Source: Nitrospirota bacterium
GTDB lineage: Bacteria; Nitrospirota; Nitrospiria; Nitrospirales; Nitrospiraceae
Reading direction: 5' to 3'
Length of the DNA stretch: 64,000 bases
Assembly: GCA_963741245.1 (NCBI GenBank)
Contig: CAVUHR010000023.1
Location: forward strand, 91,167 to 155,166
The stretch's first letter is position 1; every line of letters begins with the position of its first letter. The translations under genes were made by a program, and so were the position numbers. Below are positions 1-64,000 of this stretch, one piece after another. The notes beneath the pieces are model-generated. The model was not told the origin of the DNA and did no database searches. It was given only the letters and a program-made list of their open reading frames with translations.

Positions 1-395
1 GACGATCTTCACGCTCGGCGGGCGTTCGATGAGTTCGACTTCGTAACCATCTGGAGCATCGATGAAAATGAAGCGGCTGCCGGAAGAGGTTGTGGTCGGA
101 CCGTCCGTAATTCGAATCTGTTTGGCGCCGAGTTGTTCAATGGTGTCGTCAAGGTTCTCGACTTGGAAGGCCATGTGGACGAGGTCTTCCTGCACTCTCA
201 CCGGGCCACTTGACGGGAAGCTGCAAAGTTCGATCAGTTCCTCGCTGTTGGGTACCTTGAGAAAAGCCAGATGAGAGCCGCGCGGCGAGACCTTTCGCTC
301 CAGGACCTCCAGCCCAAGGACGTTGGTGTAGAAGTTGATCGTCTGGTCCATGTCGCTGACCCTCATGCGGGTGTGGAGAAATTTTTTGACGTGCA
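1..395 (-). CDS. gloA: Glyoxalase I / VOC-family lyase; C-terminus runs off the window
   Basis: Manual reverse translation from ATG (rc of 393-395): MHVKKFLHTRMRVSDMDQTINFYTNVLGLEVLE...HMAFQVENLD...FIDAPDGYEVELIERP. This is the typical glyoxalase I pattern. Absent from the ORF track because it is open at the edge. Confidence 0.7.
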
Positions 396-410
396 TCGGC
401 TCACTCCCCC

Positions 411-536
411 GCAGGCTGCTGAAAAATCCCTCCAGCTTCGTTCTCAGTCGTGCGAACCCCTCAACGTACCCTGCCCGCGTACGCCTCGGGGTTCGCACTC
501 CTTGCGGCCTTGCTGGAGGACTTTTTGAGCAGCCTG
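411..536. repeat. ~126-nt rod-like element with 25-nt terminal inverted repeats (copy A)
   Basis: GCAGGCTGCTGAAAAATCCCTCCAGC ... GCTGGAGGACTTTTTGAGCAGCCTG. Internal perfect 11-bp stem GTGCGAACCCC (450-460) / GGGGTTCGCAC (488-498). Confidence 0.75.
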
Positions 537-552
537 TAACTGGTTCGTATTT

Positions 553-753
553 CTAGAAGAGCCATACTAAGAACGTAAATGATATTCCGAACAGTATGAG
601 CCAACATAAGAAACCGATTACCACACACCAAGTGCCATGTGAGTTTGGGCTACTTAAGCCACATTGTTTTAGGACCCACCCACCGAGGCGGTACACTGCG
701 CCATCAGGAACAAAGGAGAGCAGTTCACCAAAGAATTCTATGAGAGAACTCAT
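553..753 (-). CDS. Hypothetical small membrane protein (66 aa)
   Basis: ORF with a hydrophobic C-terminal half. Its start overlaps the stop of the upstream GNAT gene. No recognisable motif. Confidence 0.3.
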   Translation of the reverse strand: MSSLIEFFGELLSFVPDGAVYRLGGWVLKQCGLSSPNSHGTWCVVIGFLCWLILFGISFTFLVWLF

Positions 754-1223
754 TTATTCCTCGCCGGGCCGCTGGTCTTGCGCAGCAGAATTTCGGCACT
801 GCCTGGGATCAGAAAGTTCGGCATGGGGCCGATCTCCTGGTAGCCCTGCTTCTTGTAAAAGTGCCGTGCTTGGTCGTTGAAATCCGATACGCAGGCGAAC
901 AGGTTCTTCGCCCTTGTGAAGACCGCCGCTTCGACGTGGGCGAGCAGAAGTCCCCCTAGCCCCTTGCCTCTCGCCCAGTCCGCCACTCCAAGCAGTTCTA
1001 CATAGTCGCCGAGCAAGAATTTCTGACGAACGACCACAATGCCGGCCGCTTTGCCGTTCTGGTCCACGACGTAGCTGTCACGCCCCTGTGGGAGCGGTGT
1101 GAAATAGCAGTCCCAGTCACTGGCGTGGTATCCCAGCCGTTTCCACGGGTCGGAGTCGGCGAGCAATTCAATGACGGTTGCCCGATCCTCCACCGTCATG
1201 GGCCGAACGGCCAGGTCGGTCAT
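750..1223 (-). CDS. GNAT-family N-acetyltransferase
   Basis: 157 aa. Acetyl-CoA motif region VELLGVADWARGKGLGGLLLAHVE. 4-nt overlap with the upstream gene. Confidence 0.8.
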   Translation of the reverse strand: MTDLAVRPMTVEDRATVIELLADSDPWKRLGYHASDWDCYFTPLPQGRDSYVVDQNGKAAGIVVVRQKFLLGDYVELLGVADWARGKGLGGLLLAHVEAAVFTRAKNLFACVSDFNDQARHFYKKQGYQEIGPMPNFLIPGSAEILLRKTSGPARNK

Positions 1224-1933
1224 GGGGCTGCCTGGTTACAAATTAAGAGATCGCTCATGGTCATGGGGGTGAGGTTACGCTCCGGCAAGAGATGTTGATG
1301 GAGATCTTGCACCACCTCTTGTGTATGTATGCCCTTCCCGTTGGCGTGCATTACAATGACGCTACCCTTCCGGACTAACTGCTTCAGTCGGTCTTCGATC
1401 CGGATCGCCGTGAGTGTTGGGTCGGGATCGCCGGACACAATATTCCAGAGAATGAACTGGAGACCGAGGGCGCGGGCCACGTTGACGGTGTCGTCGTTAA
1501 ACTCCCCATAAGGAGGGCGAAACAACGTCGCGTCATGACCGTACTTGGTTTTGAGCCGACGAACTGGTCCAAGAATTTCTTGCTTCTGCTCGTCCGTTGA
1601 GTGGAGCGGCAGATGGGCGTGGACCTCCCCATGGGTGCCGACTTCAAAGAACGGGATCTGGAGGAGGGCCCGTACTTGCTGGTCGTGTTTCGTCATCCAT
1701 TTTCCGGACATGAAGAAGGTGGCGGGGACCTTCTGCTCAATTAAATAGTCGATCAATAGCTGATCATAGCCCGCTCCGTTCCGCACTGGGCAGAGGTCGA
1801 ACGTCAACGCCACACCGGGACAGGAGGGTGGCCCAGACTTGATCACTTGGGCCTGCGTGAAGGAAGGCATCGCCGGAACAAGCAGCATCGTAAGGGCCAG
1901 GCATAATATCCCTGAGGATTCGCGCGGTCGCAT
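1220..1933 (-). CDS. Polysaccharide deacetylase (NodB-homology) family protein, secreted
   Basis: Signal peptide. Motifs ALTFDLCP, EVGTHGEVHAHL and LFRPPYGEFND. Confidence 0.8.
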   Translation of the reverse strand: MRPRESSGILCLALTMLLVPAMPSFTQAQVIKSGPPSCPGVALTFDLCPVRNGAGYDQLLIDYLIEQKVPATFFMSGKWMTKHDQQVRALLQIPFFEVGTHGEVHAHLPLHSTDEQKQEILGPVRRLKTKYGHDATLFRPPYGEFNDDTVNVARALGLQFILWNIVSGDPDPTLTAIRIEDRLKQLVRKGSVIVMHANGKGIHTQEVVQDLHQHLLPERNLTPMTMSDLLICNQAAP

Positions 1934-2006
1934 GGTGATGAGTATACCCGATCCAGGAGGCGAAGCCGAGTTGACGCTTCAATTCCCCCACTGTTACGGT
2001 GGTGGT

Positions 2007-3194
2007 ATGTTGTTGCCCAATTGGAGAATCGGCCGTGCGCTCGGCATCCCGATTCACGTGCATGCCTCCTGGTTCGTGGTGTTCTTCTTTGTGTCTTGGT
2101 CAATGGCGACGGGCTACTTGCCCGAGACTTTGCCGGGTCTGTCGGCTCCACGCTATTGGGGCATGGGTGGCATTGCTGCTCTGTTGTTGTTCCTCTCCGT
2201 ACTTTTACATGAGCTGGGACATTCCTATGTGGCGCTGCGCTACCAGATCCCTATCAGGCAGATTACCTTGTTCATCTTCGGGGGTATGGCGCATATGGGA
2301 AAGGAACCGCCCAGTCCGCGGGCCGAGTTTTTGATCGCGATCGCAGGACCGCTCGTGAGTTTGATTCTGGGGGCCGGTTGTCTCGGCGGAGCCATGGCCG
2401 TGGAATCATTGTTCGGGCAATCCAGGCTTCGAGGGCTCATCGTCCTCGGGAGCTTGCTCGGCATGGTGAATGTCCAGCTCGGACTATTTAACCTGATCCC
2501 GGGGTTCCCGTTAGATGGGGGACGTGTCTTACGGGCTGGACTGTGGGCCCGGAACAAGGATTTCAATCGAGCGACCAGTCAGGCCGCGCTCGCGGGAATA
2601 GGATTCGGTGTTGCTCTTGGGTTGATCGGCGCGGTCTTGATGGTGGGGGCTTGGTCCGGCGCTTTGGGACATTCCATCGCGACGAACGGGGGCTGGCTCA
2701 TCTTTATCGGCGCATTCCTCTTTTCGGCGGCCTTGGCGAGCAGACGGCAGGTAGCCCCGCGGATTTCGTTAGCGTCGGTGACGGTTCGTCAGGTCATGGT
2801 CCACCGCGTCGTGACCCTGCTACCGGATATGAGCGTGCAGGACGCGGTCGATCAATACTTTGTCGCGCATGGATTTAGTGGATTCCCAGTATGCGAGGAT
2901 GGACAGGTTCTTGGGGTGGTCACAGTGCGAGACGTGCAAGCACTATCCACAGCACTCTGGCCTTGGCGCCGCGTTCGCGAGATCATGTGCCCGGCGTCGT
3001 CGGCCTTCTGTGTCCCTCCGGACTGGTCTGTCATGCAGGCGATGGAACGCATGGTTCAGGGCGGGTGGGATCTTCTCGTGGTGATAGAGAACGAAAAGAT
3101 CGTAGGGCTCGTCACCCGATCGGCCATCGCTCACTTTCTCCAGCTTCGCGGATCGGAATCGTTAGGCGTTAGGGGTAAGGCGTCAGGCGCGTGA
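2007..3194 (+). CDS. Site-2 protease (peptidase M50) with C-terminal CBS pair
   Basis: HELGHSYVALRY (HExxH) and NLIPGFPLDGGR. The C-terminal ~130 aa is CBS-like. The ORF opens at 1839; ATG 2007 (MLLPNWRIGRALGIPIHVH) fits family N-termini. ATG 1932 is an alternative start. Confidence 0.8.
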   Translation: MLLPNWRIGRALGIPIHVHASWFVVFFFVSWSMATGYLPETLPGLSAPRYWGMGGIAALLLFLSVLLHELGHSYVALRYQIPIRQITLFIFGGMAHMGKEPPSPRAEFLIAIAGPLVSLILGAGCLGGAMAVESLFGQSRLRGLIVLGSLLGMVNVQLGLFNLIPGFPLDGGRVLRAGLWARNKDFNRATSQAALAGIGFGVALGLIGAVLMVGAWSGALGHSIATNGGWLIFIGAFLFSAALASRRQVAPRISLASVTVRQVMVHRVVTLLPDMSVQDAVDQYFVAHGFSGFPVCEDGQVLGVVTVRDVQALSTALWPWRRVREIMCPASSAFCVPPDWSVMQAMERMVQGGWDLLVVIENEKIVGLVTRSAIAHFLQLRGSESLGVRGKASGA

Positions 3195-3226
3195 GGCGTC
3201 AGAGGTAAGGGGCCTTCACGTCTTAC
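3161..3226. repeat. Heptamer-array hairpin, (GTNAGGC)n with an inverted arm
   Basis: GTTAGGC GTTAGGG GTAAGGC GTCAGGC..GTGAGGC GTCAGAG GTAAGGG, then GCCTTCAC GTCTTAC. Lies between convergent genes. The left arm overlaps the last codons of the M50 gene. Confidence 0.7.
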
Positions 3227-3228
3227 AA

Positions 3229-4587
3229 TTAGTCGTTCGCGCGGGCGATGGAAATGTTTTGCGCAATGGCAATACGCACGAGGTGGACCACGAGCAGAAA
3301 CCCGTAGACCACGCAGAAGAACTTGAAGGTGGCGCGGTAAAAGTCTGTCAAGAGGATGGGGAGGCAGAGAGCAAAGAGCAGGCTTGCAATCAGCGTCATG
3401 AAGGTCAACCGCTTGCAGAACTCATGGGGGGCTTCCCGGCCGATCTGTTTCAACGCGCGGGCATAGCGCTCGGCTCGTTGAAGTTTGGCTGCCTGCAGGG
3501 CGGCCTCGCCTGTGCCCCAGTAGCGCAAGTAGAAATAGCCACCCAAAATCAAGAGCCAAGGCAATGCCCACAAGGGCCAGTAGGTCGCTCCTCCGTAGGT
3601 CTCGCTGCTGAGCAAGGCGGCAAAGGAGGGGGCATAGAGCAATCCCAACACCAGCGGCAGAATGCGCTCATCATTCGGACGTTCCCCCTCCGGTCCGCCA
3701 TGAATCAGCTCCCGTTCAAATAGGGGGTAGCCGTACTTGAGGACTACGAGCGCGATGGCAGCGCTCATAGTCTTGTCAGGAACATAACGGATACAGTTCT
3801 GGAACCAATTCACCATCCACCAACTCAGACTTTCCCCCCAGGTAAATCCAAAGAGGGATTCGAGGTAGAGATGCGCAGTCTGTTCCCATTGGAGTACGCG
3901 CAGGTTCACTGACTCAGCGACATCGGGGTTCAAGGCAAAGGTCGTTTGTTCATGCAGTGCAGCCTGGACAAAGGTTCCCGGCAGGCTCATGACAAGCGCG
4001 CCGCCGACCCCAAAGATATAGAGGAACCAGGCATGGGACAGGGCGGAACTGCGTCCTGTGCGGAGATACTTTTGAAAGCCTGTTTGTCTGGCCATCCAAC
4101 CCCAATAACAGGCGCCGGTCATGCTCACCAGCGACCAGGGGAATATCACCACGTCCCCGCCGGTTTCCGGGTACAACAACCAGTTCACGACGGAATTCGA
4201 GAGGAGGGCCACGACGGCTCCCCACCAAGGGCCCAAGAGGAAGGCGACCAGCGCTGTTCCCGTCATGTCGAGAAACAGGATGCTCTCCAGATGCCGACTC
4301 AACGTGAGCCCAAGGTAGTTGAGGAGCAGGCCTGCTGCGACGATCACGCTGGTTTCGTACAAGAGGAGATAGGAGATACCACGGAAGGGCTTCGACGAAA
4401 AGAAATCGATCGTGGGAAACGGGTCAGAGGCCGGACGTTCGCTTGTGGAGGGTGACTTTCGTTCCTTCTTCGATGTCAGCCGGCTCTTGACATCCAGCAG
4501 CTTCTCCATGAGGGTCAACAGCGCCGCGATGAAGCCAATCACGGTGCCACCGAGCATGAGCATGTCTTTGCCGAAGTCTTCGGGCAT
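3229..4587 (-). CDS. Hypothetical multi-pass membrane protein (452 aa)
   Basis: Long ORF with many hydrophobic segments. No family motif recognised. Confidence 0.6.
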   Translation of the reverse strand: MPEDFGKDMLMLGGTVIGFIAALLTLMEKLLDVKSRLTSKKERKSPSTSERPASDPFPTIDFFSSKPFRGISYLLLYETSVIVAAGLLLNYLGLTLSRHLESILFLDMTGTALVAFLLGPWWGAVVALLSNSVVNWLLYPETGGDVVIFPWSLVSMTGACYWGWMARQTGFQKYLRTGRSSALSHAWFLYIFGVGGALVMSLPGTFVQAALHEQTTFALNPDVAESVNLRVLQWEQTAHLYLESLFGFTWGESLSWWMVNWFQNCIRYVPDKTMSAAIALVVLKYGYPLFERELIHGGPEGERPNDERILPLVLGLLYAPSFAALLSSETYGGATYWPLWALPWLLILGGYFYLRYWGTGEAALQAAKLQRAERYARALKQIGREAPHEFCKRLTFMTLIASLLFALCLPILLTDFYRATFKFFCVVYGFLLVVHLVRIAIAQNISIARAND

Positions 4588-4667
4588 GAGGCGGTTCCCT
4601 TGATATAGTACCGGTAGCCATTCTAGCTACGAAGGGATATCCCCGCCAGCAAAAGTCCAGAAGCCGA

Positions 4668-4762
4668 CAGTCTGATTTGGTTCATTTGGTTGCTCAGGTT
4701 GATTTGGTTTATCTGGTTTAACCAAATAAACAAAACAGACCAAACAAACCAAACAACAGTCT
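4668..4762. repeat. Nonamer-array palindrome, (NATTTGGTT)n / (AACCAAANN)n
   Basis: GATTTGGTT CATTTGGTT GCTCAGGTT GATTTGGTT TATCTGGTT -TAA- CCAAATAAA CAAAACAGA CCAAACAAA CCAAACAAC. Confidence 0.8.
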
Positions 4763-4764
4763 TC

Positions 4765-5649
4765 TTATGCTGGCGGACCTTTCGGCAAGGCCGGGTCTGA
4801 CTGAGCGGATCTCGTGGCTGCGGCTGACAGCGCCTGTGCCTGTTGCTGGAGGTGGTGGGCGACCTCGGCGCCGATCAGCAAGAGGGCCGCGGAGTAGTAG
4901 ACCCATAAGAGCAGCAGAATGACTTCCAAGAGGGATCCATAAAGGCGGGCGTATAGGGTCGCGTAGGTGCTATAGGTCACGAATAAGAGTTTGGCCGCGA
5001 CCCAGAGCAGACTAAACGTAAGCGCCCCGATCATTGCCTCGCGCCATTGCGGCCGCCGCCGTGGAACGAGGCGATATAACCCCGTGACTGTGAGGAAGGC
5101 CAGCGCGAAGGGGAGGGTATAGGTAAGGAACAGATCATGGGCTGCGAGTGCCAGGAGATCGAGCCCCCAGAGTCTTGGCGCATACCCCGTTAGGAAGTTG
5201 ACGATTTGGGTCGCGCCGTAGGAGAGCAGCAGCACGAGTCCTGTCACAGCGAGCGAAGCGACGGCGATACCGGTTGAGATGAGGGGATGGCGGCGCCAGG
5301 CACTCTCGAATACGACGTTCAACGCATAGTCGAGCTCATAGAACACCAACACGCTGAACCAGATGAACGTCAGAAACACGGCCCATCGGACGGTTTCTAA
5401 GTCGCTCACCCGATGCAACTCCTGTACGACATGTTCTCCCAGCGAAGGGATGAAGCCCTTGAGAAAACTGAGGAGGACCTGTTCCCCGATTACGTTCTGA
5501 CTCACCACGAAACTCAAGCCGTAGAGCAGGAGGAAGACGAGCGGGAAGAGGGAGAGCAAGGAGAAAAATGCAAGAGAGGCCGCCAGACTGGCGCACCCAT
5601 GGCGCAGAAATGATCGTACAAGGTCTAGGAGGAAACGAAAGGGCTGCAT
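4765..5649 (-). CDS. YihY/BrkB-family membrane protein
   Basis: N-terminus FLRHGCASLAASLAFFSLLSLFPLVFLLL and six predicted TM helices are typical of the YihY family. Confidence 0.75.
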   Translation of the reverse strand: MQPFRFLLDLVRSFLRHGCASLAASLAFFSLLSLFPLVFLLLYGLSFVVSQNVIGEQVLLSFLKGFIPSLGEHVVQELHRVSDLETVRWAVFLTFIWFSVLVFYELDYALNVVFESAWRRHPLISTGIAVASLAVTGLVLLLSYGATQIVNFLTGYAPRLWGLDLLALAAHDLFLTYTLPFALAFLTVTGLYRLVPRRRPQWREAMIGALTFSLLWVAAKLLFVTYSTYATLYARLYGSLLEVILLLLWVYYSAALLLIGAEVAHHLQQQAQALSAAATRSAQSDPALPKGPPA

Positions 5650-5907
5650 AAAGCGCGATGGGTGAATGGCTTGTCACCAACGTAACACGAGTCGCCCTCT
5701 CGTGCACCTGTCTAGCACGCATCATTCACGAAGGCTTGTTGGAGAAAGAAATTAATCGCGAGCTCGTCAGTTTCCGATCCCAATGCAAGTTTAGTTTTGA
5801 GATGGATTCCAAGTTCGAGGTATTGGTCTTTACTCTTACACATTCCTCTCCGTGGGTGCCGGGTGGTCCAAATCGAACTTCGCCGGGAGCGGCGGGGGCC
5901 CCGCCCG

Positions 5908-5995
5908 GCGTCCAGAGAAGGAAAGCCGGTACTGACCACCGCACCGTGGTCGTCAGACCACGGCGACGGGAATACCGGAAGGCTTCAGCTCTGGA
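5908..5995. other. Rod-like structured element downstream of nuoN
   Basis: Outer stem GTCCAGAG/CTCTGGAC and inner stem CCGGTA/TACCGG. The core GACCAC-CGCAC-CGTGGTC-GTCA-GACCACG allows two mutually exclusive hairpins. Confidence 0.4.
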
Positions 5996-6059
5996 CCGCC
6001 GTGAAAGGGGCGCCGCGTGAGGCGTGGGAGTGAAGGACCAGCCGGCACCCACTCCCCCT

Positions 6060-7547
6060 TTATTTGAGAGTCAGGACAGATTGGAGCGCGAAGCTGACGA
6101 GAGGGTTGGGAAAGAGGCCGAACAGAATCACGCCGGCGACGGCACAGGCCAACACGAAGGATAAAGCCGGCGAGGTCACGAGGCGTGGCGGCGCGACGGA
6201 TGAGGGATTCGGATCGCGCATATACATGACCATCACCACCCGCATGTAGTAGTAGGCCGATACGGCGGCAAAGATCAGGGCAATGGCGGCGAGCCATGCC
6301 AATCCTGCTTCGACTGCCGCCATGAACACATAGAATTTTCCGATGAAGCCTGCGGTCGGCGGAATGCCCGCGAGTGAGCCCATGAAGATCAGCATGAGGA
6401 AGGCAGCAAGCGGCTGGCGTTTTGCGAGTCCCGTGAAATCCTCGATCTCTTCTCCCTCGACCCCGTTTTTCCTGAGCATCCCGATGACGGCGAAGGCGCC
6501 GAGCGTCATGAACGAATAGAGGGCGAGATAAATCATGATGCTTGCGAGGCCGGGCGTTCCCCCGGACGCGCCGACCCCACGGCCTGCCGCCACAAAGCCG
6601 ATCAACGCGTAGCCGGCGTGCGCGATGCTGGAGTAGGCCAGCATCCGTTTGATGTTGGTCTGCACGATGGCGACGACATTGCCGAGCACCAGGGTGACAA
6701 CGGAGATGAGCAGGAACAGGAGCGACCAATCTGCCTTAAGCCCGCCGAGGCCTTCGACGAAGACACGCATGAATGCGGCAAAGCTGGCAGCTTTTGCGGC
6801 CACCGCCATGAAGGCCGTGACGGATGTTGGGGCGCCCTGATAGACGTCGGGCGTCCACATATGGAACGGCACCGCGGCGAGCTTAAAGCCGAAGCCGACC
6901 GCAATCAGAATCGTGGCGATCAGCACGAGGGGATCATCCGCCCCACGAGTTCCGATGGCGCCTGCGATCGATGCCAGCTTGGTGCTGCCGGCCAGGCCGT
7001 AGAGCAACGAGATGCCGTACAACAGAATCCCCGAGGAGAAGGCACCCAGGACGAAGTATTTGGCTGCGGCCTCCAGCGAACGAGGCTTAGAGCGGTTGAG
7101 CCCGGTCATCACATAGAGCGAGAGGGACATGAGCTCGGTTCCGAGATAAATCGTGAGCAAGTCGACACCGGAGACCATGACCATCATGCCGGAGAGGGCG
7201 AGGAGGATGAACCCATAGTATTCGCCGAGGTGTACGCGCTCCGCTTTCAGATAGGGCAGCGACATCAAAATGGTCAGGCCGGTCACGCCGTAGAGGAGGA
7301 TTTTCCAGAATCTGCCATAGGCATCGATCACCACCAGATCGCTAAACGCAGACACCCGGACATTCAGCACGTTGATCTGCCCGCCGGTGAGCCCAAGACA
7401 GAGGGCGAGAGCAGCCAGACTCAGCCAGGCCAGGAGATCTCGTCGCGAGGCTGGGGTGACGGGATCCAACGCGATGACGAGACAGGCTGTGACGACGACA
7501 ATGAGTTCGGGAAGCAGGGCCAAGAGGTCAGAGCCGTACAGACTCAT
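6060..7547 (-). CDS. nuoN: NADH-quinone oxidoreductase subunit N
   Basis: The ORF extends to 7898, but ATG 7547 (MSLYGSDLLALLPELIV) overlaps the nuoM stop as ATGA and gives the normal ~495 aa. Antiporter-like TM protein. Confidence 0.9.
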   Translation of the reverse strand: MSLYGSDLLALLPELIVVVTACLVIALDPVTPASRRDLLAWLSLAALALCLGLTGGQINVLNVRVSAFSDLVVIDAYGRFWKILLYGVTGLTILMSLPYLKAERVHLGEYYGFILLALSGMMVMVSGVDLLTIYLGTELMSLSLYVMTGLNRSKPRSLEAAAKYFVLGAFSSGILLYGISLLYGLAGSTKLASIAGAIGTRGADDPLVLIATILIAVGFGFKLAAVPFHMWTPDVYQGAPTSVTAFMAVAAKAASFAAFMRVFVEGLGGLKADWSLLFLLISVVTLVLGNVVAIVQTNIKRMLAYSSIAHAGYALIGFVAAGRGVGASGGTPGLASIMIYLALYSFMTLGAFAVIGMLRKNGVEGEEIEDFTGLAKRQPLAAFLMLIFMGSLAGIPPTAGFIGKFYVFMAAVEAGLAWLAAIALIFAAVSAYYYMRVVMVMYMRDPNPSSVAPPRLVTSPALSFVLACAVAGVILFGLFPNPLVSFALQSVLTLK

Positions 7548-9103
7548 CGCGATGTGCCTTGGGTCTTCAGCTGCTCTCCGCTGTCTGCCAGCAGTGGCGC
7601 TGTCACTCCGGCAGAGGGGTGGGCGGTCGGCGCGACCTTCGCGCGGGACATGGAGGCAATTGTGTTGGTCACGCTCTGGTGCATACGACTCACAAGCGGA
7701 TTCGGAAAGAGCCCGATCCAAAATATCAACAGGGCCAGTGGCACCAGCGTGGCGAGCTCCCTCAGGTTGAGGTCCCTGAGCTTCGGGAGGTGGTGGAGGG
7801 ATGGGACCCCGAAGACCACTCGCTGGAGCATCCATAGGAGATACGTGGCGGCGAGAATGATACCCAACGACGCAAAGGCAGTCGCGACCTTGCTCCATAG
7901 GAACGTGCCGACGAGCACGAGGAACTCTCCGACAAAACTATTGGTGCCGGGGAGACCGAGCGAGGACAAGGCGAAAATCACCAACAGAACGGCATACTGA
8001 GGCATCGGAGCAGCCAGTCCGACATTGTCGGCGATCAACCGGCTATGGGTGCGCTCATAGATTATGCCGACGCAGAGGAACAGCCCGCCGGTCGTAATCC
8101 CATGGTTGACCATTTGGAGGACGGCTCCTTCGATACCCTGCTGGTTCAAGACAAACAGGCCAAGGGTGACGAACCCCATGTGGCTCACGCTTGAATAGGC
8201 GATCAGTTTCTTGAGATCGACTTGGGCCAGAGCCATATAGGCGCCGTAGATGATCGCGATGATGGAGAGGGCGACCATCATGGGCGTGAAGGAGCGGCTA
8301 GCGTCCGGCAGCATCGGTAAACTGAATCGCAGAAATCCATAGGTGCCCATTTTCAGGAGGATGCTGGCGAGGATGACGCTGCCGGCGGTTGGGGCCTCGA
8401 CGTGGGCGTCCGGGAGCCAGGTGTGAAACGGAAACATGGGGACCTTCACCGCAAAGGCGGCGAAGAACGCCAGGAAGAGCCACGTTTGCAGCGAAGCGGG
8501 GTAGGTGCCCTGGCTTAAGGCGAGGATGTCGAACGTGTGCCCTCCATAAAAGTACAGGACGAGAATGGCAACGAGCAGGAGCAAACTCCCTGCGAGGGTG
8601 TACAGAAAGAACTTGATGGCCGCATAGAGCCGGTTGGACCCTCCCCAGACGCCGATGAGGAGGTACATCGGAATCAACATGGCCTCCCAAAACACATAGA
8701 ACAGCACGAAGTCCAACGCGACGAATACCCCCAGCATGGCCGTTTCCATGACGAGCAACATGGCCATGAAGCCTCGGACTCTTGTGGTGATCGCATCCCA
8801 GGATGCCAAGACACAGAGAGGCATGATTCCGGCGGTCATTAAGACCAGCGGCAGGCTGATCCCGTCAAGACCCAGGCTGTAGTAAATGGGAGGGGCCGTG
8901 ATCCAGGCGACATGTTCGGTGAACTGCATCTGACTGGCCTGTGGATCAAAAAGCCACCAGAGCGGGAGGGCAACGAACAGGTCGGCCAGGGTCGCGGCCA
9001 GCGCAATCCATCGAGCGGTCGATTCCGTCACGAAATACATCGCGATGGCTCCCGCAAGGGGAAGAACGAGGAGAAGTGAGAGCCAGGGAAAGGAACTGGT
9101 CAT
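7544..9103 (-). CDS. nuoM: NADH-quinone oxidoreductase subunit M
   Basis: 519 aa. Typical NuoM/ND4 sequence (WLPDAHVEAPTAGSVILA). Confidence 0.95.
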   Translation of the reverse strand: MTSSFPWLSLLLVLPLAGAIAMYFVTESTARWIALAATLADLFVALPLWWLFDPQASQMQFTEHVAWITAPPIYYSLGLDGISLPLVLMTAGIMPLCVLASWDAITTRVRGFMAMLLVMETAMLGVFVALDFVLFYVFWEAMLIPMYLLIGVWGGSNRLYAAIKFFLYTLAGSLLLLVAILVLYFYGGHTFDILALSQGTYPASLQTWLFLAFFAAFAVKVPMFPFHTWLPDAHVEAPTAGSVILASILLKMGTYGFLRFSLPMLPDASRSFTPMMVALSIIAIIYGAYMALAQVDLKKLIAYSSVSHMGFVTLGLFVLNQQGIEGAVLQMVNHGITTGGLFLCVGIIYERTHSRLIADNVGLAAPMPQYAVLLVIFALSSLGLPGTNSFVGEFLVLVGTFLWSKVATAFASLGIILAATYLLWMLQRVVFGVPSLHHLPKLRDLNLRELATLVPLALLIFWIGLFPNPLVSRMHQSVTNTIASMSRAKVAPTAHPSAGVTAPLLADSGEQLKTQGTSR

Positions 9104-9190
9104 TGGTCATTGGTCAATAGTCAATTGTCATTGGCAAGAGAACAGCTGTTCGTTGTTCCCATTGACCAGTGACCGCTGACCATTGACAAC
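9099..9190. repeat. Heptamer-array hairpin, (GGTCAWT)n, centred on GAACAGCTGTTC
   Basis: GGTCATT GGTCATT GGTCAAT AGTCAAT TGTCATT ... ATTGACC AGTGACC GCTGACC ATTGACA. Fills the nuoL-nuoM spacer and contains the nuoM start codon. Confidence 0.85.
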
Positions 9191-9192
9191 CC

Positions 9193-11091
9193 TTAAAAGA
9201 ATAAGAACATTGTGAAAAGGACCACAGCCCCAAGCGCCATACCGAGCGCATAATGTTGCGTCTGTCCGCTTTGCATGATCCTCAAGAGCCACCCTCCCCA
9301 GGCGATCGCACGGGCCACGCCGTTCACCGCGCCGTCGATCACGTTCACATCCACACGCTTCCACAGTTCGGTTGCGGCAGAAAAGGTGGGGCGGACGATC
9401 GTTCGATCGTAGGCCTCGTCGACATACCATTTATTCAGTGAGGCCTGATACAACGACTGCCACCGTCGAGCAAATTGATCCGGCAGCGCCGGGTGGCGTA
9501 CATAGACATAATAGGCGCCGGCGATCCCGAGTAATCCCATGCCCGTGGCCACCACCATGATGCCTATAGCGGCTCCTCCCTCGTGAGCAGCGCCACCTGC
9601 GTCTGTCTCGAACATTGGTCCAAGAAACTCCGGAATGCCTAGATAGCCTGTGACGATGCTGAGCACTGCCAGGATTATCAGCGGCAGGGTCATGGTGTTC
9701 GAAGGTTCGTGTACGTGGTCTGCATGATGAGGATCAACATGCGAGGGGCCCCAAAATGTGACGAAGACCAGTCTGAAGCTGTAGAACGCCGTCATCAACG
9801 CCGTCACGAGTCCCAGGACCGTCAAGCATTGACCGAGCGGGCCGGTCGACCAAGCCGAGACGAGCAGGTTGTCCTTGCTAAAGAATCCTGACGTCAGGGG
9901 AAATCCTGCAAGCGCGAGCGAGCCCACAACGAACGTCCAATAGGTGACCGGCAATTTGTCTTTTAACCCGCCCATGCGCCGCATGTCCTGCTCGTGATGC
10001 AGGGCGATGATGACGGACCCGCAACCGAGAAACAGGAGGGCTTTGAACGCGCCGTGGGTCAGGAGATGGTACATGCCGGCGGCATAGGCGCCGAGACCAC
10101 AGGCCATGATCATGTAGCCGAGCTGGCTGACTGTCGAGTAGGCCACGACACGCTTGATATCGGTCTGGGTCAAGGCGATGGTCGCCCCAACGACCATCGT
10201 CACTCCGCCGGTGACCGCCACGACCGCCATGGCGACGGGAGACAGGTTATACAGCGGAGCCAATCGCGCGACCATGAACACGCCCGCTGTGACCATCGTC
10301 GCAGCATGGATGAGCGCCGAGATGGGGGTGGGGCCTTCCATCGCATCCGGCAGCCATACGTGGAGCGGCACTTGGGCCGATTTGCCGACTGCGCCGGTGA
10401 ACAATAAGACGCAGATGAGTGTGAGCACGGAGACGTCCCAGGTTCCTCCGAACGGACCGAGGACATTCATGACGTCGCCTGCGGATTCGTGCGCGCGGGC
10501 AAAAATTTCGTCATAGTCGAGTGACCCAAAGCTGTACCAGACCAACAGGAGGCCGAGCATGAAGCCGAAATCGCCGACGCGGTTGACGATGAAGGCCTTC
10601 GTGGCGGCGGAGCAGGCAGCTGGGCGATCGTACCAGTGGCCGATGAGCAAATAGGAACAGAGACCGACTGCTTCCCAGAAGATGAAGAGTTGAAACAGGT
10701 TGTCCGCCATGACCAACATCAGCATCGAGAAGGTAAAGAGGGCGATGTAGCTGAAGAAACGGACATAGCCCGGTTCTCCGTGCATGTACCCGATGGTATA
10801 GACATGGACGAGTGAACTGACGGTTGTGACTAGGAGCAACATCACAGCGGTGAGCCGGTCGATGGAGAAGCCGATGTGAAGATCGAGCATGCCCGAGGTC
10901 AGCCAGGTGTAGAGAGGGAAGCTCGTCTGGTGGCCGCCTGCCACGTCGAAGAAGACCAAGAGCGAGAGCAGCAACGACACGACTACCGCTGGTACGGCGA
11001 CGAGATGGGCCTTGTCCTTGATCCAATGTCCGAAAAGCCCGAGAATCAGGAAGGCGGCGAAGGGAAGCAGTGGAATCAGTGCGTACGTCAT
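9193..11091 (-). CDS. nuoL: NADH-quinone oxidoreductase subunit L
   Basis: 632 aa. ND5/NuoL motifs (VWLPDAMEGPTPISALIHAATMV). Confidence 0.95.
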   Translation of the reverse strand: MTYALIPLLPFAAFLILGLFGHWIKDKAHLVAVPAVVVSLLLSLLVFFDVAGGHQTSFPLYTWLTSGMLDLHIGFSIDRLTAVMLLLVTTVSSLVHVYTIGYMHGEPGYVRFFSYIALFTFSMLMLVMADNLFQLFIFWEAVGLCSYLLIGHWYDRPAACSAATKAFIVNRVGDFGFMLGLLLVWYSFGSLDYDEIFARAHESAGDVMNVLGPFGGTWDVSVLTLICVLLFTGAVGKSAQVPLHVWLPDAMEGPTPISALIHAATMVTAGVFMVARLAPLYNLSPVAMAVVAVTGGVTMVVGATIALTQTDIKRVVAYSTVSQLGYMIMACGLGAYAAGMYHLLTHGAFKALLFLGCGSVIIALHHEQDMRRMGGLKDKLPVTYWTFVVGSLALAGFPLTSGFFSKDNLLVSAWSTGPLGQCLTVLGLVTALMTAFYSFRLVFVTFWGPSHVDPHHADHVHEPSNTMTLPLIILAVLSIVTGYLGIPEFLGPMFETDAGGAAHEGGAAIGIMVVATGMGLLGIAGAYYVYVRHPALPDQFARRWQSLYQASLNKWYVDEAYDRTIVRPTFSAATELWKRVDVNVIDGAVNGVARAIAWGGWLLRIMQSGQTQHYALGMALGAVVLFTMFLFF

Positions 11092-11095
11092 CGGC

Positions 11096-11194
11096 GGTCA
11101 ATAGTCACTGGTCATTGGTCAATGGGTCACGGAGAAAAAGCAGGCTGGAGCCATATTCCCTCACCAATGACTGTTGACCAATGACCGTTGACAT
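11096..11194. repeat. Heptamer-array hairpin, (GGTCAWT)n
   Basis: GGTCAAT AGTCACT GGTCATT GGTCAAT GGGTCAC ... CACC AATGACT GTTGACC AATGACC GTTGACA. Fills the nuoK-nuoL spacer. Confidence 0.85.
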
Positions 11195-11202
11195 CCTCTC
11201 CC

Positions 11203-11508
11203 CTACCATTTCAGCAACTGAAAATCGTCGATGTTGATCGTGGACTTGGCTCGATACAAGGCAATGATGATGGCCAACCCGACCGCGACCTCTGCCGCGG
11301 CGACCGTGAGGGCAAAGAAGACGAAGACTTGTCCTGCGACATCGTGGAAGTACTGCGAAAAGGCAACGAAGTTGATATTCGTCGCGTTCAACATCAATTC
11401 GACCGACAGCAGGATGATGATAATGTTCCGACGAAGGAGGACTCCGATGACTCCGGTCAGGAACACGATGCCGCTTAACACGAGATAGTAGGACAGTGGA
11501 ATGGTCAT
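11203..11508 (-). CDS. nuoK: NADH-quinone oxidoreductase subunit K
   Basis: 101 aa, 3 TM helices, [18 protein letters not shown]. Confidence 0.95.
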
Positions 11509-11580
11509 TGGTCATTGGCCATCAGGTTAAGAACTCGAATGAATCCAGCATCCACTCTTCACCATTGACGCTTCACGCCT
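11501..11580. repeat. Weaker member of the GGTCATT / GCCTNAC hairpin family
   Basis: Left arm GGTCATTGGTCATTGGCC contains the nuoK ATG. Right arm CACCATTGACGCTTCACGCCTTATGCC. Pairing is poorer than at the other loci. Confidence 0.45.
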
Positions 11581-12098
11581 TATGCCTCATGTCCGCCGAT
11601 GTCTTTCTTGGCGAGCATGATCGCACCGATCATCGCCACGAGCAGAATCAAGGACGCCACCTCGAAGGGAAACAAATAGGTGGAATAGAGTACGTCACCG
11701 ATCGCCTCGGAATTACTGGTTCCTCCGACAGTGGTTTCTGTGCCGGTTGCCACGACCGGGGTTGTCCAGCCCTTCATCGCCGTGAGGATGACGGCCTCGA
11801 TGACCAGCGTCACACCCACCGCGGCAGCCATGGGCCATTGTCGATGGTAACGGTCATCCTGTCGCAGGTTCAGCAACATCACAACGAAGAGGTACAGGAC
11901 TAAGATGGCGCCGGCGTAGACGATGATTTGAACGGCTGCGAGGAATTCCGCGTGGAGGGTGACGTAGAGCCCCGCCACATGAAAAAACATAATCAGCAGC
12001 GCCAGCGCACTGTAGATGGGATTGCGCACCGCGACGACAAGCACCGATGCGGCGGCGATTACAAATGCAAAATAGAAAAAGAACACCTGTTCCATCAC
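11580..12098 (-). CDS. nuoJ: NADH-quinone oxidoreductase subunit J
   Basis: 172 aa, ND6/NuoJ-like TM protein in the operon position between nuoI and nuoK. Confidence 0.9.
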   Translation of the reverse strand: MMEQVFFFYFAFVIAAASVLVVAVRNPIYSALALLIMFFHVAGLYVTLHAEFLAAVQIIVYAGAILVLYLFVVMLLNLRQDDRYHRQWPMAAAVGVTLVIEAVILTAMKGWTTPVVATGTETTVGGTSNSEAIGDVLYSTYLFPFEVASLILLVAMIGAIMLAKKDIGGHEA

Positions 12099-12183
12099 AC
12101 GTCTTCCTCTGTGCCGCTAGTTAGGATGCCGGCAAAGTTTGCCGGTCCCATAGACTGTGGTGCGTAAAGCGCGAGAACCGGCA

Positions 12184-12253
12184 GGTCTCTCTTGTTTATC
12201 TGGTCTGTCTCGTTGTTTGGTTGAACCAGATAGACCAGATGAACCAGCTCAAC
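12184..12253. repeat. Nonamer-array palindrome (GGTYTRTYT type)
   Basis: CTTGTTTATCTGGTCTGTCTCGTTGTTTGGTTGAACCAGATAGACCAGATGAACCAG, in the nuoI-nuoJ spacer. Confidence 0.75.
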
Positions 12254-12313
12254 CCTCGCCTGTCCCGCTTATCTCGCTGTTTCCGCTATTCCCGTCGACC
12301 TCGCACAGGCGAT

Positions 12314-12853
12314 TCAGCCGGGTTTTTGCGGCAGGTGCTTGAACGCGACGTTGAAGAACGCCACATTCGGGTGTTGGAGCTCCAACTGCTTCTCGCGAAC
12401 CGGGAACGACCGGTCGCCGATGGCGAGCAATTGTTCCTTGTTGAGGTTCAGCTGCCGCTTATCGTACACCGCCCACTCGTATTCGCGAGTCATGCCGAGG
12501 GCATCCACCGGACAGGCATCGACGCACATTCCGCAAAACAGGCAGCGGGTCATGTCCATGTAATATTCTTTCGCGTAGCGCTTCGTCGGCTCGCCCGGCA
12601 CTTCCGCGCTGACCACGCGAATCACCCGCGACGGGCAGGCGGCTTCGCACAGGTCGCAGCCGACACACTTTTCCGTCCCGTCGTCGTACCGCAACAGGGC
12701 CAACATCCCGCGATAGTTGTCCGGTAGCGTCCGCTTTTCGTGCGGGTATTGCAGGGTGATCGGCTTGTAATGGATCAAATGCGAGATCGTCACTTTCATC
12801 CCGACGAGGATTTCATAGAAAGTGATGGTCTTGATCCAAGTCTTAAATGTCAT
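12314..12853 (-). CDS. nuoI: NADH-quinone oxidoreductase subunit I (2x[4Fe-4S])
   Basis: CVGCDLCEAACP and CLFCGMCVDACP ferredoxin motifs. Confidence 0.95.
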   Translation of the reverse strand: MTFKTWIKTITFYEILVGMKVTISHLIHYKPITLQYPHEKRTLPDNYRGMLALLRYDDGTEKCVGCDLCEAACPSRVIRVVSAEVPGEPTKRYAKEYYMDMTRCLFCGMCVDACPVDALGMTREYEWAVYDKRQLNLNKEQLLAIGDRSFPVREKQLELQHPNVAFFNVAFKHLPQKPG

Positions 12854-12860
12854 TCTTGCC

Positions 12861-12940
12861 CAGCCCTCAGCGATCAGCTTTCAGCAGTCAACTTCACCAA
12901 GATTCACATCCAAAGCTGACAGCTGATGGCTGACAGCTTG
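12861..12940. repeat. Heptamer-array hairpin, (CAGCNNT)n / (ANNGCTG)n
   Basis: CAGCCCT CAGCGAT CAGCTTT CAGCAGT ... AAAGCTG ACAGCTG ATGGCTG ACAGCTT. Fills the nuoH-nuoI spacer. Confidence 0.8.
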
Positions 12941-12945
12941 TTGCT

Positions 12946-14058
12946 TCAACGCGGAAAGACATACACGGTAATGGCCGTGATGATGATGTTGGCCAGCGCG
13001 ATCGGCAACATGACCTTCCAGCCGAACCGCATCAATTGATCGTAGCGCAGTCGGGGCAACGTGGCGCGTATCCAGACGAATAGGAAGAGGAAAAAGTAGA
13101 CTTTCGCCGCAAACCAGGCGATGTGTTCCACCCAGGCCAGCTGCTCGAGGCCGACATACCCAAAGATCGTGCCAGGATAGGGGGCGTTCCAGCCACCCAA
13201 GAACAGCGAGGCGGCGACGCAGGACACGAGAGTCATGCTGGCGTATTCCGCGCTGACGAAGAAGGCAAACCGCATGCCGCTATATTCCGTAAAGAACCCG
13301 GCCACGAGTTCGCTTTCCGCTTCCGGCAGATCGAATGGGATACGATTGGTCTCGGCCACGGAAGAAATGATGAAGACGACAAAGGCGAAGATTTGGGTAT
13401 GGATAGGAAAGAATCCGTCGGGGCGTGCTCCCCAGATGAACCAATGCCAGAAGCCGCCTGCCTGGGCTTCTGTGATCTCCACGAGGCTCAGAGATCCTGC
13501 CAACAGCAGGACGCCGACGATGGCCAGCCCGACGTTCAACTCGTAGCTGATGACCTGGGCCGCGGCGCGCAAGCCTCCCAGCAGTGAGTACTTGCTGTTG
13601 GATGACCAACCTCCCAGGATAATGCCGTAGGCGCCGATCGAGGCAATCGCCAGGATATACAAGATCCCGATGTTGATGTCAGCGACGACGAACGGTTTGA
13701 CCGTGATCCCAAAGATGTCCATGGTTATGTTCGGGCCGAAGGGGATGACGGCGAATCCGATCATGGAAACGACCATGGTCAGCATCGGCGCCAGGGCAAA
13801 CATGGCCTTGTTCGCGCCGGCCGGCGTGATGTCCTCCTTGAAGAACAATTTGATGCCGTCGGCCACCGGTTGAAGGATTCCATAGGGACCGACTTCCATC
13901 GGGCCCATGCGATCCTGCATCCAGCCGAGCACCTTCCGCTCGAAATAGGTCATGGTCGCAACCGTTATCATCACGATACCCATCTCCGCCAGTATCTGGG
14001 CGAGCGAAACTGCAAGTCGCAAGCTTAGTTCAGTCACGACAGCACTCCCGTATGACAA
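12946..14058 (-). CDS. nuoH: NADH-quinone oxidoreductase subunit H
   Basis: 370 aa. ND1/NuoH motifs (ERKVLGWMQDRMGP, AETNRIPFDLPEAESELVAGF). Confidence 0.95.
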   Translation of the reverse strand: MSYGSAVVTELSLRLAVSLAQILAEMGIVMITVATMTYFERKVLGWMQDRMGPMEVGPYGILQPVADGIKLFFKEDITPAGANKAMFALAPMLTMVVSMIGFAVIPFGPNITMDIFGITVKPFVVADINIGILYILAIASIGAYGIILGGWSSNSKYSLLGGLRAAAQVISYELNVGLAIVGVLLLAGSLSLVEITEAQAGGFWHWFIWGARPDGFFPIHTQIFAFVVFIISSVAETNRIPFDLPEAESELVAGFFTEYSGMRFAFFVSAEYASMTLVSCVAASLFLGGWNAPYPGTIFGYVGLEQLAWVEHIAWFAAKVYFFLFLFVWIRATLPRLRYDQLMRFGWKVMLPIALANIIITAITVYVFPR

Positions 14059-14085
14059 GTGGGAACATCATTGGTTCTCGTCCGC

Positions 14086-16755
14086 TTACGTTGTTTTCAT
14101 CACCGACACGGACACTGTCCGACAGGATGGGACTTTCGTATCCGGATCGATGACACAGTCAAAGAGTTGCAGGGCCTCCTGCGCAAAGTGATCGGGGAGC
14201 CAGGCCAATCCCTCGGGCACGCGATCGAATACTTTCACCGTGGTCGTGAATTCGCCGCGGCTGTTCGAGAGGCGAACTCGATCTCCCGTGCCGAGGGCGC
14301 ATTGAGCGGCATCCACGGGATTCATCTGCAAGAACCCGCTCGGTTCGATCTGCAGTAGACCCTTCGAATGGGTCGACAGCTTCCCTGAATGGAACAGGCT
14401 CTGGACCAACCCAAGCTGGACCGTTCCCTCAGGACGCACGGCTCGTGCGGGCAGAGTATACCGAGTTGCAAAGTCGTGGCGATATCCCTCGTTCACGTAT
14501 CGGTCGACGGCGGCAGGATCCACTGAGGGAGGGATCGGCGATGGGCCGAGCGATCCGTAACCGGGAATCACCGCCCGGATCTCTTTGAGGATTTCCTTGG
14601 AATCGCCATATTCCAACGGAGCACCGAGGAAGACTGATAGTGCCGACAGGATTTCCCAGTCAGGGCGGCTGTCCCCCACCGGATCGATCGCAGGCCGAAC
14701 GGCCTGGACATGGCCCTCGGTATTGGTGAAGGTCCCGGCTTTTTCCATGGCGGAGGCTGCCGGCAGTACCACATGAGCGAGCGCAGCCGTTTCCGTGAGA
14801 AATAGTTCCTGGCACACAAGGAGATCGAGTTTGCCCAGTGCCTCTTTGACTCCGGTCTGGGGCGGAAGGCTCCCGACAGGATTTTCTCCGATGATGAAGA
14901 GGCTCTTGATGATCCCGGCTTGCGCACGGTCGATCATCTCGATGAGTGTGGCTCCTGCCGCCAGAGGGAGTTCCTCTTTCCAGGCACGAGTCATCTGGGC
15001 GCACGCGTCCTGATCGGTGAGGTCGAGCGCTCCCGGCAGCAGTTCCGCGATCGCTCCCATTTCAACCGCCCCTTGATCGTTATTCTCTTCCGCCAAGGGA
15101 GCAAAGCCGCAGCCCTGTGCGGTCAACTTCCCTGTCAAGAGAAGCAGATCCAGGAGATTGAGACAGATGCCATAGCCGCCTTGGCTGCGTAACAGAACCT
15201 GGCCGGCCAGTGCCACGACGCGGCGTCCTCCAGCCACGGAGGCGGCCATGTGAGCGAATGATTCGCGCGATATCCCTGTGCTCAGAGCCAGATCGTCCCA
15301 GGCCAGTTGCTGGACCGCTTGAGAGACGGCCGAGACATAGTCTGACGCCCGTTGCCGGATTGTGCTGTCGATATGGTTTTCCTCAACCACAGCCTTCAGC
15401 AGGCCGAGGACGGCTGCTCCGAACTGGGACGGTGCCACACAGAGATGTTGCTGCGACAGGTTGGTAATGTTGCTGATCGTGCCGATTGCAGGCTGGATTG
15501 CCTCGATCGTCAACAATGTCGCTTCGTGTTTCTTGACGGCTTCTTTTATTTTAAGTCCGGTAATTGGATTGGTTTCGGTGATGTTGGTGCCGACCAGGAG
15601 GAGCACGTCCGCTTGCGTGATGTCCTCAAACGTCACGGTCCAGCGATGCGTGCCTTGCACCAAACGCATGGCCTGCACCCCGTTGACATGGCCGTACCGC
15701 GCGCTGCTATCGAGGTTATTGGTTCCGATCGTGAGTCGCATGAACTTCTGGAACAGATAGAGTTCTTCGTTGGTACAGCGGCCGGAAATCAGTCCGCCGA
15801 AGGCCTGCGGGCCATGTGCTAACTTGAGCCGCTTGGTCTGTTCGGCCACAAATTCCAACGCCTCTTCCCACGTGGCTTGGACCAGCGCACCGTTCCGGCT
15901 GATCAACGGATGGGTCACTCGGCTGGGATGGCTTGTTGCGTGAAATCCAAAAAACCCGCGCGCACACAGGTCGCCGTTGTTTCGACCGGCACCCTGGGCG
16001 CTGTTGACCTCGATCAACTCCTGGTCCTTGGTTTGGACCGTGATCTGGCAGCCGTCGCCGCAAAAGGTGCAGACTGTGTCGGCGCGTTTGAGCATCCAGG
16101 GACGGTATTCGTACATCGAGAGCCGGCTGGTGATGGCGCCGACCGGGCAAATCTGCACGCAACCGCCGCAGAATTCGCAGTCCAAAGGATGGGCGCCGAA
16201 GTGCTTGATCTCGGTCATCGTGCCTCGTCCGACCGGGGCGAGGGCCTTGACGTCCATGACCTCGTCGCAGTAGCGGACACAACGCAAACATTGCACGCAA
16301 CGGTTCATCTGCGTTTCGATAAGGGGGCTGAAATATTCTTTCTGGAAAATGCGCTTGGTCTCGACAAATCGACTGGCAGTCGCGGTGTATTCATGGGAAA
16401 AATCCTGGAGGTCGCATTTCCCGCCCTGATCGCAGACCGGGCAATCCAACGGATGATTGGCCAGGATGAATTCGAGCACCGACTTGTGGGCGTCGTGAAC
16501 GACCGTCGTGGCGGTCCGAACAGCCATGCCCTCGGTCGCCACGGTGCTGCAAGAGGTCTGGAGTTTCGGCATCTTTTCGACTTCGACCAGGCACATGCGA
16601 CAGTTCGCATCCGGCTTGAGTTTTGGATGGTAGCAGAAGTGTGGAACCATCACGCCGACCCGGCGAGCGGCTTCGATCACCAGTGTGCCTTTCGGCACCG
16701 AGATGGGAATGCCGTCGATAGTCAATCGAACCATTTCTGTCGTGGTATTAGCCAT
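14086..16755 (-). CDS. nuoG: NADH-quinone oxidoreductase subunit G (molybdopterin-fold, Fe-S)
   Basis: 889 aa. N-terminal 2Fe-2S/4Fe-4S cysteine motifs (CYHPKL..CRMCLVEV; CPVCDQGGKCDLQ). Confidence 0.95.
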   Translation of the reverse strand: MANTTTEMVRLTIDGIPISVPKGTLVIEAARRVGVMVPHFCYHPKLKPDANCRMCLVEVEKMPKLQTSCSTVATEGMAVRTATTVVHDAHKSVLEFILANHPLDCPVCDQGGKCDLQDFSHEYTATASRFVETKRIFQKEYFSPLIETQMNRCVQCLRCVRYCDEVMDVKALAPVGRGTMTEIKHFGAHPLDCEFCGGCVQICPVGAITSRLSMYEYRPWMLKRADTVCTFCGDGCQITVQTKDQELIEVNSAQGAGRNNGDLCARGFFGFHATSHPSRVTHPLISRNGALVQATWEEALEFVAEQTKRLKLAHGPQAFGGLISGRCTNEELYLFQKFMRLTIGTNNLDSSARYGHVNGVQAMRLVQGTHRWTVTFEDITQADVLLLVGTNITETNPITGLKIKEAVKKHEATLLTIEAIQPAIGTISNITNLSQQHLCVAPSQFGAAVLGLLKAVVEENHIDSTIRQRASDYVSAVSQAVQQLAWDDLALSTGISRESFAHMAASVAGGRRVVALAGQVLLRSQGGYGICLNLLDLLLLTGKLTAQGCGFAPLAEENNDQGAVEMGAIAELLPGALDLTDQDACAQMTRAWKEELPLAAGATLIEMIDRAQAGIIKSLFIIGENPVGSLPPQTGVKEALGKLDLLVCQELFLTETAALAHVVLPAASAMEKAGTFTNTEGHVQAVRPAIDPVGDSRPDWEILSALSVFLGAPLEYGDSKEILKEIRAVIPGYGSLGPSPIPPSVDPAAVDRYVNEGYRHDFATRYTLPARAVRPEGTVQLGLVQSLFHSGKLSTHSKGLLQIEPSGFLQMNPVDAAQCALGTGDRVRLSNSRGEFTTTVKVFDRVPEGLAWLPDHFAQEALQLFDCVIDPDTKVPSCRTVSVSVMKTT

Positions 16756-16760
16756 GGGCG

Positions 16761-16846
16761 TCGTTATTCGTTAAACGTTAACTGTTAAACGATGAGACCA
16801 GAATCCATCCTATTCGATTAACGAAGAACGATTTACGTTTAACGTC
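16761..16846. repeat. Heptamer-array hairpin, (CGTTNNN)n
   Basis: CGTTATT CGTTAAA CGTTAAC TGTTAAA ... TTAACGA AGAACGA TTTACG TTTAACG. Fills the nuoF-nuoG spacer. Confidence 0.8.
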
Positions 16847-16847
16847 T

Positions 16848-18155
16848 TCAATGCCTCGCCCCCGCTGGTTCCGGCATGATCAGATTCGTTGCCTCCGCTT
16901 CATGAATCAGCGTGACGTACTCAGGCCGCCAATGTTTGAGCGTGCTCATAATCGGCGCCACTTCCGCATCGCCGAACGCGCAGACCGTTCGGCCCTCGAT
17001 GTTCTTGCATAGATCGACCAAGGTTTCAAGGTCCTCCATCCGACCTCGCTTCGCGACGATTCGGCGCATGGTTTGCACCAGCCAGGCGCTTCCCTCGCGG
17101 CAGGGGCTGCACTTGCCGCAGGACTCATGATAGAAAAACTCCATGAGGCGGAGCGCGGCCCACACCATATCCGTGCCCTCTTCCATCACGGTCACGCCGC
17201 CGGAGCCGAGCATGGAGCCGGCGGCGGCAACGGATTCAAAATCGAGTTTGACGTCGAGGTGGTTCGGCGTGAGGAATGGCGCTGACGCACCCCCCGGGAT
17301 GAAGGCCTTGAGCGGTTTGTCGGAGCGCATGCCGCCGGCTTGCTCATAGATCAATTCGCGGAAGGTAACCCCCATCGGCACTTCGTAGTTTCCCGGCCGT
17401 TTCACATGGCCGCTGACGCAGAAGATTCTGGTGCCGGTGCTCTTCGGCGGGGAGCCGATCGATGCGAACCATTCGGGGCCCCGGCTAATGATGTGAGGAA
17501 GATTTGCCAGGGTCTCGACGTTGTTCACCACGGTCGGTTTGTTGTAGAGACCATGTGTCGCAGGGAAGGGGGGCTTGACGCGCGGCAAGCCGCGCTTGCC
17601 TTCGAGCGACTCCAGCAATGCCGTTTCTTCTCCGCAGATATAGGCGCCGGCGCCTCGGTGCACCCACACATTGGCGGTGATTCCCGTGCCCAGGATGTTG
17701 GTTCCGATATAGCCGGCGGTCCGTGCTTCGGCGATCGCCTGTTCCAAGATCCTGGCCCCGAGGACGAATTCGCCTCGTATGTAAATGTAGGCGGACTCTG
17801 CTCCGATCGCGTAGCAAGAGAGCACGATGCCTTCTAATAGCTGATGGGGATCTCGTTCAATGAGCTGGCGGTCCTTGAACGTGCCTGGTTCGCTCTCGTC
17901 CGCGTTGCAACAGAGATAGCGCGGGCCCTGGTAGCCCTTGGGCAGGAATCCCCATTTCACACCGGTCGGGAAGCCTGCGCCACCTCGCCCCCGGAGCCCC
18001 GACTTCAACACTGTGGCGGTGACCTCGGGTGGCGGCACTTTCCCCACGACCTTGCGGAGCGCCTGGTAGCCACCTGCGCGCTCGTAATCTTGGAGCGAAC
18101 CGGTATAGCCTGGCTGCATCATATTCTTGAGCAATATAAGTTCGTGCTTCGGCAT
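16848..18155 (-). CDS. nuoF: NADH-quinone oxidoreductase subunit F (FMN/NADH-binding)
   Basis: GLRGRGGAGFPTG, YICGEETALLESLEG and ESCGKCSPCREG. Confidence 0.95.
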   Translation of the reverse strand: MPKHELILLKNMMQPGYTGSLQDYERAGGYQALRKVVGKVPPPEVTATVLKSGLRGRGGAGFPTGVKWGFLPKGYQGPRYLCCNADESEPGTFKDRQLIERDPHQLLEGIVLSCYAIGAESAYIYIRGEFVLGARILEQAIAEARTAGYIGTNILGTGITANVWVHRGAGAYICGEETALLESLEGKRGLPRVKPPFPATHGLYNKPTVVNNVETLANLPHIISRGPEWFASIGSPPKSTGTRIFCVSGHVKRPGNYEVPMGVTFRELIYEQAGGMRSDKPLKAFIPGGASAPFLTPNHLDVKLDFESVAAAGSMLGSGGVTVMEEGTDMVWAALRLMEFFYHESCGKCSPCREGSAWLVQTMRRIVAKRGRMEDLETLVDLCKNIEGRTVCAFGDAEVAPIMSTLKHWRPEYVTLIHEAEATNLIMPEPAGARH

Positions 18156-18164
18156 CTTTCTTTC

Positions 18165-18240
18165 GTTAGGCGTCAGGCGTGAGGCGTTAGGCGAAACCCA
18201 GGGGCCTGCCTACCCCTAACGCCTTACGTTTCACGCCTCA
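18165..18240. repeat. Heptamer-array hairpin, (GTNAGGC)n / (GCCTNAC)n
   Basis: GTTAGGC GTCAGGC GTGAGGC GTTAGGC ... CCCTAAC GCCTTAC GTTTCAC GCCTCAC. The right arm overlaps the last five codons of nuoE. Confidence 0.85.
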
Positions 18241-18763
18241 CGGCATTTGCAGGTTCAGGCCACATGAACGGGCCGGTCTTGAGCGAACAGGTCCCGTCTT
18301 TTTTGAGATCGACCAGGATTTGGTCGAATTTATCTTCTGTGAGCCGTTCGTAATAGTCCTCGTTGGCCTGCATCATCGGCGCGGTGCCACAGGCGGCGAG
18401 GCATTCGACCGTGCTGAGGGTAAAGAGTCCATCGGCCGTCGTCTCACCAGGTCCGATTCCGAGTTTCGTCTTGACCCACCCGATGACTGTATCCGATCCG
18501 GCCAGCGCGCACATCAGAGACTTGCAGACTTGAAGATGAAATTTCCCCACGCGCTTGAGATTGAGCATCGTATAGAACGTGGCCGTCTCATAGACTTGGG
18601 GCGGGGTCAGACGCAAGAGTCCTGCGATCTCCTTCATCGCCGCCTCGGACACGAAGCCCTCGTCCTGTTGCGCCAGGTACAGCAATGGAATCAACGCCGA
18701 GCGCTTCACCGGATACCGTGAGATGATCTCGTCAATTTCTTTCTGATATTTTTCTTTTAACAT
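18224..18763 (-). CDS. nuoE: NADH-quinone oxidoreductase subunit E (2Fe-2S)
   Basis: LQVCKSLMCALAG...VECLAACGTAPMM. The ORF opens at 18811; ATG 18763 (MLKEKYQKEIDEIISRYP) fits the family N-terminus. Confidence 0.9.
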   Translation of the reverse strand: MLKEKYQKEIDEIISRYPVKRSALIPLLYLAQQDEGFVSEAAMKEIAGLLRLTPPQVYETATFYTMLNLKRVGKFHLQVCKSLMCALAGSDTVIGWVKTKLGIGPGETTADGLFTLSTVECLAACGTAPMMQANEDYYERLTEDKFDQILVDLKKDGTCSLKTGPFMWPEPANAVRRET

Positions 18764-18870
18764 CACACTCTCTCTGTGACAGTGGCGTGAGAGAGCCTCT
18801 ATTGCGCGCATCGACCGAGTACCTTCTGAGCGTGCGCGGTCTGCGAGCAGGGAGGCCTCTCATGTCACGG

Positions 18871-20622
18871 TCACCTATCGCACTCCCCCATCACGACGTC
18901 GTAGGTCCCGAAGATCGTAATGATGTCGGAAATCAGGTAGCCTCGCGCCATGTGGTCGAAGGCGCCCATGTGTACAAATGAAGGCGAGCGAATTTTCAGT
19001 CGGTAAGGACGGGCGCTGCCGTCGCTGACGATGAAAAATCCCAATTCCCCTTTTGGGGCTTCGGTTGCACAGTAGGTCTCGGCCTTCGGTGGCTTGATGC
19101 CTTGTGTGTAAATGATGAAATGATGGATCAAGCTTTCCATGTCCCGCATGACCAGCTCCTTGGGCGGCGGGATATATTGCGGCGCCTCGGCCATGGTCGG
19201 CCCCGGCGGCAGCTGATCGAGACATTGTGCGATGATCCTGGCGCTCTGCCGCATTTCTTCCATGCGGATCCAGTACCGGTCGTAGGTATCGCCGTTCTTG
19301 CCGATCGGCACTTCCCAATCGACTTTGTCGTACACACCGTAGGGCTCGGCCTTGCGGACATCGTAGGCGACGCCCGACCCGCGCAAGACCGGCCCGGTGC
19401 AGCCGAAGTTGATCGCGTCCTCGGCCGAGAGCACGGCCACGCTCTTCGTGCGACCGAGCCAGATGCGATTCGACGCGATGAGCGAATCGTATTCCTTGAC
19501 CTTCTCGGGAAAGGTATCGAGGAACGCCTTCATCCGTTGGACCAGCTCGGGAGTGAAATCGCTATCGACACCGCCGATGCGATAGTAGTTCAGGGTCAGA
19601 CGGGCCCCGCAGAGCTTTTCGAACATGTCCAATAGTATTTCGCGCTCCCGGAATGTCCAGAAGAACACGGTCATGGCGCCAATATCGAGGGCCTGCGTGC
19701 CGAGCCAAAAGAGGTGCCCAATGATGCGTTGCATCTCGGCCACGATGGTCCGGATGTATTCGGCTCGGACCGGCACCGTGATCTCGAGGAGTTTTTCCAC
19801 GGCACGCACGTACGCGTAGTTGTTGGACATGGCACAGACATAGTCGAGCCGGTCCGTGTGCGGGATGATCTGCATGTAGGTCAGCCCCTCGGACAATTTT
19901 TCGACGCCTCGATGGAGGTAGCCGAGGTCCGGTGTGGCCTTCACAATCCGTTCGCCGTCCAACACGAGCACGACACGCAACACTCCGTGGGTGCTCGGAT
20001 GTTGTGGCCCCATGTTCAGCAGCAATTCCTCTTTCCGTCGGGAGCCGGGTACGCTAGGTTCGGCGCGAAAGGCGTTTTTCTGCTCCTCGGAGATTTCGCT
20101 CTCAGTGACGTCGAGCGGGGGCTCGTCCAATCTCGGGATGAAGTCGAACTGGCTGCGCCAGCCACGCCCTTCGGTCGGAAAGTCTTTTCGCAACGGGTAT
20201 CCCTCGGTATAATCCTCCGGCAACAAAATGCGCCGGAGATCGGGATGGCCGGAAAAGTGAATGCCCATCATGTCGTACACTTCGCGTTCCAGGAAGTCGG
20301 CTCCCTTCCAGATGCCGGTGACCGACGCGATCATCGGATCGTCCTCGGTGATGCGCGCCTTGAGGCGAAGACGTTGCTGAAGGGGGAGCGAGTGCAAGTG
20401 GTAGACAACTTCGAACCGCAGCTGATCTTCGGGATAGTCGACCGAGCAGATATCGGTGAGATGGTCAAAGGCTGCCTCCGGCGCATCGTGCAAATAGCGC
20501 GCAATATCCAGCAGGCGCGCGGCGGCCACACGCGCGGACAGCTCCCCGCGATCCTTGTCCTCGTGGATCGACAGGACCGCGTCGGGGAATTGGGCCTTGA
20601 GTGTTTCGAGAAGTGAATGCAT
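18871..20622 (-). CDS. nuoCD: Fused NADH-quinone oxidoreductase subunit C/D
   Basis: 583 aa. The N-terminal ~170 aa is NuoC-like (ADFLEREVYDMMGIHFSGHPD). After a linker comes NuoD (LNMGPQHPSTHGVLRVVL...). Single ORF. Confidence 0.9.
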   Translation of the reverse strand: MHSLLETLKAQFPDAVLSIHEDKDRGELSARVAAARLLDIARYLHDAPEAAFDHLTDICSVDYPEDQLRFEVVYHLHSLPLQQRLRLKARITEDDPMIASVTGIWKGADFLEREVYDMMGIHFSGHPDLRRILLPEDYTEGYPLRKDFPTEGRGWRSQFDFIPRLDEPPLDVTESEISEEQKNAFRAEPSVPGSRRKEELLLNMGPQHPSTHGVLRVVLVLDGERIVKATPDLGYLHRGVEKLSEGLTYMQIIPHTDRLDYVCAMSNNYAYVRAVEKLLEITVPVRAEYIRTIVAEMQRIIGHLFWLGTQALDIGAMTVFFWTFREREILLDMFEKLCGARLTLNYYRIGGVDSDFTPELVQRMKAFLDTFPEKVKEYDSLIASNRIWLGRTKSVAVLSAEDAINFGCTGPVLRGSGVAYDVRKAEPYGVYDKVDWEVPIGKNGDTYDRYWIRMEEMRQSARIIAQCLDQLPPGPTMAEAPQYIPPPKELVMRDMESLIHHFIIYTQGIKPPKAETYCATEAPKGELGFFIVSDGSARPYRLKIRSPSFVHMGAFDHMARGYLISDIITIFGTYDVVMGECDR

Positions 20623-20713
20623 GGTTAATGGTCGATGGTTATGGTTAATGGTCGATGGTTAAATGGTCAGTAGCGCTGGTCTCTTCATCAACCATTGACC
20701 ATCAGCCATCATT
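20623..20713. repeat. Repeat hairpin with a 20-nt tandem duplication
   Basis: GGTTAATGGTCGATGGTTAT / GGTTAATGGTCGATGGTTAA, then ATGGTCAG ... CATCAACCATTGACCATCAGCCATCA. Fills the nuoB-nuoCD spacer. Confidence 0.8.
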
Positions 20714-21188
20714 TTACAAAGACCTTTTCCCGCTGAATCTTTTCCTGTAACTTCAGCAATCCATCGAGCAACGCTTCCGGACGCGGCGGACAGCCCGGCA
20801 CATAGACATCGACCGGAATAATCTGGTCGACGCCTTGGACCACCGCGTAACTATTGTAGTGGTTGCCTGAGGTGGCGCAGGAGCCCATAGAAATGACATA
20901 CCGCGGTTCCGGCATCTGGTCGTAGATGCGGCGGATCACCGGCGCCATCTTGCGCGCCACAGTGCCGGCGATGATCATGAGATCGGCCTGCCGTGGCGAG
21001 GCTCGAAAGACCCCGGCGCCGAAACGATCCATGTCGTACCGCGATGCCACAGTCGCAATCATTTCGATGGCGCAGCAGGCCAGGCCGAACGTCATCGGCC
21101 ACAAAGCCGACTTCCGGGACCAATTCACGACCGCGTCCAGATTGGTCGTCAGAATATTCGCCTCAAATTGTCTCTCCAAAAAGCTCAT
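20709..21188 (-). CDS. nuoB: NADH-quinone oxidoreductase subunit B
   Basis: [10 protein letters not shown] and GSCATSGN...[12 protein letters not shown] 21188 (MSFLERQF) has GGAG 9 nt upstream. The longer ORF (to 21266) would run through the repeat. Confidence 0.9.
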
Positions 21189-21202
21189 GTCGCTTCGCTC
21201 CA

Positions 21203-21280
21203 GTTCTGAGTGCTGAGTTCTGAGTCCTGAGTTATGAGTTGCGTCTGGAAACTCAGCACACAGCACTTAGCACTCATCAC
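21203..21280. repeat. Heptamer-array hairpin, (GAGTNCT)n
   Basis: GTTCTGA GTGCTGA GTTCTGA GTCCTGA GTTATGA ... ACTCAGC ACACAGC ACTTAGC ACTCATC. Fills the nuoA-nuoB spacer. Confidence 0.85.
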
Positions 21281-21297
21281 TGCATGTCTTCGGCGCG

Positions 21298-21669
21298 CTA
21301 GTCCCATTCGAGAGCCCCCTTCTTCCAGGCGTACCAGAATCCGACCAGCAGGATGCTGATAAACACGAGCATTTCGATGAGTCCCAGTAGGCCGAGCGAC
21401 TGAAATCGGACGGCCCAGGGGATCATAAAAATGATCTCGATATCGAAAATGACGAACAGCATCGCGATGATGTAGTAGCGCATCGGGAACTGGATGCGCG
21501 CATCGGAAAACAGCGGGCTTCCGCTTTCATAGGGGGCCAGCTTGGCTCGATAGGGACGACTCGGCCGAACGAGCGAGCCGGCGAGCAGCGCGAAGGCGCC
21601 GAAGGCAACACCAACGCCGATGAACAGCAGGATCGGCAGATAATTCAGCGGAATCGATTCGTTACCCAT
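21298..21669 (-). CDS. nuoA: NADH-quinone oxidoreductase subunit A
   Basis: 123 aa, 3 TM helices, YESGSPLFSDARIQFPMRYYIIAMLFVIFDIE. Confidence 0.95.
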   Translation of the reverse strand: MGNESIPLNYLPILLFIGVGVAFGAFALLAGSLVRPSRPYRAKLAPYESGSPLFSDARIQFPMRYYIIAMLFVIFDIEIIFMIPWAVRFQSLGLLGLIEMLVFISILLVGFWYAWKKGALEWD

Positions 21670-21678
21670 ACAGGCCCC

Positions 21679-21783
21679 GTGAAACGTGAAGCGTTAAGCG
21701 CATGAACGTCAATGGAACTGGTCAATTGTTATTGGAGAAGGCTGATGGTCTCCCGATTGACCAATGACTGTTGACCATGGACC
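21679..21783. repeat. Composite heptamer-array hairpin (GTGAANC then GGTCAAT types)
   Basis: GTGAAAC GTGAAGC GTTAAGC ... GTCAATT GTTATTG ... ATTGACC AATGACT GTTGACC ATGGACC. The right arm lies inside the C-terminal codons of the MidA-like gene. Confidence 0.7.
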
Positions 21784-22958
21784 CTGTTTGCTGACAGCGC
21801 CGAGCCGAAGAAGGGTTTGAATTTCAAACCGTCCAGTTCCGGACGACCGATTCCCTTGTGCTGAACGAGCACCTTAAACGTACTGCCCATACCATCGGGT
21901 TTCAGGAGGTGGATCGCGGCGCGAAACTCCGGGCTCTCCGGCTCCAATTCCCCGATCATCTCTTCAACGCCGAGCCCCATCAGAAAACTCATTTGGTTCG
22001 TGAACCCCGTCACGTGGAGTCCCTGCTTCTCACCCACAGAAGCCAGGCTCGAAAAATCCACGTGGGCGGTCATATCCTGCTCGCCGACGCGAATGAATGG
22101 ATCTTCGTTCGTCTGCTGCTGGAAGTAGCAGAGGAACGTGCCGTCCTTCCGCTCGGGCCCATAGAGATCCTGCGCCGTATGGCCGTAATCGATCGTCAAG
22201 ACAAACCCACGATCCATCCGCCGAGCGACTTGCTCCATCCAATCCAAAGCTTGGAGATTCACCTCGGTTCGGTAGCCCTCCGGCCACGTGGTATTGAGTT
22301 GCTGTAAATATTGAGCAAGCGCGGCCGTCGACAGGGGCTTGAGGCAATCCACAAAGCGTCCGTCCCGATAGTCTACATAGAGTTCTTCGGTCCGTTCGGC
22401 CGTGACTTGAATTCGGTGCACCGGAAATGCATCGATCAGCTCATTGCTGAAGAACAGACCGGTCACGCTCTGCGGGGCCAGCCCATCAAGGCCTTCCACC
22501 CAGGTGACAAGGCCCGGCTTGCTGAGCCATGGAGCCAGGTTCTGGCGCTGCAGTTCTCGCATGGCAGGGCTCCGTTCGATCAGGATATAGCGGACACGCG
22601 ATGCAAAGTCATCCTGCTTGGCATGAATCGCCGCCAGACAATCTCGGGCTAAAAATCCTTTGCCGGCACCCATTTCGACGATCGTGAAGGGAGTGGGGCG
22701 TTCCACTAATTCGTCCATTTGTCTGGCCTGCGCGGCAAGTGCGCAGCCGAGAATTGGGTACACATCGGAGCTGGTGTAGAAATCGCCGGACCAACCGATA
22801 CGTTCCTGGTCCGTACCGTCAGGTTGGCGCATGTAATAGCCGAATTGAGGGTGATAGAGCGCCAGTTCCATGAAGCGGACGAAGGGAATTGGTCCGTTTC
22901 TAGTGATCTCGGACGAAATAGCAGCGACGAGTTCAGGGTGCCCGGTTGTCACAAGCAA
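21729..22958 (-). CDS. SAM-dependent methyltransferase, MidA/NDUFAF7 (DUF185) family
   Basis: 409 aa. IPFVRFMELALYHPQFGYY...GDFYTSSDV...IVEMGAGKGFLARD is the characteristic MidA N-terminal block. Confidence 0.75.
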   Translation of the reverse strand: MLVTTGHPELVAAISSEITRNGPIPFVRFMELALYHPQFGYYMRQPDGTDQERIGWSGDFYTSSDVYPILGCALAAQARQMDELVERPTPFTIVEMGAGKGFLARDCLAAIHAKQDDFASRVRYILIERSPAMRELQRQNLAPWLSKPGLVTWVEGLDGLAPQSVTGLFFSNELIDAFPVHRIQVTAERTEELYVDYRDGRFVDCLKPLSTAALAQYLQQLNTTWPEGYRTEVNLQALDWMEQVARRMDRGFVLTIDYGHTAQDLYGPERKDGTFLCYFQQQTNEDPFIRVGEQDMTAHVDFSSLASVGEKQGLHVTGFTNQMSFLMGLGVEEMIGELEPESPEFRAAIHLLKPDGMGSTFKVLVQHKGIGRPELDGLKFKPFFGSALSANRVHGQQSLVNRETISLLQ

Positions 22959-23727
22959 CTCCTCTTATCCCATCGACAACACACGAAAAGTAACAGCAAC
23001 AGCCGAGGGTACACTCCACCCTTCCCTGTTAAAGGGCGAACGGAGGACCAAAAGTGGCGTAGATTAGCCTCGGGATTGCATCTAAGTCAAGGCGAAGAGT
23101 ATTGGAAACTCAGGCGAATCTCCCTTTTCGAGGGGGAGGAGGGCCAGGCAGCTGGCATGGTCTCTGTGCTCGCAGAGCCCCCACGATAAAACAGTGGTCG
23201 CTCGATGCGCGCAGTGGAGACCACACCAGCCGCCTTGCCGAATGTTGGTGAGGAGATAACCCTCGTTGGATGCGCGCAGTGGAAGATCAATCAGCCCCCA
23301 TCCCTGGAGAAAAACGAGCGAGCTTGGAAGGATCATTTTCATCAGCTGCTCATTTGGCCTTGGTTGCGCGAACAGCCGCGATCCTCTTGTTTTTACTTTC
23401 TCTCTTCGGCTCGGCTGGAAGGGATGTGGACTGAGACCTTTGGCTGTCTTCTCAGTCTCCATTATAGGTTCGCTCGTCCCGGGTTTGCGAATCGCAGAGG
23501 CTTGGTTTCGTAGTTCCCCCCCCACTTCCTTTCACGACGCTGAAACTTCTCGCGCACCTTGCCGGAGAAGCGGGGACCCACCGAGATTCTCCTGGGAAGG
23601 AAAGCTGGAACTGACCGAGGCACTGCGACACTTGTCGCAGCCGAGGGAATTCCAGAAGGTTTCCACACAGGAGAATCCGGAAGGGTCGCTTCAGAGGCGG
23701 GGGAGCGAGAGAGTCAGTGTCGTGTTT

Positions 23728-26448
<2,721 letters not shown>

Positions 26449-26542
26449 GGTACTGTCGCTCGGATCAAACGCCGATGCCTCCGAAAGTATTTGCGCAGTA
26501 TACAGTATCTTTTCTATGAATCCTATAACAAGCAGAGGCTCA

Positions 26543-26666
26543 GCAGGAAGCTGAAAAAGTCCGCCAGCATCGTTCTCGCATCGCTCAGAGGGCTCAACGT
26601 ACCGAAGCGTACGCCTCGCCTCTTTGCTCGCTGCGGCCTTGCTGACGACCTTTTTGAGCATCCTGC
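26543..26666. repeat. ~124-nt rod-like element with terminal inverted repeats (copy B)
   Basis: GCAGGAAGCTGAAAAAGTCCGCCAGC ... GCTGACGACCTTTTTGAGCATCCTGC. The interior (..CGTTCTC..CTCAACGTACC..GCGTACGCCTCG..TGCGGCCTT) is homologous to copy A. Confidence 0.75.
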
Positions 26667-26683
26667 GGGGTCGAGTAGGCGGC

Positions 26684-26713
26684 TTGACATGCTTAGTGTG
26701 CGTCCATTAGGAT
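26684..26713 (+). promoter_or_regulatory. Possible sigma70-type promoter
   Basis: TTGACA (26684-26689), 18 nt, TAGGAT (26708-26713), about 24 nt upstream of ATG 26737. Pattern match only. Confidence 0.25.
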
Positions 26714-26736
26714 TCGGGCGCGTTACACTCGGTTGA

Positions 26737-27048
26737 ATGCTGATGAACCACACAGTCCTCAAATTCGTGTCGATCCTCCTGGTGCTCTGTGTCCTTTCCG
26801 TCGGCGGATTGGCTCAGGCGCAGTCGGTCGAGCATGCAGGGCACCATGCCCATCATAACGCTGCCACGCATGGCACCGTACTCTGCTCCTGGATGTGTGC
26901 CGCCGGGGAGGTTCTCGATACGGCGGTGGTCACGATTCAGGCCGAACTCAGTCCTATTGCTCTCATCCCGCTCCACCATTTTGCGCAGCCCTCAGTCGAG
27001 CTGTGCCAGACTTCTTCCAGCCGCGCTCCTCCGTCTTTCTCTCTGTAG
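26737..27048 (+). CDS. Small secreted His/Cys protein, paralogue 1
   Basis: Signal/anchor, then HAGHHAHHNAATHGTVLCSWMCAAG, and ends ..SSRAPPSFSL. Confidence 0.7.
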   Translation: MLMNHTVLKFVSILLVLCVLSVGGLAQAQSVEHAGHHAHHNAATHGTVLCSWMCAAGEVLDTAVVTIQAELSPIALIPLHHFAQPSVELCQTSSSRAPPSFSL

Positions 27049-27164
27049 TCTCCGTTGCCCATCGGCTCGCAGCAGGGCCGTATTCCGTCTCTCATTCGAT
27101 CCACTGAGTGGGTTGGAGGATAGGCGGATAGGGACGATTCTTCTAGAGAGGAGGGACCAGCATC

Positions 27165-28295
27165 ATGATGGCAGAGAAACGGTTCACACTCTGGTTCATT
27201 CTCAGCCTTGCTCTCGTTCTCTTCTCGTGGCCCGGCGTCCAGCCCGCGCAGGCCTCGTGTGGGTCGGTCACCTGTTTTGTGGTGATCGGGTCGGCACAGC
27301 AGGTGTCGCCGGCGGGTCTGCTAACCGTAAACACCTTTTATAACTATACGCCTCAAGCGACGTTGCTGAGTGGCACGAACGGGGTTATTCCCGCGGTCGA
27401 TCTCGACAATCGAGATCTGATTCTTGGCCATCACCAGGAGATTAAAACAATTAGTCAGATGGTCACATTGGATTTGAACTACGGCGTCACCGATCGGTTC
27501 GGGATCGAAGTCGCGATCCCCTATAAGAAGATCTACCATCGGCACATAGATGGATTGGGAGAGGCCAATGGTGGCGCTGGTGAGGTCACCGAGTTCTCAG
27601 ATAACGGCATCGGTGACATCTTTATTAACGCGAAATACAACATGTTGCCCACGCTGAGCAGTATGGTTGTAATGGGCTTCGGCATGTACCTTCCCACTGG
27701 TGACCACGATCAGAAGACCGCGGGTCTCGAAGGCAGCGATGAGACGATGGAACCGACAGCCCAGCTTGGACGCGGTCAAGTCGGTCTTTCAGGATCGATC
27801 TATCAAACCTATGAAATCATTCCCCATCGGTTGAACCAATTTGCCTCTGCCAGTTACCGGCACACATTCCGCAATGGCTTTGACTATCAATTCGGCGATC
27901 AATACGATGTGGGACTCGGCGCGAATCTCGTCACAGTTCCCTGGCTTGTGCTGGCCAATCAGTTCAACTTCCGCTACATGGTTCACGATTCTTTTAAGGG
28001 GTCGCTGTCTCAATCACTGACTCCAAGCGATCCTGGGTTCCCCGACGAGGCAACCGTGATCGATCCGAACATCACGAACCGAGCGGTTCCCACAACCGGT
28101 TCAACCTACTTTGCCTATACACCTGGTGTCCAAATCAGTCTAGGTGAACTCATCAAGACTTCCCTGACTGAAAATGCGTCGTTGTATTTCTATTCCCAGA
28201 TCCCTGTATACCGTGATTTCAATGGGAATCTGGCTCAAGGTATAAGCTATGTGTTCGGCATCACGAAGTTGTTCCAAGTCATGAACCCGTCGTAA
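27165..28295 (+). CDS. Outer-membrane beta-barrel 'transporter' (MetA-pathway/phenol-degradation-like porin family)
   Basis: Signal peptide. The mature N-terminus starts ASCGSVTCFVVIGS. Alternating beta-strand pattern with an aromatic C-terminal strand (YVFGITKLF). Good RBS (GGAGGGA). Confidence 0.65.
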   Translation: MMAEKRFTLWFILSLALVLFSWPGVQPAQASCGSVTCFVVIGSAQQVSPAGLLTVNTFYNYTPQATLLSGTNGVIPAVDLDNRDLILGHHQEIKTISQMVTLDLNYGVTDRFGIEVAIPYKKIYHRHIDGLGEANGGAGEVTEFSDNGIGDIFINAKYNMLPTLSSMVVMGFGMYLPTGDHDQKTAGLEGSDETMEPTAQLGRGQVGLSGSIYQTYEIIPHRLNQFASASYRHTFRNGFDYQFGDQYDVGLGANLVTVPWLVLANQFNFRYMVHDSFKGSLSQSLTPSDPGFPDEATVIDPNITNRAVPTTGSTYFAYTPGVQISLGELIKTSLTENASLYFYSQIPVYRDFNGNLAQGISYVFGITKLFQVMNPS

Positions 28296-28326
28296 GAGCA
28301 GTGCTCCTTGTCATGAGGAAATTGCG

Positions 28327-28869
28327 ATGAAACGTCTACATGTTCTGATGGTCGGTATCCTCGTCGCCACCCTCGGGTTCCTGCCGTTCGATGGCTGGAG
28401 CATGGGCTCGCGAGTCCCGGCCGTTGGCATGCAGGCAGAGGATTTCAACCTGACCGATCTAGAGGGCAAATCACAGAGCCTCAGCCAGTATCGCGGCAAG
28501 ATCGTGCTCGTGAACTTCTGGGCCACCTGGTGCAAGCCCTGCACGACCGAAATGCCGGCCATGCAAAAGATTTATGACAAGCTGCGCGACAAAGGCTTCG
28601 TAGTGCTCGCGGTCAACGAATTGGAAGACGACGCCAAAGTGCGCGAGCACATCAAGCAGTACGGCCATACATTCCCGGTCCTGATGGATCGCGACAATAC
28701 AGTGGCCAATCAGTTCGGCGTGTTCGGATTACCCGTGAGCGTGTTCATCGACCAAGAGGGGCGCGTGCAGGAATACGTCAAGGGCGGGCTGCTGACCGAA
28801 GACAAGATTTATCAAACGATCCAGCGCATTCAAGGAAACAAGCCGATGCAGGCAGCATCGGCCCGGTAG
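28327..28869 (+). CDS. TlpA/ResA-like periplasmic thiol:disulfide oxidoreductase
   Basis: N-terminal anchor and thioredoxin fold with FWATWCKPC active site. Confidence 0.85.
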   Translation: MKRLHVLMVGILVATLGFLPFDGWSMGSRVPAVGMQAEDFNLTDLEGKSQSLSQYRGKIVLVNFWATWCKPCTTEMPAMQKIYDKLRDKGFVVLAVNELEDDAKVREHIKQYGHTFPVLMDRDNTVANQFGVFGLPVSVFIDQEGRVQEYVKGGLLTEDKIYQTIQRIQGNKPMQAASAR

Positions 28870-28875
28870 GATAGC

Positions 28876-29181
28876 GTGATTCGATTCAATCGACAGATCC
28901 TCGTTTTGCCATTGGTGGCCTGCCTGTTCTTGGTGCCTGCACTCGCCTCACCGGCGATGGTGGCCCATGGGGCGCGGCATACCCATCACAATGCGGCGAC
29001 CCACTCCTCCGCGCTCTGTTCGTGGCTCTGCGGAGCAGGACAGGGGTTCGAACTTACCGGTTCCGTCTACGTTCCGACCATTGCTTTTCTCGCAACCCTC
29101 GACATCGAGTCAGCCGACCTGGTTGACGATGCCGTCTCAGTTCTCCCCCTCTCTCGCGGTCCCCCTTCGATCTCAACGTAG
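28876..29181 (+). CDS. Small secreted His/Cys protein, paralogue 2
   Basis: GTG start. HGARHTHHNAATHSSALCSWLCGAG, and ends ..LSRGPPSIST. Confidence 0.65.
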   Translation: MIRFNRQILVLPLVACLFLVPALASPAMVAHGARHTHHNAATHSSALCSWLCGAGQGFELTGSVYVPTIAFLATLDIESADLVDDAVSVLPLSRGPPSIST

Positions 29182-29268
29182 CCTTCATCTGTCCCTTAAC
29201 AATCGCGTCTAGCGACGGTGGCTGGTCCCCGGCTTCCGTTGTCTGGTCAATAGAAAGATCGTCGAACC

Positions 29269-30340
29269 ATGACGCACAAACTGCGCTGGCGTTCTGTTCA
29301 ATTCCTTTGTGTTCTGGCAATGATCACCCCGATGGCGTGGCCGTCGTCCGTGAGCGCCTCCTGCGGCTCGGTCAGCTGCTTTGTGGTGATCGGTTCGCAA
29401 CAGCAGGTGCCGATGGCAGGTCTGCTGACCGTCAATGTCGATTTACAACTACACTCCCATGGAAGCGCCTCCGGGGCAAGGCGGCAATATCCCCTTTGCC
29501 GATCAGGGCAATCAAAAGTTGACGCTTGCGAGCTTGGACGTGAATCAAATCCAGACACTCAATCGAACCGCAACGTTGGACATGAACTACGGGTTGACCG
29601 AACGTTTGGGCTTCAGGTCACGCTGCCCTTTAAGCACGTGACCTCCGATGCCCAGATCGGAGGTCTCAATCCGGTTCCATACAGCGACAAAGGTATCGGC
29701 GATATGCGTGTTGCGCTGAAATACAACATGTTACCAACATTGCGGAGCATGGTGGTGCTGGGGTTCGGAGTCGATCTGCCGACCGGCGACTATAAGCAAG
29801 AGGTGGTGCCTGGGACGCTAGCCGAATCGACGCTGCAGGTTGGTCGAGGAAATTTCGGCCTCGTACCGACCATGTACCAAAGCTATGAGCTGATTCCGCA
29901 CCGCCTCAATCAGTTTGCGTTAGCCGGCTATCGGCACACGTTCAAGAACAGCGACGGGTATCAGTTCGGCGACGAAGTGAACCTCAGCGCGGGGTCTCAA
30001 TATCATCCCGCTTGAGCAAACACCGTGGTTTGTCCTGACGCAGCAACTCAATTATCGCTGGATGCAGAACGATGCGATGGACGCTTCGCTCTACCAGTTT
30101 AATCCGGCGACGGGGTCTTCGATCCTGCTCGATCCGACAGTCAAATTTCGTGCAGTGCCGACTACCGGATCAACCTACATCGCCTATTCTCCCGGCATCA
30201 TGCTGAACCTCTGGAATTTCGCCTCAGCGTATTTCATCGCGCAGATTCCCCTGTATCGCGATTTCAACGGCAACCTCGAACAGCAGATCAGTTATGTCTT
30301 CGGACTCTCCAAATCGTTCCAGTTGCTCGGTGGGTCGTAA
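29269..30340 (+). pseudogene. Second MetA-type porin paralogue, disrupted by at least 3 frameshifts
   Basis: Similarity to the 27165 porin jumps between frames. Frame X covers SASCGSVSCFVVIGSQQQV..LLTVN. Frame Y (29435-29615) covers SIYNYTP...LDMNYGLTERLGF. It returns to frame X for QVTLPFKHV...YRHTFKNSDGYQFGD. It shifts again near 29990 to LNIIPLEQTPWFVLTQQLNYRWMQND, reaching the 30062-30340 ORF. Confidence 0.75.
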
Positions 30341-30353
30341 AGGCAAGGGGTAG

Positions 30354-30797
30354 ATGATCGGCACGTTCTTACAGATGTGGACAGCGAGTCGCCGAGCCAG
30401 ATTCTCCCGTGCGATTGCGGGCGTCTGTGTGGTGCTCTGGGTGGCCGGGTCCGTCTCCACTCTGTATGGAAGCCTCGCCCCGCAATGGACAACGCCCCAC
30501 TGTCCGCAATCTCATTCGAACAGTACACATCACACCCATGGATCTTGCGCGTGGCACTGTGATGGGATCGAACGCGCAATCCTCCTCTGGCCGGTCATGG
30601 GGGCCATCCATTGCTCCGACTGGGTATCTGTTCGGAGATTCAACAGTCACGAGTATGCACTGCGATTCTTCAGGGTGGGAAGGTCATCCGTGGGCCGCCT
30701 CATTCTATTTTCTTCGGATTCGTCTAAGCCATGTTACAACGACAGGATTCCCACGAGGATTCCCGCACAAACAAAATCAGGAAGGATGCACACATGA
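30354..30797 (+). CDS. Small His/Cys protein, divergent paralogue 3; C-terminus uncertain
   Basis: N-terminal TM helix, then HSNSTHHTHGSCAWHCDG. The family's terminal R-G-P-P motif (VIRGPPHSIFFGFV*) appears only in another frame ending near 30727. Confidence 0.45.
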   Translation: MIGTFLQMWTASRRARFSRAIAGVCVVLWVAGSVSTLYGSLAPQWTTPHCPQSHSNSTHHTHGSCAWHCDGIERAILLWPVMGAIHCSDWVSVRRFNSHEYALRFFRVGRSSVGRLILFSSDSSKPCYNDRIPTRIPAQTKSGRMHT

Positions 30798-32380
30798 AGT
30801 CGACTAAAAATCGGACCATAGCCATTACGAGCGCCGCAACGGCAATGCTGGGATTGGTCCTAATTGCCCTTGCCAGCTGCAGTTCCGGAGACGACCCCAT
30901 TGCTACACCTACCACAGGCGGCAGCGCGGGGCTCCAAGGGCCGTTGGTGTTTGTCAACAATACGGGAGACAAAACGCTGACCAGCGTGGCACTCAAGGGC
31001 GACTCGGGAAATGCCGTGGTGAACACACTCGGTCCAGGCGTCTTCGGCAACGTAGCTCTTGGTGACATGCAGTTTTCAGAAGGCGAGTGGCTCTTTATGA
31101 ATCTGGGATTGGTAAATTCCGTGGCCCTAATCGATCCACTGTCCGGTGCTACGCCTATTTTTGAGAAGATTATACAGGTTGGAAACAGACCGGTTCACAT
31201 CTATCGCGACCCCACTGATGGTGAAGTGATCTGGTCTATGATCGATGGCTCTGCCGCGACAGGTCTCGACGATGTGCCAGCGACCATACCCCATACGCCT
31301 CCCCAGCTAGATGAGATCATTGACTGTACTTCGACGGGCGGCGGAGCAGTGACGATCTTTCACAACTCGCATTTGGGCCCCGGGGGTGTGATCCCTAAGA
31401 TCATCGGGAAGGTTTGTCTCTATGCGAAAGGGCATAAGGTGACCGCGTTCTCCTCGGGAGCAGGGGTTCCCAAGAGGGCCTTTGTTTCAAGCGAAGTTTC
31501 CGGAGAAATTTCCGTGATCAACAACGATGAGACCTCGCCGGATTATCTGAAGCTCATCAATCGGATCGATCTATGCAATTCGACAAAGGAAGCTGTGCCC
31601 TGCAACGATGAGTCGGCAACTCCATTGACAACGGCCTTCACGCCCAACAATTCCGCCCCCCACGGGATTCGTTGGTCGAAACTCACCAAGAAGGTCTACA
31701 GCATCAATGAGGGGTATCACAATATCGTCGAAATCGACCCGGCGAGCTTGGCGATTACAAACACGTTCGATCTTACGGGATCGCTATACACCGCGTACGG
31801 GATCAGCCCTGATGGCCGTTTCCTGTTGCTGCGCGGCGACACCACTCCTCCGACGGGAACGAAGTTGGGAGTGATCGATCTGGGCACGGCAGGCAACCCA
31901 CGAACCGATTTTACCATCCCCGAGTTGGATGGTACTTCACCCGGATCGTTCAAGTTCTCGCCGGACGGAAAGCGGTTCTATATTCTGGCGGGGAACGCCG
32001 CCACGGCGACCAAAAAGGATCGACTCTTTGCCTTCAATTCCTCCACATTAACGGCGGCTGTTCCATCCCTTACTCTCCTTAGAGAGATCGTACTGGTGGC
32101 TACTGGTGGACATAGCATGGATGTCTTGGCGCAGGGAGCCGGGGGAGCCAAGTATATCGTGGTCTCGAACAGCACGGATAATTCCGTCTCGATCATCAAT
32201 GCGACGGATAATCTGATCAAGCAGACGGTACCCGTTGGGCCAACGCCCGGCGGCGTCATGGTCTATTATCCTGGTTTCGCCGCAGCCGGCAATCAAGCCA
32301 CGTCATCGCTCACGGGAGGGTCAAAATCCACGCCTTCTGTGTTACCCGAACTGCTCGACGATCATGGCATGCCGGAATAG
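30794..32380 (+). CDS. Lipoprotein with YVTN-type beta-propeller repeats
   Basis: Lipobox LIALASC. Repeats such as NSVSIINATDNLIKQTVPVGPTPGGV and ISPDGRFLLL. RBS AGGAAGGA upstream of ATG 30794. Confidence 0.7.
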   Translation: MKSTKNRTIAITSAATAMLGLVLIALASCSSGDDPIATPTTGGSAGLQGPLVFVNNTGDKTLTSVALKGDSGNAVVNTLGPGVFGNVALGDMQFSEGEWLFMNLGLVNSVALIDPLSGATPIFEKIIQVGNRPVHIYRDPTDGEVIWSMIDGSAATGLDDVPATIPHTPPQLDEIIDCTSTGGGAVTIFHNSHLGPGGVIPKIIGKVCLYAKGHKVTAFSSGAGVPKRAFVSSEVSGEISVINNDETSPDYLKLINRIDLCNSTKEAVPCNDESATPLTTAFTPNNSAPHGIRWSKLTKKVYSINEGYHNIVEIDPASLAITNTFDLTGSLYTAYGISPDGRFLLLRGDTTPPTGTKLGVIDLGTAGNPRTDFTIPELDGTSPGSFKFSPDGKRFYILAGNAATATKKDRLFAFNSSTLTAAVPSLTLLREIVLVATGGHSMDVLAQGAGGAKYIVVSNSTDNSVSIINATDNLIKQTVPVGPTPGGVMVYYPGFAAAGNQATSSLTGGSKSTPSVLPELLDDHGMPE

Positions 32381-32417
32381 GAGAGCACTCCACGTTTCAT
32401 TTTTAACCTGAAACCAA

Positions 32418-32439
32418 GGGGGCAGGACAACCTGCCCCC
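32418..32439 (+). terminator. Stem-loop after the YVTN gene
   Basis: GGGGGCAGG-ACAA-CCTGCCCCC: perfect 9-bp GC-rich stem with a 4-nt loop. The U-tract is poor (TTCGAAAC). Confidence 0.5.
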
Positions 32440-32462
32440 TTCGAAACAAAAATCATTTCGCC

Positions 32463-32759
32463 ATGGAGAGGACTATGGATAAAACACTCTTGCGCGTGGG
32501 GGAAGCCGCAGACTTCTTGTCGGTGAGCCGCTGGACCATCTATCGTTGGGTGGAAGAGGGCCGCCTCGAAGGGACGAAGATCGGGCGCGGAAGCCTGCGG
32601 GTGTTTTTTCACTCAATCGAAATGCTTGTTGAGCAAAGCCGAACGGAAGATGTGCCGAATGCGAGGATATCAGGCCCCAAGATAATGCCGATCATGGAAG
32701 TTGCCAGGTCGAGAAGCAACCACTCACCAGCGATGGGGATACATGCGACGAAAATCTAA
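32463..32759 (+). CDS. Excisionase/MerR-superfamily helix-turn-helix DNA-binding protein
   Basis: LLRVGEAADFLSVSRWTIYRWVEEGRLEGTKIGRGSLRV matches the excisionase-type HTH_17 pattern. Confidence 0.7.
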   Translation: MERTMDKTLLRVGEAADFLSVSRWTIYRWVEEGRLEGTKIGRGSLRVFFHSIEMLVEQSRTEDVPNARISGPKIMPIMEVARSRSNHSPAMGIHATKI

Positions 32760-32760
32760 G

Positions 32761-33385
32761 TGTGTGTAGCATCTGTGAGTAGCTGTCGGTAGACAAGTTG
32801 TCGGCGGACGCGTATAGAAGTGACATCGTGGAGAAATTGATGACACGTTCTGCTGCATCACGCAGGACCGTTCTTGTCGCAGGGTTCGTGGCCCTGGTCT
32901 ATGCGTCGCTGGTGGCGGTGGCGGCGAGCTGCGCGGTGAGTCACGTCGATCCCCCTAGCGGCCATACGCATCATGGTTCGAAAGAGGCTGCTCCGCACAA
33001 CGCGCTCTGCGCCTGGGCCTGTCAGGCCGCGTCCGATGCCGGACTGGTGCCGGAGTCGCCGGCGTTGTCATCGACCCTGATCGTCCGGTTGATGGTCGCA
33101 TCTCCTAATCAGGTGATCCCTTCATTCTCCTCTACTCTGCTCCGCTCCCGTGCGCCTCCGTCGGTTTCCTGCGTCCTCATCGGATAAGGGACCCCGGGCG
33201 GCCTGTATTGTTCTAATTCCCCTCGCGCTCCCCTATTCGATCGCAGTTACGCGTACACACAATTGACGGTTATTGAGCTATCGATGTCCGAGCATGGCAG
33301 CAGCCCCTCCCGTGCTCGGATTGATCCGGGGCGCAGGTGCTCCTCCTCGTGCCTCCACCCCGGCTTTTTATCGCGAGGTGCCTCG
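32761..33385. repeat. Segmental duplication, copy 1 (~620 bp)
   Basis: Roughly 85-90% identical by eye to 38349-38975. Spans the small His/Cys gene plus ~190 nt of downstream leader. Confidence 0.85.
32840..33187 (+). CDS. Small secreted His/Cys protein, paralogue 4
   Basis: ATG 32840 with GGAGA RBS. TM anchor, then GHTHHGSKEAAPHNALCAWACQAA, and ends ..RSRAPPSVSCVLIG. Confidence 0.7.
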   Translation: MTRSAASRRTVLVAGFVALVYASLVAVAASCAVSHVDPPSGHTHHGSKEAAPHNALCAWACQAASDAGLVPESPALSSTLIVRLMVASPNQVIPSFSSTLLRSRAPPSVSCVLIG

Positions 33386-33949
33386 ATGATACATGCCATG
33401 AATATACCTCTCTGCCGTTGGGCGATCGGAACTGGGCTGTGTCTCGCAGTTTTGGCGCAGTGCGAGACCGTCATGGCTCAGGCCTCGCGACCGATCGAGG
33501 AGATGCGAGGCAATTGCGATCACTATGCGCTGGATGTCCGAAAAGAACTGGCGGCGATGGAAGGCGTCCCACGGAACCTGACCGCGCTGACCGAACGTGG
33601 GGCTGCGCCCCCGATCAGTCCGAGCCGTCAATCCCTCTTGGTGACCCTACAGCACCGCGAATCCGTCACTCTTGTAGCGACGCCGAAACCCGAGGGTCCC
33701 AACGCGGGGCTCCTGGCGTTGTCCGTCCCAGAGGACGGGCTCTACCGCATCAGTGTAGGGGCTGCCGTCTGGATCGAGGTAGTGGACGGCCAGGCGCGAG
33801 TGGAGCCAACGCAGTTCGAGATGCAGACAGGCTGCGCCACGCTCTTCAAGACGATCCAGTATCGGTTGAAGAAGGACGTGAGCTACTGGCTCGAGCTGTC
33901 CGGAGCTACATCGACGGCCACCATTGTATTGTCATCAGAAACGAAGTGA
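33386..33949 (+). CDS. Hypothetical secreted protein (~187 aa)
   Basis: ATG 33386 preceded by GAGGTG. Signal peptide MIHAMNIPLCRWAIGTGLCLAVLAQCETVMA. No family recognised. Confidence 0.55.
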   Translation: MIHAMNIPLCRWAIGTGLCLAVLAQCETVMAQASRPIEEMRGNCDHYALDVRKELAAMEGVPRNLTALTERGAAPPISPSRQSLLVTLQHRESVTLVATPKPEGPNAGLLALSVPEDGLYRISVGAAVWIEVVDGQARVEPTQFEMQTGCATLFKTIQYRLKKDVSYWLELSGATSTATIVLSSETK

Positions 33950-33952
33950 TCC

Positions 33953-34567
33953 ATGTCTCTGACTCTCGGTATGACGCAACAGGAGTTCGTTCAGGCCATG
34001 CGGATGGGAGACGCACGTGAACAGACGTTGCATATCGTCGTCGTGAGGCTGCTGACCATTGCCCTGATGGTAACGGACTGGCGCCAGCCGCAGGACCAGC
34101 TAGGATTCTTGCCGGTGCCGGAGGGGTACCGAACTTGGCCGGTCGTGGAATCTCAGTTGGAGTCGCGCAGGCGCCGCCAGCGGTTCAGGTTGTATGTGGG
34201 GCCCCACGCCGCGACCCTCTCGGACGACCAGCCCTTTCCAGTCGGTACGGCCTTCGTCGTGGAGACCGTTGACATCGAGGTTGCCGGTGAGCCGCTCGTC
34301 TCGCGGTTTGTCAAGGAAAGATATGCTGATGTGACAACCGGCGAGTCGGATCGCGTGCAATACGGGGTCTGGGCCTCTGCGAGACCTATGGGACGGCCGG
34401 TGACGTGCTGCCGATGGACGAGACGGCCTGCGCGCCACTGCCATTCGAGCTCAGGAGATCCACTCATCTCGCTCGCCTGCGCAGAGCCAGCAGAGTCGGT
34501 CGAGTCAGGATGCACAGAAAGGAGGGAGACGATGAACGGGAGGGCGACCCCGTCCGGCCCCGCTTGA
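33953..34567 (+). CDS. Cytochrome P460 / c'-beta-like protein; haem motif not intact in frame
   Basis: FLPVPEGYRTW, FRLYVGP and FPVGTAFVVETV resemble the P460 family. An expected ..LP..E.AC..CH is visible only by switching frames near 34381-34436. Confidence 0.45.
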   Translation: MSLTLGMTQQEFVQAMRMGDAREQTLHIVVVRLLTIALMVTDWRQPQDQLGFLPVPEGYRTWPVVESQLESRRRRQRFRLYVGPHAATLSDDQPFPVGTAFVVETVDIEVAGEPLVSRFVKERYADVTTGESDRVQYGVWASARPMGRPVTCCRWTRRPARHCHSSSGDPLISLACAEPAESVESGCTERRETMNGRATPSGPA

Positions 34568-34647
34568 TTGTAATTTATCGGGAGAGGAAGGAGGCACTCG
34601 AATAGTTCGTAGGGATCCATTCACAATTTTTGAAGGAGGAACGTCCA

Positions 34648-34968
34648 ATGAAGCAGATATGGATGACGGTCATGGCAGTGGCGGTACTCGGGATGGGCCT
34701 GAGCATGCAGCCGGCAGTCTCGCTGGCAGGGGAGGCAGAGGATCATACCCAGGAGGTGATCAAGCACGCCAAGGAAGGGATCGCGCATACGAAGGAAGCG
34801 ATCCATCACATCGAAGAGTCCATCAAGGTGACCGGCGATGCGCATGCCAAAGAAGCGCTGCAACATGCGAATGAAGCGGTTGTTCACGCGGAGCAATCGA
34901 TCGCCCATGCCGAGATGGAGGCGAAGAAGCCGATGTGTTGCCCGGAAGGGATGAAGGAGCACAAGTAG
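34648..34968 (+). CDS. SmbP-like small His-rich metal-binding protein
   Basis: Signal peptide, then heptad-like His repeats (IKHAKEGIAHTKEAIHHIEESIK..AHAKEALQHANEAVVHAEQSIAHAE). Ends in MCCPEG. RBS GAAGGAGGA. Confidence 0.65.
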   Translation: MKQIWMTVMAVAVLGMGLSMQPAVSLAGEAEDHTQEVIKHAKEGIAHTKEAIHHIEESIKVTGDAHAKEALQHANEAVVHAEQSIAHAEMEAKKPMCCPEGMKEHK

Positions 34969-34975
34969 GGAAGCC

Positions 34976-35060
34976 TGTCTGGTTCATTTGGTCTGTCTGG
35001 TCTGTCTGGTTTATTTGGTTGAACGAAACTAACCAGATGGACCAGATAACCAGACAGACC
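34976..35060. repeat. Nonamer-array palindrome (TGGTYTRTY)n
   Basis: TGGTTCATT TGGTCTGTC TGGTCTGTC TGGTTTATT TGGTTGAAC..AACCAGATGG ACCAGATA ACCAGACAGACC. Directly after the SmbP-like gene. Confidence 0.8.
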
Positions 35061-35238
35061 GGGTTTGTCCCAGTCTCGCGGACCAGTTGAAGACGCTGCA
35101 TTATGGATCGTAAACTGAATCAGATAAACGTCATCCCGCTGGTCGATCTTATGTTAGTAGCACCGTTATCTGTTCCAATCTGACGCTGTGACATATTTCG
35201 ATGACCTAGGGCTTCATCTTCTGCACTGAGAGCGTGTG

Positions 35239-35595
35239 ATGGTCAACATTGTAAAAAGTTTCGAGAAAGAAATCCGGAGTGCCCAACGCACACGAAGATC
35301 TGTGGCAGGACTGTTGGTGCTGATGTGGGTGGTAGGGTGCGGTGGGGTGTTTACCGGAATCCCGGACCTGGATACTCCCGATGGGCGGGTGTTCGCGCAA
35401 CGTTGTGGGGCCTGCCACGGCAAGTCCTTTAGGGCCCATGGGGTGCCGGATCCGCGGTTCCGGACGATGGTGGAATGGCGGCAGGAGATCCTGCCAAAAA
35501 TGGACCATCTTATGCGCGAAAGCGGGCTCCCGCCTCTAACGGAACGGGAGCGTGAGGCCATCATCCGTTACCTCAGCGATCACGCTAAATCATAG
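35239..35595 (+). CDS. Monohaem c-type cytochrome, probable lipoprotein
   Basis: Lipobox-like LMWVVGC. Single CGACH haem-binding motif. Confidence 0.7.
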   Translation: MVNIVKSFEKEIRSAQRTRRSVAGLLVLMWVVGCGGVFTGIPDLDTPDGRVFAQRCGACHGKSFRAHGVPDPRFRTMVEWRQEILPKMDHLMRESGLPPLTEREREAIIRYLSDHAKS

Positions 35596-36121
35596 GGCTC
35601 AACCTTAAGGCAGCATTCCAGACCTTGCTCGGGATCTCTACCCAGAAAGCGCCGCGAATCCTGCCGGAACTGGTCAACCGAAGTCAACCGGAGAAGCATT
35701 CAGCTCAAATTGAAGAACGGACAGGTGTCTCGGTACACTCCACAACATCAGGCCTGACTTGCGGCAGCTGCACAGCCTTTGAGGATCGCATGGAACGGTG
35801 CGAGACCGGAAATCTCCGGACCAAATCCAGCAAGATCACGTGCGACTTTATACCATCAGAGTAATTTCTCCCGTGTGACACCCCGTCGTAAGTCAGGTCG
35901 GCATAGGATAGAGAATCCCTTGTACTTTTCGGTGGATGGGACGACCACCAGCGCCAGAGACAATGGTGTTTAGACCATTCCCGTTATCCGCGTGAGTAAC
36001 TGAGAGGGTGGCGAAATACGGGGCGCGGGTCACCTTGCGCATGATCGAAAGCACCGTTTATAACTGACCAGCGCAATAGTGATTGAACGAGAAAAGGTGC
36101 TGGCCGCTAAAGGAGATCGAA

Positions 36122-36628
36122 ATGCTTAGAACACCGCTTCTTATTGTTGCGTTATTGTTTCTGCAGAATGTAGCGTATGCCGGAACGGATATACCATTGC
36201 CCGAAGGAGTCCACGTCTTTAAACAGGACATATTCCTATCGGGCGCTCCGCACGAAAACACGTTTCGTGACATGGCACAGGCGGGGGTCAGAATCGCAGT
36301 CGACTTGCGAGAGCCCGAAGAAATACAAGGATTCGAGAAACGTGCCGCAAAACAACATGAGATCACCTACTATTCAGCTCCCATCTCCCGAGTTGGAGAC
36401 TTGCAACAAGATCAAATCGAAGCGGTCGATCGAATCGTTGCCCAAAGGCAGGGTCAGAAAATATGGGTTTACTGCAATTCGGCAAACCGCGCCGCCTCCT
36501 GGATGGCCATTCATCTTGCTAAGACCCAGGGAATGAAGGCGGATGACGCCATCGCTGAAGCTAAACACCTCGGTCTAAACAAGGAAGAAATGGTGACGAA
36601 GGTTCGAGCCTTTTTGCAAAGGAAGTAG
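36122..36628 (+). CDS. Secreted DUF442/PTP-loop-like protein
   Basis: RBS AAAGGAGA. Signal peptide. VYCNSANRAAS resembles the Cys-x4-Arg loop of the DUF442 phosphatase-like family. Confidence 0.55.
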   Translation: MLRTPLLIVALLFLQNVAYAGTDIPLPEGVHVFKQDIFLSGAPHENTFRDMAQAGVRIAVDLREPEEIQGFEKRAAKQHEITYYSAPISRVGDLQQDQIEAVDRIVAQRQGQKIWVYCNSANRAASWMAIHLAKTQGMKADDAIAEAKHLGLNKEEMVTKVRAFLQRK

Positions 36629-37242
36629 AATGGCGCTCCTGAGTAGCAGGGTTTGAGATCTGCGATACACGAGTACGCGGTTAAAGCCAGATCTTCACTA
36701 GGTACTCGGCGAGCTGATCGAGGCTTGTCAGACCTGATGGTCTCATCCGTGCTTCGATCGTGCGGCACACCACAACCCTGACTGCACTTAAGAACGTGAG
36801 CTGTTCGACAATCCATTGCATAGACATCATGCATTAGGATCGGTGAATCCAGCCTTCTGAACCCTCACCAGTATGTAAGGGAAAGGCAAGGTTGTAACCG
36901 AGACTAGACCGGCGGGCGTGTTCAATCCACTCCTACCACGACTGTTTTGAGAGGCGTCTCCGCTGTTTCGAGCATCCCTCCCGACCAAAGGGCAGCGTTT
37001 CATTCGAGGCTCCCCTGGCTCAATTCCTTCTCGGCGCCTCGTACATGACATGAGTGGCTCATTTGCATGAATATACATTCCCCTTTGATTACGGCAGCTG
37101 GTTGTTAATACGTTGCGGAGGTGGCAAAGCCCAGCTATCCGAAGACCATCTTGGATTTTGCTACTCAATTCATCTCCGCGCTCGCGGGGAACACTTCGCC
37201 GCCAGCAGGCGTCCCGTGAAGAAAAATCCCTGTCGAGCGCCC

Positions 37243-38139
37243 TCAATTGGCTGTGGTCTTCGAGAGTGTGCGCCCGGTCAGGTAAAAAACATAGGCCGGC
37301 ACCAGGGGCAGGACGCAGGGCGAGAGGAAGGAGAGCAGCCCGGCCAGCATGGCGATGAAAAAGGTGGGTGTCATCCCGCCCAGGGAACCCGGCTCCAGAT
37401 AGAGGTTATGCTCCTGCGTCCAGCGCGCGATGATCGCCAACTGTTTCGTCAGGAGGGCAAAGCCGATGAGAATGAGCAGCGTGCCGTTAATCAACTGAAT
37501 CATCCGTATGTGGCGCTTGAGCGAGTGCAACAGGCCGGTAGCGCGATCCAGCGCCAGCGCAAAGATGACGAAGGGAATCCCCAGGCCCAGCGAATAGCCC
37601 GAAAGCAGAAATGCGCCCTGGCTGATGGTCGCGGTGCTATAGCTCAGCGCCAGAATCGCGCCCAGCGTCGGGCCGATGCAGGGCGTCCAGCCTGCCGAGA
37701 AGAACATGCCCATGAGGAAGGAGGGCACATAGCCGCTGCCGCTGCGCCTGCCCCAATCGGCGCGGGTGTCGGCGTAGAAATAACGCAGAAAGAGGTCAAT
37801 CCCGCCCTTTATCCAGCCGACCGGCAGCAGCCACCAGTGCTCACCCTCTTCAGCGGCGGCATCTTCCAGGCGGCCCAACCACCTTGATAGAGCGCCGAAC
37901 AGGCCCATCGTCGCCAGGCCAAACAGGATGACGACGACACCCCCGATCCGGGCCAGCGGCCCCCGGAGGTCAAATACCAGTTGGCCGATGCCGCTCACCA
38001 CCGAGCCCACGCCGACGAAGACGACCGAAAAGCCGAGCACGAAGAGGAGCGCGTGGATCACCGGCCTGGGTCGGGCCGCTTGTCCCCCTTGCGCCGGTGC
38101 GACCGCCGTGGCTGCGCCCTGCGTGATTGTCTCTTTCAT
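37243..38139 (-). CDS. ccdA: CcdA/DsbD-family thiol-disulfide transporter, circularly permuted
   Basis: GWTPCIGPTLGAILAL is central. LAGLLSFLSPCVLPLVPAYV, normally in TM1, is the last helix. ATG 38139 (MKETITQ) has GGAGGA 7 nt upstream. Confidence 0.75.
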   Translation of the reverse strand: MKETITQGAATAVAPAQGGQAARPRPVIHALLFVLGFSVVFVGVGSVVSGIGQLVFDLRGPLARIGGVVVILFGLATMGLFGALSRWLGRLEDAAAEEGEHWWLLPVGWIKGGIDLFLRYFYADTRADWGRRSGSGYVPSFLMGMFFSAGWTPCIGPTLGAILALSYSTATISQGAFLLSGYSLGLGIPFVIFALALDRATGLLHSLKRHIRMIQLINGTLLILIGFALLTKQLAIIARWTQEHNLYLEPGSLGGMTPTFFIAMLAGLLSFLSPCVLPLVPAYVFYLTGRTLSKTTAN

Positions 38140-38348
38140 CCTATTGTCCTCCGACGCCCCATTATATACCCGACCTCGTGATGATTGGCAGAGACTTCCC
38201 ACCGCCTTTTCCTCCTGCTCCTCCTCCAAGAGTATCTGGAGGTCATCCGCACATGACCCGAATCATTCACGACTGAAGTCCCGGTGGGTTCGCGCTCATG
38301 ATTCCCACCGATCTCAGTGATCAAGACTGCCTCATCCCATCTTGAGGT

Positions 38349-38975
38349 TTGTAGTATCCGTGAGCATCCGTGAGCAGGGGTCGGTAGACAGGTTATCGGC
38401 GGACGCGTATAGAAGTGACATCGTGGAGAAATTGATGATGCGTTCTGCTGTATCACGCAGTACCGTTCTTGTCGCAGGGTTCGTGGCCTTGGTCTATGCC
38501 TCGCTTGCAGTGATGGCGGCGAGCTGCGCGATGAGTCACGTCGATCCCTCCTAGCGGCCATGCGCATCATGGTTCGCAAGAATCTGCTCCGCACAACGCG
38601 CTCTGCGCCTGGGCCTGTCAGGCCGCGTTCGATGCCGGACTGGTGCCGGAGTCGCCAGCGTTGTCATCGACCCTGATCGTCCGGTTGATGGTCGCATCTC
38701 CTAATCAGGTGATCCCTTCATTCTCCTCTACTCTGCTCCGCTCCCGTGCGCCTCCGTCGGTTTCCTGCGTCCTCATCGGATAAGGGACCCCGGGCGGCCT
38801 GTATTGTTCTGATTCCTCTCGCGCTCCATTATTCGATCCCAGTCTCGCGTCCACACAATTGACGATTGTTGATTTATCGATGTCCGGGTCGGGCTGCCTC
38901 CTCGCTCGGACTGATCCGGGGCGCAGGTGTTTCCTCCTCAATGCCTCCGCCCCGGTTATTTACTTGGTTGGTTTT
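38349..38975. repeat. Segmental duplication, copy 2
   Basis: See 32761-33385. Confidence 0.85.
38435..38783 (+). pseudogene. Small His/Cys protein paralogue 5, frameshifted
   Basis: Copy 1 reads GATCCCCCTAGC (DPPS). This copy reads GATCCCTCCTAG, a 1-nt difference in length that creates TAG at 38552-38554. The rest (HAHHGSQESAPHNALCAWACQAA...RAPPS) continues in the +1 frame. Confidence 0.8.
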
Positions 38976-38989
38976 GAAGGGATGTCGCG

Positions 38990-39343
38990 ATGAGACGTGT
39001 GTCCTTTCTCGCATTGGCCGGGTGGTTGATGATCGGGACTGCATCGTTTGCGGCTAGGGCTCCAGAAACCGAGTCCGTGGAGTCGAAGACGGCGGCGGGC
39101 GAGGCTATCGTCCAGATTTTCGGTCGTATGTGAGAATACCATCGTGAGGATGTCGAAGCGGCGCTTCGTGCATTCAAGATGGTTCGACAGGTGGATTTTT
39201 TGAATAACCATGGTACTGTGCTGGTGCGGTATTGGCCCGGCAGCGGGATGCCCGAGCAGTTACGCGGGGTGGTACATCGCGCATTCGGGTCAGGCCGGAA
39301 TTGCACGGCGCGGGTGGATCGTGGTATACGCAGAAACTGGTGA
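38990..39343 (+). CDS. Secreted HMA-like protein with in-frame TGA (candidate Sec) at codon 48
   Basis: The reading frame stays open and paralogue-like through TGA 39131-39133: MRRVSFLALAGWLMIGTASFA...IVQIFGRM-U-EYHREDVEAALRAFKMVRQVDF...MPEQLRGVVHRAFGSGRNCTARVDRGIRRNW*. Confidence 0.5.
39148..39175 (+). promoter_or_regulatory. Stem-loop 14 nt downstream of the in-frame TGA (possible bacterial SECIS)
   Basis: Upper stem CGAAGC(39154-59)/GCTTCG(39163-68) with G-rich apical loop GGC. Lower stem 39148-52 / 39171-75. Confidence 0.4.
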
Positions 39344-39365
39344 CGATTCAACAGGAGGGGAGATC

Positions 39366-39668
39366 ATGAATACAATCATCAAGTTTGGCTGTCTGATCGG
39401 ATTCGTTTGTGCGATGGCGACGCCGGTCTTCGCGGGCGAGGAGAAAGTCATGATCATGCTCGGCGGCAAGTACTGCGATGCCTATTTGGGCAATGTCCAG
39501 GCTGCGCTGACGAAAGTGGCCGGCGTGAAGGCGGTCGATGTCAAGAGTATGGCGGGCCATGCGGTGGTGACCGTCGAATCCGGTAAGGTGAAGCCAGAAC
39601 AGCTAGTCACAGCAGTCAACGGCGTGAAAGGCGATAGCTGGTATTGCACAGGCGAGATCATGAAGTGA
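39366..39668 (+). CDS. Secreted HMA-like protein, Cys-containing paralogue
   Basis: RBS AGGAGGGG. Signal peptide. VMIMLGGKYCDAYLGNVQAALTKVAGVKAVDV...KPEQLVTAVNGVKGDSWYCTGEIMK has a beta-alpha-beta-beta-alpha-beta-like pattern. Confidence 0.65.
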   Translation: MNTIIKFGCLIGFVCAMATPVFAGEEKVMIMLGGKYCDAYLGNVQAALTKVAGVKAVDVKSMAGHAVVTVESGKVKPEQLVTAVNGVKGDSWYCTGEIMK

Positions 39669-39746
39669 CGGAACGCCATCTCGGCAAGATGCTGAATAAG
39701 TCCGCCAGTGCCACAGACCGTGGCGCGTGAAGTGCGAGAAAGGCGA

Positions 39747-39780
39747 GGTCCGAAGTTCCGGGAACCTCGAACTTCGGACC
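39747..39780. terminator. Bidirectional stem-loop between convergent genes
   Basis: GGTCCGAAGTT-(12 nt)-AACTTCGGACC, a perfect 11-bp stem. Confidence 0.5.
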
Positions 39781-39823
39781 CCGAACCCTCGCCCGTCCCC
39801 GCGTGCCTTTCCCTAAACCGCCT

Positions 39824-40564
39824 TCACCGGTTTCGCTCAAGTAACGGCTCCAGCGCTGGGAAGACTTTCTCGACAATCAGGCGATAGCCTTCTCCCGTCG
39901 GATGAATGCCGTCGGCCTGATTGAGCGAGGAGGAGCCTGCCACACCATCGAGAAAAAATGGAATCCGCGTCAGGTGATATCGCTGCGCGACAGCCTGGTA
40001 GAGCGCCTCAAACCCTTCGGTATAGTCCTGTCCATAGTTCGGGGGAAGTTTCATTCCCGCTAAGACGACGGTGACCGAGGCCTGTTGGAGTTGTTGAATG
40101 ATCCGTTCGAGGTTGGCTTGCGTCTCGTGCAGGCTAAGGCCGCGGAGCCCATCGTTGCCGCCTAGCTCCAGAATAACGATTGCCGGCCTGCTGTTCAGGA
40201 CCCAGGAGACCCTCCGGATTCCGCCGGCTGTCGTATCACCACTGACTCCCGCGTTCACGACCCGATAGGCATAGCCAGCTGCGTCCAGCGTCCGCTGCAG
40301 GTGTGCGGGATACGATTGATCCTGTGGCACACCTAAGCCGGCCGTCAGGCTGTTGCCGAAGGCGACAATGCGGGGGCGTTCGTCGGAGATGGGCCGAGGT
40401 CCCACACCCTCGCGCGGGGGGCTCGACGGCGGGGGTGGAGAGGCGGACGCACTGCCGAGGTCATACCCACCGAGGAGGGTGAAGGAGAGGCAGAGGCAGG
40501 AAAATAGATTTGTGAGAATCCATGAGCGGCGGCGCATCATCATCCAGTATAATATACCGTTCAC
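39824..40564 (-). CDS. tesA: SGNH/GDSL arylesterase-thioesterase (TesA-like)
   Basis: IVAFGNSLTAG, ILELGGNDGLRG and DGIHPTGEGY blocks. Start uncertain: there are several Met codons in 40537-40564. Confidence 0.8.
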   Translation of the reverse strand: MNGILYWMMMRRRSWILTNLFSCLCLSFTLLGGYDLGSASASPPPPSSPPREGVGPRPISDERPRIVAFGNSLTAGLGVPQDQSYPAHLQRTLDAAGYAYRVVNAGVSGDTTAGGIRRVSWVLNSRPAIVILELGGNDGLRGLSLHETQANLERIIQQLQQASVTVVLAGMKLPPNYGQDYTEGFEALYQAVAQRYHLTRIPFFLDGVAGSSSLNQADGIHPTGEGYRLIVEKVFPALEPLLERNR

Positions 40565-40596
40565 GAAGACGATACTGTCGGAGCCCGACGGATAAC

Positions 40597-41301
40597 ATGA
40601 TCACCCTCTCTCACCTGACGATGCGCTTGGCCGGCGGCGGCCATCAGATCACGATCCTCGACGATATCACACTCGAAATTCCTGATAAGCAGCGCGTGGC
40701 CATCGTCGGCCCATCCGGGAGTGGGAAGTCCACCTTGCTGGGCCTCATCGCGGGACTGGATCGCCCGACGTCCGGCTCCATCACATTGAACGGCGTGGAG
40801 ATCTCGACGATGCGCGAGAGTGCCTTGGCGCGGTATCGTCGCGATCATATCGGCTACATCTTTCAATCCTTCCATCTCATTCCCACCCTCACCGCCCTGG
40901 AAAACGTCCTGGTGCCGCTGGAGTTGGCAGGGATGCGCACGGCACAGGATCGCGCAACGGATCTGTTGCGGACCGTCGGTCTGGGAGAACGGCTGCATCA
41001 TTATCCCGTCCAACTCTCGGGAGGCGAGCAGCAGCGGGTGGCGGTGGCCAGAGCGTTCGCCTGTCACCCTCCGATTCTGTTGGCCGATGAGCCAACCGGC
41101 AACTTGGATTCGGCTACGGGAGAGCACGTGATGAATCTGCTCCGTTCCCTCCATCGCGATTACGGCACCACCTTAGTCCTCGTCACGCATGAGCGAGCCA
41201 TCGCGTCCTCGATGGAACGTGTGATTGCGTTGCGCGACGGTCGCATCGAATCCGATACCCTCACCGACTCAGACGGTCGAGTTGCAGAGTCATCCCAATG
41301 A
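40597..41301 (+). CDS. ybbA: ABC transporter ATP-binding protein (YbbA/LolD-like)
   Basis: Walker A GPSGSGKST, signature LSGGEQQRVAVARA and Walker B ILLADEPTGNLD. Divergent from tesA as in E. coli tesA-ybbA-ybbP. Confidence 0.85.
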   Translation: MITLSHLTMRLAGGGHQITILDDITLEIPDKQRVAIVGPSGSGKSTLLGLIAGLDRPTSGSITLNGVEISTMRESALARYRRDHIGYIFQSFHLIPTLTALENVLVPLELAGMRTAQDRATDLLRTVGLGERLHHYPVQLSGGEQQRVAVARAFACHPPILLADEPTGNLDSATGEHVMNLLRSLHRDYGTTLVLVTHERAIASSMERVIALRDGRIESDTLTDSDGRVAESSQ

Positions 41302-43968
41302 ATCGCTTCATCTTCAGGATGGCCTGGCGTGAAACCAGGGGAGCCTGGCGGCACTTTCTCTATTTCTTCGCCTGTATCGCGATCGGCGTCGGAGCCTTGG
41401 TCGGGGTGTCGCTCTTTAGCACGCATGTGGAGCGGGCCGTCACGAAAGAAGCGCGTGGGTTGTTAGGCGGCGATCTCGAAATTCGTCTGACTCATTCCCT
41501 GAGTCTCGCGGGACAGGCGGTGCTGGACTCGCTGGACGAACGAGGCATGGTCCTCACCCATGTAAGCGAACTCGTGGCCATGGCCGCGCGCTCGACTCCA
41601 CGGGTCCGCTGCGACTCAATCGACCCAGATCATCGAACTCAAAGCGGTCGAATCGACGTATCCCCTGTACGGAACGATTCGACTCGACCCAGCGCAATTG
41701 CTTGATGTCCTGCTCCACCCGGATGAGCGCCGCTGTGGCGGGCATTCCTGTTTTGGCGCAGTGGTGCAGGAGTCGCTGCTGATTCGGATGGGCCTCTCGG
41801 TCGGGGATCAATTGAAGATCGGTCAAGCGATGTTTCTGATCACCGGCGTCGTGCGTACCGAGCCGGATCGAATGGCTAATGCCTTCAGCTTGGGCCCACG
41901 GGTGATGATTGCGCAGGAGGGACTACGGGCCGCGGAACTGATCAAGCCTGGAAGCAGGGTGCGAGAACGGTATCTCGTGAAGATGCCCTCCGATATGCCG
42001 TTGGAACCTCTGCTCTCCGAGCTGCGCGATCGGCTGTCGGCAGATTCCGTGCGCATATCCAGCTATCGTACGGCCCAGTCACAATTGAGGCAATTTCTCG
42101 ACCAACTCTCCCGCTATCTCGGGCTGATCGGTCTCACCGCGCTGTTCATCGGCGGACTGGGGGTCGGGACCTCGATTCATGCGTTCTTGCGGGACAAGAT
42201 GCGGACGATCGCGATCTTAAAATCGGTCGGCGCGGATTCGGCCACGGTGGTTTCTACCTATGTGGTGCAAGCGATCTTCCTGGGGTCTGTCGGGAGCCTC
42301 GCTGGGATCTTGTTGGGGATTGCGCTCCAACGGGGGCTGCCTCCACTTATGGCAGGTCTGTTTGTGTCCGACCTCCTCGAACAATTAGGCGTCTCCTCAG
42401 AATTGTCGTGGTCCTCGATCTGGCCCTTGTTAAAAGGGGCGACGCTGGGATTGTTGGCGACGATGCTGTTTACCCTATGGCCCCTGTTGAAAATTCGAGA
42501 CATTCACCCAGGTACGATCTTCAGGCGCGATGCAGAACAGGCGACGGTCGAGCGTGAGACTTCTCCGTCACGATGGTGGGTGACATGGGGGCTGGCCGAT
42601 CGATGGAATGTCGGCACGGCCGGAGGGATCATCCTCGGGCTCTGCGCACTCTCGGTATGGCAAGCCGGTTCGTGGTCGATCGGCTTCCTGTTTCTCGGTG
42701 CGTTGTCTCTTGCCATCACGGTCCTCTTTGTCTGTGCGCGACTGTTCGTGCGAGGGCTGGCCTGGGTGCCGATGCCTCGCCTCCTGAGCCTTCGCCATGC
42801 CCTGGGTAATGTCGTGCGGCCGGGAAGCCAGGCGACCGGGATCATGGTCGCCATCGGCATCGGCGTGATGGTGATTGTCACGGTGTCGCTGGTAGAACAG
42901 GCGTTGCTCCGCCAAGTACAGGAGAATCGGCCGGCCGATTCCCCGACCTTTTTCTTTATCGATATTCAGCCTGACCAAGCGAAGGAGTTCGTGTCGTTGG
43001 TTGATCGACAGACTGCCCGGGCGCGTCCGGAACTCACGCCTCTGGTACGTTCTCGACTCCATGCGATCGATGGACATATCGTCAAGGCAGAGGAAGAGGG
43101 AGTGGAGAAGGACGACAAGCGCACGGAGGGGAAAGAGGCACGGGGAAAACAGTGGTATCTCACCCGGGAGTATGTGCTGACATTCCTCGACCAGCTACCG
43201 AAAGACAATCAGCTGATCAAAGGAGAATGGTGGAAGCCCGGGCAGGTCTTCTCGACCCCACAGGTTTCAGTGGAAGAAGAGGCTGCCACACATTTAGGCC
43301 TCGCGATTGGCTCGATCGTGGAGTTCGATATTCAGGGGGCTACGGTGTCGGCGGAGGTGAGCAGTATTCGCAAAGTTGAGTGGGGAAATTTCTCGACGAA
43401 CTTCTACATGATCTTGTCCCCGGGCGCGATTGAAGGGGCGCCGTTTACCTATGTGGCGACGGTGCGGGTCTCGCCACAGGAAGAGGTGCCGTTGCAGCAG
43501 GCGGTCGTCGCCTCATTTCCGAACGTCAGCGCAATCAATGTCGGAGACGTGCTCGAGGGTTTCGCGAGGGTTCTTGATCGTCTCTCGCTGGCGATCAGGG
43601 CTGTGGCGTTATTTTGTGTTGCGGCCGGCGGGTTGGTCATGGCGGCGGCACTCGCAGCGACACGCTACCGGCGTCTCTATGAATCGGTCATTCTGAAGGC
43701 GCTCGGCGCGACCCGTGGCCTGATCGCACGCGCCTTTGCCATTGAGTATGTCCTGCTGGGCGCCGTCGCCGGGTTGATCGGACTGACCCTCGGGAGTGTC
43801 TTGTCATGGGCTGTGTTGCGGTATGTGTTCGATCTTCCCTGGAGCATACACCCACGGGTACTTGGCATTGGCCTCCTGCTCACGATGGTGCTGACGCTGA
43901 TTGTGGGTTTTGCGAGCACCTACCGGATTCTCGGCCAACGGCCGCTGGCCGTGCTCAGGCACGAGTAA
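41298..43968 (+). CDS. ybbP: FtsX-like ABC permease (YbbP-like), apparent single frameshift near 41585-41625
   Basis: The N-terminal 100 aa lie in the 41298 frame. The family motif QIIELKAVESTYPLYG and the remaining ~780 aa lie in the frame of the 41698 ORF, which is open from 41566. Confidence 0.75.
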
Positions 43969-44457
43969 ACGATGCAACCAGCAGGATGCTGAAAAAGCCC
44001 GCCAGCAGGGGAGGATGGCCCGGTGAGTCCCCTGTGCTCGCGCAACGCGCGGTCTCAGAGGATGGGAAGGGAGCGGCCAGGTGCCCTTCTTGCTCGCAGA
44101 ACGCGCACGGTGAAACTGTGCTCGTTCGATGCGCGCAGTAAAGGGCAGCCTTGGCCACTCCCTAAGTAGAGGCTTAGCAAGTGAAGGCCCTCGCCTGGGC
44201 TAATGGCAAGTCCCGGGAAATCGATTGCGAAGTAATCGGAGGGTCGGGCGGGTGAAAAATATCTGCCAGTGGGTGGACGGGTGAGAAAGTCGCGCGCAGT
44301 GGAAGACAACCGGCCTGGTTGCTGAAAGGGCTGAAGAGGGAGAGAAACGGCACTTAGACTGTGAGATCGGTAAGGCGCAGGTCGTGGTTCTGGGAGCCAA
44401 TTGTACGAATTCATGAAATCAAACGGAAGCCCCCCCCGAGAGTCTGGGCGCAGCACA

Positions 44458-45634
44458 TCAATTTGGTACGATCTTGAACAGGCCACCTCCCTGGGTCATT
44501 ACGTAGAGCTCGCCTGCAGAATCTTCACCAAAGCTCGTCACAAAACTGCCCGGCGGACTGAGTAAGGGCCATTCTGTCTGCTCTGTGGGTTGACCGTTCT
44601 GATAGCGGAAACTCCTCACAAATCCCGCGCAAAAATCTGCATAGAAATACGTGCCTTGCAAGTCCGGCTTGACGGATCCCCGATACACATACCCCCCTGT
44701 CACTGAGCAAGCCCCATTGAGGTGAGGATAATCGAGCACCGGCAACGTAAGGACACCGGAGTTGCAATTGCTGGAGGGATTGAAGCAAAGAAACCCCTCC
44801 ATCAAACTCCAGCCGTAATTCAGTGCGCGCCCAGCGTTCGGGTCGAGCGAGACGTTAATCTCTTCTCGCACATTTTGTCCGACATCTCCAATGTACAGAT
44901 CATGTGTCTGACGGTCGAATGAAAACCGCCAGGGGTTGCGAAGACCCAGGCTCCAAACCTCCGGTGCGCCTCCTACCAAAAAAGGATTGGGAGTGTTATT
45001 GGCACAAGGCCCGCCAAGGGTGGGGTTGATGCGCAAGAGTTTCCCGAGTCGTGTGATCGGATTTTGCCCGTTGTTGTTCGGGTCGCCGCTATCCCCCCCA
45101 TCGCCGATCCCGGCATACAGACATCCATCCGAGCCAAATGCCAGCATGCCGCCGTTGTGATTTGAAAAGGTCGGATGTGCCACAGTAAGAAGGGTCACGG
45201 CCGAAGAAGAATCAGCGAGGTTTGGGTCCGTAAAATTTCTCAGGTAAAGAGCGATGACAATGTTACCAGCGGTGTTCGTGTAATAGACGTAGAACTGGCG
45301 ATTGGCATCGTAATCGGAATCGAATGCCATCCCTAGAAGCCCCCGTTCTCCTGCCGTTGAAATAAGTCCGCTAAGATTAAGAAAGGCAGTTGGACGCAGG
45401 GAGGAGCTGTTCCTGTCAAAAATTCTGATGAGGCCTCCTTTCTCGACAATGAACAGACGCGCGTTGTCGTTTGGCGCTGCGGTCATAAACACTGGGAAAG
45501 TCAGATTTGTTGTGACGGTTTGCAGCCGTAGAGGTAAAGCGAGTTTCGCTGGATCCGTCTTCGGAGCACCCGATCAGGCATCCCGTGCTGACAAGGACCA
45601 AACCAGCCATCAATAGGCGTCGAATCGGTACCAT
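44458..45634 (-). CDS. PQQ-dependent soluble sugar (glucose/sorbosone) dehydrogenase, apparent frameshift after the signal peptide
   Basis: HNGGMLAFGSDGCLYAGIGDGGDSGDP, LGLRNPWRFSFD and YIGDVGQNVREEIN. The lipoprotein signal MVPIRRLLMAGLVLVSTGCLIGC is in another frame. The shift lies around 45543-45573. Confidence 0.7.
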
Positions 45635-45810
45635 CAGCCACCTCGCGTGATGCCAGGCTGTACGCCGTCAGCCTACTATAGAGTGCTGAATCGCCTCAAG
45701 TCGCCCCTGTGCGCGGGTCGGTCGATGGGACTTGCCCCTCGGACCCTCACCGTACTGCACGAGTACGCATCGGGTCCTCACGGCTCCGCGCGCCGGTCTC
45801 GCGACGCGGC

Positions 45811-48573
45811 TCAGCGATTTCGCGACGAATCGTCATGAATAATGCGGGCTAGGTAGGTGCGCAAGGCGCGGCTGTCTCGTTCTCGGACCGTGACGGCGAT
45901 CCGCAATTGTTCGAGATACTGATCGAGCGTTTTCCCGCCGAGGTCGATTTTGCGCGTTGTGAAAAAGTCCTGCACCTCTCGTTCGAGTTCAGGTGTGGTG
46001 AGGCTGACGATCCCACCGCACATGCGCCGCAGCCCTTGTTTGGGGAACAATTGGTCCATCTTCTCCCAGTTCGTTTTCACAAAGGCCCAAGCTATTTCTC
46101 TGCCATAGACATTGCCCAGGATGGCGCTGACGAGAAACGGCGCGTCTTGTGTGCGGATTTCTCCGCTGATGGTGCGGGCGAGTGTGCGTTCGAGCAATGC
46201 CTTGGGCTGGAACGATGCGAGCGAGAAGAGATAGCGCCGTTCTTCTTGCGGTGTGGCGGCGGTACGGAATCGTTCGTTAAATTCGTCGTACCTGGTTGCG
46301 TCGCCCGTATGCGCGAGGATCGCGACGAGCGAGGGTACGACATTAGGGTCAACGGCTGTCGCGTCGTTGCGGTAAGCCCGGTACAGTTCGGCTGTGCGTT
46401 GTTGGATGGCCGGATCATTGCCGAGTTTACCCTGTGCGCCGATCAGTTCACCCCGCAGTTGTTTCGTCAGCTCGCTCTCGCCGCTTCGGGGGACCCAACC
46501 CAAGTCTGCAACGGCCGGACCGATCCGACCTCGTACGAACGCTTCGAGTGCCGGCCGATTCTCTACGGTAATGATCCGGTTCAGGAATGAGAAGGAGTCG
46601 AGTAGCACAGCCCAGACATTCTTGTCCCGTTCCGTAGTGAAGCGGGCTGTCAGGTCAAGATAGTCGGTGAGGGGCATGTGGCCGGCGACGGTGGTGGCCC
46701 AGGCGTCGTTGATGAGGTTGAACCGCTCGGTGACGTTAAGTCGATCGATGCCGATGTTCAGGAGCCGATCGAGTAGGTCTGGTGCATAGCGCACCCGATA
46801 GAAGCCATGACCCCCCTCGTTGATCAGTACTGACTCCCAATCGTGGGGAAGCGGGACTGTCGTGTCTTTCTCCGTCAGCAACATGTGTGAGGTGTTGGTC
46901 TTGCCTCCGGCGATGACTCGAATCTGGAGCGGAATCTGCCACCGCTGGTCTTGTGATGGGCCGGACTGCTCGTCACTCAGGTAGCTGAACCGTTGTTGGG
47001 TGATTGTAAGTTCGGATGACGGACTGACAGTGACGGTCACGAGCGGGAACCCTGGTTGGAAAATCCAACCGTTCATGAGTTCAGGCACCGGCTTCTTGGC
47101 GATCTTCCCGAGCGAAACCCAGAGATCGTTCGTGTCGGCATTTCCATAGGCATGTGCGTGCAAGTAGTTGCGGACCCCGTCGCGGAAGACCGTCGGTCCA
47201 ATGTGCTGTTCTAACATCCGGAGCACCGATGCGCCCTTTTCATAGGTCAGGACGTCGAACATCGCGTCGGCGTCCTTGGGGGCTTGCACCGGATATTCGA
47301 TCGGTCTTGTACTCCGCAGTCCGTCTACAGAAAAGGCTGCGGCGCGTGAGATACCGAAACTCTCCCATCGTTTCCATTCTGGTTTCCAGGCGTCGACGGC
47401 CAGCATTTCCATGAAGGTGGCGAAGGCTTCGTTCAGCCAGAGCCCGTTCCACCAGGACATGGTCACTAAATCGCCGAACCACATGTGCGCGTTTTCATGC
47501 GCGACCACATCGGCCACGCGCTCCAGTTCGCCGTGTGTGGCGCTCGGCTGATCGATCAGCAAGGCCGTTTCACGATATGTAATGGCACCCAGGTTCTCCA
47601 TGGCACCGGACGCAAAGTCAGGAATGGCGAGTAGGTCTAGCTTGTCACCTGGGTAGGGGATCCCATAGTAGCTCTCAAAAAAGGCGAGCGATGCCGCCGC
47701 AATGTCTTGGCCAAATCGAGCGAGATGCCCTTTCCCAGGGATGGCCCAGAGGCGAAGCGGGGTCTGGCCGATCATCACTGGTGCGGTCGGCTCGATCCGG
47801 CCTACGATGAACGCGACCAGGTAGGTGGACATCTTAATCGTATCGGCGAAGCGGACCACCTTCTTCCCGCCAGCAAGCGTTTCGGATGCGATCGTGGTGT
47901 TGGAGACTGCGGTTAAAGATGGATCGATGACCAGCGTCGTCGCAAAGACGGCTTTGAAGTCCGGTTCATCCCAGCAGGGAAAAGCCCGGCGGGCATCGGT
48001 GGCTTCGAACTGTGTTGCGGCCAAGCTGTGAGTCGCACCACGCTCGTCTTTGTAGGTACTGCGATAGAAACCGCGGAGTTTGTCGTTAAGCGTGCCGCAG
48101 AATGTTATTGTCAGTTTCCAGATTCCTGGTGAGAGAGGCGTGCTGAATGTGAGATGGCAACGTTGGAGCGATGTATCCAACGTTATCGTGGCCTGTCTCG
48201 CCTGGCCTGAATCTCCCTCAATCTTCGCCGAGGTAATGTCGAGTTCAATGGCGTTGAGGACGATTTCAGAGGTTTGCTGATGGACCGTGAGGGTGATGGC
48301 TTCCTGTCCAGCAAAGCTTGAGGCAGGCAGGTCCGGTTCCAATCGTAGATCATAGCGAATCGGGACCACATGTCTCGGAAGCCTGTATGGATCGAGCGTG
48401 CCAGGAGTAGAGGCCTGATTCATATTCTTACCTTTCGGTCGTTCGGTGGCTGCTTGCACGAAGGTACTGTTGAGGCACGAGCTGAGGAACGATGTAAGTG
48501 GAATGGCCAGGAGGAATCGGACATGCTTACCGAGGGTCTGTAGGGTCTGTCGCCTGCTGATCGGATCAGTCAT
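45811..48573 (-). CDS. pepN: Aminopeptidase N (M1 family)
   Basis: GAMENLG and HENAHMWFGDLVTMSWWNGLWLNEAFA (HExxH-18-E). ATG 48573 overlaps the rpiA stop. ATG 48423 is an alternative start. Confidence 0.9.
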   Translation of the reverse strand: MTDPISRRQTLQTLGKHVRFLLAIPLTSFLSSCLNSTFVQAATERPKGKNMNQASTPGTLDPYRLPRHVVPIRYDLRLEPDLPASSFAGQEAITLTVHQQTSEIVLNAIELDITSAKIEGDSGQARQATITLDTSLQRCHLTFSTPLSPGIWKLTITFCGTLNDKLRGFYRSTYKDERGATHSLAATQFEATDARRAFPCWDEPDFKAVFATTLVIDPSLTAVSNTTIASETLAGGKKVVRFADTIKMSTYLVAFIVGRIEPTAPVMIGQTPLRLWAIPGKGHLARFGQDIAAASLAFFESYYGIPYPGDKLDLLAIPDFASGAMENLGAITYRETALLIDQPSATHGELERVADVVAHENAHMWFGDLVTMSWWNGLWLNEAFATFMEMLAVDAWKPEWKRWESFGISRAAAFSVDGLRSTRPIEYPVQAPKDADAMFDVLTYEKGASVLRMLEQHIGPTVFRDGVRNYLHAHAYGNADTNDLWVSLGKIAKKPVPELMNGWIFQPGFPLVTVTVSPSSELTITQQRFSYLSDEQSGPSQDQRWQIPLQIRVIAGGKTNTSHMLLTEKDTTVPLPHDWESVLINEGGHGFYRVRYAPDLLDRLLNIGIDRLNVTERFNLINDAWATTVAGHMPLTDYLDLTARFTTERDKNVWAVLLDSFSFLNRIITVENRPALEAFVRGRIGPAVADLGWVPRSGESELTKQLRGELIGAQGKLGNDPAIQQRTAELYRAYRNDATAVDPNVVPSLVAILAHTGDATRYDEFNERFRTAATPQEERRYLFSLASFQPKALLERTLARTISGEIRTQDAPFLVSAILGNVYGREIAWAFVKTNWEKMDQLFPKQGLRRMCGGIVSLTTPELEREVQDFFTTRKIDLGGKTLDQYLEQLRIAVTVRERDSRALRTYLARIIHDDSSRNR

Positions 48574-49271
48574 GTCCTCGTCGCAGGGTACGATTCAACT
48601 CCGTTGGCGGTGCCTACGATGAGCAGGTCTGTTCGTCCGACAAAGAGACCGGTCTCGACGACTCCGGGAATCAGATGCAAGGCGATCTCGAGTTCTCGCG
48701 GGTTGTCGATCCGTGAGAGATGGACATCCAGAATCACATGGCCTGCTTCCGTGTTGAAAGGTGATCCGTTCCGTTCCCTGAGCACCACACGGCTCTGCGT
48801 GAGGGTTTCAATTTCTCGTGCCGTACTTCCCCAGCCGAAGGGGATCACCTCGATTGGGAGCGGGAATGATCCCCCCAGTACGGGGACTCGCTTGGTATGG
48901 TCGACCAAGACGATGAACTGCTTGGCCGAAGCCGCAACAATCTTTTCCTTCAGGAGTGCGCCACCTCCGCCTTTGATGAGATTGAAGCCGGGATCGACCT
49001 GATCTGCCCCGTCGATCGCGACATCGATCACCCAGGCATTATCGGCATCGATGAGGATGATCCCTTGTTGCCTAGCGAGCATGGCCGTTTCCTTCGACGT
49101 GGGCACTCCGCGCAGTGTCATGCCCGCGCGGACCTTTTCCCCCAGCGCGATAACCATGTGCTTAGCCGTTGAGCCAGTCCCGAGGCCAACGACCATCCCG
49201 TCACGGACGAATTCGACGGCTGCTAATGCCGCGGCTTTCTTCAGGCTGTCGAGGTCCTGGTTGCTCATCAT
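48570..49271 (-). CDS. rpiA: Ribose-5-phosphate isomerase A
   Basis: VVGLGTGSTA, IDGADQVD and LIKGGGGALLKEK. The start ATGATG overlaps the glk stop. The longer ORF is an over-extension. Confidence 0.9.
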   Translation of the reverse strand: MMSNQDLDSLKKAAALAAVEFVRDGMVVGLGTGSTAKHMVIALGEKVRAGMTLRGVPTSKETAMLARQQGIILIDADNAWVIDVAIDGADQVDPGFNLIKGGGGALLKEKIVAASAKQFIVLVDHTKRVPVLGGSFPLPIEVIPFGWGSTAREIETLTQSRVVLRERNGSPFNTEAGHVILDVHLSRIDNPRELEIALHLIPGVVETGLFVGRTDLLIVGTANGVESYPATRT

Positions 49272-50341
49272 GACGCGGGGGTATGGGAGAGGGCCGCGGC
49301 GACGGATGCGGCACCGAGTAGGGCGGTTCGCTGATTCATGACCACTTTGACCGGGATCGAACTCATCAATCGTGTATAGCGACCTTTGTTGGTGAATCCC
49401 TTCATGAATGATCCGTCTTTCAGTTTGGCCAGCAACTTCGGTGCGATGCCTCCGCCAAGATACACGCCGTTGAGCGCCATGGTTTTCAGGGCAAGATTGC
49501 CGGCTTCGGCTCCAAAGATGGAGGCGAACAGGTCGAGCGCTTGCTTGGCGATGTCCGCCTGTCCCTTGAGCCCCGCTTCTGCAATCACCGCCGCTGGATC
49601 GCCGGCTTTGATTTGTTCCGAGAGCCACGTCGGTTCATTCTTCTTGCTGTCGCGGACATAGTCATAGATGGCATGCAGACCGGGGCCTGACAACACACGT
49701 TCGTAACTCACATGCAGGTAGTTACTGCGTAGATGGCGCAGCAGTTCAATTTCGTTGTCATTGTTCGGTGCGAAGTCCGCATGACCCCCTTCCGACTGCA
49801 TAGGCTGATAGCGCGATCCGTTCCAGAAGAGGATGGACTCGCCCAGTCCGGTTCCCGCAGCAATCAGGGCAAGCGCCTGGTTGTGTGGTGGAGGAGTGCC
49901 AACGTTGAGGATTTCGATTTCGTCCGGTCGGAGCAAGAGAATCCCGTGTGCCATGGCTTCGAGATCATTGAGCAGCTTCACTCTCGGTATGTCGAAATGT
50001 TTCGCCAACGTTGCGCCATCGATCACCCAGGGGAGATTGGTCGTTTGGCAATGGTTCTGAATGACGGGGCCGGCGACGCCGAAACAGGCCGCATCGATCT
50101 TCAGCGGTTCTACCGCTGAGCGCTCGGGTTCAGGCTCTGCAGCGTCGCTCTTCTCAGTTGGAAATTCGTCGATGGACGTCGCAGGCTTTCGGGGGACGAG
50201 AAATTCAGTGAGCATGTCCTCGAGAGAGGTGTAATCGGCACTGTGAAACGACTCGAATCGGACGGGATCGACGCGATCCTTCTTCCAGTCGAACAGGGCC
50301 AAGTGGGTTTTCGTGCCCCCGATATCGCCGGCAACAATCAT
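49268..50341 (-). CDS. glk: Glucokinase
   Basis: MIVAGDIGGTKTHLALF N-terminal ATP motif, ROK/Glk-like. Confidence 0.85.
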   Translation of the reverse strand: MIVAGDIGGTKTHLALFDWKKDRVDPVRFESFHSADYTSLEDMLTEFLVPRKPATSIDEFPTEKSDAAEPEPERSAVEPLKIDAACFGVAGPVIQNHCQTTNLPWVIDGATLAKHFDIPRVKLLNDLEAMAHGILLLRPDEIEILNVGTPPPHNQALALIAAGTGLGESILFWNGSRYQPMQSEGGHADFAPNNDNEIELLRHLRSNYLHVSYERVLSGPGLHAIYDYVRDSKKNEPTWLSEQIKAGDPAAVIAEAGLKGQADIAKQALDLFASIFGAEAGNLALKTMALNGVYLGGGIAPKLLAKLKDGSFMKGFTNKGRYTRLMSSIPVKVVMNQRTALLGAASVAAALSHTPAS

Positions 50342-50366
50342 CTCGCCCTCATGCGCTCGTCCGCTG

Positions 50367-51122
50367 TTAATGTATCGGAAGCTCGGCTGCCGCAGCTCGG
50401 TCGAGGAACCAGATGAGGCGGCCTTCCTCTGGTGCGACCAGCGATGCAGGGAGTTGTCGTTCCGCCTCTGTCTTCGGATCGAGGATGGCTCTCACGACTC
50501 CCGCTTTGCCAGTTCCTATAGCCAGAAACAGTATCACACTCGCCCGGTTGATCACACCTAGGGTCATGGTCAGCCTGTTGGGTGGATCTTTTGGAGATTG
50601 CGTTGCCGCAATCATTCGTTGGTGGTCCCATAAGATTGGTGCTCCAGGAAACAGAGAGGCCGTATGCCCGTCTTCGCCTAGCCCTAAGAGAATGAGGTCA
50701 AGGGATGGCTGGACCGATGGTGAGGTCTTTGTTGCAAGACGCAACTGCTGTTCATACTCAGAGGCCGCCGCCTGTGGGTCACGGGATTCCCCTGCCATAC
50801 GATAGACCTGTGAGGGAGTAATTCTTAGAGGGGTAAACAGGGTTTTGTCGGCCAAGGCGTAGTTGCTCCGAGGATCATCCGGAGGGACGCAGCGTTCATC
50901 GCTGAAAAAGAAGGTGGTCCGGGACCAATCGAAGCGATCGACGAAGGCGGGAGAGGTCAGGGCTCGGTAGAGGGTTTCCGGCGTCGTGCCGCCGGAGAGG
51001 GCGATGAAGAATCGGCCGTTCGCGCGAACGGCCTCTTTGCCCACTTCCAGTACAAATTCAGCTGCTGCTTCAGCCCATGTTTGGCTGTCGCGGTGGATGC
51101 GAATGTCAGGCACGGCGTGCAT
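50367..51122 (-). CDS. pgl: 6-phosphogluconolactonase
   Basis: FFIALSGGTTPETLY, FFSDERCVPPDDPRSNY and LLGLGEDGHTASLFP. Confidence 0.9.
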   Translation of the reverse strand: MHAVPDIRIHRDSQTWAEAAAEFVLEVGKEAVRANGRFFIALSGGTTPETLYRALTSPAFVDRFDWSRTTFFFSDERCVPPDDPRSNYALADKTLFTPLRITPSQVYRMAGESRDPQAAASEYEQQLRLATKTSPSVQPSLDLILLGLGEDGHTASLFPGAPILWDHQRMIAATQSPKDPPNRLTMTLGVINRASVILFLAIGTGKAGVVRAILDPKTEAERQLPASLVAPEEGRLIWFLDRAAAAELPIH

Positions 51123-51123
51123 C

Positions 51124-52824
51124 CTACTTCTTGCGGGCGCGCCCGCTCCTGCTGCGGCGCATGGTTGGACGCCGAGACGGCATGCGAGGCGCGAGGGACT
51201 TCGTCAGCGCCTGAATCGTCGCGACCGGGTTCTTGCCCAAGGGCAAGACGATGGTCTGTTGACCGTGGGCCTGGAGTGCCTGTATGTCGCCGGCTGCTTG
51301 GGCCTGCGCGAGCGTTCGAAAGGTGAACGGTTTTCCGGGAATGCTGAGATCGGGAATCATCTGATCGACGAACTGTAAGAATAGTCCGCTCCTTGGACCC
51401 CCTTTGTGGAGTTGGCCTGTCGAGTGGAGATAGCGCGGACCATAGCCGGCTGTCGTGGTCACATGGTGATGAGAAACGAGCGTTTTTCGCAGCGAGCGAA
51501 TGGCCTGTTCCATCTTGGAGGATGGTGTCGTATAGGCCAAGATGGCGACGTAGGCACCGGGGCGACCCTGTCGCTTGAGTTGTGCCGCGGTTTGTGTCGC
51601 GGTCGCGGTGGTCTGTTTCGGTAATCGGCCGGTGGACTGAATGGTTTCCAGTACGCGGGCGGTGTTGTCTTTGCTTTCCTGGACGTTCGGTTGATCGAAC
51701 GGGTGAATCCCCAGGAGGTGGCCTGCCACGGCCGTGGCGACTTCCCATCGGAAAAATTCTCCTGCGAGATCGTAACGGTCTTGGAGCGTGAGCGTCAGGA
51801 TTGGATGGCCCTGTCGCACGAGCCCGGCGGTCTGTCGGTCGAGCTGTCTATTCTGATCTCCCTTCAACCGAAGATAAACAAAGAGCCGGTCCGTGCCATA
51901 GGCGGTCGGTGAGACAATCGGTTCATTCGCCACGGGGATGAGACCGGTTCCTTCCTTGCCGGTGCTTTCCGCGAGGAGCTGTTCCGCCCACAGACCAAAT
52001 GTGGCGATTTGCGGGGATGCGATCAAGGTGATCTTGTTGCGTCCTGCTTGAGCCAGTGAGGCCATCGTTGCGCCAAGGTCGGCACCGGGGTTCTGTCCGA
52101 GAGGGGGCTGGATTCGACAGGCCTGGGCCATGACTGTGGCACGTGTGAGCAATCGTGCGAGATCGATCCCCATCAGGGCGGCAGGGACTAATCCAAAATA
52201 GGAGAGGACTGAGTACCGTCCACCGATGTCGGGTGGGTTCGTAAAGATGCGCCAGAACTGATGCTCTGCCGCCAGTTTCTCTAACCCGGTGCCGGGATCG
52301 GTAATGGCAATGAACTGTTCGCTTCCTTGGTGGCCCGGGGTTTGGTGAACGCGTTCCCAAAAGTGGGCAAAGAGGGACATGACTTCGATGGTTCCGCCGG
52401 ATTTGCTGGCGAGGATGAACAGGCTTCGAGCCGGGTCGATCGACTGCGTGACCTGTCGAACCAAGCCTGGAACGGTGGAATCGAGGACCCATAAGCGGGG
52501 GAACCCGTGGGATGACCCAAATGACGCGCGCAGCACTTCCGGTCCCAAGCTGCTGCCACCCATCCCGAGCAGGACCACGTCGCGGATGCCGCGCTTTTTG
52601 GCCGAAGTGGCGAAGGTCCGCAACTCCTCGGTCCGATCTTTCATGTACTCGATGATGGTCAGCCAGCCGAGGCGATTGGCGATGTCGGTGGGATCTTGCT
52701 TCCAGAGTCGATGGTCGCGGGCCCATAGTCGCTCGACCGCATGGGATACGGAGAGCCGTGCACTTGCCGCAGTGACCAGGGATTGAAGTTCCGAGGGAAG
52801 TGATCGATCAGTCTCAAGCGTCAT
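51124..52824 (-). CDS. pgi: Glucose-6-phosphate isomerase
   Basis: SIS-domain motifs VVLLGMGGSSLGPEV and ILASKSGGTIE. ATG 52824 (MTLETDRS) has GGAAGG upstream. Confidence 0.8.
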   Translation of the reverse strand: MTLETDRSLPSELQSLVTAASARLSVSHAVERLWARDHRLWKQDPTDIANRLGWLTIIEYMKDRTEELRTFATSAKKRGIRDVVLLGMGGSSLGPEVLRASFGSSHGFPRLWVLDSTVPGLVRQVTQSIDPARSLFILASKSGGTIEVMSLFAHFWERVHQTPGHQGSEQFIAITDPGTGLEKLAAEHQFWRIFTNPPDIGGRYSVLSYFGLVPAALMGIDLARLLTRATVMAQACRIQPPLGQNPGADLGATMASLAQAGRNKITLIASPQIATFGLWAEQLLAESTGKEGTGLIPVANEPIVSPTAYGTDRLFVYLRLKGDQNRQLDRQTAGLVRQGHPILTLTLQDRYDLAGEFFRWEVATAVAGHLLGIHPFDQPNVQESKDNTARVLETIQSTGRLPKQTTATATQTAAQLKRQGRPGAYVAILAYTTPSSKMEQAIRSLRKTLVSHHHVTTTAGYGPRYLHSTGQLHKGGPRSGLFLQFVDQMIPDLSIPGKPFTFRTLAQAQAAGDIQALQAHGQQTIVLPLGKNPVATIQALTKSLAPRMPSRRPTMRRSRSGRARKK

Positions 52825-53043
52825 GGAAAACCTTCCGAGTATTGTAGATATCGGATGAGAAAAATACAAATAGGAGGTCGCACCTATGGTGTCGTGGTTC
52901 GACGGATGAGAAGGGGAATTTAGATTAGTTGTTTGACGAGGGTCTTAAAATGGACTTGAAACGTATAGAGCAGGGCTGGATCGATGGCGGTGGGTGGAAC
53001 GGTTGACGCATCAGAGACCGGAATGCCGCTGCTTTGCACGAAG

Positions 53044-54192
53044 TCAGCTTTCTTCCCTCTGATCATCGAGCGTCGCCAAGGTCAGCGCCACAGAGTTCTG
53101 TTTGTGTAGCGCGCCCACGATGGTGACCGGCGTCCCCTTCGCGACTCGGTCATAAAGATTGGCCATTTGCTGATTGTCGAGCATGACGCACCCCAACGTT
53201 TGGGCCATCAGTTTGTTCTCAACCCCGTGAATTTCGATTTGTCCCCCGATGGCTCGCGATGCCGGGATCTGTCCCGTCTTCCGGCCGAGCTGGTAGCGTC
53301 GTCGATCATCTTCGTTGGGATAGTCGATGACCAAGGCTCGATAGAACTGAGTCTTCCCCTGCCCGACTTTGCTGTTGATCCGATATCGGCCTTCCGGGGT
53401 GGCGCCGTCTTCCTGGTATTGCTTCTCTCGAATACCATTGAACCCGAGCTGGACTGGGTACGACAATACTGTTTGCCCGTTTCTGTAGAGGGTCAACACT
53501 CGATCCGCCTTGTTGATGACAATCGCCGAGGTTCGGTGAATGCGTGACCAGGTGATGGTGCCCTTGGCCATCTGTTGCCACCGGCTGATTCGAACTCGAT
53601 CGGCGTACCGCCCCAATTCGCTGCTCAGCAAGGCCGCTTGCGTCGCCAGATTCTGCGCAGCCAGGTCAGACGCGTTGAGAGACCGATCGTACCGACCCTG
53701 TTCATAGAACTCATGGGCCTGCTTCATAAGTAGTTCGATTTCATCGGGGTTTTGTCCCAACACAAGCCGACTATCGATGGCACTGCCTTGAAGGGACATC
53801 ATCCGGAATCGATCCTCAACCCGGGCGATCTTGTTTTCGGCTGAGCGGCGGAGCGATTCACGTTCCTTCGTGAGACGGGCGACCGTGCGGGATCCTTCCT
53901 CTTGCAGCCGGCGAAGAGCGACTTCCAGGTCGTTGGGCTCCCACGGCCAACGGATCAGATCTTCGTCGGCCTGGACACGAGCTTTTAGGACCATCCATTG
54001 TTGTGCGAACTGGGTATAGTCGGTGGGCGAGAATTCAGCCGCCCGTAATTCCGTCAAGTCTCGATCGATGCTTTCAACCGCTTCGATCGCGTCTTGAGGC
54101 ACGGCCTCCACGCAGCCAGAGAGGGAACCTACTAGCACCATGGCCCCCCATCCCAAGAACGCCCATGTTACTCGTGGACAATGACTGGACAT
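53044..54192 (-). CDS. L,D-transpeptidase (YkuD-domain) lipoprotein
   Basis: Lipobox GSLSGC. C-terminal catalytic block IEIHG...TLGCVMLDN. Confidence 0.8.
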   Translation of the reverse strand: MSSHCPRVTWAFLGWGAMVLVGSLSGCVEAVPQDAIEAVESIDRDLTELRAAEFSPTDYTQFAQQWMVLKARVQADEDLIRWPWEPNDLEVALRRLQEEGSRTVARLTKERESLRRSAENKIARVEDRFRMMSLQGSAIDSRLVLGQNPDEIELLMKQAHEFYEQGRYDRSLNASDLAAQNLATQAALLSSELGRYADRVRISRWQQMAKGTITWSRIHRTSAIVINKADRVLTLYRNGQTVLSYPVQLGFNGIREKQYQEDGATPEGRYRINSKVGQGKTQFYRALVIDYPNEDDRRRYQLGRKTGQIPASRAIGGQIEIHGVENKLMAQTLGCVMLDNQQMANLYDRVAKGTPVTIVGALHKQNSVALTLATLDDQREES

Positions 54193-54206
54193 ACAGCAAG
54201 TCTACC

Positions 54207-54350
54207 TTACTTCTCCTTCGGCACGGAGGGTTTTCTCTTTTCGATCTCAGCAAGGGCTGTCTCGATTTCGCGAGAAGCGGCCTGACTCCTTACGTGAATG
54301 GTTTTCGCCTTAGTTTGTGCGGTCAGAGAGTCTGCTGTGTCAATTGCCAT
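54207..54350 (-). CDS. Hypothetical small protein (47 aa)
   Basis: MAIDTADSLTAQTKAKTIHVRSQAASREIETALAEIEKRKPSVPKEK, 14 nt upstream of the transpeptidase gene. No motif. Confidence 0.25.
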   Translation of the reverse strand: MAIDTADSLTAQTKAKTIHVRSQAASREIETALAEIEKRKPSVPKEK

Positions 54351-54647
54351 CCGCGGTGCTCTCCCACACAAGATGTCGAGAATGCAATCTAATAATGCGC
54401 AAGGGTAATGCCAGGAACGGCCTAACAAGGGCTAGGAGGAATCTGAGCGGTTGCAACAATTTAGCAATGTGAAAGATTGAACGGCTCAGGGGATTCTGGG
54501 GCAATCTAGTCTGTCAGAGACAAAAGCGCCTCAATACGGAAAAGTTATCAATGGGTTAGAACAGCAGTCCCTTGGGGCCTTTAGCAGGTCGTAGGGAAAC
54601 GATGCCGGCCTTCCTGAAATCCAATAGTCCGTATATCTGAGACAAGC

Positions 54648-54762
54648 CGGTCTGTCTGGTCTATCTGGTTGGTCTGGTGCAACCAAATAAACATGACAAA
54701 ATAAACATGACAAACCAAACAAACCAATTAAACGAGACAGACCAGACTGACCGAACAGACTA
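54648..54762. repeat. Nonamer-array palindrome with an internal 14-nt tandem repeat
   Basis: CGGTCTGTC TGGTCTATC TGGTTGGTC TGGTGCAACC, then AAATAAACATGACA x2, then AACCAAACAAACCAATTAAACGAGACAGACCAGACTGACCGAACAGAC. Confidence 0.8.
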
Positions 54763-54937
54763 CATGAGCAAGACAGGTTGAGGGACTTTTTCACCATTCT
54801 ATTAGAGAGGATGTACCTCATGACGTCCTTTGGTAAGGTCACCGTTCCTGGATGGATACCACGTAGTTTGACAGGGTGCCACCCCGTCCCTATAATGCCC
54901 CTGTTTCCATGAATGTTCTTAGGCAAGGAGTGATTGC

Positions 54938-55075
54938 ATGTCGTTTACATCTCAGCAGCCATCAAACCTCAAGAAAAAGCGTGAACATGGGTTCCGTAAG
55001 CGGATGAGTACGAAGAATGGCCGGAAGGTCTTGGCTCGTCGTCGCGCAAAGGGGCGGGCCCGCTTAACCGTATAG
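54938..55075 (+). CDS. rpmH: 50S ribosomal protein L34
   Basis: Below the ORF-track cutoff; translated manually as [54 protein letters not shown]. Confidence 0.95.
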
Positions 55076-55236
55076 GTCGAGCGACGCTGACTAGGGCTGC
55101 ACGAAGGAATCTTTGCCCTCCGTTATGTGCCCCAGACAAGGTAGCTCCCAACACAGGATGACGGTATCTGGTCAGGACCGAGTCCGGAGATCTGGGCTTG
55201 AAGTGGAAGTCCTGTGCAAGCTGGCCCTCTTCTATA

Positions 55237-55608
55237 ATGATGACGATGTCGCAGGGTGGAGGTGACAGGGATCTGTTCCTGAGACGCAGCCGCGACATCG
55301 AGTATGCCAAGGAGCACGGCAGTCGCATCTCGACCGCCCTATTTAATGTCGTGATTTGCCGGACTGACGTGAGTGGAAGCCGGGTCGGTATTGTGGTGGG
55401 GAAGCGATTTGGGGGAGCCGTCAGCCGAAATCGGGTGAAGCGCCTGTTTCGGGAGCTCACGCGGCAACTGCGCGGTCAATTGCTCCCTGGACACATCCTT
55501 GTGGTCTTCCCCAAACGGGATTCGATTGCGCAACCCTTTGCCGTCTTGAAAGAGGTGTGGTTGTCGGCGCTCCAGCGTCAACGGCTGCTTCGTATCCATG
55601 AGGACTAG
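55237..55608 (+). CDS. rnpA: Ribonuclease P protein component
   Basis: LRRSRDIEY...GIVVGKRFGGAVSRNRVKRLFRE, directly after rpmH. Exact start uncertain (55198-55246). Confidence 0.85.
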   Translation: MMTMSQGGGDRDLFLRRSRDIEYAKEHGSRISTALFNVVICRTDVSGSRVGIVVGKRFGGAVSRNRVKRLFRELTRQLRGQLLPGHILVVFPKRDSIAQPFAVLKEVWLSALQRQRLLRIHED

Positions 55609-55617
55609 CTTGCGCCA

Positions 55618-55815
55618 GTGGTGTCTGACTCTGCTCGCCGGTTATCCTATTGGATCTCGGCTTTCCTAGGAGCCTGTTCTACTGAGCCGACCTGCTCTGA
55701 ATATGAGCGGGCCGCGATCAGCCGGTATGGGGTGCTGTGTGGACGCAAGCTTGTGATCTGCCGACTGCTGATCTATTACCCAATTGATCCTGGAGGAATG
55801 GATCCTGTGAAGTAG
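55618..55815 (+). CDS. yidD: Membrane protein insertion efficiency factor YidD
   Basis: GTG start. ISAFLGACSTEPTCSEY...DPGGMDPV fits the YidD pattern. The usual CHP motif is replaced by YYP. Confidence 0.7.
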   Translation: MVSDSARRLSYWISAFLGACSTEPTCSEYERAAISRYGVLCGRKLVICRLLIYYPIDPGGMDPVK

Positions 55816-55857
55816 TAGGGTCACAATTTTTCACATCGGGGTAGCGGCTTATTTATT

Positions 55858-57558
55858 ATGGACAAACGCGTTGTCATCTTTCTCGTTCTGTCGTTAGCGA
55901 TCATCCTGGGATTTGATTTCCTCCTCAAGCAGATGGGGTGGCTCCCTGAGCCGCATCCTGCTCAGGACGTCGCTGTCCCGGGCCCCTCCTCCACGGAGCG
56001 AGAGCCAACTCCCGCCCCCGTGACAGGCAAGGACAGCGGTTCGACCGGTCTGAGCCTCCCAACACAATCGGGTCATAAGTCCAACGCCCCCTTGTCGGAT
56101 ATTTCGCCACCAGCATCGGAACAAACGGTGACGGTTGAAACGGATCTGGTTCGAGCCGAATTGTCGAATCGTGGTGGGGTGATTCGAAGTTGGGAGCTGA
56201 AGCGATACCATTTGGCGTCCCCAGAAAAGAAGCCGGTGCAACTCGTTTATCAAGAGGGGAAGTTCAGAGGCCCACTCTCGATTACGGTGGCGAATGCCGA
56301 TATCGACAAGACGATTCGAGAAGGCCTCTATAATATTGAGAAAGATTTCACGAGTCTCGATGCCGCTCATCCTGTCGGGCATGTCACGATGCAGTTCCAC
56401 GATCCAGCCACCCATCTCGGCGTGGAGAAACGGCTGACCTTTCATCACGATAGTTATGTGGTGGATGTATCGGTCGACTTGGAGGGGGTGAACGAACCCT
56501 ATGATGTCGGGTTGGGGACGAACTTCGGAATCGTGGAATGGGGTAGTGGGTTCATCGGTGTGATCGGATCTGCCTGGCGGGTAGATGACAAAATAGAAAA
56601 AGAGACGCCAGAGAAAGAGCTTGAGCGGAAGGGGGTGGTTCAGTGGGTCGCATTGCACGATAAGTACTTTGTATCGGTATTGATGCCGAAACAGGGTGCG
56701 GCTGCGGTGGCCAAGAACGAAGGCGAGAAGATCGTGTCGGCTGGGGTGCGGATGGCCGCGTCCGGAGTCGCGTCCTCGGTTGCTCTTCAGCTGTATGCAG
56801 GCCCGAAGGAATACGACTCGCTCCGCTCGCTGAACGTGCGACTTGATGAGTTGATCGATTTCGGATTCTTCATCTTCGGCAGTTGGACTGTTGTGAAGTC
56901 GGTCGCGAAGCCGATCTTTTATGTGCTGCGATTCATCCATGGCTATGTCTATAACTATGGGGTCACCATCATCCTGCTGACGGTGGCGATCAAGCTGTTA
57001 TTTGCGCCGTTGCAATACAAGAGCTACAAGTCGATGAAAATGATGCGGCTGATCCAACCCAAGATTGCTGCAGTCCAGGAGAAATACAAGGGTGACCGCG
57101 ACCGTCTGAACAAGGAGTTAATGAAGCTGTATAAGGATCAGAAAGTGAATCCGCTGGGCGGCTTTCTCCCGATGATCCTGCAGATGCCGGTCTTCGTGGC
57201 CCTGTTCAATGTCCTCTACACGACGATTGATTTGCGCCAAGCCCCTTTCATGCTCTGGATTACCGATTTGTCGGTGCAGGATCCCTACTATGTGTTGCCG
57301 GTTATCATGGGGGTGACGATGTTTATCCAACAGAAAATCACGCCCACCACGATGGATCCGACACAGGCGAAGATCATGTTGGTGCTCCCGGTGGGCATGA
57401 CATTCCTGTTCGTAAATTTTCCTGCGGGCCTTGTGTTGTATTGGGTGACGAACAATACCCTGACCATCTCTCAGCAATTTATCACGGATCGATTTGTGTT
57501 TCGCAACAAGGCACTCGTCTCGGGAGGGGCCGAGCAGAGCGGCAGCACGAACGCATAG
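55858..57558 (+). CDS. yidC: Membrane protein insertase YidC
   Basis: 566 aa with N-terminal anchor, periplasmic domain and conserved C-terminal 5-TM core (GGFLPMILQMPVFVALF, NFPAGLVLYWVTNN). Confidence 0.95.
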   Translation: MDKRVVIFLVLSLAIILGFDFLLKQMGWLPEPHPAQDVAVPGPSSTEREPTPAPVTGKDSGSTGLSLPTQSGHKSNAPLSDISPPASEQTVTVETDLVRAELSNRGGVIRSWELKRYHLASPEKKPVQLVYQEGKFRGPLSITVANADIDKTIREGLYNIEKDFTSLDAAHPVGHVTMQFHDPATHLGVEKRLTFHHDSYVVDVSVDLEGVNEPYDVGLGTNFGIVEWGSGFIGVIGSAWRVDDKIEKETPEKELERKGVVQWVALHDKYFVSVLMPKQGAAAVAKNEGEKIVSAGVRMAASGVASSVALQLYAGPKEYDSLRSLNVRLDELIDFGFFIFGSWTVVKSVAKPIFYVLRFIHGYVYNYGVTIILLTVAIKLLFAPLQYKSYKSMKMMRLIQPKIAAVQEKYKGDRDRLNKELMKLYKDQKVNPLGGFLPMILQMPVFVALFNVLYTTIDLRQAPFMLWITDLSVQDPYYVLPVIMGVTMFIQQKITPTTMDPTQAKIMLVLPVGMTFLFVNFPAGLVLYWVTNNTLTISQQFITDRFVFRNKALVSGGAEQSGSTNA

Positions 57559-57725
57559 GCGCCTCTCGGCACGCTGCCCGCTACAGACAGGCCCGCTGGC
57601 GGTGACGCGAGATGGGGGAGTCCAATCCGTCCACGTCGCGCCTTTCTCGCCTGTCGCGCGCGTCACGCGCCTCGGTGCGTGGCGCAGGCGGACTTTTTCA
57701 GCATCCTGCCAGTGAAAGAGGCGTC

Positions 57726-59153
57726 ATGCATGGCGGACTCGAAGACACGATCTGTGCCATTGCCACCCCCATAGGGGAAGGTGGCATTGGGATCGTTCGT
57801 CTGAGTGGCCCTCAGGCGCTTGTCGTCGCTTCCCAAGTTGTTCGGCTGCGGTCTGGTGCTCCCCTCTCATCGGTTCCCTCTCATACGCTGCATCTTGCCG
57901 ATCTTGTGATTCCCACATCGGACAAGCGGGAAGAGGCGAGAGTCGTACATAAACGCCCGCCTGTATCGGGCCTGCTCGACGAGGCGCTGGTGGTCTATAT
58001 GAAGGCTCCGCGGTCATTTACGGCAGAGGATGTGGTCGAAATTCAGTCTCATGGCGGGGCGTTGGTACTCGAAATGGTCTGCAAGGTATGTATTGAGTCC
58101 GGTGCAAGGATGGCGGAGCCGGGAGAGTTTACGAAACGCGCCTTCCTCAACGGACGGTTAGATCTCTCCCAGGCGGAAGCGGTACTCGATACAATCAGGG
58201 CCACATCATCCGCGGGATTGAATGTCGCGCAACGCCAGCTACGAGGTGATCTCGCTCGTGAGGTGGAACAGGCTCGGACTTCCCTCCTGACGGTGTTGGC
58301 CCATGTGGAGGCGGGGATCGACTTTGTGGACGAAGATATTTCCTTTCTTCAACGCGATGAACTGGTGCGTATCCTGAGGGAGGCGTGCGCAGTGGTTCAG
58401 AAACTTGAAGCGACTGCACAGGATGGGCGGATCTTACGGGAAGGGGCGCGTGTCGTCATTCTTGGCCGAGCAAATGTCGGCAAGTCCAGCTTGTTGAACC
58501 GTTTCCTGAGGGAGGAGCGGGCCATTGTGACGGCCATTCCTGGGACGACGAGGGATGTGATTGAGGAATCCATCGATCTTGACGGGGTAAGAATTCGTTT
58601 GGTTGATACGGCAGGAGTGCGGGAAACGGAAGATATCGTCGAGCAGGAAGGGATCAAGCGGACGCGTGCCGCGCAGGATGACGCGGACCTCTTGGTAGTG
58701 GTGGTGGATGGGAGTGTGCCCCTCACGAGCGATGATCGAGAACTCTTGAGTGCGGTCAGAGATCGCAAGCACGTGGTGCTGCTGAATAAGGCGGATCTTG
58801 CCGATATGGCGGAAACGGATGCCGCGCTTGCGGGGCATCTGCTGTATGTTATTTCGGCGAAGACAGGTTTGGGGGTTGAGATGGTGAAATCGGCTCTTCG
58901 CGATCAGCTGGTGTCCGGGGGCTTTGAGGCAACTGAGGGCGTCATGGTAACGAACGTGCGACATCGGGACGCATTGCGCCGGGCTGGTGAATCCTTGGGC
59001 CAGGCCCTTGAGTCCGTGCAGTGCGGGTTGGCTGGGGAGCTTGTCTCAATCGATGTACGCGCCGCAGCTGACGCGCTCGGAGAAATTACAGGTGCCATTA
59101 CGACGGACGAGATTCTTGGTCGGATCTTTTCAGAATTCTGTATCGGCAAATAG
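57726..59153 (+). CDS. mnmE: tRNA modification GTPase MnmE
   Basis: [34 protein letters not shown] and C-terminal FCIGK. ATG 57726. Confidence 0.95.
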
Positions 59154-59166
59154 AAACAGGTTGAAC

Positions 59167-61065
59167 GTGGAACAGGCGGTTGACGTCATTGTAGTGGGTG
59201 GAGGCCATGCCGGCTGTGAAGCCGCCTTGGCCGCGACGCGCATGGGCGCGCGAACCTTGCTGCTCACAATGGATCGCGACCGCATCGCGCAGATGTCGTG
59301 TAACCCGGCGATCGGGGGAATCGCCAAGGGGCATCTGGTAAAGGAAATCGATGCGCTGGGTGGAGAGATGGCGCGGAACACTGATCAAGCCGGCATCCAG
59401 TTCCGTTTCATCAATACGAGTAAAGGCCCGGCGGTGCGAGCCCTCCGCGTCCAATGCGACAAGAAGCTGTATCGAGACGCCATGCAACGAACGTTGGGCC
59501 GGCAGGCAGGGCTGACGGTCGGCGAGGGGACGGTCGATCGTTTGTTGACGCATGCCGGTGCGATCACAGGCGTGGTGACGGATCGCGGTGATCACATCCA
59601 GGCGAAGGCCGTTATTCTGACATCAGGTACCTTTCTTAAGGGACTTATCCATATCGGCTTGAATCATTTTCCTGCGGGACGAGCCGGAGAGGCGTCCGCC
59701 GAGAACCTGTCTGATTGTATGCGCGACCTGGGGTTCGAAGTGGGCCGGCTCAAAACCGGCACGCCTCCTCGCTTAGATGGGGCGACCATCGATTTTTCCG
59801 TGATGGTGCCGCAGCCGGGCGATGATCCGCCGCCACCATTTTCGTATCGGACCGACCGGATTGAAAACCGTCAGCTCCCTTGTCACTTGACCCACACCAA
59901 TCGTGCGACGCACGAATTGATCCAGCGCAATCTGGACCGGTCACCGCTCTACAGCGGCATCATTGAGTCGGTGGGGCCGCGGTATTGTCCGTCGATCGAG
60001 GATAAAGTCGTACGCTTCGCCGACAAAGAACGGCACCAGATTTTTATCGAGCCGGAAGGGTTGGATAGCCGTGAATTTTATCCCAACGGGATCTCTACCA
60101 GCCTACCGGTTGATGTGCAGGCCGCTATTCTGAAGACGATTCCAGGGTTAGAGCAAGCTGCCATGCTCAAGCCAGGGTATGCGATCGAGTACGACTATTT
60201 CCCCCCCCGGCAATTGCATCCCACTCTGGAGACCAAGCTTCTGGCCGGTCTCTACCACGCAGGACAGATCAATGGGACATCTGGATATGAGGAGGCAGCG
60301 GCTCAGGGTCTGATGGCTGGGATCAACGCAGTCTTGAGATTCCGAGGCGAGTTGCCATTAGTGCTCGACCGGTCGCAGGCCTATATTGGTGTGTTAATTG
60401 ACGATCTCATAACTAAAGATGCACGTGAACCCTATCGCATGTTTACATCACGGGCAGAATATCGCCTATTGCTGCGCCATGGAAATGCTGATCTTCGATT
60501 AACTGATACTGGACGGCAGGTTGGGTTGATTTGCGACGAAGTCTATGCAAGGTTCCAGTTAAAACAGCAAGCAATTGAATCTGAGCTCGTGCGCCTCGAA
60601 GAGCTTCGACCAAGACTCACGGAAGCTGTTCGTGAACGCCTAGCTAAGGTTCAGATTGAGGAAATATCCGGGCCCTGCACAGCAGCTCATCTTTTACGGC
60701 GCCAGGGGGCGAGCTATAAGCTTCTGTTAGAGGCACTTGAGGTTGATGCAGTACAAGACATTGAAACTGTTCATGAAATTGAGTTGCAAATCAAGTATTC
60801 AGGTTACATCAAGCGCCAACTTCAACAGATTGGTCGATTCAAAAATCTCGAAACGAAGCCCATTCCGCTAGCCTTCAATTACGATGGGACTCCTGGTTTT
60901 TCGCGAGAGGTCCGTGAAAAGCTAAAAAAAGTTCGCCCTGCATCTATTGGTCAGGCATCGAGAATTTCAGGAGTCACGCCAGCGGCAATTTCTCTTCTCC
61001 TTGTGGCGCTCGAAAAATACAAGGGCGAATCCCGTCGCGATAGCCTCCTACAAGTATCATCCTAG
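59167..61065 (+). CDS. mnmG: tRNA uridine 5-carboxymethylaminomethyl modification enzyme MnmG
   Basis: [18 protein letters not shown] and [21 protein letters not shown]. Start is GTG 59167 or TTG 59161. Confidence 0.9.
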
Positions 61066-61133
61066 GCGAGAAAACGCAGAGATTTTAACTATCCATTCTG
61101 GAATGTCTTGACCTCATCTGCTGATTCACGTAA

Positions 61134-61799
61134 TTGTTCCACGTGGAACATAAACCAGAATTGTTCGAATTCACGATTAGTTCCGTAAGGGAACTAGGGC
61201 TGACTATCGATGATAGCCAGGCTGAGCAGTTCGTGCGGTATCTCGCTCACTTGATTGAGTGGAATAAGACGATCAATCTCACGGCGATCATCGATCCTAG
61301 GGAAATCATCATCAAGCACTTCGTTGACTCGCTCACTGCGCTTATCGCGACAAGTTTTCCACAAAATGGCGTGGTGCTCGATGTCGGGGCTGGAGGAGGC
61401 TTCCCTGGTATCCCTCTTAAAATCATGAAATCTGACATACGGTTGGTTCTAATAGAGCCAGTTCGGAAAAAATGTTCATTTCTCAACTCAGTGATCGGCC
61501 TGTTAAGGCTTCAGGATGTGTCTACATTTGATGGCACCATCGATCAATATGCCAAGCGGCCGATCCGCCATGCTATTGATATAGTTGTGGTAAGGGCGTT
61601 GAAGTATGAAGAAATAAGGAGTCACATTCCTACGTTGCTGACTTCAAAAGGGAAAATCGTCTTGTATCGAACAGAGGCCATCAAGAAACAGGAAATCGGA
61701 GAAGAGTTTCATCTTGTGAGCGAAACGGCCTTTGTTCTCCCGCAAGGATCTGGCAAGAGAGTTGTCACAGTGATGGAGAGGAAAAACTTCATAATATAA
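61134..61799 (+). CDS. rsmG: 16S rRNA (guanine527-N7)-methyltransferase RsmG
   Basis: WNKTINLTAI, KHFVDSL and LDVGAGGGFPGIPLKI. TTG start. Confidence 0.9.
   Translation: MFHVEHKPELFEFTISSVRELGLTIDDSQAEQFVRYLAHLIEWNKTINLTAIIDPREIIIKHFVDSLTALIATSFPQNGVVLDVGAGGGFPGIPLKIMKSDIRLVLIEPVRKKCSFLNSVIGLLRLQDVSTFDGTIDQYAKRPIRHAIDIVVVRALKYEEIRSHIPTLLTSKGKIVLYRTEAIKKQEIGEEFHLVSETAFVLPQGSGKRVVTVMERKNFII
61135..61150. promoter_or_regulatory. parS: parS centromere site (perfect 16-bp palindrome)
   Basis: TGTTCCACGTGGAACA. Overlaps the rsmG start codon. Confidence 0.85.
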
Positions 61800-61816
61800 A
61801 CAATCATATATGTAAA

Positions 61817-61832
61817 AGTTCCACGTGGAACA
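61817..61832. promoter_or_regulatory. parS: parS centromere site (15/16)
   Basis: AGTTCCACGTGGAACA, between rsmG and parA. Confidence 0.8.
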
Positions 61833-61875
61833 TTATTGATGAATACCTGAAGGAGTGATTGGTTCAATATAAAAT

Positions 61876-62652
61876 ATGGCAAAGATTGTAGCGATCGCAA
61901 ATCAGAAAGGTGGCGTAGGAAAGACCACAACAGCCGTAAATCTTGCCGCTGGTGTCGCGCTCCTGGGCAAGCGTGTTTTGCTTGTGGATATGGATCCGCA
62001 AGGGAACGCCACAAGCGGACTGGGGGTTGACCCCCGTTCCTTACAGACTACTGTGTACAACTGTCTGATTAATTATGTGAAATTTCATGATGCTGTGCAA
62101 GTCACAGAAGTGAACGGTTTGTCACTTTTGCCGGCAAATGCTGACTTGTCTGGGGCCGAAATAGAGCTGGTGAACATTGAAGAGCGGGAAAAATTGCTTC
62201 GGCATTTCTTGCGAGATGTTGATCAGTTATTCGACGTTATCTTTCTCGATTGTCCTCCTACATTGGGAATTCTGACGGTGAACGCACTCGTCGCAGCTCG
62301 TAGCATTTTAGTTCCGGTTCAATGTGAGTACTATGCCATGGAAGGGTTAAGTCGCTTGGTTGGAAACATTGATCGAGTTCGTCAGTCCTTTAACCCGGAG
62401 CTCCAGTTGGAAGGGATCGTCTTGACAATGTTTGATGCGAGGAATACGTTGGCGCGTCAGGTCGTTGGGCAAGTTCGCGAGTATTTCAAAGAGGTCGTCT
62501 ACAACACGGTGATTCCCCGCAATGTGACACTCGCCGAGGCCCCAAGTTTCGGACGTCCGGCCATGTTATATAACGTCGCATCGGCAGGATCTCAAGCCTA
62601 TTTGTCCTTAGCCAAGGAGTTTATGAGTCATGGAGAAAAAAGCGCTCGGTAG
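61876..62652 (+). CDS. parA: Chromosome partitioning ATPase ParA/Soj
   Basis: Deviant Walker A: KIVAIANQKGGVGKTTTAVNLA. Confidence 0.95.
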   Translation: MAKIVAIANQKGGVGKTTTAVNLAAGVALLGKRVLLVDMDPQGNATSGLGVDPRSLQTTVYNCLINYVKFHDAVQVTEVNGLSLLPANADLSGAEIELVNIEEREKLLRHFLRDVDQLFDVIFLDCPPTLGILTVNALVAARSILVPVQCEYYAMEGLSRLVGNIDRVRQSFNPELQLEGIVLTMFDARNTLARQVVGQVREYFKEVVYNTVIPRNVTLAEAPSFGRPAMLYNVASAGSQAYLSLAKEFMSHGEKSAR

Positions 62653-63478
62653 AGGACTCGACGCACTGCTACCCGCCACCAAGCCCGTACCGATGCCGGA
62701 ATTGCCGGAGGTTCAACATCTGCGTGTCGATGCGATCGTGCCGAATCGGTATCAGCCGAGACAAACCTTTTCTCCTCAGGAACTAGCAGAACTCACGGCT
62801 TCATTGAAGCAAAGTGGAATGCTGCAACCAATTTTAGTGCGCCGGAAGGGTGACGGAATGTACGAACTCATTTCCGGTGAACGGCGGTGGCGCGCGGCGA
62901 AAGAAGCAGGGTTGGAAACGATTCAAGCCGTGATTCGCAATTGCGGAGATGAAGAATCTGTCGTCCTGGCATTGGTAGAAAACCTTCAGCGAGCAGATCT
63001 CAATCCCATGGAAATGGCCAGAGCCTACCATCGGATGATGAACGAATTTGGACTGACTCAGGACATAATTGCGCAACGAATCAGTTGTGAGCGATCATCG
63101 ATCGCCAATGTCGTGCGTCTTATGAATCTTCCTTCAGAGATCCAGCAGCTGATTGAAACGAATCAGCTCTCCATGGGACATGCCAAAGTGATTCTCGGTC
63201 TTCCTGGCCAGAATGAACAGCTTAGAGTCTCCCAGCTCGTGGTTTCAAAGGCCTTATCGGTGAGAGAGACGGAAAAACTCATAGAATCCTCACCAGTTGC
63301 AAAGAAGCGAGGGACAAAGGAATTACAGAGAACGCCCTGGTCTGATGTTGAAGAGCGATTGCAAAAACGATTAGGCACCAAAGTCATAATCCAAAAAGGG
63401 AGACGTGGCGGGAAAATCGTTATTCACTACTTCTCTCCTCCTGAACTCGACGGGATTCTTGAGAAACTTCTGAATTAA
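62630..63478 (+). CDS. parB: Chromosome partitioning protein ParB/Spo0J
   Basis: ALGRGLDALL, LISGERRWRAAKEAGL and an HTH region. Confidence 0.95.
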   Translation: MEKKALGRGLDALLPATKPVPMPELPEVQHLRVDAIVPNRYQPRQTFSPQELAELTASLKQSGMLQPILVRRKGDGMYELISGERRWRAAKEAGLETIQAVIRNCGDEESVVLALVENLQRADLNPMEMARAYHRMMNEFGLTQDIIAQRISCERSSIANVVRLMNLPSEIQQLIETNQLSMGHAKVILGLPGQNEQLRVSQLVVSKALSVRETEKLIESSPVAKKRGTKELQRTPWSDVEERLQKRLGTKVIIQKGRRGGKIVIHYFSPPELDGILEKLLN

Positions 63479-63636
63479 TCCACACCGCATTCTCGTTTCG
63501 TAGAAGTCATGAGAGGTAGAGGCATACTTGTTGCTTCTACGTATTCGTGACCCTATCTATTCTTATCGACTATTTCCCATAACAGCATCACAACTGCGTT
63601 GGAATAGTGGAGTCGCCAACTTCTGGAGACGCGTTC

Positions 63637-64000
63637 ATGTGGGGGCAGGAAAAAAAGGAAGTGACGAGCTCAAGCGAGCAGGAAGGCGAAGAGGTTATTA
63701 TGGTTGCTGCCAACTCACCAATTGCCGAGGGGACTGGGGACATTAATGCCTTTGTGGGAAAGGGTGTTGAGTTCAAGGGCACTATCACTTATAGCGGCAC
63801 GATTAGAATTGACGGGTATCTCGACGGAGAAATTCACACTGATGGCGTGGTGCTGATTGGTGAAGAGGCCGTCATCCAGGCAAAAATCACCGCCGGAACG
63901 GTTGTGTGTAAAGGAAAGGTCACCGGGGATATCGATGCGAAGGAGTGCGTCAAGCTCCGGGCTCCGGCCGTAATAAATGGGAGTGTCAAGGCGCCAGTAC
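63637..64000 (+). CDS. Bactofilin (DUF583/CcmA-like) cytoskeletal protein, 3'-truncated by the window
   Basis: Manual translation: MWGQEKKEVT...FVGKGVEFKGTITYSGTIRIDGYLDGEIHTDGVVLIGEEAVIQAKITAGTVVCKGKVTGDIDA. This is the typical bactofilin beta-helix repeat. Confidence 0.8.
   Translation, partial: MWGQEKKEVTSSSEQEGEEVIMVAANSPIAEGTGDINAFVGKGVEFKGTITYSGTIRIDGYLDGEIHTDGVVLIGEEAVIQAKITAGTVVCKGKVTGDIDAKECVKLRAPAVINGSVKAPV

Follow-up and report, generated by a model that had tools for sequence, protein, structure and literature searches.

The window, a 64,000-nt stretch of a Nitrospirota (Nitrospiraceae) contig, carries the nuo genes on its minus strand:

nuoA, 21298–21669, minus strand
nuoB, ~20709–21190, minus strand
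nuoCD, 18871–20622, minus strand
nuoE, 18224–18811, minus strand
nuoF, 16848–18155, minus strand
nuoG, 14086–16755, minus strand
nuoH, 12946–14058, minus strand
nuoI, 12314–12853, minus strand
nuoJ, 11580–12098, minus strand
nuoK, 11203–11508, minus strand
nuoL, 9193–11091, minus strand
nuoM, 7544–9103, minus strand
nuoN, from ~7550, minus strand

An initial annotation had described the spacers between these genes as filled by hairpins of tandem heptamer words. Tandem arrays were called with TRF and with our own stringent period-7 scan (background, 20 dinucleotide shuffles of the window), arm pairs were identified by inverted-repeat search, and the RNA fold of each junction was scored against 200 shuffles. 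The following elements were found:

21670–21728, minus strand: midA–nuoA spacer; single direct array of CGTGAAG type at 21678–21700, 3.3 units (TRF)
21201–21282, minus strand: nuoA–nuoB fold-back; arms 21201–21233 and 21250–21282 (TRF)
20622–20710, minus strand: nuoB–nuoCD fold-back (TRF 20621–20668 and sequence)
18164–18242, minus strand: nuoE–nuoF fold-back; arms 18215–18242 (5' on the mRNA) and 18164–18191 (TRF)
16761–16847, minus strand: nuoF–nuoG element; two arrays, NNCGTTA and TAACGNN (TRF 16769–16791; own scan 16761–16788)
12861–12938, minus strand: nuoH–nuoI fold-back; word TCAGCNN/NNGCTGA (TRF 12914–12938)
12181–12254, minus strand: nuoI–nuoJ period-9 fold-back; CTGGTYNAT/RAYAGACCA (I9, I13; TRF period 9)
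11502–11522, minus strand: nuoJ–nuoK spacer; single direct array, three units of TGGTCAT on the plus strand, CCAATGA on the mRNA (TRF)
11095–11192, minus strand: nuoK–nuoL fold-back; word GGTCANT/ANTGACC (I8, I15; TRF)
9097–9187, minus strand: nuoL–nuoM fold-back; word GGTCANT/ANTGACC (I11, 22 nt, 86% complementary; TRF)
3160–3226, plus strand: GGCGTNA array near an M50/CBS peptidase gene; ~7 direct units and a short inverted tail (TRF)
4673–4756, no strand assigned: period-9 fold-back, TGGTYTRTY family (TRF; I2; z = −5.2)
34978–35054, no strand assigned: period-9 fold-back, TGGTYTRTY family (TRF; z = −7.8)
54649–54760, no strand assigned: period-9 fold-back, TGGTYTRTY family (TRF; I3, I7; z = −4.8)

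The stringent scan returned 7 period-7 arrays in the window and none in any of the 20 dinucleotide shuffles; in the same scan, periods 4–6, 8 and 10–15 showed no array excess over the shuffles. TRF placed period-7 arrays at 3160–3189, 9097–9134, 9159–9187, 11096–11125, 11502–11522, 12914–12938, 16769–16791, 18164–18193, 20628–20659, 21202–21240, 21251–21281 and 21678–21700. The inverted arm pairs were borne out by the inverted-repeat search, and the five words originally listed (GGTCAWT, GTNAGGC, CAGCNNT, CGTTNNN and GAGTNCT) were recovered. Among the nine junctions to which a hairpin had been ascribed, six (A–B, B–CD, E–F, H–I, K–L and L–M) carry a heptamer hairpin that 0 of 200 shuffles matched (z = −3.20 to −4.51). 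The architecture is present at F–G, though its stem is weak, and no significant hairpin forms at midA–A or J–K; the folds of these three were close to those of shuffles.

At A–B, the word GAGTNCT/NACTCAG is repeated in ~4.7 and 5.7 units, the arms form inverted repeat I1 (33 nt, 82% complementary; z = −3.20), and the fold-back sits within a spurious N-terminal extension of the nuoB ORF. At B–CD (z = −4.08), the 5' arm (~20685–20710) consists of ~3.5 units of GATGGTN and the 3' arm (~20622–20670), which ends at the nuoCD start codon, of ~7 units of TNAACCA/TCGACCA; the claim of equal unit numbers in both arms thus fails here. The E–F fold-back (GGCGTNA/TNACGCC; I4, 28 nt, 82% complementary; z = −4.27) covers the last codons and stop of nuoE with its 5' arm. 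H–I contains I14 (21 nt, 86% complementary; z = −3.78). The K–L fold-back has a centre of ~43 nt (z = −4.06), and ATGs in its arrays account for a spurious ORF at 11105–11515. At L–M (z = −4.51), the nuoM start codon is part of the last ATGACCA unit. The F–G arms are weakly complementary (I22, 18 nt, 83%; z = −0.68, 49/200 shuffles as good). No significant hairpin was found at midA–A (z = −0.44, 67/200 shuffles as good), which also bears traces of the GGTCA/TGACC word, and none at J–K (z = −0.31, 65/200 shuffles as good), where the array reaches into the nuoK start codon. The array at 3160–3226 overlaps the 3' end of the M50/CBS peptidase gene (1839–3194; Pfam), between convergent genes, and its MFE was −28.6 on the plus strand (z = −3.2) versus −13.4 on the minus strand; a period-7 element is present there as had been claimed, but mostly as direct units. 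Arms do run into gene ends, namely the nuoE stop, the 3' end of the M50 gene and the nuoK and nuoM starts. Stems measured ~25–35 bp rather than the 35–45 bp first given, and centres 9–43 nt rather than 10–25 nt.

The 9-mer word of the nuoI–nuoJ fold-back (z = −4.31, 0/200 shuffles as good), a hairpin absent from the initial annotation, also builds the fold-backs at 4673–4756, 34978–35054 and 54649–54760. This period-9 family kept one word at all loci and genomes sampled. The element at 34978–35054 folds much better on the plus strand (MFE −57.1 versus −42.7), and the centre of that at 54649–54760 contains a 14-mer tandem repeat.

We compared 404 long nuo spacers from 80 Nitrospirales nuo loci. 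All sampled DNA was nuo-centred, gene calls outside nuo were crude (greedy ORFs), and the counts across loci are not independent events because many of the loci are phylogenetically related. Period 7 was the top periodicity in 46% of the 404 spacers. Only 16% of 229 arrays lay deep in ORFs, though 84% of the bases lie there, while period-5 and period-6 arrays tracked the background. Adjacent arrays carried reverse-complement words (at least 6/7 positions) in 58% of 53 pairs, as against 4% of random pairs, and direct word matching in these 53 pairs was no higher than background; at least two reverse-complement words occurred within 90 nt for 44% of arrays versus 3% in a distant control. Folds with z < −2 were obtained for 34% of the long spacers and 68% of those with strong period 7. 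Spacer lengths were bimodal (≤29 nt or 80–99 nt), and the elements, with a median length of 80 nt, consist of 3–7 degenerate heptamers, in some cases 8- or 9-mers, followed by a ~20-nt centre and an array of the complementary word. There were 71 distinct canonical words among 143 arrays. These data place the elements in non-coding DNA, where they mostly fill otherwise compact gene junctions; the architecture, intergenic location and locus-specific word described for the window hold across Nitrospirales too. The elements matched no known RNA family, terminator or promoter.

Arrays were 2- to 5-fold commoner in nuo-internal than in flanking spacers: 6/9 versus 0/18 in the window, 87/459 versus 22/220 in Nitrospirales (p = 0.0025) and 15/71 versus 3/62 in distant taxa (p = 0.0095). 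They occurred in 16% of co-directional, 18% of convergent and 16% of divergent spacers. Typically, the main stem abuts the stop codon at one end (median distance 0 nt) and stops ~7 nt short of the start codon at the other. Just 33% of the long spacers had a Shine-Dalgarno-like word; within 22 nt upstream of start codons, ACGA/TAACG/TTGAC words were 4- to 6-fold enriched, exceeding Shine-Dalgarno-like words. Each word family had a fixed arm polarity, the CGT arm leading 10:2 and the GGTCA arm 6:0.

Among close relatives, the same junction may be empty, filled or occupied by another word. The 89-nt L–M spacer of the window has counterparts of 9 nt in L005 and L011, the 92-nt F–G spacer has counterparts of 12 nt in L006, L008 and L010, and the 71-nt J–K spacer corresponds to an ATGA overlap in L001, L003, L004, L005, L011 and L075; in L011 and L075, the junctions from F–G to L–M are compact. 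Orthologous K–L spacers used at least four different words; in L006 and L009, K–L consists of two non-complementary arrays. Most orthologous spacers were unalignable (identity 0.35–0.55 versus 0.64–0.84 at 4-fold sites). Among indels of at least 4 nt, 11/20 measured 7, 14 or 21 nt, or 8 or 16 nt; such unit-sized indels were the commonest class among larger indels, and several, not all, resembled the adjacent unit at 0.7–0.86 identity. Unit number changed independently in each arm, and arm lengths were uncorrelated (rho = 0.04). These data show that turnover of the elements, by gain, loss and replacement, outpaces change at synonymous sites.

Sequence was also shared between loci. A 20-mer was common to 24 non-orthologous spacer pairs, versus 0.1 expected from 7-nt block shuffles. 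A 31-nt stretch of midA–A in L053 recurs unchanged at CD–E in L062, and inside L062 these two junctions have near-identical versions of it. Six different junctions carry the motif TTCACGAGCGACGAACGACG (≤3 mismatches), among them K–L (10 genomes), F–G (6 genomes) and A–B (6 genomes). Arm-sized stretches of ~30 nt, their variant units in unchanged order, recurred across junctions and across genomes; such sharing suggests copying between loci. Neither a transposase nor a target-site duplication nor any other sign of mobility was seen. The initial contrast with REP sequences is not supported, arm-sized stretches common to several loci being REP-like behaviour.

Nor is the repeat class new, as had been supposed. 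In Nostoc, degenerate heptanucleotide repeats form hairpins by pairing, come in alternative word classes and vary in copy number (PMC3488679); STRR hairpins lie between hupS and hupL (PMC2670836); and Geobacter metallireducens carries tandem 7-, 8- and 9-mers in paired arrays on opposite strands, including inside the proBA operon (PMC2700814). Because the architecture has been described in Nostoc, whose elements share unit-number variation and alternative words with ours, and in Geobacter, whose paired arrays are alike, the Nitrospira elements belong to an already known kind. We favour, at a probability of roughly 0.55, an STRR-like, lineage-wide fold-back family, remodelled by slippage, dispersed between loci and tolerated in operon junctions.

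Selection on the fold was assessed in several ways. L–M, the only window element alignable across relatives (alignment A1), had an identity of 0.72–0.87 versus 0.64–0.81 at 4-fold sites of the same genomes and was higher in 9/9 comparisons; one or more of the elements may thus be constrained. Covariation was not detected at L–M (1 compensatory pair of 29; 107/500 shuffles as good). Arm complementarity was 0.782 versus 0.773 after permutation of unit order, with no single pair significant and a marginal pooled difference (Wilcoxon p = 0.04), and no sense-strand folding bias was seen (sense 196, antisense 206, p = 0.39). There is thus little sign of base-pair-level selection on the elements.

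An mRNA role is possible. Intercistronic structures whose fold is selected while words drift might shield upstream segments from 3' exonucleases, provide RNase III-type processing sites, or pair the post-stop with the pre-start region such that the downstream cistron is translated only if the upstream one is; such translational coupling would help the equimolar synthesis of complex I subunits. We consider this mRNA role rather unlikely, although these roles were also suggested for the STRR hairpins of cyanobacteria (PMC2670836), seven window spacers and a third of the long spacers fold well, Shine-Dalgarno-like words are scarce, arms stay complementary despite differing words in orthologous spacers, and both L–M conservation and nuo-internal enrichment, the latter also in distant taxa, agree with it. 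The span of the stem from stop to start agrees too, but would follow automatically from an ~80-nt fold-back inserted into a compact junction. Against function stand filled junctions whose counterparts in close relatives are compact (L011, L075), equally good antisense folds, the lack of covariation, uncompensated facing units, independent unit numbers in the arms, spacers with two non-complementary arrays, and convergent and divergent spacers that carry arrays equally often. The suggestion that the hairpins set subunit stoichiometry is not supported, given the first three of these; of the roles initially proposed, footprints of a repeat-generating mechanism fit best, given unit-length indels, independent arms, presence/absence differences, word replacement and the absence of unit-level mirror symmetry. 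Enrichment inside nuo is explained by tolerance, and would be by function in a long polycistronic mRNA as well; the former reading is also challenged by fixed arm polarity and pre-start word enrichment, which a neutral model does not predict, by L–M conservation and by the lack of a mobility signature, copying being deduced from shared sequence.

Binding at the DNA level appears improbable, whether of phased arrays by a nucleoid-associated protein or global regulator, as the Geobacter elements were interpreted (PMC2700814), or by a single-strand binder that covers 7 nt, for example a cold-shock protein; CspB is reported to bind with one protein per heptamer (PMC4679880). Recurrent words and longer motifs across junctions and genomes, fixed polarity and the constant period-9 word would suit such sites; the diversity of words is too great for one or a few sequence-specific proteins, words are swapped at orthologous sites, close relatives differ in site presence, and divergent, promoter-bearing spacers have no array excess. 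It is equally doubtful that each element arose in place, without copying or function, by slippage and hairpin-templated (quasi-palindrome) repair. Unit-length indels, the high diversity of words, the unrelated centres of same-word elements in the window and the polymerase slippage proposed for heptamer excess (Mrazek 2007, as cited in PMC4692102) favour such an origin, but it does not account for the long exact stretches, 20-mers in 24 pairs and 31-nt identities, that keep the order of different units between non-orthologous junctions, or for TTCACGAGCGACGAACGACG at six junctions, and a sharp preferred element size is unexpected from open-ended slippage. Chance, low complexity or assembly artefact is already refuted by the shuffles, which yielded no stringent array and matched none of the seven hairpins, and by recurrence in independently assembled genomes including complete chromosomes (e.g. 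N. defluvii FP929003).

The heptamer fold-back elements are a real, fast-turning-over repeat class in most nuo gaps. As the Nitrospira counterpart of cyanobacterial STRR/heptanucleotide-repeat hairpins, they would owe unit turnover to replication slippage, and arms or whole elements may be copied from locus to locus, by a transposition-like process or by ectopic conversion between elements. They probably persist inside the nuo operon because operon-internal junctions have no promoter or operator to disrupt. Folding back would bring the upstream stop and downstream start together again, and the transcript would therefore gain intercistronic stem-loops while keeping compact-junction geometry. 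Rather than a conserved nuo-specific control device, any effect of the elements on mRNA stability, processing or translational coupling would be a by-product or weak secondary benefit.

The minus strand of the window carried a 14-gene nuo operon (A, B, a fused CD, then E to N), upstream of which lay a gene for a MidA-type methyltransferase (Pfam Methyltransf_28) and, further upstream, secA. NuoH shared 95% identity with its counterpart in a Nitrospirota MAG and 79% with that of Candidatus Nitrospira defluvii, and the window was therefore assigned to the Nitrospiraceae. Tandem Repeats Finder detected period-7 arrays, i.e. tandem runs of a degenerate 7-mer word, at 12 places in the window, 11 of them within nuo spacers (named here by the flanking genes, as in A-B; midA-A is the midA-nuoA spacer). 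A stricter autocorrelation scan found seven period-7 arrays versus none in each of 20 dinucleotide-preserving shuffles; period 9 also stood out (two versus none), and periods 4-6, 8 and 10-15 showed no excess in the window. An inverted-repeat finder paired the arrays at A-B, E-F, F-G, H-I, K-L and L-M into fold-backs, each consisting of an array, a centre and the reverse-complement array. RNA folds of the mRNA strand at A-B, B-CD, E-F, H-I, K-L, L-M and I-J gave z values between -3.2 and -4.5, with no equally good fold among 200 shuffles. These results bear out the proposal of the initial annotation that tandem-heptamer inverted arrays are present, and demonstrate that the repeat architecture is real, statistically solid and unusually dense in one operon.

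The initial annotation had placed hairpins at nine nuo junctions, which was an overstatement. A-B, B-CD, E-F, H-I, K-L and L-M did carry one; at F-G both arrays were present but the stem was weak (z = -0.68), and midA-A and J-K each contained a single direct array whose fold was not significant. Equal unit numbers in the two arms and stems of 35-45 bp had also been claimed too generally. The element proposed at 3161-3226 did contain an array (3160-3226), but this was mainly direct and overlapped an M50/CBS peptidase gene at its 3' end. Conversely, a hairpin of 9-mers at I-J had been missed. The possibility that the hairpins are intrinsic terminators (a GC-rich stem followed by a U-run) was ruled out by a terminator scan, which returned 16 terminator-like sites against 14.1 expected and none at a hairpin. 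Promoter matches were not above chance and none was located at a hairpin, Rfam 15 searched at the gathering threshold gave no match in the window, and scans for tRNA and tmRNA were empty.

ORF calls in the nuo region were distorted by the repeats in several cases. Within the arrays, ATG and stop codons recur at 7-nt intervals, giving rise to spurious ORFs and wrong start calls, and the arrays alter the first or last codons of genuine genes. The true start of nuoB is the methionine of MSFLER, and the ORF 20709-21266 has a false N-terminal extension of 26 codons. nuoK occupies 11203-11508, and the 136-aa ORF over it (11105-11515) is spurious. The start of nuoN is near 7550, where it overlaps nuoM by an ATGA; the long nuoN ORF 6060-7898, which overlaps nuoM by about 350 nt, looks like an overcall.

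The architecture was compared among 80 nuo loci from Nitrospirales genomes and 80 from metagenomes, and periodicity and folding were counted in those nuo spacers of the Nitrospirales loci that measured 60 nt or more (404 spacers). Seven was the strongest periodicity in 46% of these spacers, and z was below -2 in 34% of them, rising to 68% where period 7 was strong. Only 16% of 229 period-7 arrays were deep inside ORFs (84% outside), though 84% of bases were deep in ORFs; unlike period 7, period-5 and period-6 arrays tracked the ORF/non-ORF background. Arrays were about equally frequent whether the spacer was co-directional (16%), convergent (18%) or divergent (16%). About half of all arrays had a recognisable inverted partner. 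Adjacent arrays were reverse-complementary at no fewer than six of seven positions in 58% of pairs, as compared to 4% of random pairs, and their direct similarity was at the background level. The median gap between arms was 21 nt and the median whole element 80 nt; spacer lengths were bimodal, being either at most 29 nt or 80-99 nt (the latter in 177 of 798 spacers). The vocabulary comprised 71 distinct words among 143 arrays. Fold-backs recurred across the nuo loci of relatives, and orthologous junctions often carried different words.

Array densities differed among lineages as follows.

Stringent period-7 arrays per 100 kb, from nuo-centred regions and the 64-kb window
Closest clade to the window: about 21
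Other Nitrospirales: 10
Low-GC Nitrospirales: 0.7
Metagenomic nuo loci (NuoK identity of 65% or below): about 10

Inverted-pair arrays were also present in nuo spacers of metagenome loci from distant taxa (L112, L113, L118, L136, L143, L157 and L159; NuoK 54-62% identical), and the words in distant metagenome loci included GGGATTT, CGTGAYN, GGAATTA, CCAAAAA and GGGGTTC. The architecture is therefore not peculiar to the genome of the window.

Many bacterial genomes have an excess of heptanucleotide repeats, which have been known in cyanobacteria since 1990 (PMC2670836, PMC4692102); PMC4692102 attributes an explanation of the heptamer excess by slippage to Mrazek 2007. In cyanobacteria, hairpins of 7-bp short tandem repeats (STRRs) occur in the hupS-hupL spacer and upstream of hoxW, and a role in transcript stability or in translational coupling has been suggested for them (PMC2670836). 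The P6b stem-loop of the Nostoc tRNA-Leu intron likewise consists of degenerate heptanucleotide repeats pairing into a hairpin, in two classes (Class 1 and Class 2) and with differing unit numbers (PMC3488679). The Nitrospira arrays share with STRRs the tandem degenerate 7-nt units, the pairing of complementary-word arrays into a long imperfect hairpin, the non-coding location (intergenic and intra-operon), the change in length by whole units between relatives and the existence of alternative word classes. They differ in their host phylum, Nitrospirota, in a much larger vocabulary, in filling nearly all junctions of one operon and in the 8-mer and 9-mer classes alongside. Classical STRR words are few (CCCCAGT, TTGGTCA and CAACAGT), and TTGGTCA is a rotation of the commonest word family in the Nitrospira arrays.

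Geobacter metallireducens has paired repeats of three classes (class 1, four units of GTTGCTYN; class 2, three of TCTCCGTS[Y]; class 3, five of MTYCTGA), which are absent from G. sulfurreducens, include one pair between the co-operonic proB and proA, and were read by the authors as putative sites of an IHF/HU-type regulator (PMC2700814). The Nitrospira elements resemble these in having 3-5 tandem 7-, 8- or 9-mers in opposite-strand pairs at variable distance, in their intergenic, including intra-operon, position and in their lineage-specific presence, and the class 3 word MTYCTGA resembles the A-B word of the window, NTYCTGA. Each Geobacter class, however, has one consensus in tens of copies, and among the Nitrospira elements only the 9-mer family is of this sort. 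Intergenic-enriched, heterogeneous arrays of GGGAATC in Xanthomonas and GGGGAYT in Nostoc (Rehm et al. 2015, PMC4692102) are comparable in that some form convergent plus/minus-strand pairs with possible stem-loops or cruciforms, and in that, at a given gene pair, sequence and length differ from one close species to another. In contrast to these G-rich, quadruplex-studied repeats, the Nitrospira words are not G-tract words, and pairing of arrays, exceptional in those repeats, is the norm in Nitrospira. TAACTGA direct repeats of Beggiatoaceae, cyanobacteria and Bacteroidetes are similarly overwhelmingly intergenic, often end just 5' of a start codon and have flanking genes without a common function, but they use one word, are direct and form no hairpin, with one inverted set in about 170 (MacGregor 2015, PMC4679880). 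No paper linking Nitrospira to heptamer repeats was found in the literature, and a search by heptamer sequence retrieved primer lists alone. The elements, which the initial annotation had not recognised as a described repeat class, thus belong to a kind known from cyanobacteria and Geobacter, and what is new is their documentation in Nitrospira.

One junction can be filled in one genome and compact in a close relative. L-M was 89 nt in the window versus 9 nt in two relatives (L005 and L011), J-K was 71 nt versus an ATGA overlap in six relatives, and F-G was 92 nt versus 12 nt in three (L006, L008 and L010); in L011 and L075 all junctions from F-G through K-L were compact, as was L-M in L011. 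Orthologous junctions that were filled often had different words at similar length: K-L carried GGTCANT in the window, GCTATNA in L001 and L005 and CGTGAAN in L002 and L004, and two non-complementary arrays in L006 and L009. While identity at 4-fold degenerate sites between the window and its closest relatives was 0.64-0.84, that of most spacers was only 0.35-0.55, meaning that most spacers are unalignable; spacer identity was mosaic, H-I scoring 0.86 to L006 and 0.39 to L001. When indels of at least 4 nt were surveyed in alignable spacer pairs under a strict alignment filter, 11 of 20 measured 7, 14 or 21 nt or 8 or 16 nt, and several, though not all, resembled a neighbouring unit. Each arm lost and gained units separately, and arm lengths were uncorrelated. 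Same-species strain variants were sought in metagenomes, and none was closer than 97% NuoK identity. Seeding of arrays from ATGA start/stop overlaps, with the start codon in word register, was dropped as a general rule; the start codon was in register at L-M, J-K and B-CD of the window, yet only 14% of the arrays in spacers extended as far as the start codon.

A 20-mer was common to both members of 24 non-orthologous spacer pairs, versus 0.1 in a null of shuffled 7-nt blocks, and a 16-mer to those of 127 pairs versus 1.8. The shared stretch was about 30 nt, corresponding to one arm, and kept the specific order of differing units. A 31-nt identity connected midA-A of L053 with CD-E of L062, in which midA-A and CD-E were themselves near-identical. 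The 20-mer TTCACGAGCGACGAACGACG (up to three mismatches) was found at K-L in 10 genomes, F-G in six and A-B in six (examples are K-L of L002, L004, L007, L010, L037 and L038; F-G of L020, L021 and L026; A-B of L020, L023, L026, L037 and L040), usually in the arm adjoining the downstream start codon. Within the window, sharing was modest, at 13-17 nt among GGTCANT elements.

This cross-locus sharing of arms brings the elements closer to REP sequences than the initial annotation, which had set them apart, assumed. Like the REP/BIME/REPIN elements of proteobacteria, they are extragenic, often intra-operon and commonly inverted hairpin-forming pairs, and arm-sized sharing suggests units of ~30 nt common to many loci. 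REP elements, which act as mRNA 3' stabilisers, conform genome-wide to a single consensus or a small number of them, lack an internal 7-nt periodicity and are tied to RAYT transposases. The Nitrospira elements differ in their fast turnover and in their many words (71 in 143 arrays), a number that speaks against a single consensus; yet ~30-nt arms and a 20-mer are shared between loci, and a single word serves the whole 9-mer family. Small size, discreteness and presence or absence at a site characterise MITEs and eukaryotic foldback transposons, whose inverted arms consist of short tandem subrepeats and flank a centre unrelated to them. The Nitrospira elements likewise show empty and filled sites and inverted arms, but their copies are alike in one arm only. 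No target-site duplication was recognisable in the empty/filled comparisons at K-L, F-G and L-M, a Pfam scan of ten window ORFs returned no transposase, and neither conserved termini nor a partner transposase was found for the elements.

Fold-backs of period 8 and 9 with the same plan as the heptamer elements also occurred. Unlike the many heptamer words, the 9-mer family used a single word, TGGTYTRTY / RAYARACCA, at all loci and genomes in which it was seen, namely the window and L001, L005, L006, L009, L012, L019, L055, L082 and L094.

Fold-backs of the 9-mer family in the window
4673-4756, 9-mer fold-back
12181-12254, 9-mer fold-back
34978-35054, 9-mer fold-back
54649-54760, 9-mer fold-back

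For the copy at 34960-35070, the fold of the plus strand was -57.1 kcal/mol versus -42.7 kcal/mol on the other strand. The upstream part of the I-J spacer (12253-12293) was a direct, purine-rich period-9 run, GGGAATAGC GGAAACAGC GAGATAAGC GGGACAGGC, adjoining the I-J 9-mer fold-back; L001 and L003 had a similar run. The centre of the fold-back at 54649-54760 contained 2.6 copies of a 14-nt tandem repeat, AAATAAACATGACA (54685-54721). Separately, the CD-E spacer (18764-18870) formed a long non-heptamer hairpin (z = -2.8) that was 90-93% identical to those of L002, L004 and L005, exceeding their 4-fold-site identity (0.69-0.84), and scored only 0.39-0.59 against other relatives, so its distribution looks mosaic and recombinant. 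An inverted repeat at 412-536 (25 nt, 88% complementary, arms 75 nt apart), in and just 3' of a small ORF (271-528), was not heptamer-based. The G+C content of 60001-64000 was 0.48-0.50 as compared to a window average of about 0.57, and this segment may be foreign or island DNA.

It was considered somewhat better than even (probability ca. 0.55) that the elements form a fold-back repeat family remodelled by slippage and copied from locus to locus. Slippage would remodel the arrays, and the elements would settle in junctions that tolerate them, the stem-loops in the nuo transcript being a side effect. A less likely but live rival is that the elements have been selected as intercistronic mRNA structures, including the bridging of stop and start codons for translational coupling. 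Most tests for selection on RNA structure were negative. The sense strand folded better in 196 spacers and the antisense strand in 206 (p = 0.39), showing no strand bias, and at L-M, the sole alignable hairpin, one compensatory pair was observed among 29, with 107 of 500 shuffles as good. Permuting the unit order in one arm left complementarity almost unchanged (0.782 versus 0.773); units that face each other are thus no mirror images, and the degenerate positions simply end up mismatched. Mirror symmetry of variant units was not significant in any single pair, and the pooled difference was marginal (Wilcoxon p = 0.04).

Several observations are nevertheless not predicted by a purely neutral picture. 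L-M was more conserved than 4-fold sites in nine of nine comparisons. Arrays were more frequent in nuo-internal than in flanking spacers of the window (6 of 9 versus 0 of 18), of Nitrospirales (19% versus 10%, p = 0.0025) and of distant taxa (21%, 15 of 71, versus 5%, 3 of 62; p = 0.0095). This enrichment could, however, come from tolerance, since junctions inside an operon contain no promoter that could be disrupted. Arm polarity was constant inside each word family, and stop-codon content of the words was rejected as the cause of arm order, the GGTCA and CGT families behaving oppositely. In the 22 nt immediately 5' of start codons, TAACG, AACGA and TTGAC showed 4- to 6-fold enrichment; a Shine-Dalgarno-like word was present in a third of long spacers only. 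A reading that joins mobility and function is, as a whole, rather improbable. In it, ~30-nt arm arrays of 7-9-nt words would be what moves in a REP-like or foldback-like system not yet described; this system would be hosted by Nitrospirota, Cyanobacteria, Geobacter and distant metagenome taxa, would prefer compact junctions of long operons such as nuo, and would have its hairpins kept for stop-start bridging that preserves or enforces translational coupling. If this joint reading were true, arm polarity and the start-adjacent ACGA/TGAC words would be part of the coupling function.

Nitrospira provides a well-sampled second heptamer-repeat system outside cyanobacteria. In dozens of related genomes the same junctions are empty, filled or differently worded, and their comparison can directly test how fast and by what mode elements are gained, the slippage of units and inter-locus copying. 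In work on complex I expression in nitrite oxidisers, long stem-loops are to be expected between most cistrons.

Follow-up and report, generated by a model that had tools for sequence, protein, structure and literature searches.

The closest described systems are two uORFs, CruR (Bp2923) of Bordetella pertussis and CutF of Rhodobacter capsulatus (Ozturk et al. 2023, PMC9973294). The defining features of CruR, a DUF2946 protein, are an export signal, a Cys motif and an RAPP sequence 3-4 residues from the C-terminus; it heads the operon of a TonB-dependent transporter, and the spacing of 45 residues between the Cys motif and RAPP is kept within 1-2 residues (PMC9426467). Expression or copper control is lost when RAPP, the CXXC motif or the spacing (+5 residues) is mutated, the signal peptide is dispensable, and cytoplasmic copper sensing was proposed (PMC9426467). 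CutF possesses a signal peptide, a CxxxC motif and a Pro-rich C-terminus, and it melts a stem-loop in which a ribosome-binding site is buried (PMC9973294; bioRxiv 10.1101/2025.02.05.636593). Neither protein is detectable in vivo and both act in cis only (PMC9973294, PMC9426467). No known bacterial arrest motifs are stronger than RAPP and RGPP. Proteomes avoid both, and they are over-represented at the C-termini of small ORFs that precede TonB-dependent receptor, copper and thioredoxin genes (PMC12992588).

We examined positions 26,737-39,668 of a stretch of 64,000 nt (the window) from a Nitrospirota bacterium (GCA_963741245.1 CAVUHR010000023.1:91167-155166). Judging from their sequences, its five paralogous small ORFs are likely to be cis-acting uORFs of the CruR/CutF (DUF2946-like) type, each combining a nascent-chain metal sensor with an R[AG]PP ribosome-arrest motif to control the downstream gene. 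Other bacteria are already known to use control of this copper type, described in 2022-2025; in the nitrifier Nitrospira it would be present in multiple copies.

The small-ORF family

The five copies were found at the positions given in the preliminary description (all coordinates are on the plus strand unless indicated) and, as claimed there, share an export signal, a His cluster, C-x-W-x-C and a terminal S-R-[AG]-P-P, the latter 4-8 residues upstream of the stop. The last three elements are invariant across the alignment, and R[AG]PP tetrapeptides within real ORFs of the window occur in the five small ORFs only. uORF1 (26737..27048; 103 aa, or 101 aa using the ATG at 26743) consists, in order, of the export signal, HAGHHAHH...H, CSWMC, a linker of 41 residues and a terminal SRAPPSFSL. 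uORF2 (28876..29181; 101 aa; HGARHTHH...H, CSWLC, terminal SRGPPSIST) has a GTG start 6 nt after the tlpA stop. uORF3 (30354..30727) belongs to the YVTN-class subfamily, with HCPQSHSNSTHHTHGSCAWHC and, at its end, RGPPHSIFFGFV. uORF4 (32840..33187; 115 aa) contains SGHTHH...H, CAWAC, a 42-residue linker and a terminal SRAPPSVSCVLIG. uORF5 (38435..38782) duplicates uORF4 and carries a 1-nt insertion near 38548. The copy at 38435 had been taken as the only frameshifted one, and its indel is indeed there; uORF3 is broken as well, by two frameshifts that leave its N-terminal part, its middle part and its end in three different frames, as judged against intact orthologues of 123 aa. Together with 72 nt upstream and 63 nt downstream, uORF4 forms copy A of a direct repeat (32768..33250), whose copy B (38363..38846; 90-95% identity) contains uORF5. 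The unit duplicated in the window is a small ORF with its flanks, set before a different gene.

The family comprises 989 homologues that form 275 clusters at 50% identity; it is Nitrospira-wide, and intact ORFs are kept across these clusters and 80 Nitrospira genomes. Among 150 representatives, 141 contain CxWxC and 137 contain R[AGSTC]PP, with a tail of 1-8 residues beyond the motif. The stretch between sensor and motif was initially estimated at about 45 residues of variable sequence: the variability was borne out, and the measured length is 41-42 residues. This ruler has no exceptions in 156 genomic copies (41 residues in 119, 42 in 37). Column conservation is 0.64 for the sensor, 0.23 for the linker and 0.83 for SRAPP, the linker being invariant in length, variable in sequence and predicted to be coil or unstructured. 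Beside the Cys pair, five His residues are nearly invariant, and a sixth His column is present in about 78% of the representatives. In the AF2 model of uORF1 (pTM 0.41), a signal helix (5-34) and a short helix at the Cys motif (48-58) precede a coil (59-103) whose pLDDT is fairly high (75-89), and this coil region may therefore adopt a templated or bound conformation. A variable, length-fixed coil linker, the R[AG]PP motif and the duplication of a uORF with its flanks thus fit a cis-acting regulatory nascent peptide.

DUF2946, named in the preliminary description, proved to be a good lead: Pfam matches in the family are most often to PF11162, although at sub-threshold level (21/150 representatives at E<=1, best 0.001), and none of the window's copies reaches the threshold of this model. 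Every DUF2946/CruR hallmark of Roy et al. 2022 (PMC9426467) was found in the Nitrospira family. Like CruR, its members have an export signal, a Cys motif and RAPP near the C-terminus, are predicted to be poorly structured, and possess a spacer of fixed length (45 residues in CruR, 41-42 here). Both are encoded by the first gene in the operon of an outer-membrane uptake protein, and both have a C>G-rich region at the 3' end of the uORF, the leader being 162 nt in CruR and roughly 70-200 nt in Nitrospira. Whereas the Cys motif of CruR is CXXC, that of the family is CX3C (C-x-W-x-C); the family further differs in a conserved HxxxHxxH...H cluster, of which the CruR description makes no mention, a sub-threshold match to the Pfam model, and Nitrospirota as host phylum. 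In addition, it usually precedes a passive COG4313/MetA porin, where CruR precedes a TonB-dependent transporter, and each locus has two to five copies, with several in a single operon.

The four CutF-like features are also all found in the family: fewer than 150 aa, a signal peptide, PP in the last 15 residues, and a gene on the same strand that follows within 1000 nt. The CX3C motif is common to both, and Cys and His are also combined in some CutF-like clusters. However, Cys and Pro lie about 69 residues apart in CutF, compared with about 44 in the Nitrospira family, and CutF uses an EF-P-dependent PPP to turn on a detoxifying multicopper oxidase at high copper, whereas R[AG]PP is intrinsically strong. 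A core arrest tetrapeptide near the C-terminus of a small exported ORF is shared with ApdA, ApdP and SecM (RAGP) (PMC7897499, PMC10951233, PMC12992588). These peptides monitor the Sec/YidC machinery and regulate sec genes, whereas the Nitrospira family has a metal-type sensor and precedes envelope uptake and redox genes.

Downstream genes and conservation of the locus

A same-strand ORF follows 147 of the 156 genomic copies, at a median distance of 67-166 nt for the main classes, which are porins (73 copies), YVTN proteins (14), TonB-dependent receptors (14), TlpA (14) and TonB (11). The TonB-dependent receptors of sister loci resemble the PqqU type rather than the OprC type, far below the cut-off. 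In the window, MetA-type porins had been proposed behind copies 1 and 2. Porin 1 (27165..28295), a COG4313/MetA-type, 12-stranded outer-membrane channel, passes the cut-off of PF13557 (Phenol_MetA_deg; 28.9 bits against 22) and has Foldseek matches to 4RL8 and FapF. Porin 2 (29269..30340), of the same family, carries three 1-nt indels in the window assembly and is intact (356 aa) in a 98.4%-identical strain. Both match PF13557, as do COG4313 channels (Pput2725, PDB 4RL8), which are thought to conduct hydrophobic molecules. The porin AF2 model superposes on the 12-stranded barrels of 4RL8 and FapF with TM-scores, normalised to the target, of 0.56-0.65. The Nitrospira porins are larger than COG4313 channels, with about 345 mature residues. 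The conserved Cys pair reported at their mature N-terminus is indeed invariant in the N-terminal conservation check (SCGSVTCFVVIGS.QQV), and the motif S-C-G-[SA]-V-x-C-F-V-V-I-G-S is not described for COG4313 channels.

The TlpA-like, HTH_17 and CcdA assignments were confirmed by profile matches. The TlpA-like periplasmic thioredoxin (28327..28869; WCKPC; AhpC-TSA/Redoxin E 6e-32) has a counterpart in 62/81 related loci, directly behind a uORF in 14 cases. The YVTN-type beta-propeller lipoprotein-like protein (30731..32380; the start may be 30794) does stand behind copy 3, its match to NCBIfam beta_rpt_yvtn being weak and at the level of the repeat only; a YVTN gene follows a family member in 14 related loci. 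The gene for an HTH_17 (MerR/excisionase-type) DNA-binding protein (32463..32759; Pfam E 1.8e-9) recurs in 8/81 related loci, directly behind a uORF four times, and is thus part of the locus and not a prophage marker. A CcdA/DsbD-type thiol-electron transporter is encoded on the minus strand (37243..38229; Pfam DsbD_TM E 1.2e-9).

The neighbourhood is strongly conserved: the locus adjoins secA, which is transcribed divergently, in 72/81 related loci. It is therefore not a mobile island, although a 6.8-kb accessory module is absent from one 98%-identical strain. Two assemblies of 98.4% identity differ in their frameshifts, which are scattered 1-nt indels and also affect a housekeeping FtsX gene; these are thus likely assembly noise.

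Leader RNA and proposed control

A consensus scan placed a sigma-70-type promoter (26684..26713; TTGACA, 18 nt, TAGGAT) before uORF1. Its -35 TTGACA and TA..AT -10 do not vary among 31 orthologous upstream regions, where no metal-repressor-like palindrome or operator was seen. Between uORF1 and porin 1, a structured leader RNA (27033..27164) was identified by MFE folding, RNAalifold and pairing enrichment. In the MFE fold, the final codons of uORF1 (27033-27048) form a helix with the Shine-Dalgarno (SD) region of porin 1 (about 27145-27160) that encloses conserved hairpins. RNAalifold retains this closing helix in orthologues, and 78% of cells are paired, compared with 43-50% in slid controls. 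The arrest/tail segment has 6.4 expected base pairs with the porin initiation region, against 2.0, 2.1 and 0.5 for neighbouring segments (n=66). Averaged over 28 leader clusters the values are 4.6 against 2.5, 1.4 and 0.6, and the arrest/tail segment ranks first of the four in 15/28 clusters; after this clustering, one of three controls was no longer significant (p=0.12). The signal is weak in the RGPP/porin 2 group and absent from the window's own uORF2. Family-wide, two tests gave no support for SD unmasking: the tail-SD duplex energy did not differ significantly from that of control segments (p=0.38), and a ribosome at the arrest site brought no significant gain in SD accessibility (p=0.18 and 0.63). 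A rut-like C>G bubble surrounds RAPP from -60 to +30 nt (C 0.34-0.39, G 0.19-0.22), in part because of the Arg/Ala/Pro/Ser codons.

From these features we infer the following scheme. A constitutive promoter would give a polycistronic mRNA, uORF1-porin1-tlpA-uORF2-porin2-uORF3-YVTN, with uORF4 and uORF5 at the head of further units. A ribosome on a uORF would stall when both Pro codons of R[AG]PP occupy the P and A sites, with the N-terminal signal already engaged with the Sec translocon, so that the 41-42-residue linker may span the exit tunnel and channel and bring the two sensor elements, His cluster and C-x-W-x-C, to the periplasmic mouth or close to it. Metal loading of this sensor, or the reduced or oxidised state of its thiols as set by TlpA/CcdA, might alter the pulling or folding force, which would set the arrest duration; arrest release is likewise thought to depend on pulling force in ApdA, ApdP and SecM. 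The stalled ribosome would keep the downstream gene on by opening the helix that the final uORF codons form with the ribosome-binding site of that gene, a read-out that recalls CutF and is best supported for uORF1/porin 1, and/or by covering the C-rich, G-poor rut-like stretch so that Rho would be unable to terminate. Metal scarcity would then lead to arrest and switch the uptake genes on, and replete metal to release and switch them off. The ligand is probably copper, and a link to a thiophilic metal with TlpA/CcdA as thiol reductant supply is plausible. The CruR logic is most likely, since control would act on routes of entry through the outer membrane (here COG4313 porins; in sister lineages TonB-dependent receptors and TonB); as these are uptake-type channels whereas CutF controls a detoxifying oxidase, the opposite sign of regulation is expected.

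The small proteins had been described as chaperone-like and as forming, with the porins, a protein system new to the literature, that is, as stable exported His/Cys metallochaperones passing a thiophilic metal to or from the adjacent porin or propeller. The export signal, the conserved His/Cys site, the adjacent envelope protein genes, the porins' own invariant Cys pair, and the TlpA, CcdA and HMA-like genes nearby would all suit such proteins. However, the models predict no folded domain past the metal site, only a 45-residue coil with a linker conserved in length and not in sequence, and a stable protein would have to carry an invariant, proteome-avoided R[AG]PP 1-8 residues from its stop (PMC12992588). 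Moreover, unrelated partners (porin, TonB-dependent receptor, TonB, thioredoxin, HTH protein) stand behind one small-ORF type, and the homologous CutF and CruR are undetectable in vivo and cis-only. We thus regard this reading as very unlikely, the coil linker, R[AG]PP and duplicated uORF with flanks fitting a cis-acting arrest peptide. Still less credible, and largely refuted, is the possibility that a degenerating mobile island carries the small ORFs as remnants, decaying or without function, or that they are artefacts of gene calling. The frameshifts in copies 3, 5 and porin 2, the excisionase-type HTH gene and the 6.8-kb segment lacking in a near-identical strain point that way, but ORFs are intact across the 275 clusters and 80 genomes, secA synteny is near-universal, and the indels probably reflect assembly noise.

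Arrest peptides might instead sense the periplasmic thiol-redox state or Sec translocation capacity, a C-x-W-x-C disulfide releasing the arrest; expression of the locus would then follow oxidative-folding conditions. TlpA is the most constant neighbour and sometimes the direct target, CcdA is present, RAPP/RGPP uORFs are enriched upstream of DsbA, thioredoxin and sec genes (PMC12992588), the CutF model includes disulfide formation (bioRxiv 10.1101/2025.02.05.636593), and the locus adjoins secA. Nevertheless, this seems unlikely to us: a redox sensor does not need five nearly invariant His residues by its Cys pair, which resemble a metal site; as with copper-responsive CruR, it is outer-membrane entry channels, TonB and TonB-dependent receptors that would be controlled; and the uORFs exert no cis control of secA because it is divergently transcribed.

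Accessory genes behind uORF4 and uORF5

The cargo behind uORF4 (33383..36628) is window-specific and consists of five genes, encoding a secreted protein of unknown family (33383-33949), a weak P460-like protein (33953-34567; 23.8 bits, below the cut-off of 27), a weak SmbP-like His-rich protein (34630-34968; 21.8, below the cut-off of 29), a mono-haem cytochrome c (35236-35595) and a rhodanese/DSP-like protein (36083-36628). The genes for the unknown secreted, P460-like and rhodanese-like proteins were found in 0/81 related loci. The P460-like, SmbP-like and HMA-like genes are thus present as described, with all three labels resting on matches below their cut-offs.

The Sec/Cys pair of HMA-like secreted proteins lies behind uORF5, as had been noted. 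The first (38990..39343) has an in-frame TGA at 39131, at the position of a Cys in its homologues, and is a candidate selenoprotein or carries a nonsense mutation. The second, the Cys version (39366..39668), is of HMA/MerP-like type; it scores just below the Pfam HMA cut-off (23.2 bits against 24.8), its NCBIfam MerP/CopZ-like matches are far below cut-offs, and its gene is found in related loci L001, L013, L015 and L028.

Small His/Cys ORFs and the linker between their motifs

The preliminary description reported five paralogous small His/Cys ORFs with a common architecture, each heading another gene (uORF1 to uORF5), and the ORF listing and translation bore this out, with uORF3 and uORF5 frameshifted. 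Intact ORFs were seen at 26737–27048 (uORF1), 28876–29181 (uORF2), and 32840–33187 (uORF4), and three-frame translation places a single frameshift in uORF5 (38435–38782). All four have a hydrophobic segment at the N-terminus, followed by a His cluster, the motif L-C-x-W-x-C-x-A, a variable stretch, and, 4–8 residues ahead of the stop, S-R-[AG]-P-P-S. The fifth, uORF3 (30354–30727), is a broken family member whose three parts lie in three frames when compared with intact orthologs of 123 aa. These five ORFs hold the only R[AG]PP tetrapeptides found within genuine ORFs of the whole 64-kb window. A putative N-terminal export signal is readable as a hydrophobic h-region followed by an AxA-type site, where AlphaFold2 (AF2) predicts a helix (residues 5–34). 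Pfam and NCBIfam scans of the five window copies returned no family.

A profile search of 5.8 billion proteins retrieved 989 homologs, all unnamed or ‘hypothetical’, the named sources being exclusively Nitrospira or Nitrospiraceae. When 1.84 billion representatives were searched exhaustively with an HMM, 275 clusters scored E ≤ 0.001. Among the best 150 representatives, 141 carry CxWxC and 137 carry R[AGSTC]PP, always spaced 41 or 42 residues apart; the tail behind the Pro pair spans 1–8 residues in the representatives, most commonly 4. One 4984-aa match in the representative search (P0154), a Cys-rich repeat protein lacking CxWxC, was discarded as spurious. The same spacing was observed in all 156 genomic copies from 82 genomic sources (41 residues in 119, 42 in 37). 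In the related locus L001, a second family member (12182–12493) was missed by the source gene annotation, and the small uORFs of this family are likely under-annotated.

The Cys pair is invariant (column conservation 1.0 for C50 and 0.99 for C54) and takes the form C-x-W-x-C (CX3C), not CXXC. In the C-terminal motif, R96 (0.99), P98 (0.98), and P99 (1.0) are nearly as constant, and position 97 is Ala or Gly. Mean column conservation is 0.64 for the sensor block (Q.V.H..HHAHH.A.TH...LC.W.CAAGQ) and 0.83 for SRAPP, compared with 0.23 for the linker between them, and since this linker is nevertheless of fixed length, we regard it as a ruler rather than a domain. An AF2 model based on 150 sequences (pTM 0.41) predicts an N-terminal helix, a short helix across the Cys motif, and coil for residues 59–103. 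Of the 156 copies (loci L001–L081), 104 (67%) use CCT for the first Pro of R[AG]PP, for example at window positions 27028–27030 and 33155–33157; over all Pro codons in long ORFs of these loci, CCT accounts for 14%. Codon choice is not skewed in this way at the second Pro, nor at the first one in uORFs preceding YVTN genes (0/14). By analogy with known arrest peptides, the biased codon would be the P-site codon at the expected arrest.

Gene order, promoter, and porins

A pattern scan with one genome per species identified 128 relatives, from which 80 loci were kept, almost all from Nitrospira MAGs or isolates. The conserved order is a divergent secA followed by uORF-porin-tlpA-uORF-porin-uORF-YVTN, and in some lineages TonB and a TonB-dependent receptor take the place of the porins, or tlpA directly follows the first uORF. 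Conservation of the neighborhood in related genomes, which the preliminary description had proposed as a check, was thus evident: secA is adjacent in 72 of 81 related loci, tlpA is present in 62/81, and a porin in 60/81, while two or more uORFs occur in 31 of the 34 loci of at least 10 kb. Given this near-universal synteny, the reading of the core locus as a mobile island was rejected; it is not one. A same-strand ORF lies downstream of 147 of the 156 copies, the main classes over all copies being porins (73), YVTN proteins (14), TonB-dependent receptors with Plug plus barrel (14), TlpA (14), and TonB (11). Gaps between uORF and downstream gene are mostly 60–170 nt, with medians of 67–166 nt across the main classes. 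In some Nitrospira lineages (L019, L035, and L037), the first uORF is followed not by a porin but by a secreted 149-aa protein without a Pfam family (…IFYWEEKVSETAFVPHELRHLPVKRG…).

In the window, the porin 1 stop (gene 27165–28295) is separated by 31 nt from the tlpA start, the tlpA stop by 6 nt from the uORF2 start, with AGGA ahead of that start, and the porin 2 stop (29269–30340) by 13 nt from the uORF3 start, behind which lies the YVTN gene (30731–32380). Because uORF1 to uORF3 and their genes are so tightly packed on the same strand, the series is consistent with a single operon containing internal checkpoints. A consensus scan and conservation together place a promoter ahead of uORF1 (TTGACA, 18 nt, TAGGAT; 26684–26713, + strand), whose TTGACA and TA..AT are invariant across 31 orthologous regions. 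No Fur/Zur/CsoR-like operator or operator-like palindrome was seen upstream of uORF1 in the 31-sequence alignment, and an invariant promoter of this kind fits post-transcriptional control. The promoter/terminator scan gave counts no higher than in shuffles, and conservation backs the uORF1 promoter alone; an Rfam scan of the island returned nothing.

Several features were noted on the secA side. The longest secA ORF (23728–26661, − strand) starts 72 codons upstream of the conserved SecA N-terminus; the true start is probably near 26445, which would put about 290 nt of intergenic DNA ahead of uORF1. Conservation is high in an element between the two genes, GCAGTATACAGCATCTTTTCCATGAATCCTATAAT, at about 26480–26520 (alignment columns 201–240), and the minus-strand reading of this element contains TGTATACT, which resembles an extended −10 promoter for secA. 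In the window, about 150 nt of additional sequence is inserted between the secA-proximal element and the uORF1 promoter.

As for the neighboring genes, the labels given in the preliminary description stood for porin 1, the TlpA-like protein, CcdA, and HTH_17, but the P460-like, SmbP-like, and HMA-like assignments fell below cut-offs and YVTN was matched at the repeat level only. Porin 1 scores 28.9 bits against PF13557 (Phenol_MetA_deg; cut-off 22), and its AF2 model, of moderate confidence (pLDDT 62, pTM 0.61), matches 4RL8 and FapF with E-values of 6e-9 to 3e-8; a PDB sequence search with porin 1 gave no match. It is thus predicted to be a COG4313/Phenol_MetA_deg outer-membrane channel with a 12-stranded barrel. 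Among 31 close homologs, the mature porin N-terminus, S-C-G-[SA]-V-x-C-F-V-V-I-G-S-x-Q-Q-V, does not vary, and 71 porins of both paralog types keep it. It lies at 27255–27310 in porin 1 (residues 31–48) and at 29359–29414 in porin 2, which requires three frame corrections in the window. AF2 confidence is low at this segment, for which a role as plug, metal site, or TlpA substrate is conceivable. The TlpA-like protein matches AhpC-TSA (E 6e-32) and Redoxin (E 3e-27), and WCKPC and an N-terminal hydrophobic segment are readable in its sequence.

Relation to known arrest peptides and proposed mechanism

The small ORFs had been likened to DUF2946 proteins and placed in a possible undescribed metal-handling system. 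The former lead pointed to the CruR/CutF literature and to the commonest sub-threshold Pfam match, but no window copy matches the Pfam model; the latter claim was not supported, as the kind of system is already known from CruR and CutF and involves no new principle. PF11162 (DUF2946) gave no match at E ≤ 1 for the window copies. It matched 21 of the 150 representatives at E ≤ 1 without reaching the gathering threshold (best E-value 0.001), no other sub-threshold match being nearly as frequent, and none of 10 further representatives at E ≤ 10. A tblastn search of uORF1 against plasmids for an annotated DUF2946 relative produced two matches (E 4 and 9) inside or out of frame with larger genes, which were considered spurious. 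Since the family departs from the descriptive DUF2946 hallmarks only in the spacing of CXXC and in staying below the Pfam threshold, we file it, on sequence features, as a DUF2946-like sister group rather than as a proven member.

CruR is an upstream ORF in Bordetella on which the ribosome arrests in a RAPP-dependent manner and so sustains expression of the TonB-dependent transporter gene behind it; copper sensing via CXXC lifts the arrest and permits Rho-dependent termination, and lengthening the spacer by 5 residues abolishes regulation (Roy et al. 2022, PMC9426467). CutF of Rhodobacter, which combines a signal peptide with CxxxC and with PPP at the C-terminus, is exported co-translationally (Ozturk et al. 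2023, PMC9973294; bioRxiv 10.1101/2025.02.05.636593). RAPP and RGPP are the most arrest-prone tetrapeptides and the most under-represented across bacterial phyla, and they cluster at the C-termini of small ORFs ahead of TonB-dependent receptor, copper, and thioredoxin genes (EMBO J 2025, PMC12992588); the two are exactly the variants of the Nitrospira family. Like CruR, the Nitrospira copies have an export signal, a near-C-terminal RAPP, and a Cys-RAPP spacing fixed to within 1–2 residues, and they too stand first, on the same strand, ahead of outer-membrane transporter-type genes. They differ in that the spacing is 41–42 residues, compared with 45 in CruR, and in that the CXXC of CruR is replaced by C-x-W-x-C, which has the CX3C spacing of CutF. 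The CutF-like rule set (Ozturk et al. 2023) holds for all Nitrospira copies, with lengths of 101–123 aa, PP 1–8 residues from the end, and a largest recorded gap of 426 nt to the downstream gene. By this analogy, we infer that the small ORFs function like CruR and CutF. The accounts of CruR/DUF2946 and CutF cited here mention neither Nitrospira nor porins. New with respect to these accounts are the phylum, the His-rich CX3C sensor, the 41–42-residue ruler, the passive COG4313/FapF-like porins with an invariant N-terminal Cys pair as main targets, and the serial arrangement, with up to three sensors per operon and five per locus.

If the analogy applies, the ribosome would arrest when the two Pro codons occupy its P and A sites, as in the CruR, CutF, and RAPP work. 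The second Cys would then be about 44 residues from the peptidyl-transferase center, with the Cys pair just out of the tunnel, and the His cluster, 53–65 residues back, would reach the translocon or the periplasmic side. Ligand binding or the thiol state at the sensor would alter the force acting on the chain and thereby how long the arrest lasts, and the arrested ribosome would keep the downstream cistron expressed.

How the stall might be read out was analyzed at the RNA level. In the MFE fold for uORF1, conserved hairpins are enclosed by a helix in which the codons just past RAPP (27033–27048) pair with GAGAGGAGG in the ribosome-binding region of porin 1, and RNAalifold finds the same closing helix between the uORF1 tail and porin 1. 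Across 34 orthologous uORF1 leaders, 78% of cells are paired compared with 43–50% in slid controls, and only 2 of 500 shuffles had as many both-side-change cells, the covariation score being unexceptional and the structure being derived from one of the 34 leaders. By partition functions (n = 66), the arrest/tail segment is expected to form 6.4 pairs with the porin initiation region, compared with 2.0, 2.1, and 0.5 for equal-length neighbors; once the set is collapsed to 28 leader clusters, the averages become 4.6 versus 2.5, 1.4, and 0.6 (p 0.12, 0.009, and 5e-5), and the arrest/tail segment is the strongest partner in 15/28 clusters. This signal is weak in the RGPP/porin 2 group and is missing for the window's own uORF2. 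Duplex energies between tail codons and the Shine-Dalgarno (SD) window did not differ from uORF-body controls, and a ribosome footprint at the arrest site gave no significant gain in SD accessibility over footprints upstream. The region around the Arg codon (−60 to +30 nt) is C-rich and G-poor (C 0.34–0.39, G 0.19–0.22; mean of 156 copies), resembling the ‘C>G bubble’ that holds the rut site of cruR. Unmasking of the ribosome-binding site, protection from Rho, or both operating together may be the read-out.

With regard to the signal, we favor the CruR logic, in which scarce metal would allow expression and replete metal would shut it off, because the targets are entry routes (porins, TonB-dependent receptors, and TonB). 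Copper is our best guess for the ligand, given the copper precedents, the combined Cys and His site, and the presence nearby of TlpA, HMA-like, and SmbP-like genes; a possible alternative is another metal (Zn, Ni, or Co) or a purely thiol-redox signal. Taking copper as the ligand, a bolder reading, which we consider rather improbable as a whole, is that uORF1-porin-tlpA-uORF2-porin-uORF3-YVTN forms a multi-checkpoint operon whose serial arrest-peptide sensors, with different His/Cys sensor sequences, each gate the next module and so grade outer-membrane permeability for a thiophilic metal. In it, the gated Cys-pair COG4313 porins and TlpA would constitute an undescribed TonB-independent copper(I) entry route in nitrifiers, and the 41–42-residue ruler would set the sensor exactly at the periplasmic SecYEG mouth at arrest.

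Comammox Nitrospira, canonical Nitrospira, and ammonia oxidizers compete in soils and waterworks, and this competition is shaped by how much copper is available. A 2026 comparison of nitrifier copper transport (PMC13374858) covers only PcoABCD/CopABCD, CopA, CueO, and CusCFBA, with porins and TonB unmentioned. If our reading is true, nearly every Nitrospira genome has post-transcriptionally controlled outer-membrane entry channels adjoining secA, and nascent-chain metal sensing of the CruR/CutF type reaches a new phylum and passive porins. Standard annotation overlooks the putative regulators of these channels, which are called ‘hypothetical’ or, like the second L001 copy, not called at all. 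The roughly 275 sequence-diverse putative sensors with an identical ruler would offer a natural set for studying how ligand binding is coupled to release of RAPP arrest, and the locus would provide clear targets for transcript or Ribo-seq markers of metal limitation in nitrifying communities.

The duplicated cassette and the strain-variable module

Two copies of a 485-nt direct repeat, 90–95% identical, lie at 32768–33250 and 38363–38846. Each contains uORF4 or uORF5 together with 72 nt upstream and 63 nt downstream, so that a regulatory cassette is duplicated before two different genes. Both lie in a segment (32527–39288, 6.76 kb) that is absent from L082, the corresponding locus of a strain with 98.4% nucleotide identity, where HTH_17, reduced to its 5′ part, is joined at the junction to the 3′ end of Sec-HMA; this looks like a deletion, or an assembly collapse, in L082. 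Owing to this absence, we regard the 6.8-kb module, which comprises uORF4 with its cargo, CcdA, uORF5, and Sec-HMA, as a strain-variable accessory. Its genes labeled unknown, P460-like, and rhodanese-like were found in 0/81 related loci.

The same comparison bears on the frameshifts in uORF3, porin 2, and perhaps uORF5, which could be taken as decay. A ‘pseudogene’ reading of uORF3 and porin 2 was considered; the near-identical and equally noisy L082 assembly has them intact or differently broken. There, porin 1 is identical to that of the window and porin 2 and the FtsX permease are intact, the breaks falling in YVTN, at the uORF2 start, and in the uORF3 tail. The window differs from L082 (26700–32526 and 41298–43968) by many scattered 1-nt indels, mostly outside homopolymers, and its housekeeping FtsX gene is frameshifted too, being split at about 41600–41705. 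These scattered indels and the hit on a housekeeping gene make assembly noise the more likely explanation.

Finally, the HMA-like secreted ORF (38990–39343) has an in-frame TGA at 39131–39133 where L006 and L081 encode Cys (…FGRM[U/C]EYHRED…). The Cys-encoding homolog folds no better than shuffles at this point, while the hairpin downstream of the TGA reaches −22.7 kcal/mol (z −2.0, 9/200 shuffles equally good). The ORF is possibly a candidate selenoprotein or, given the noisy assembly, carries a nonsense error.
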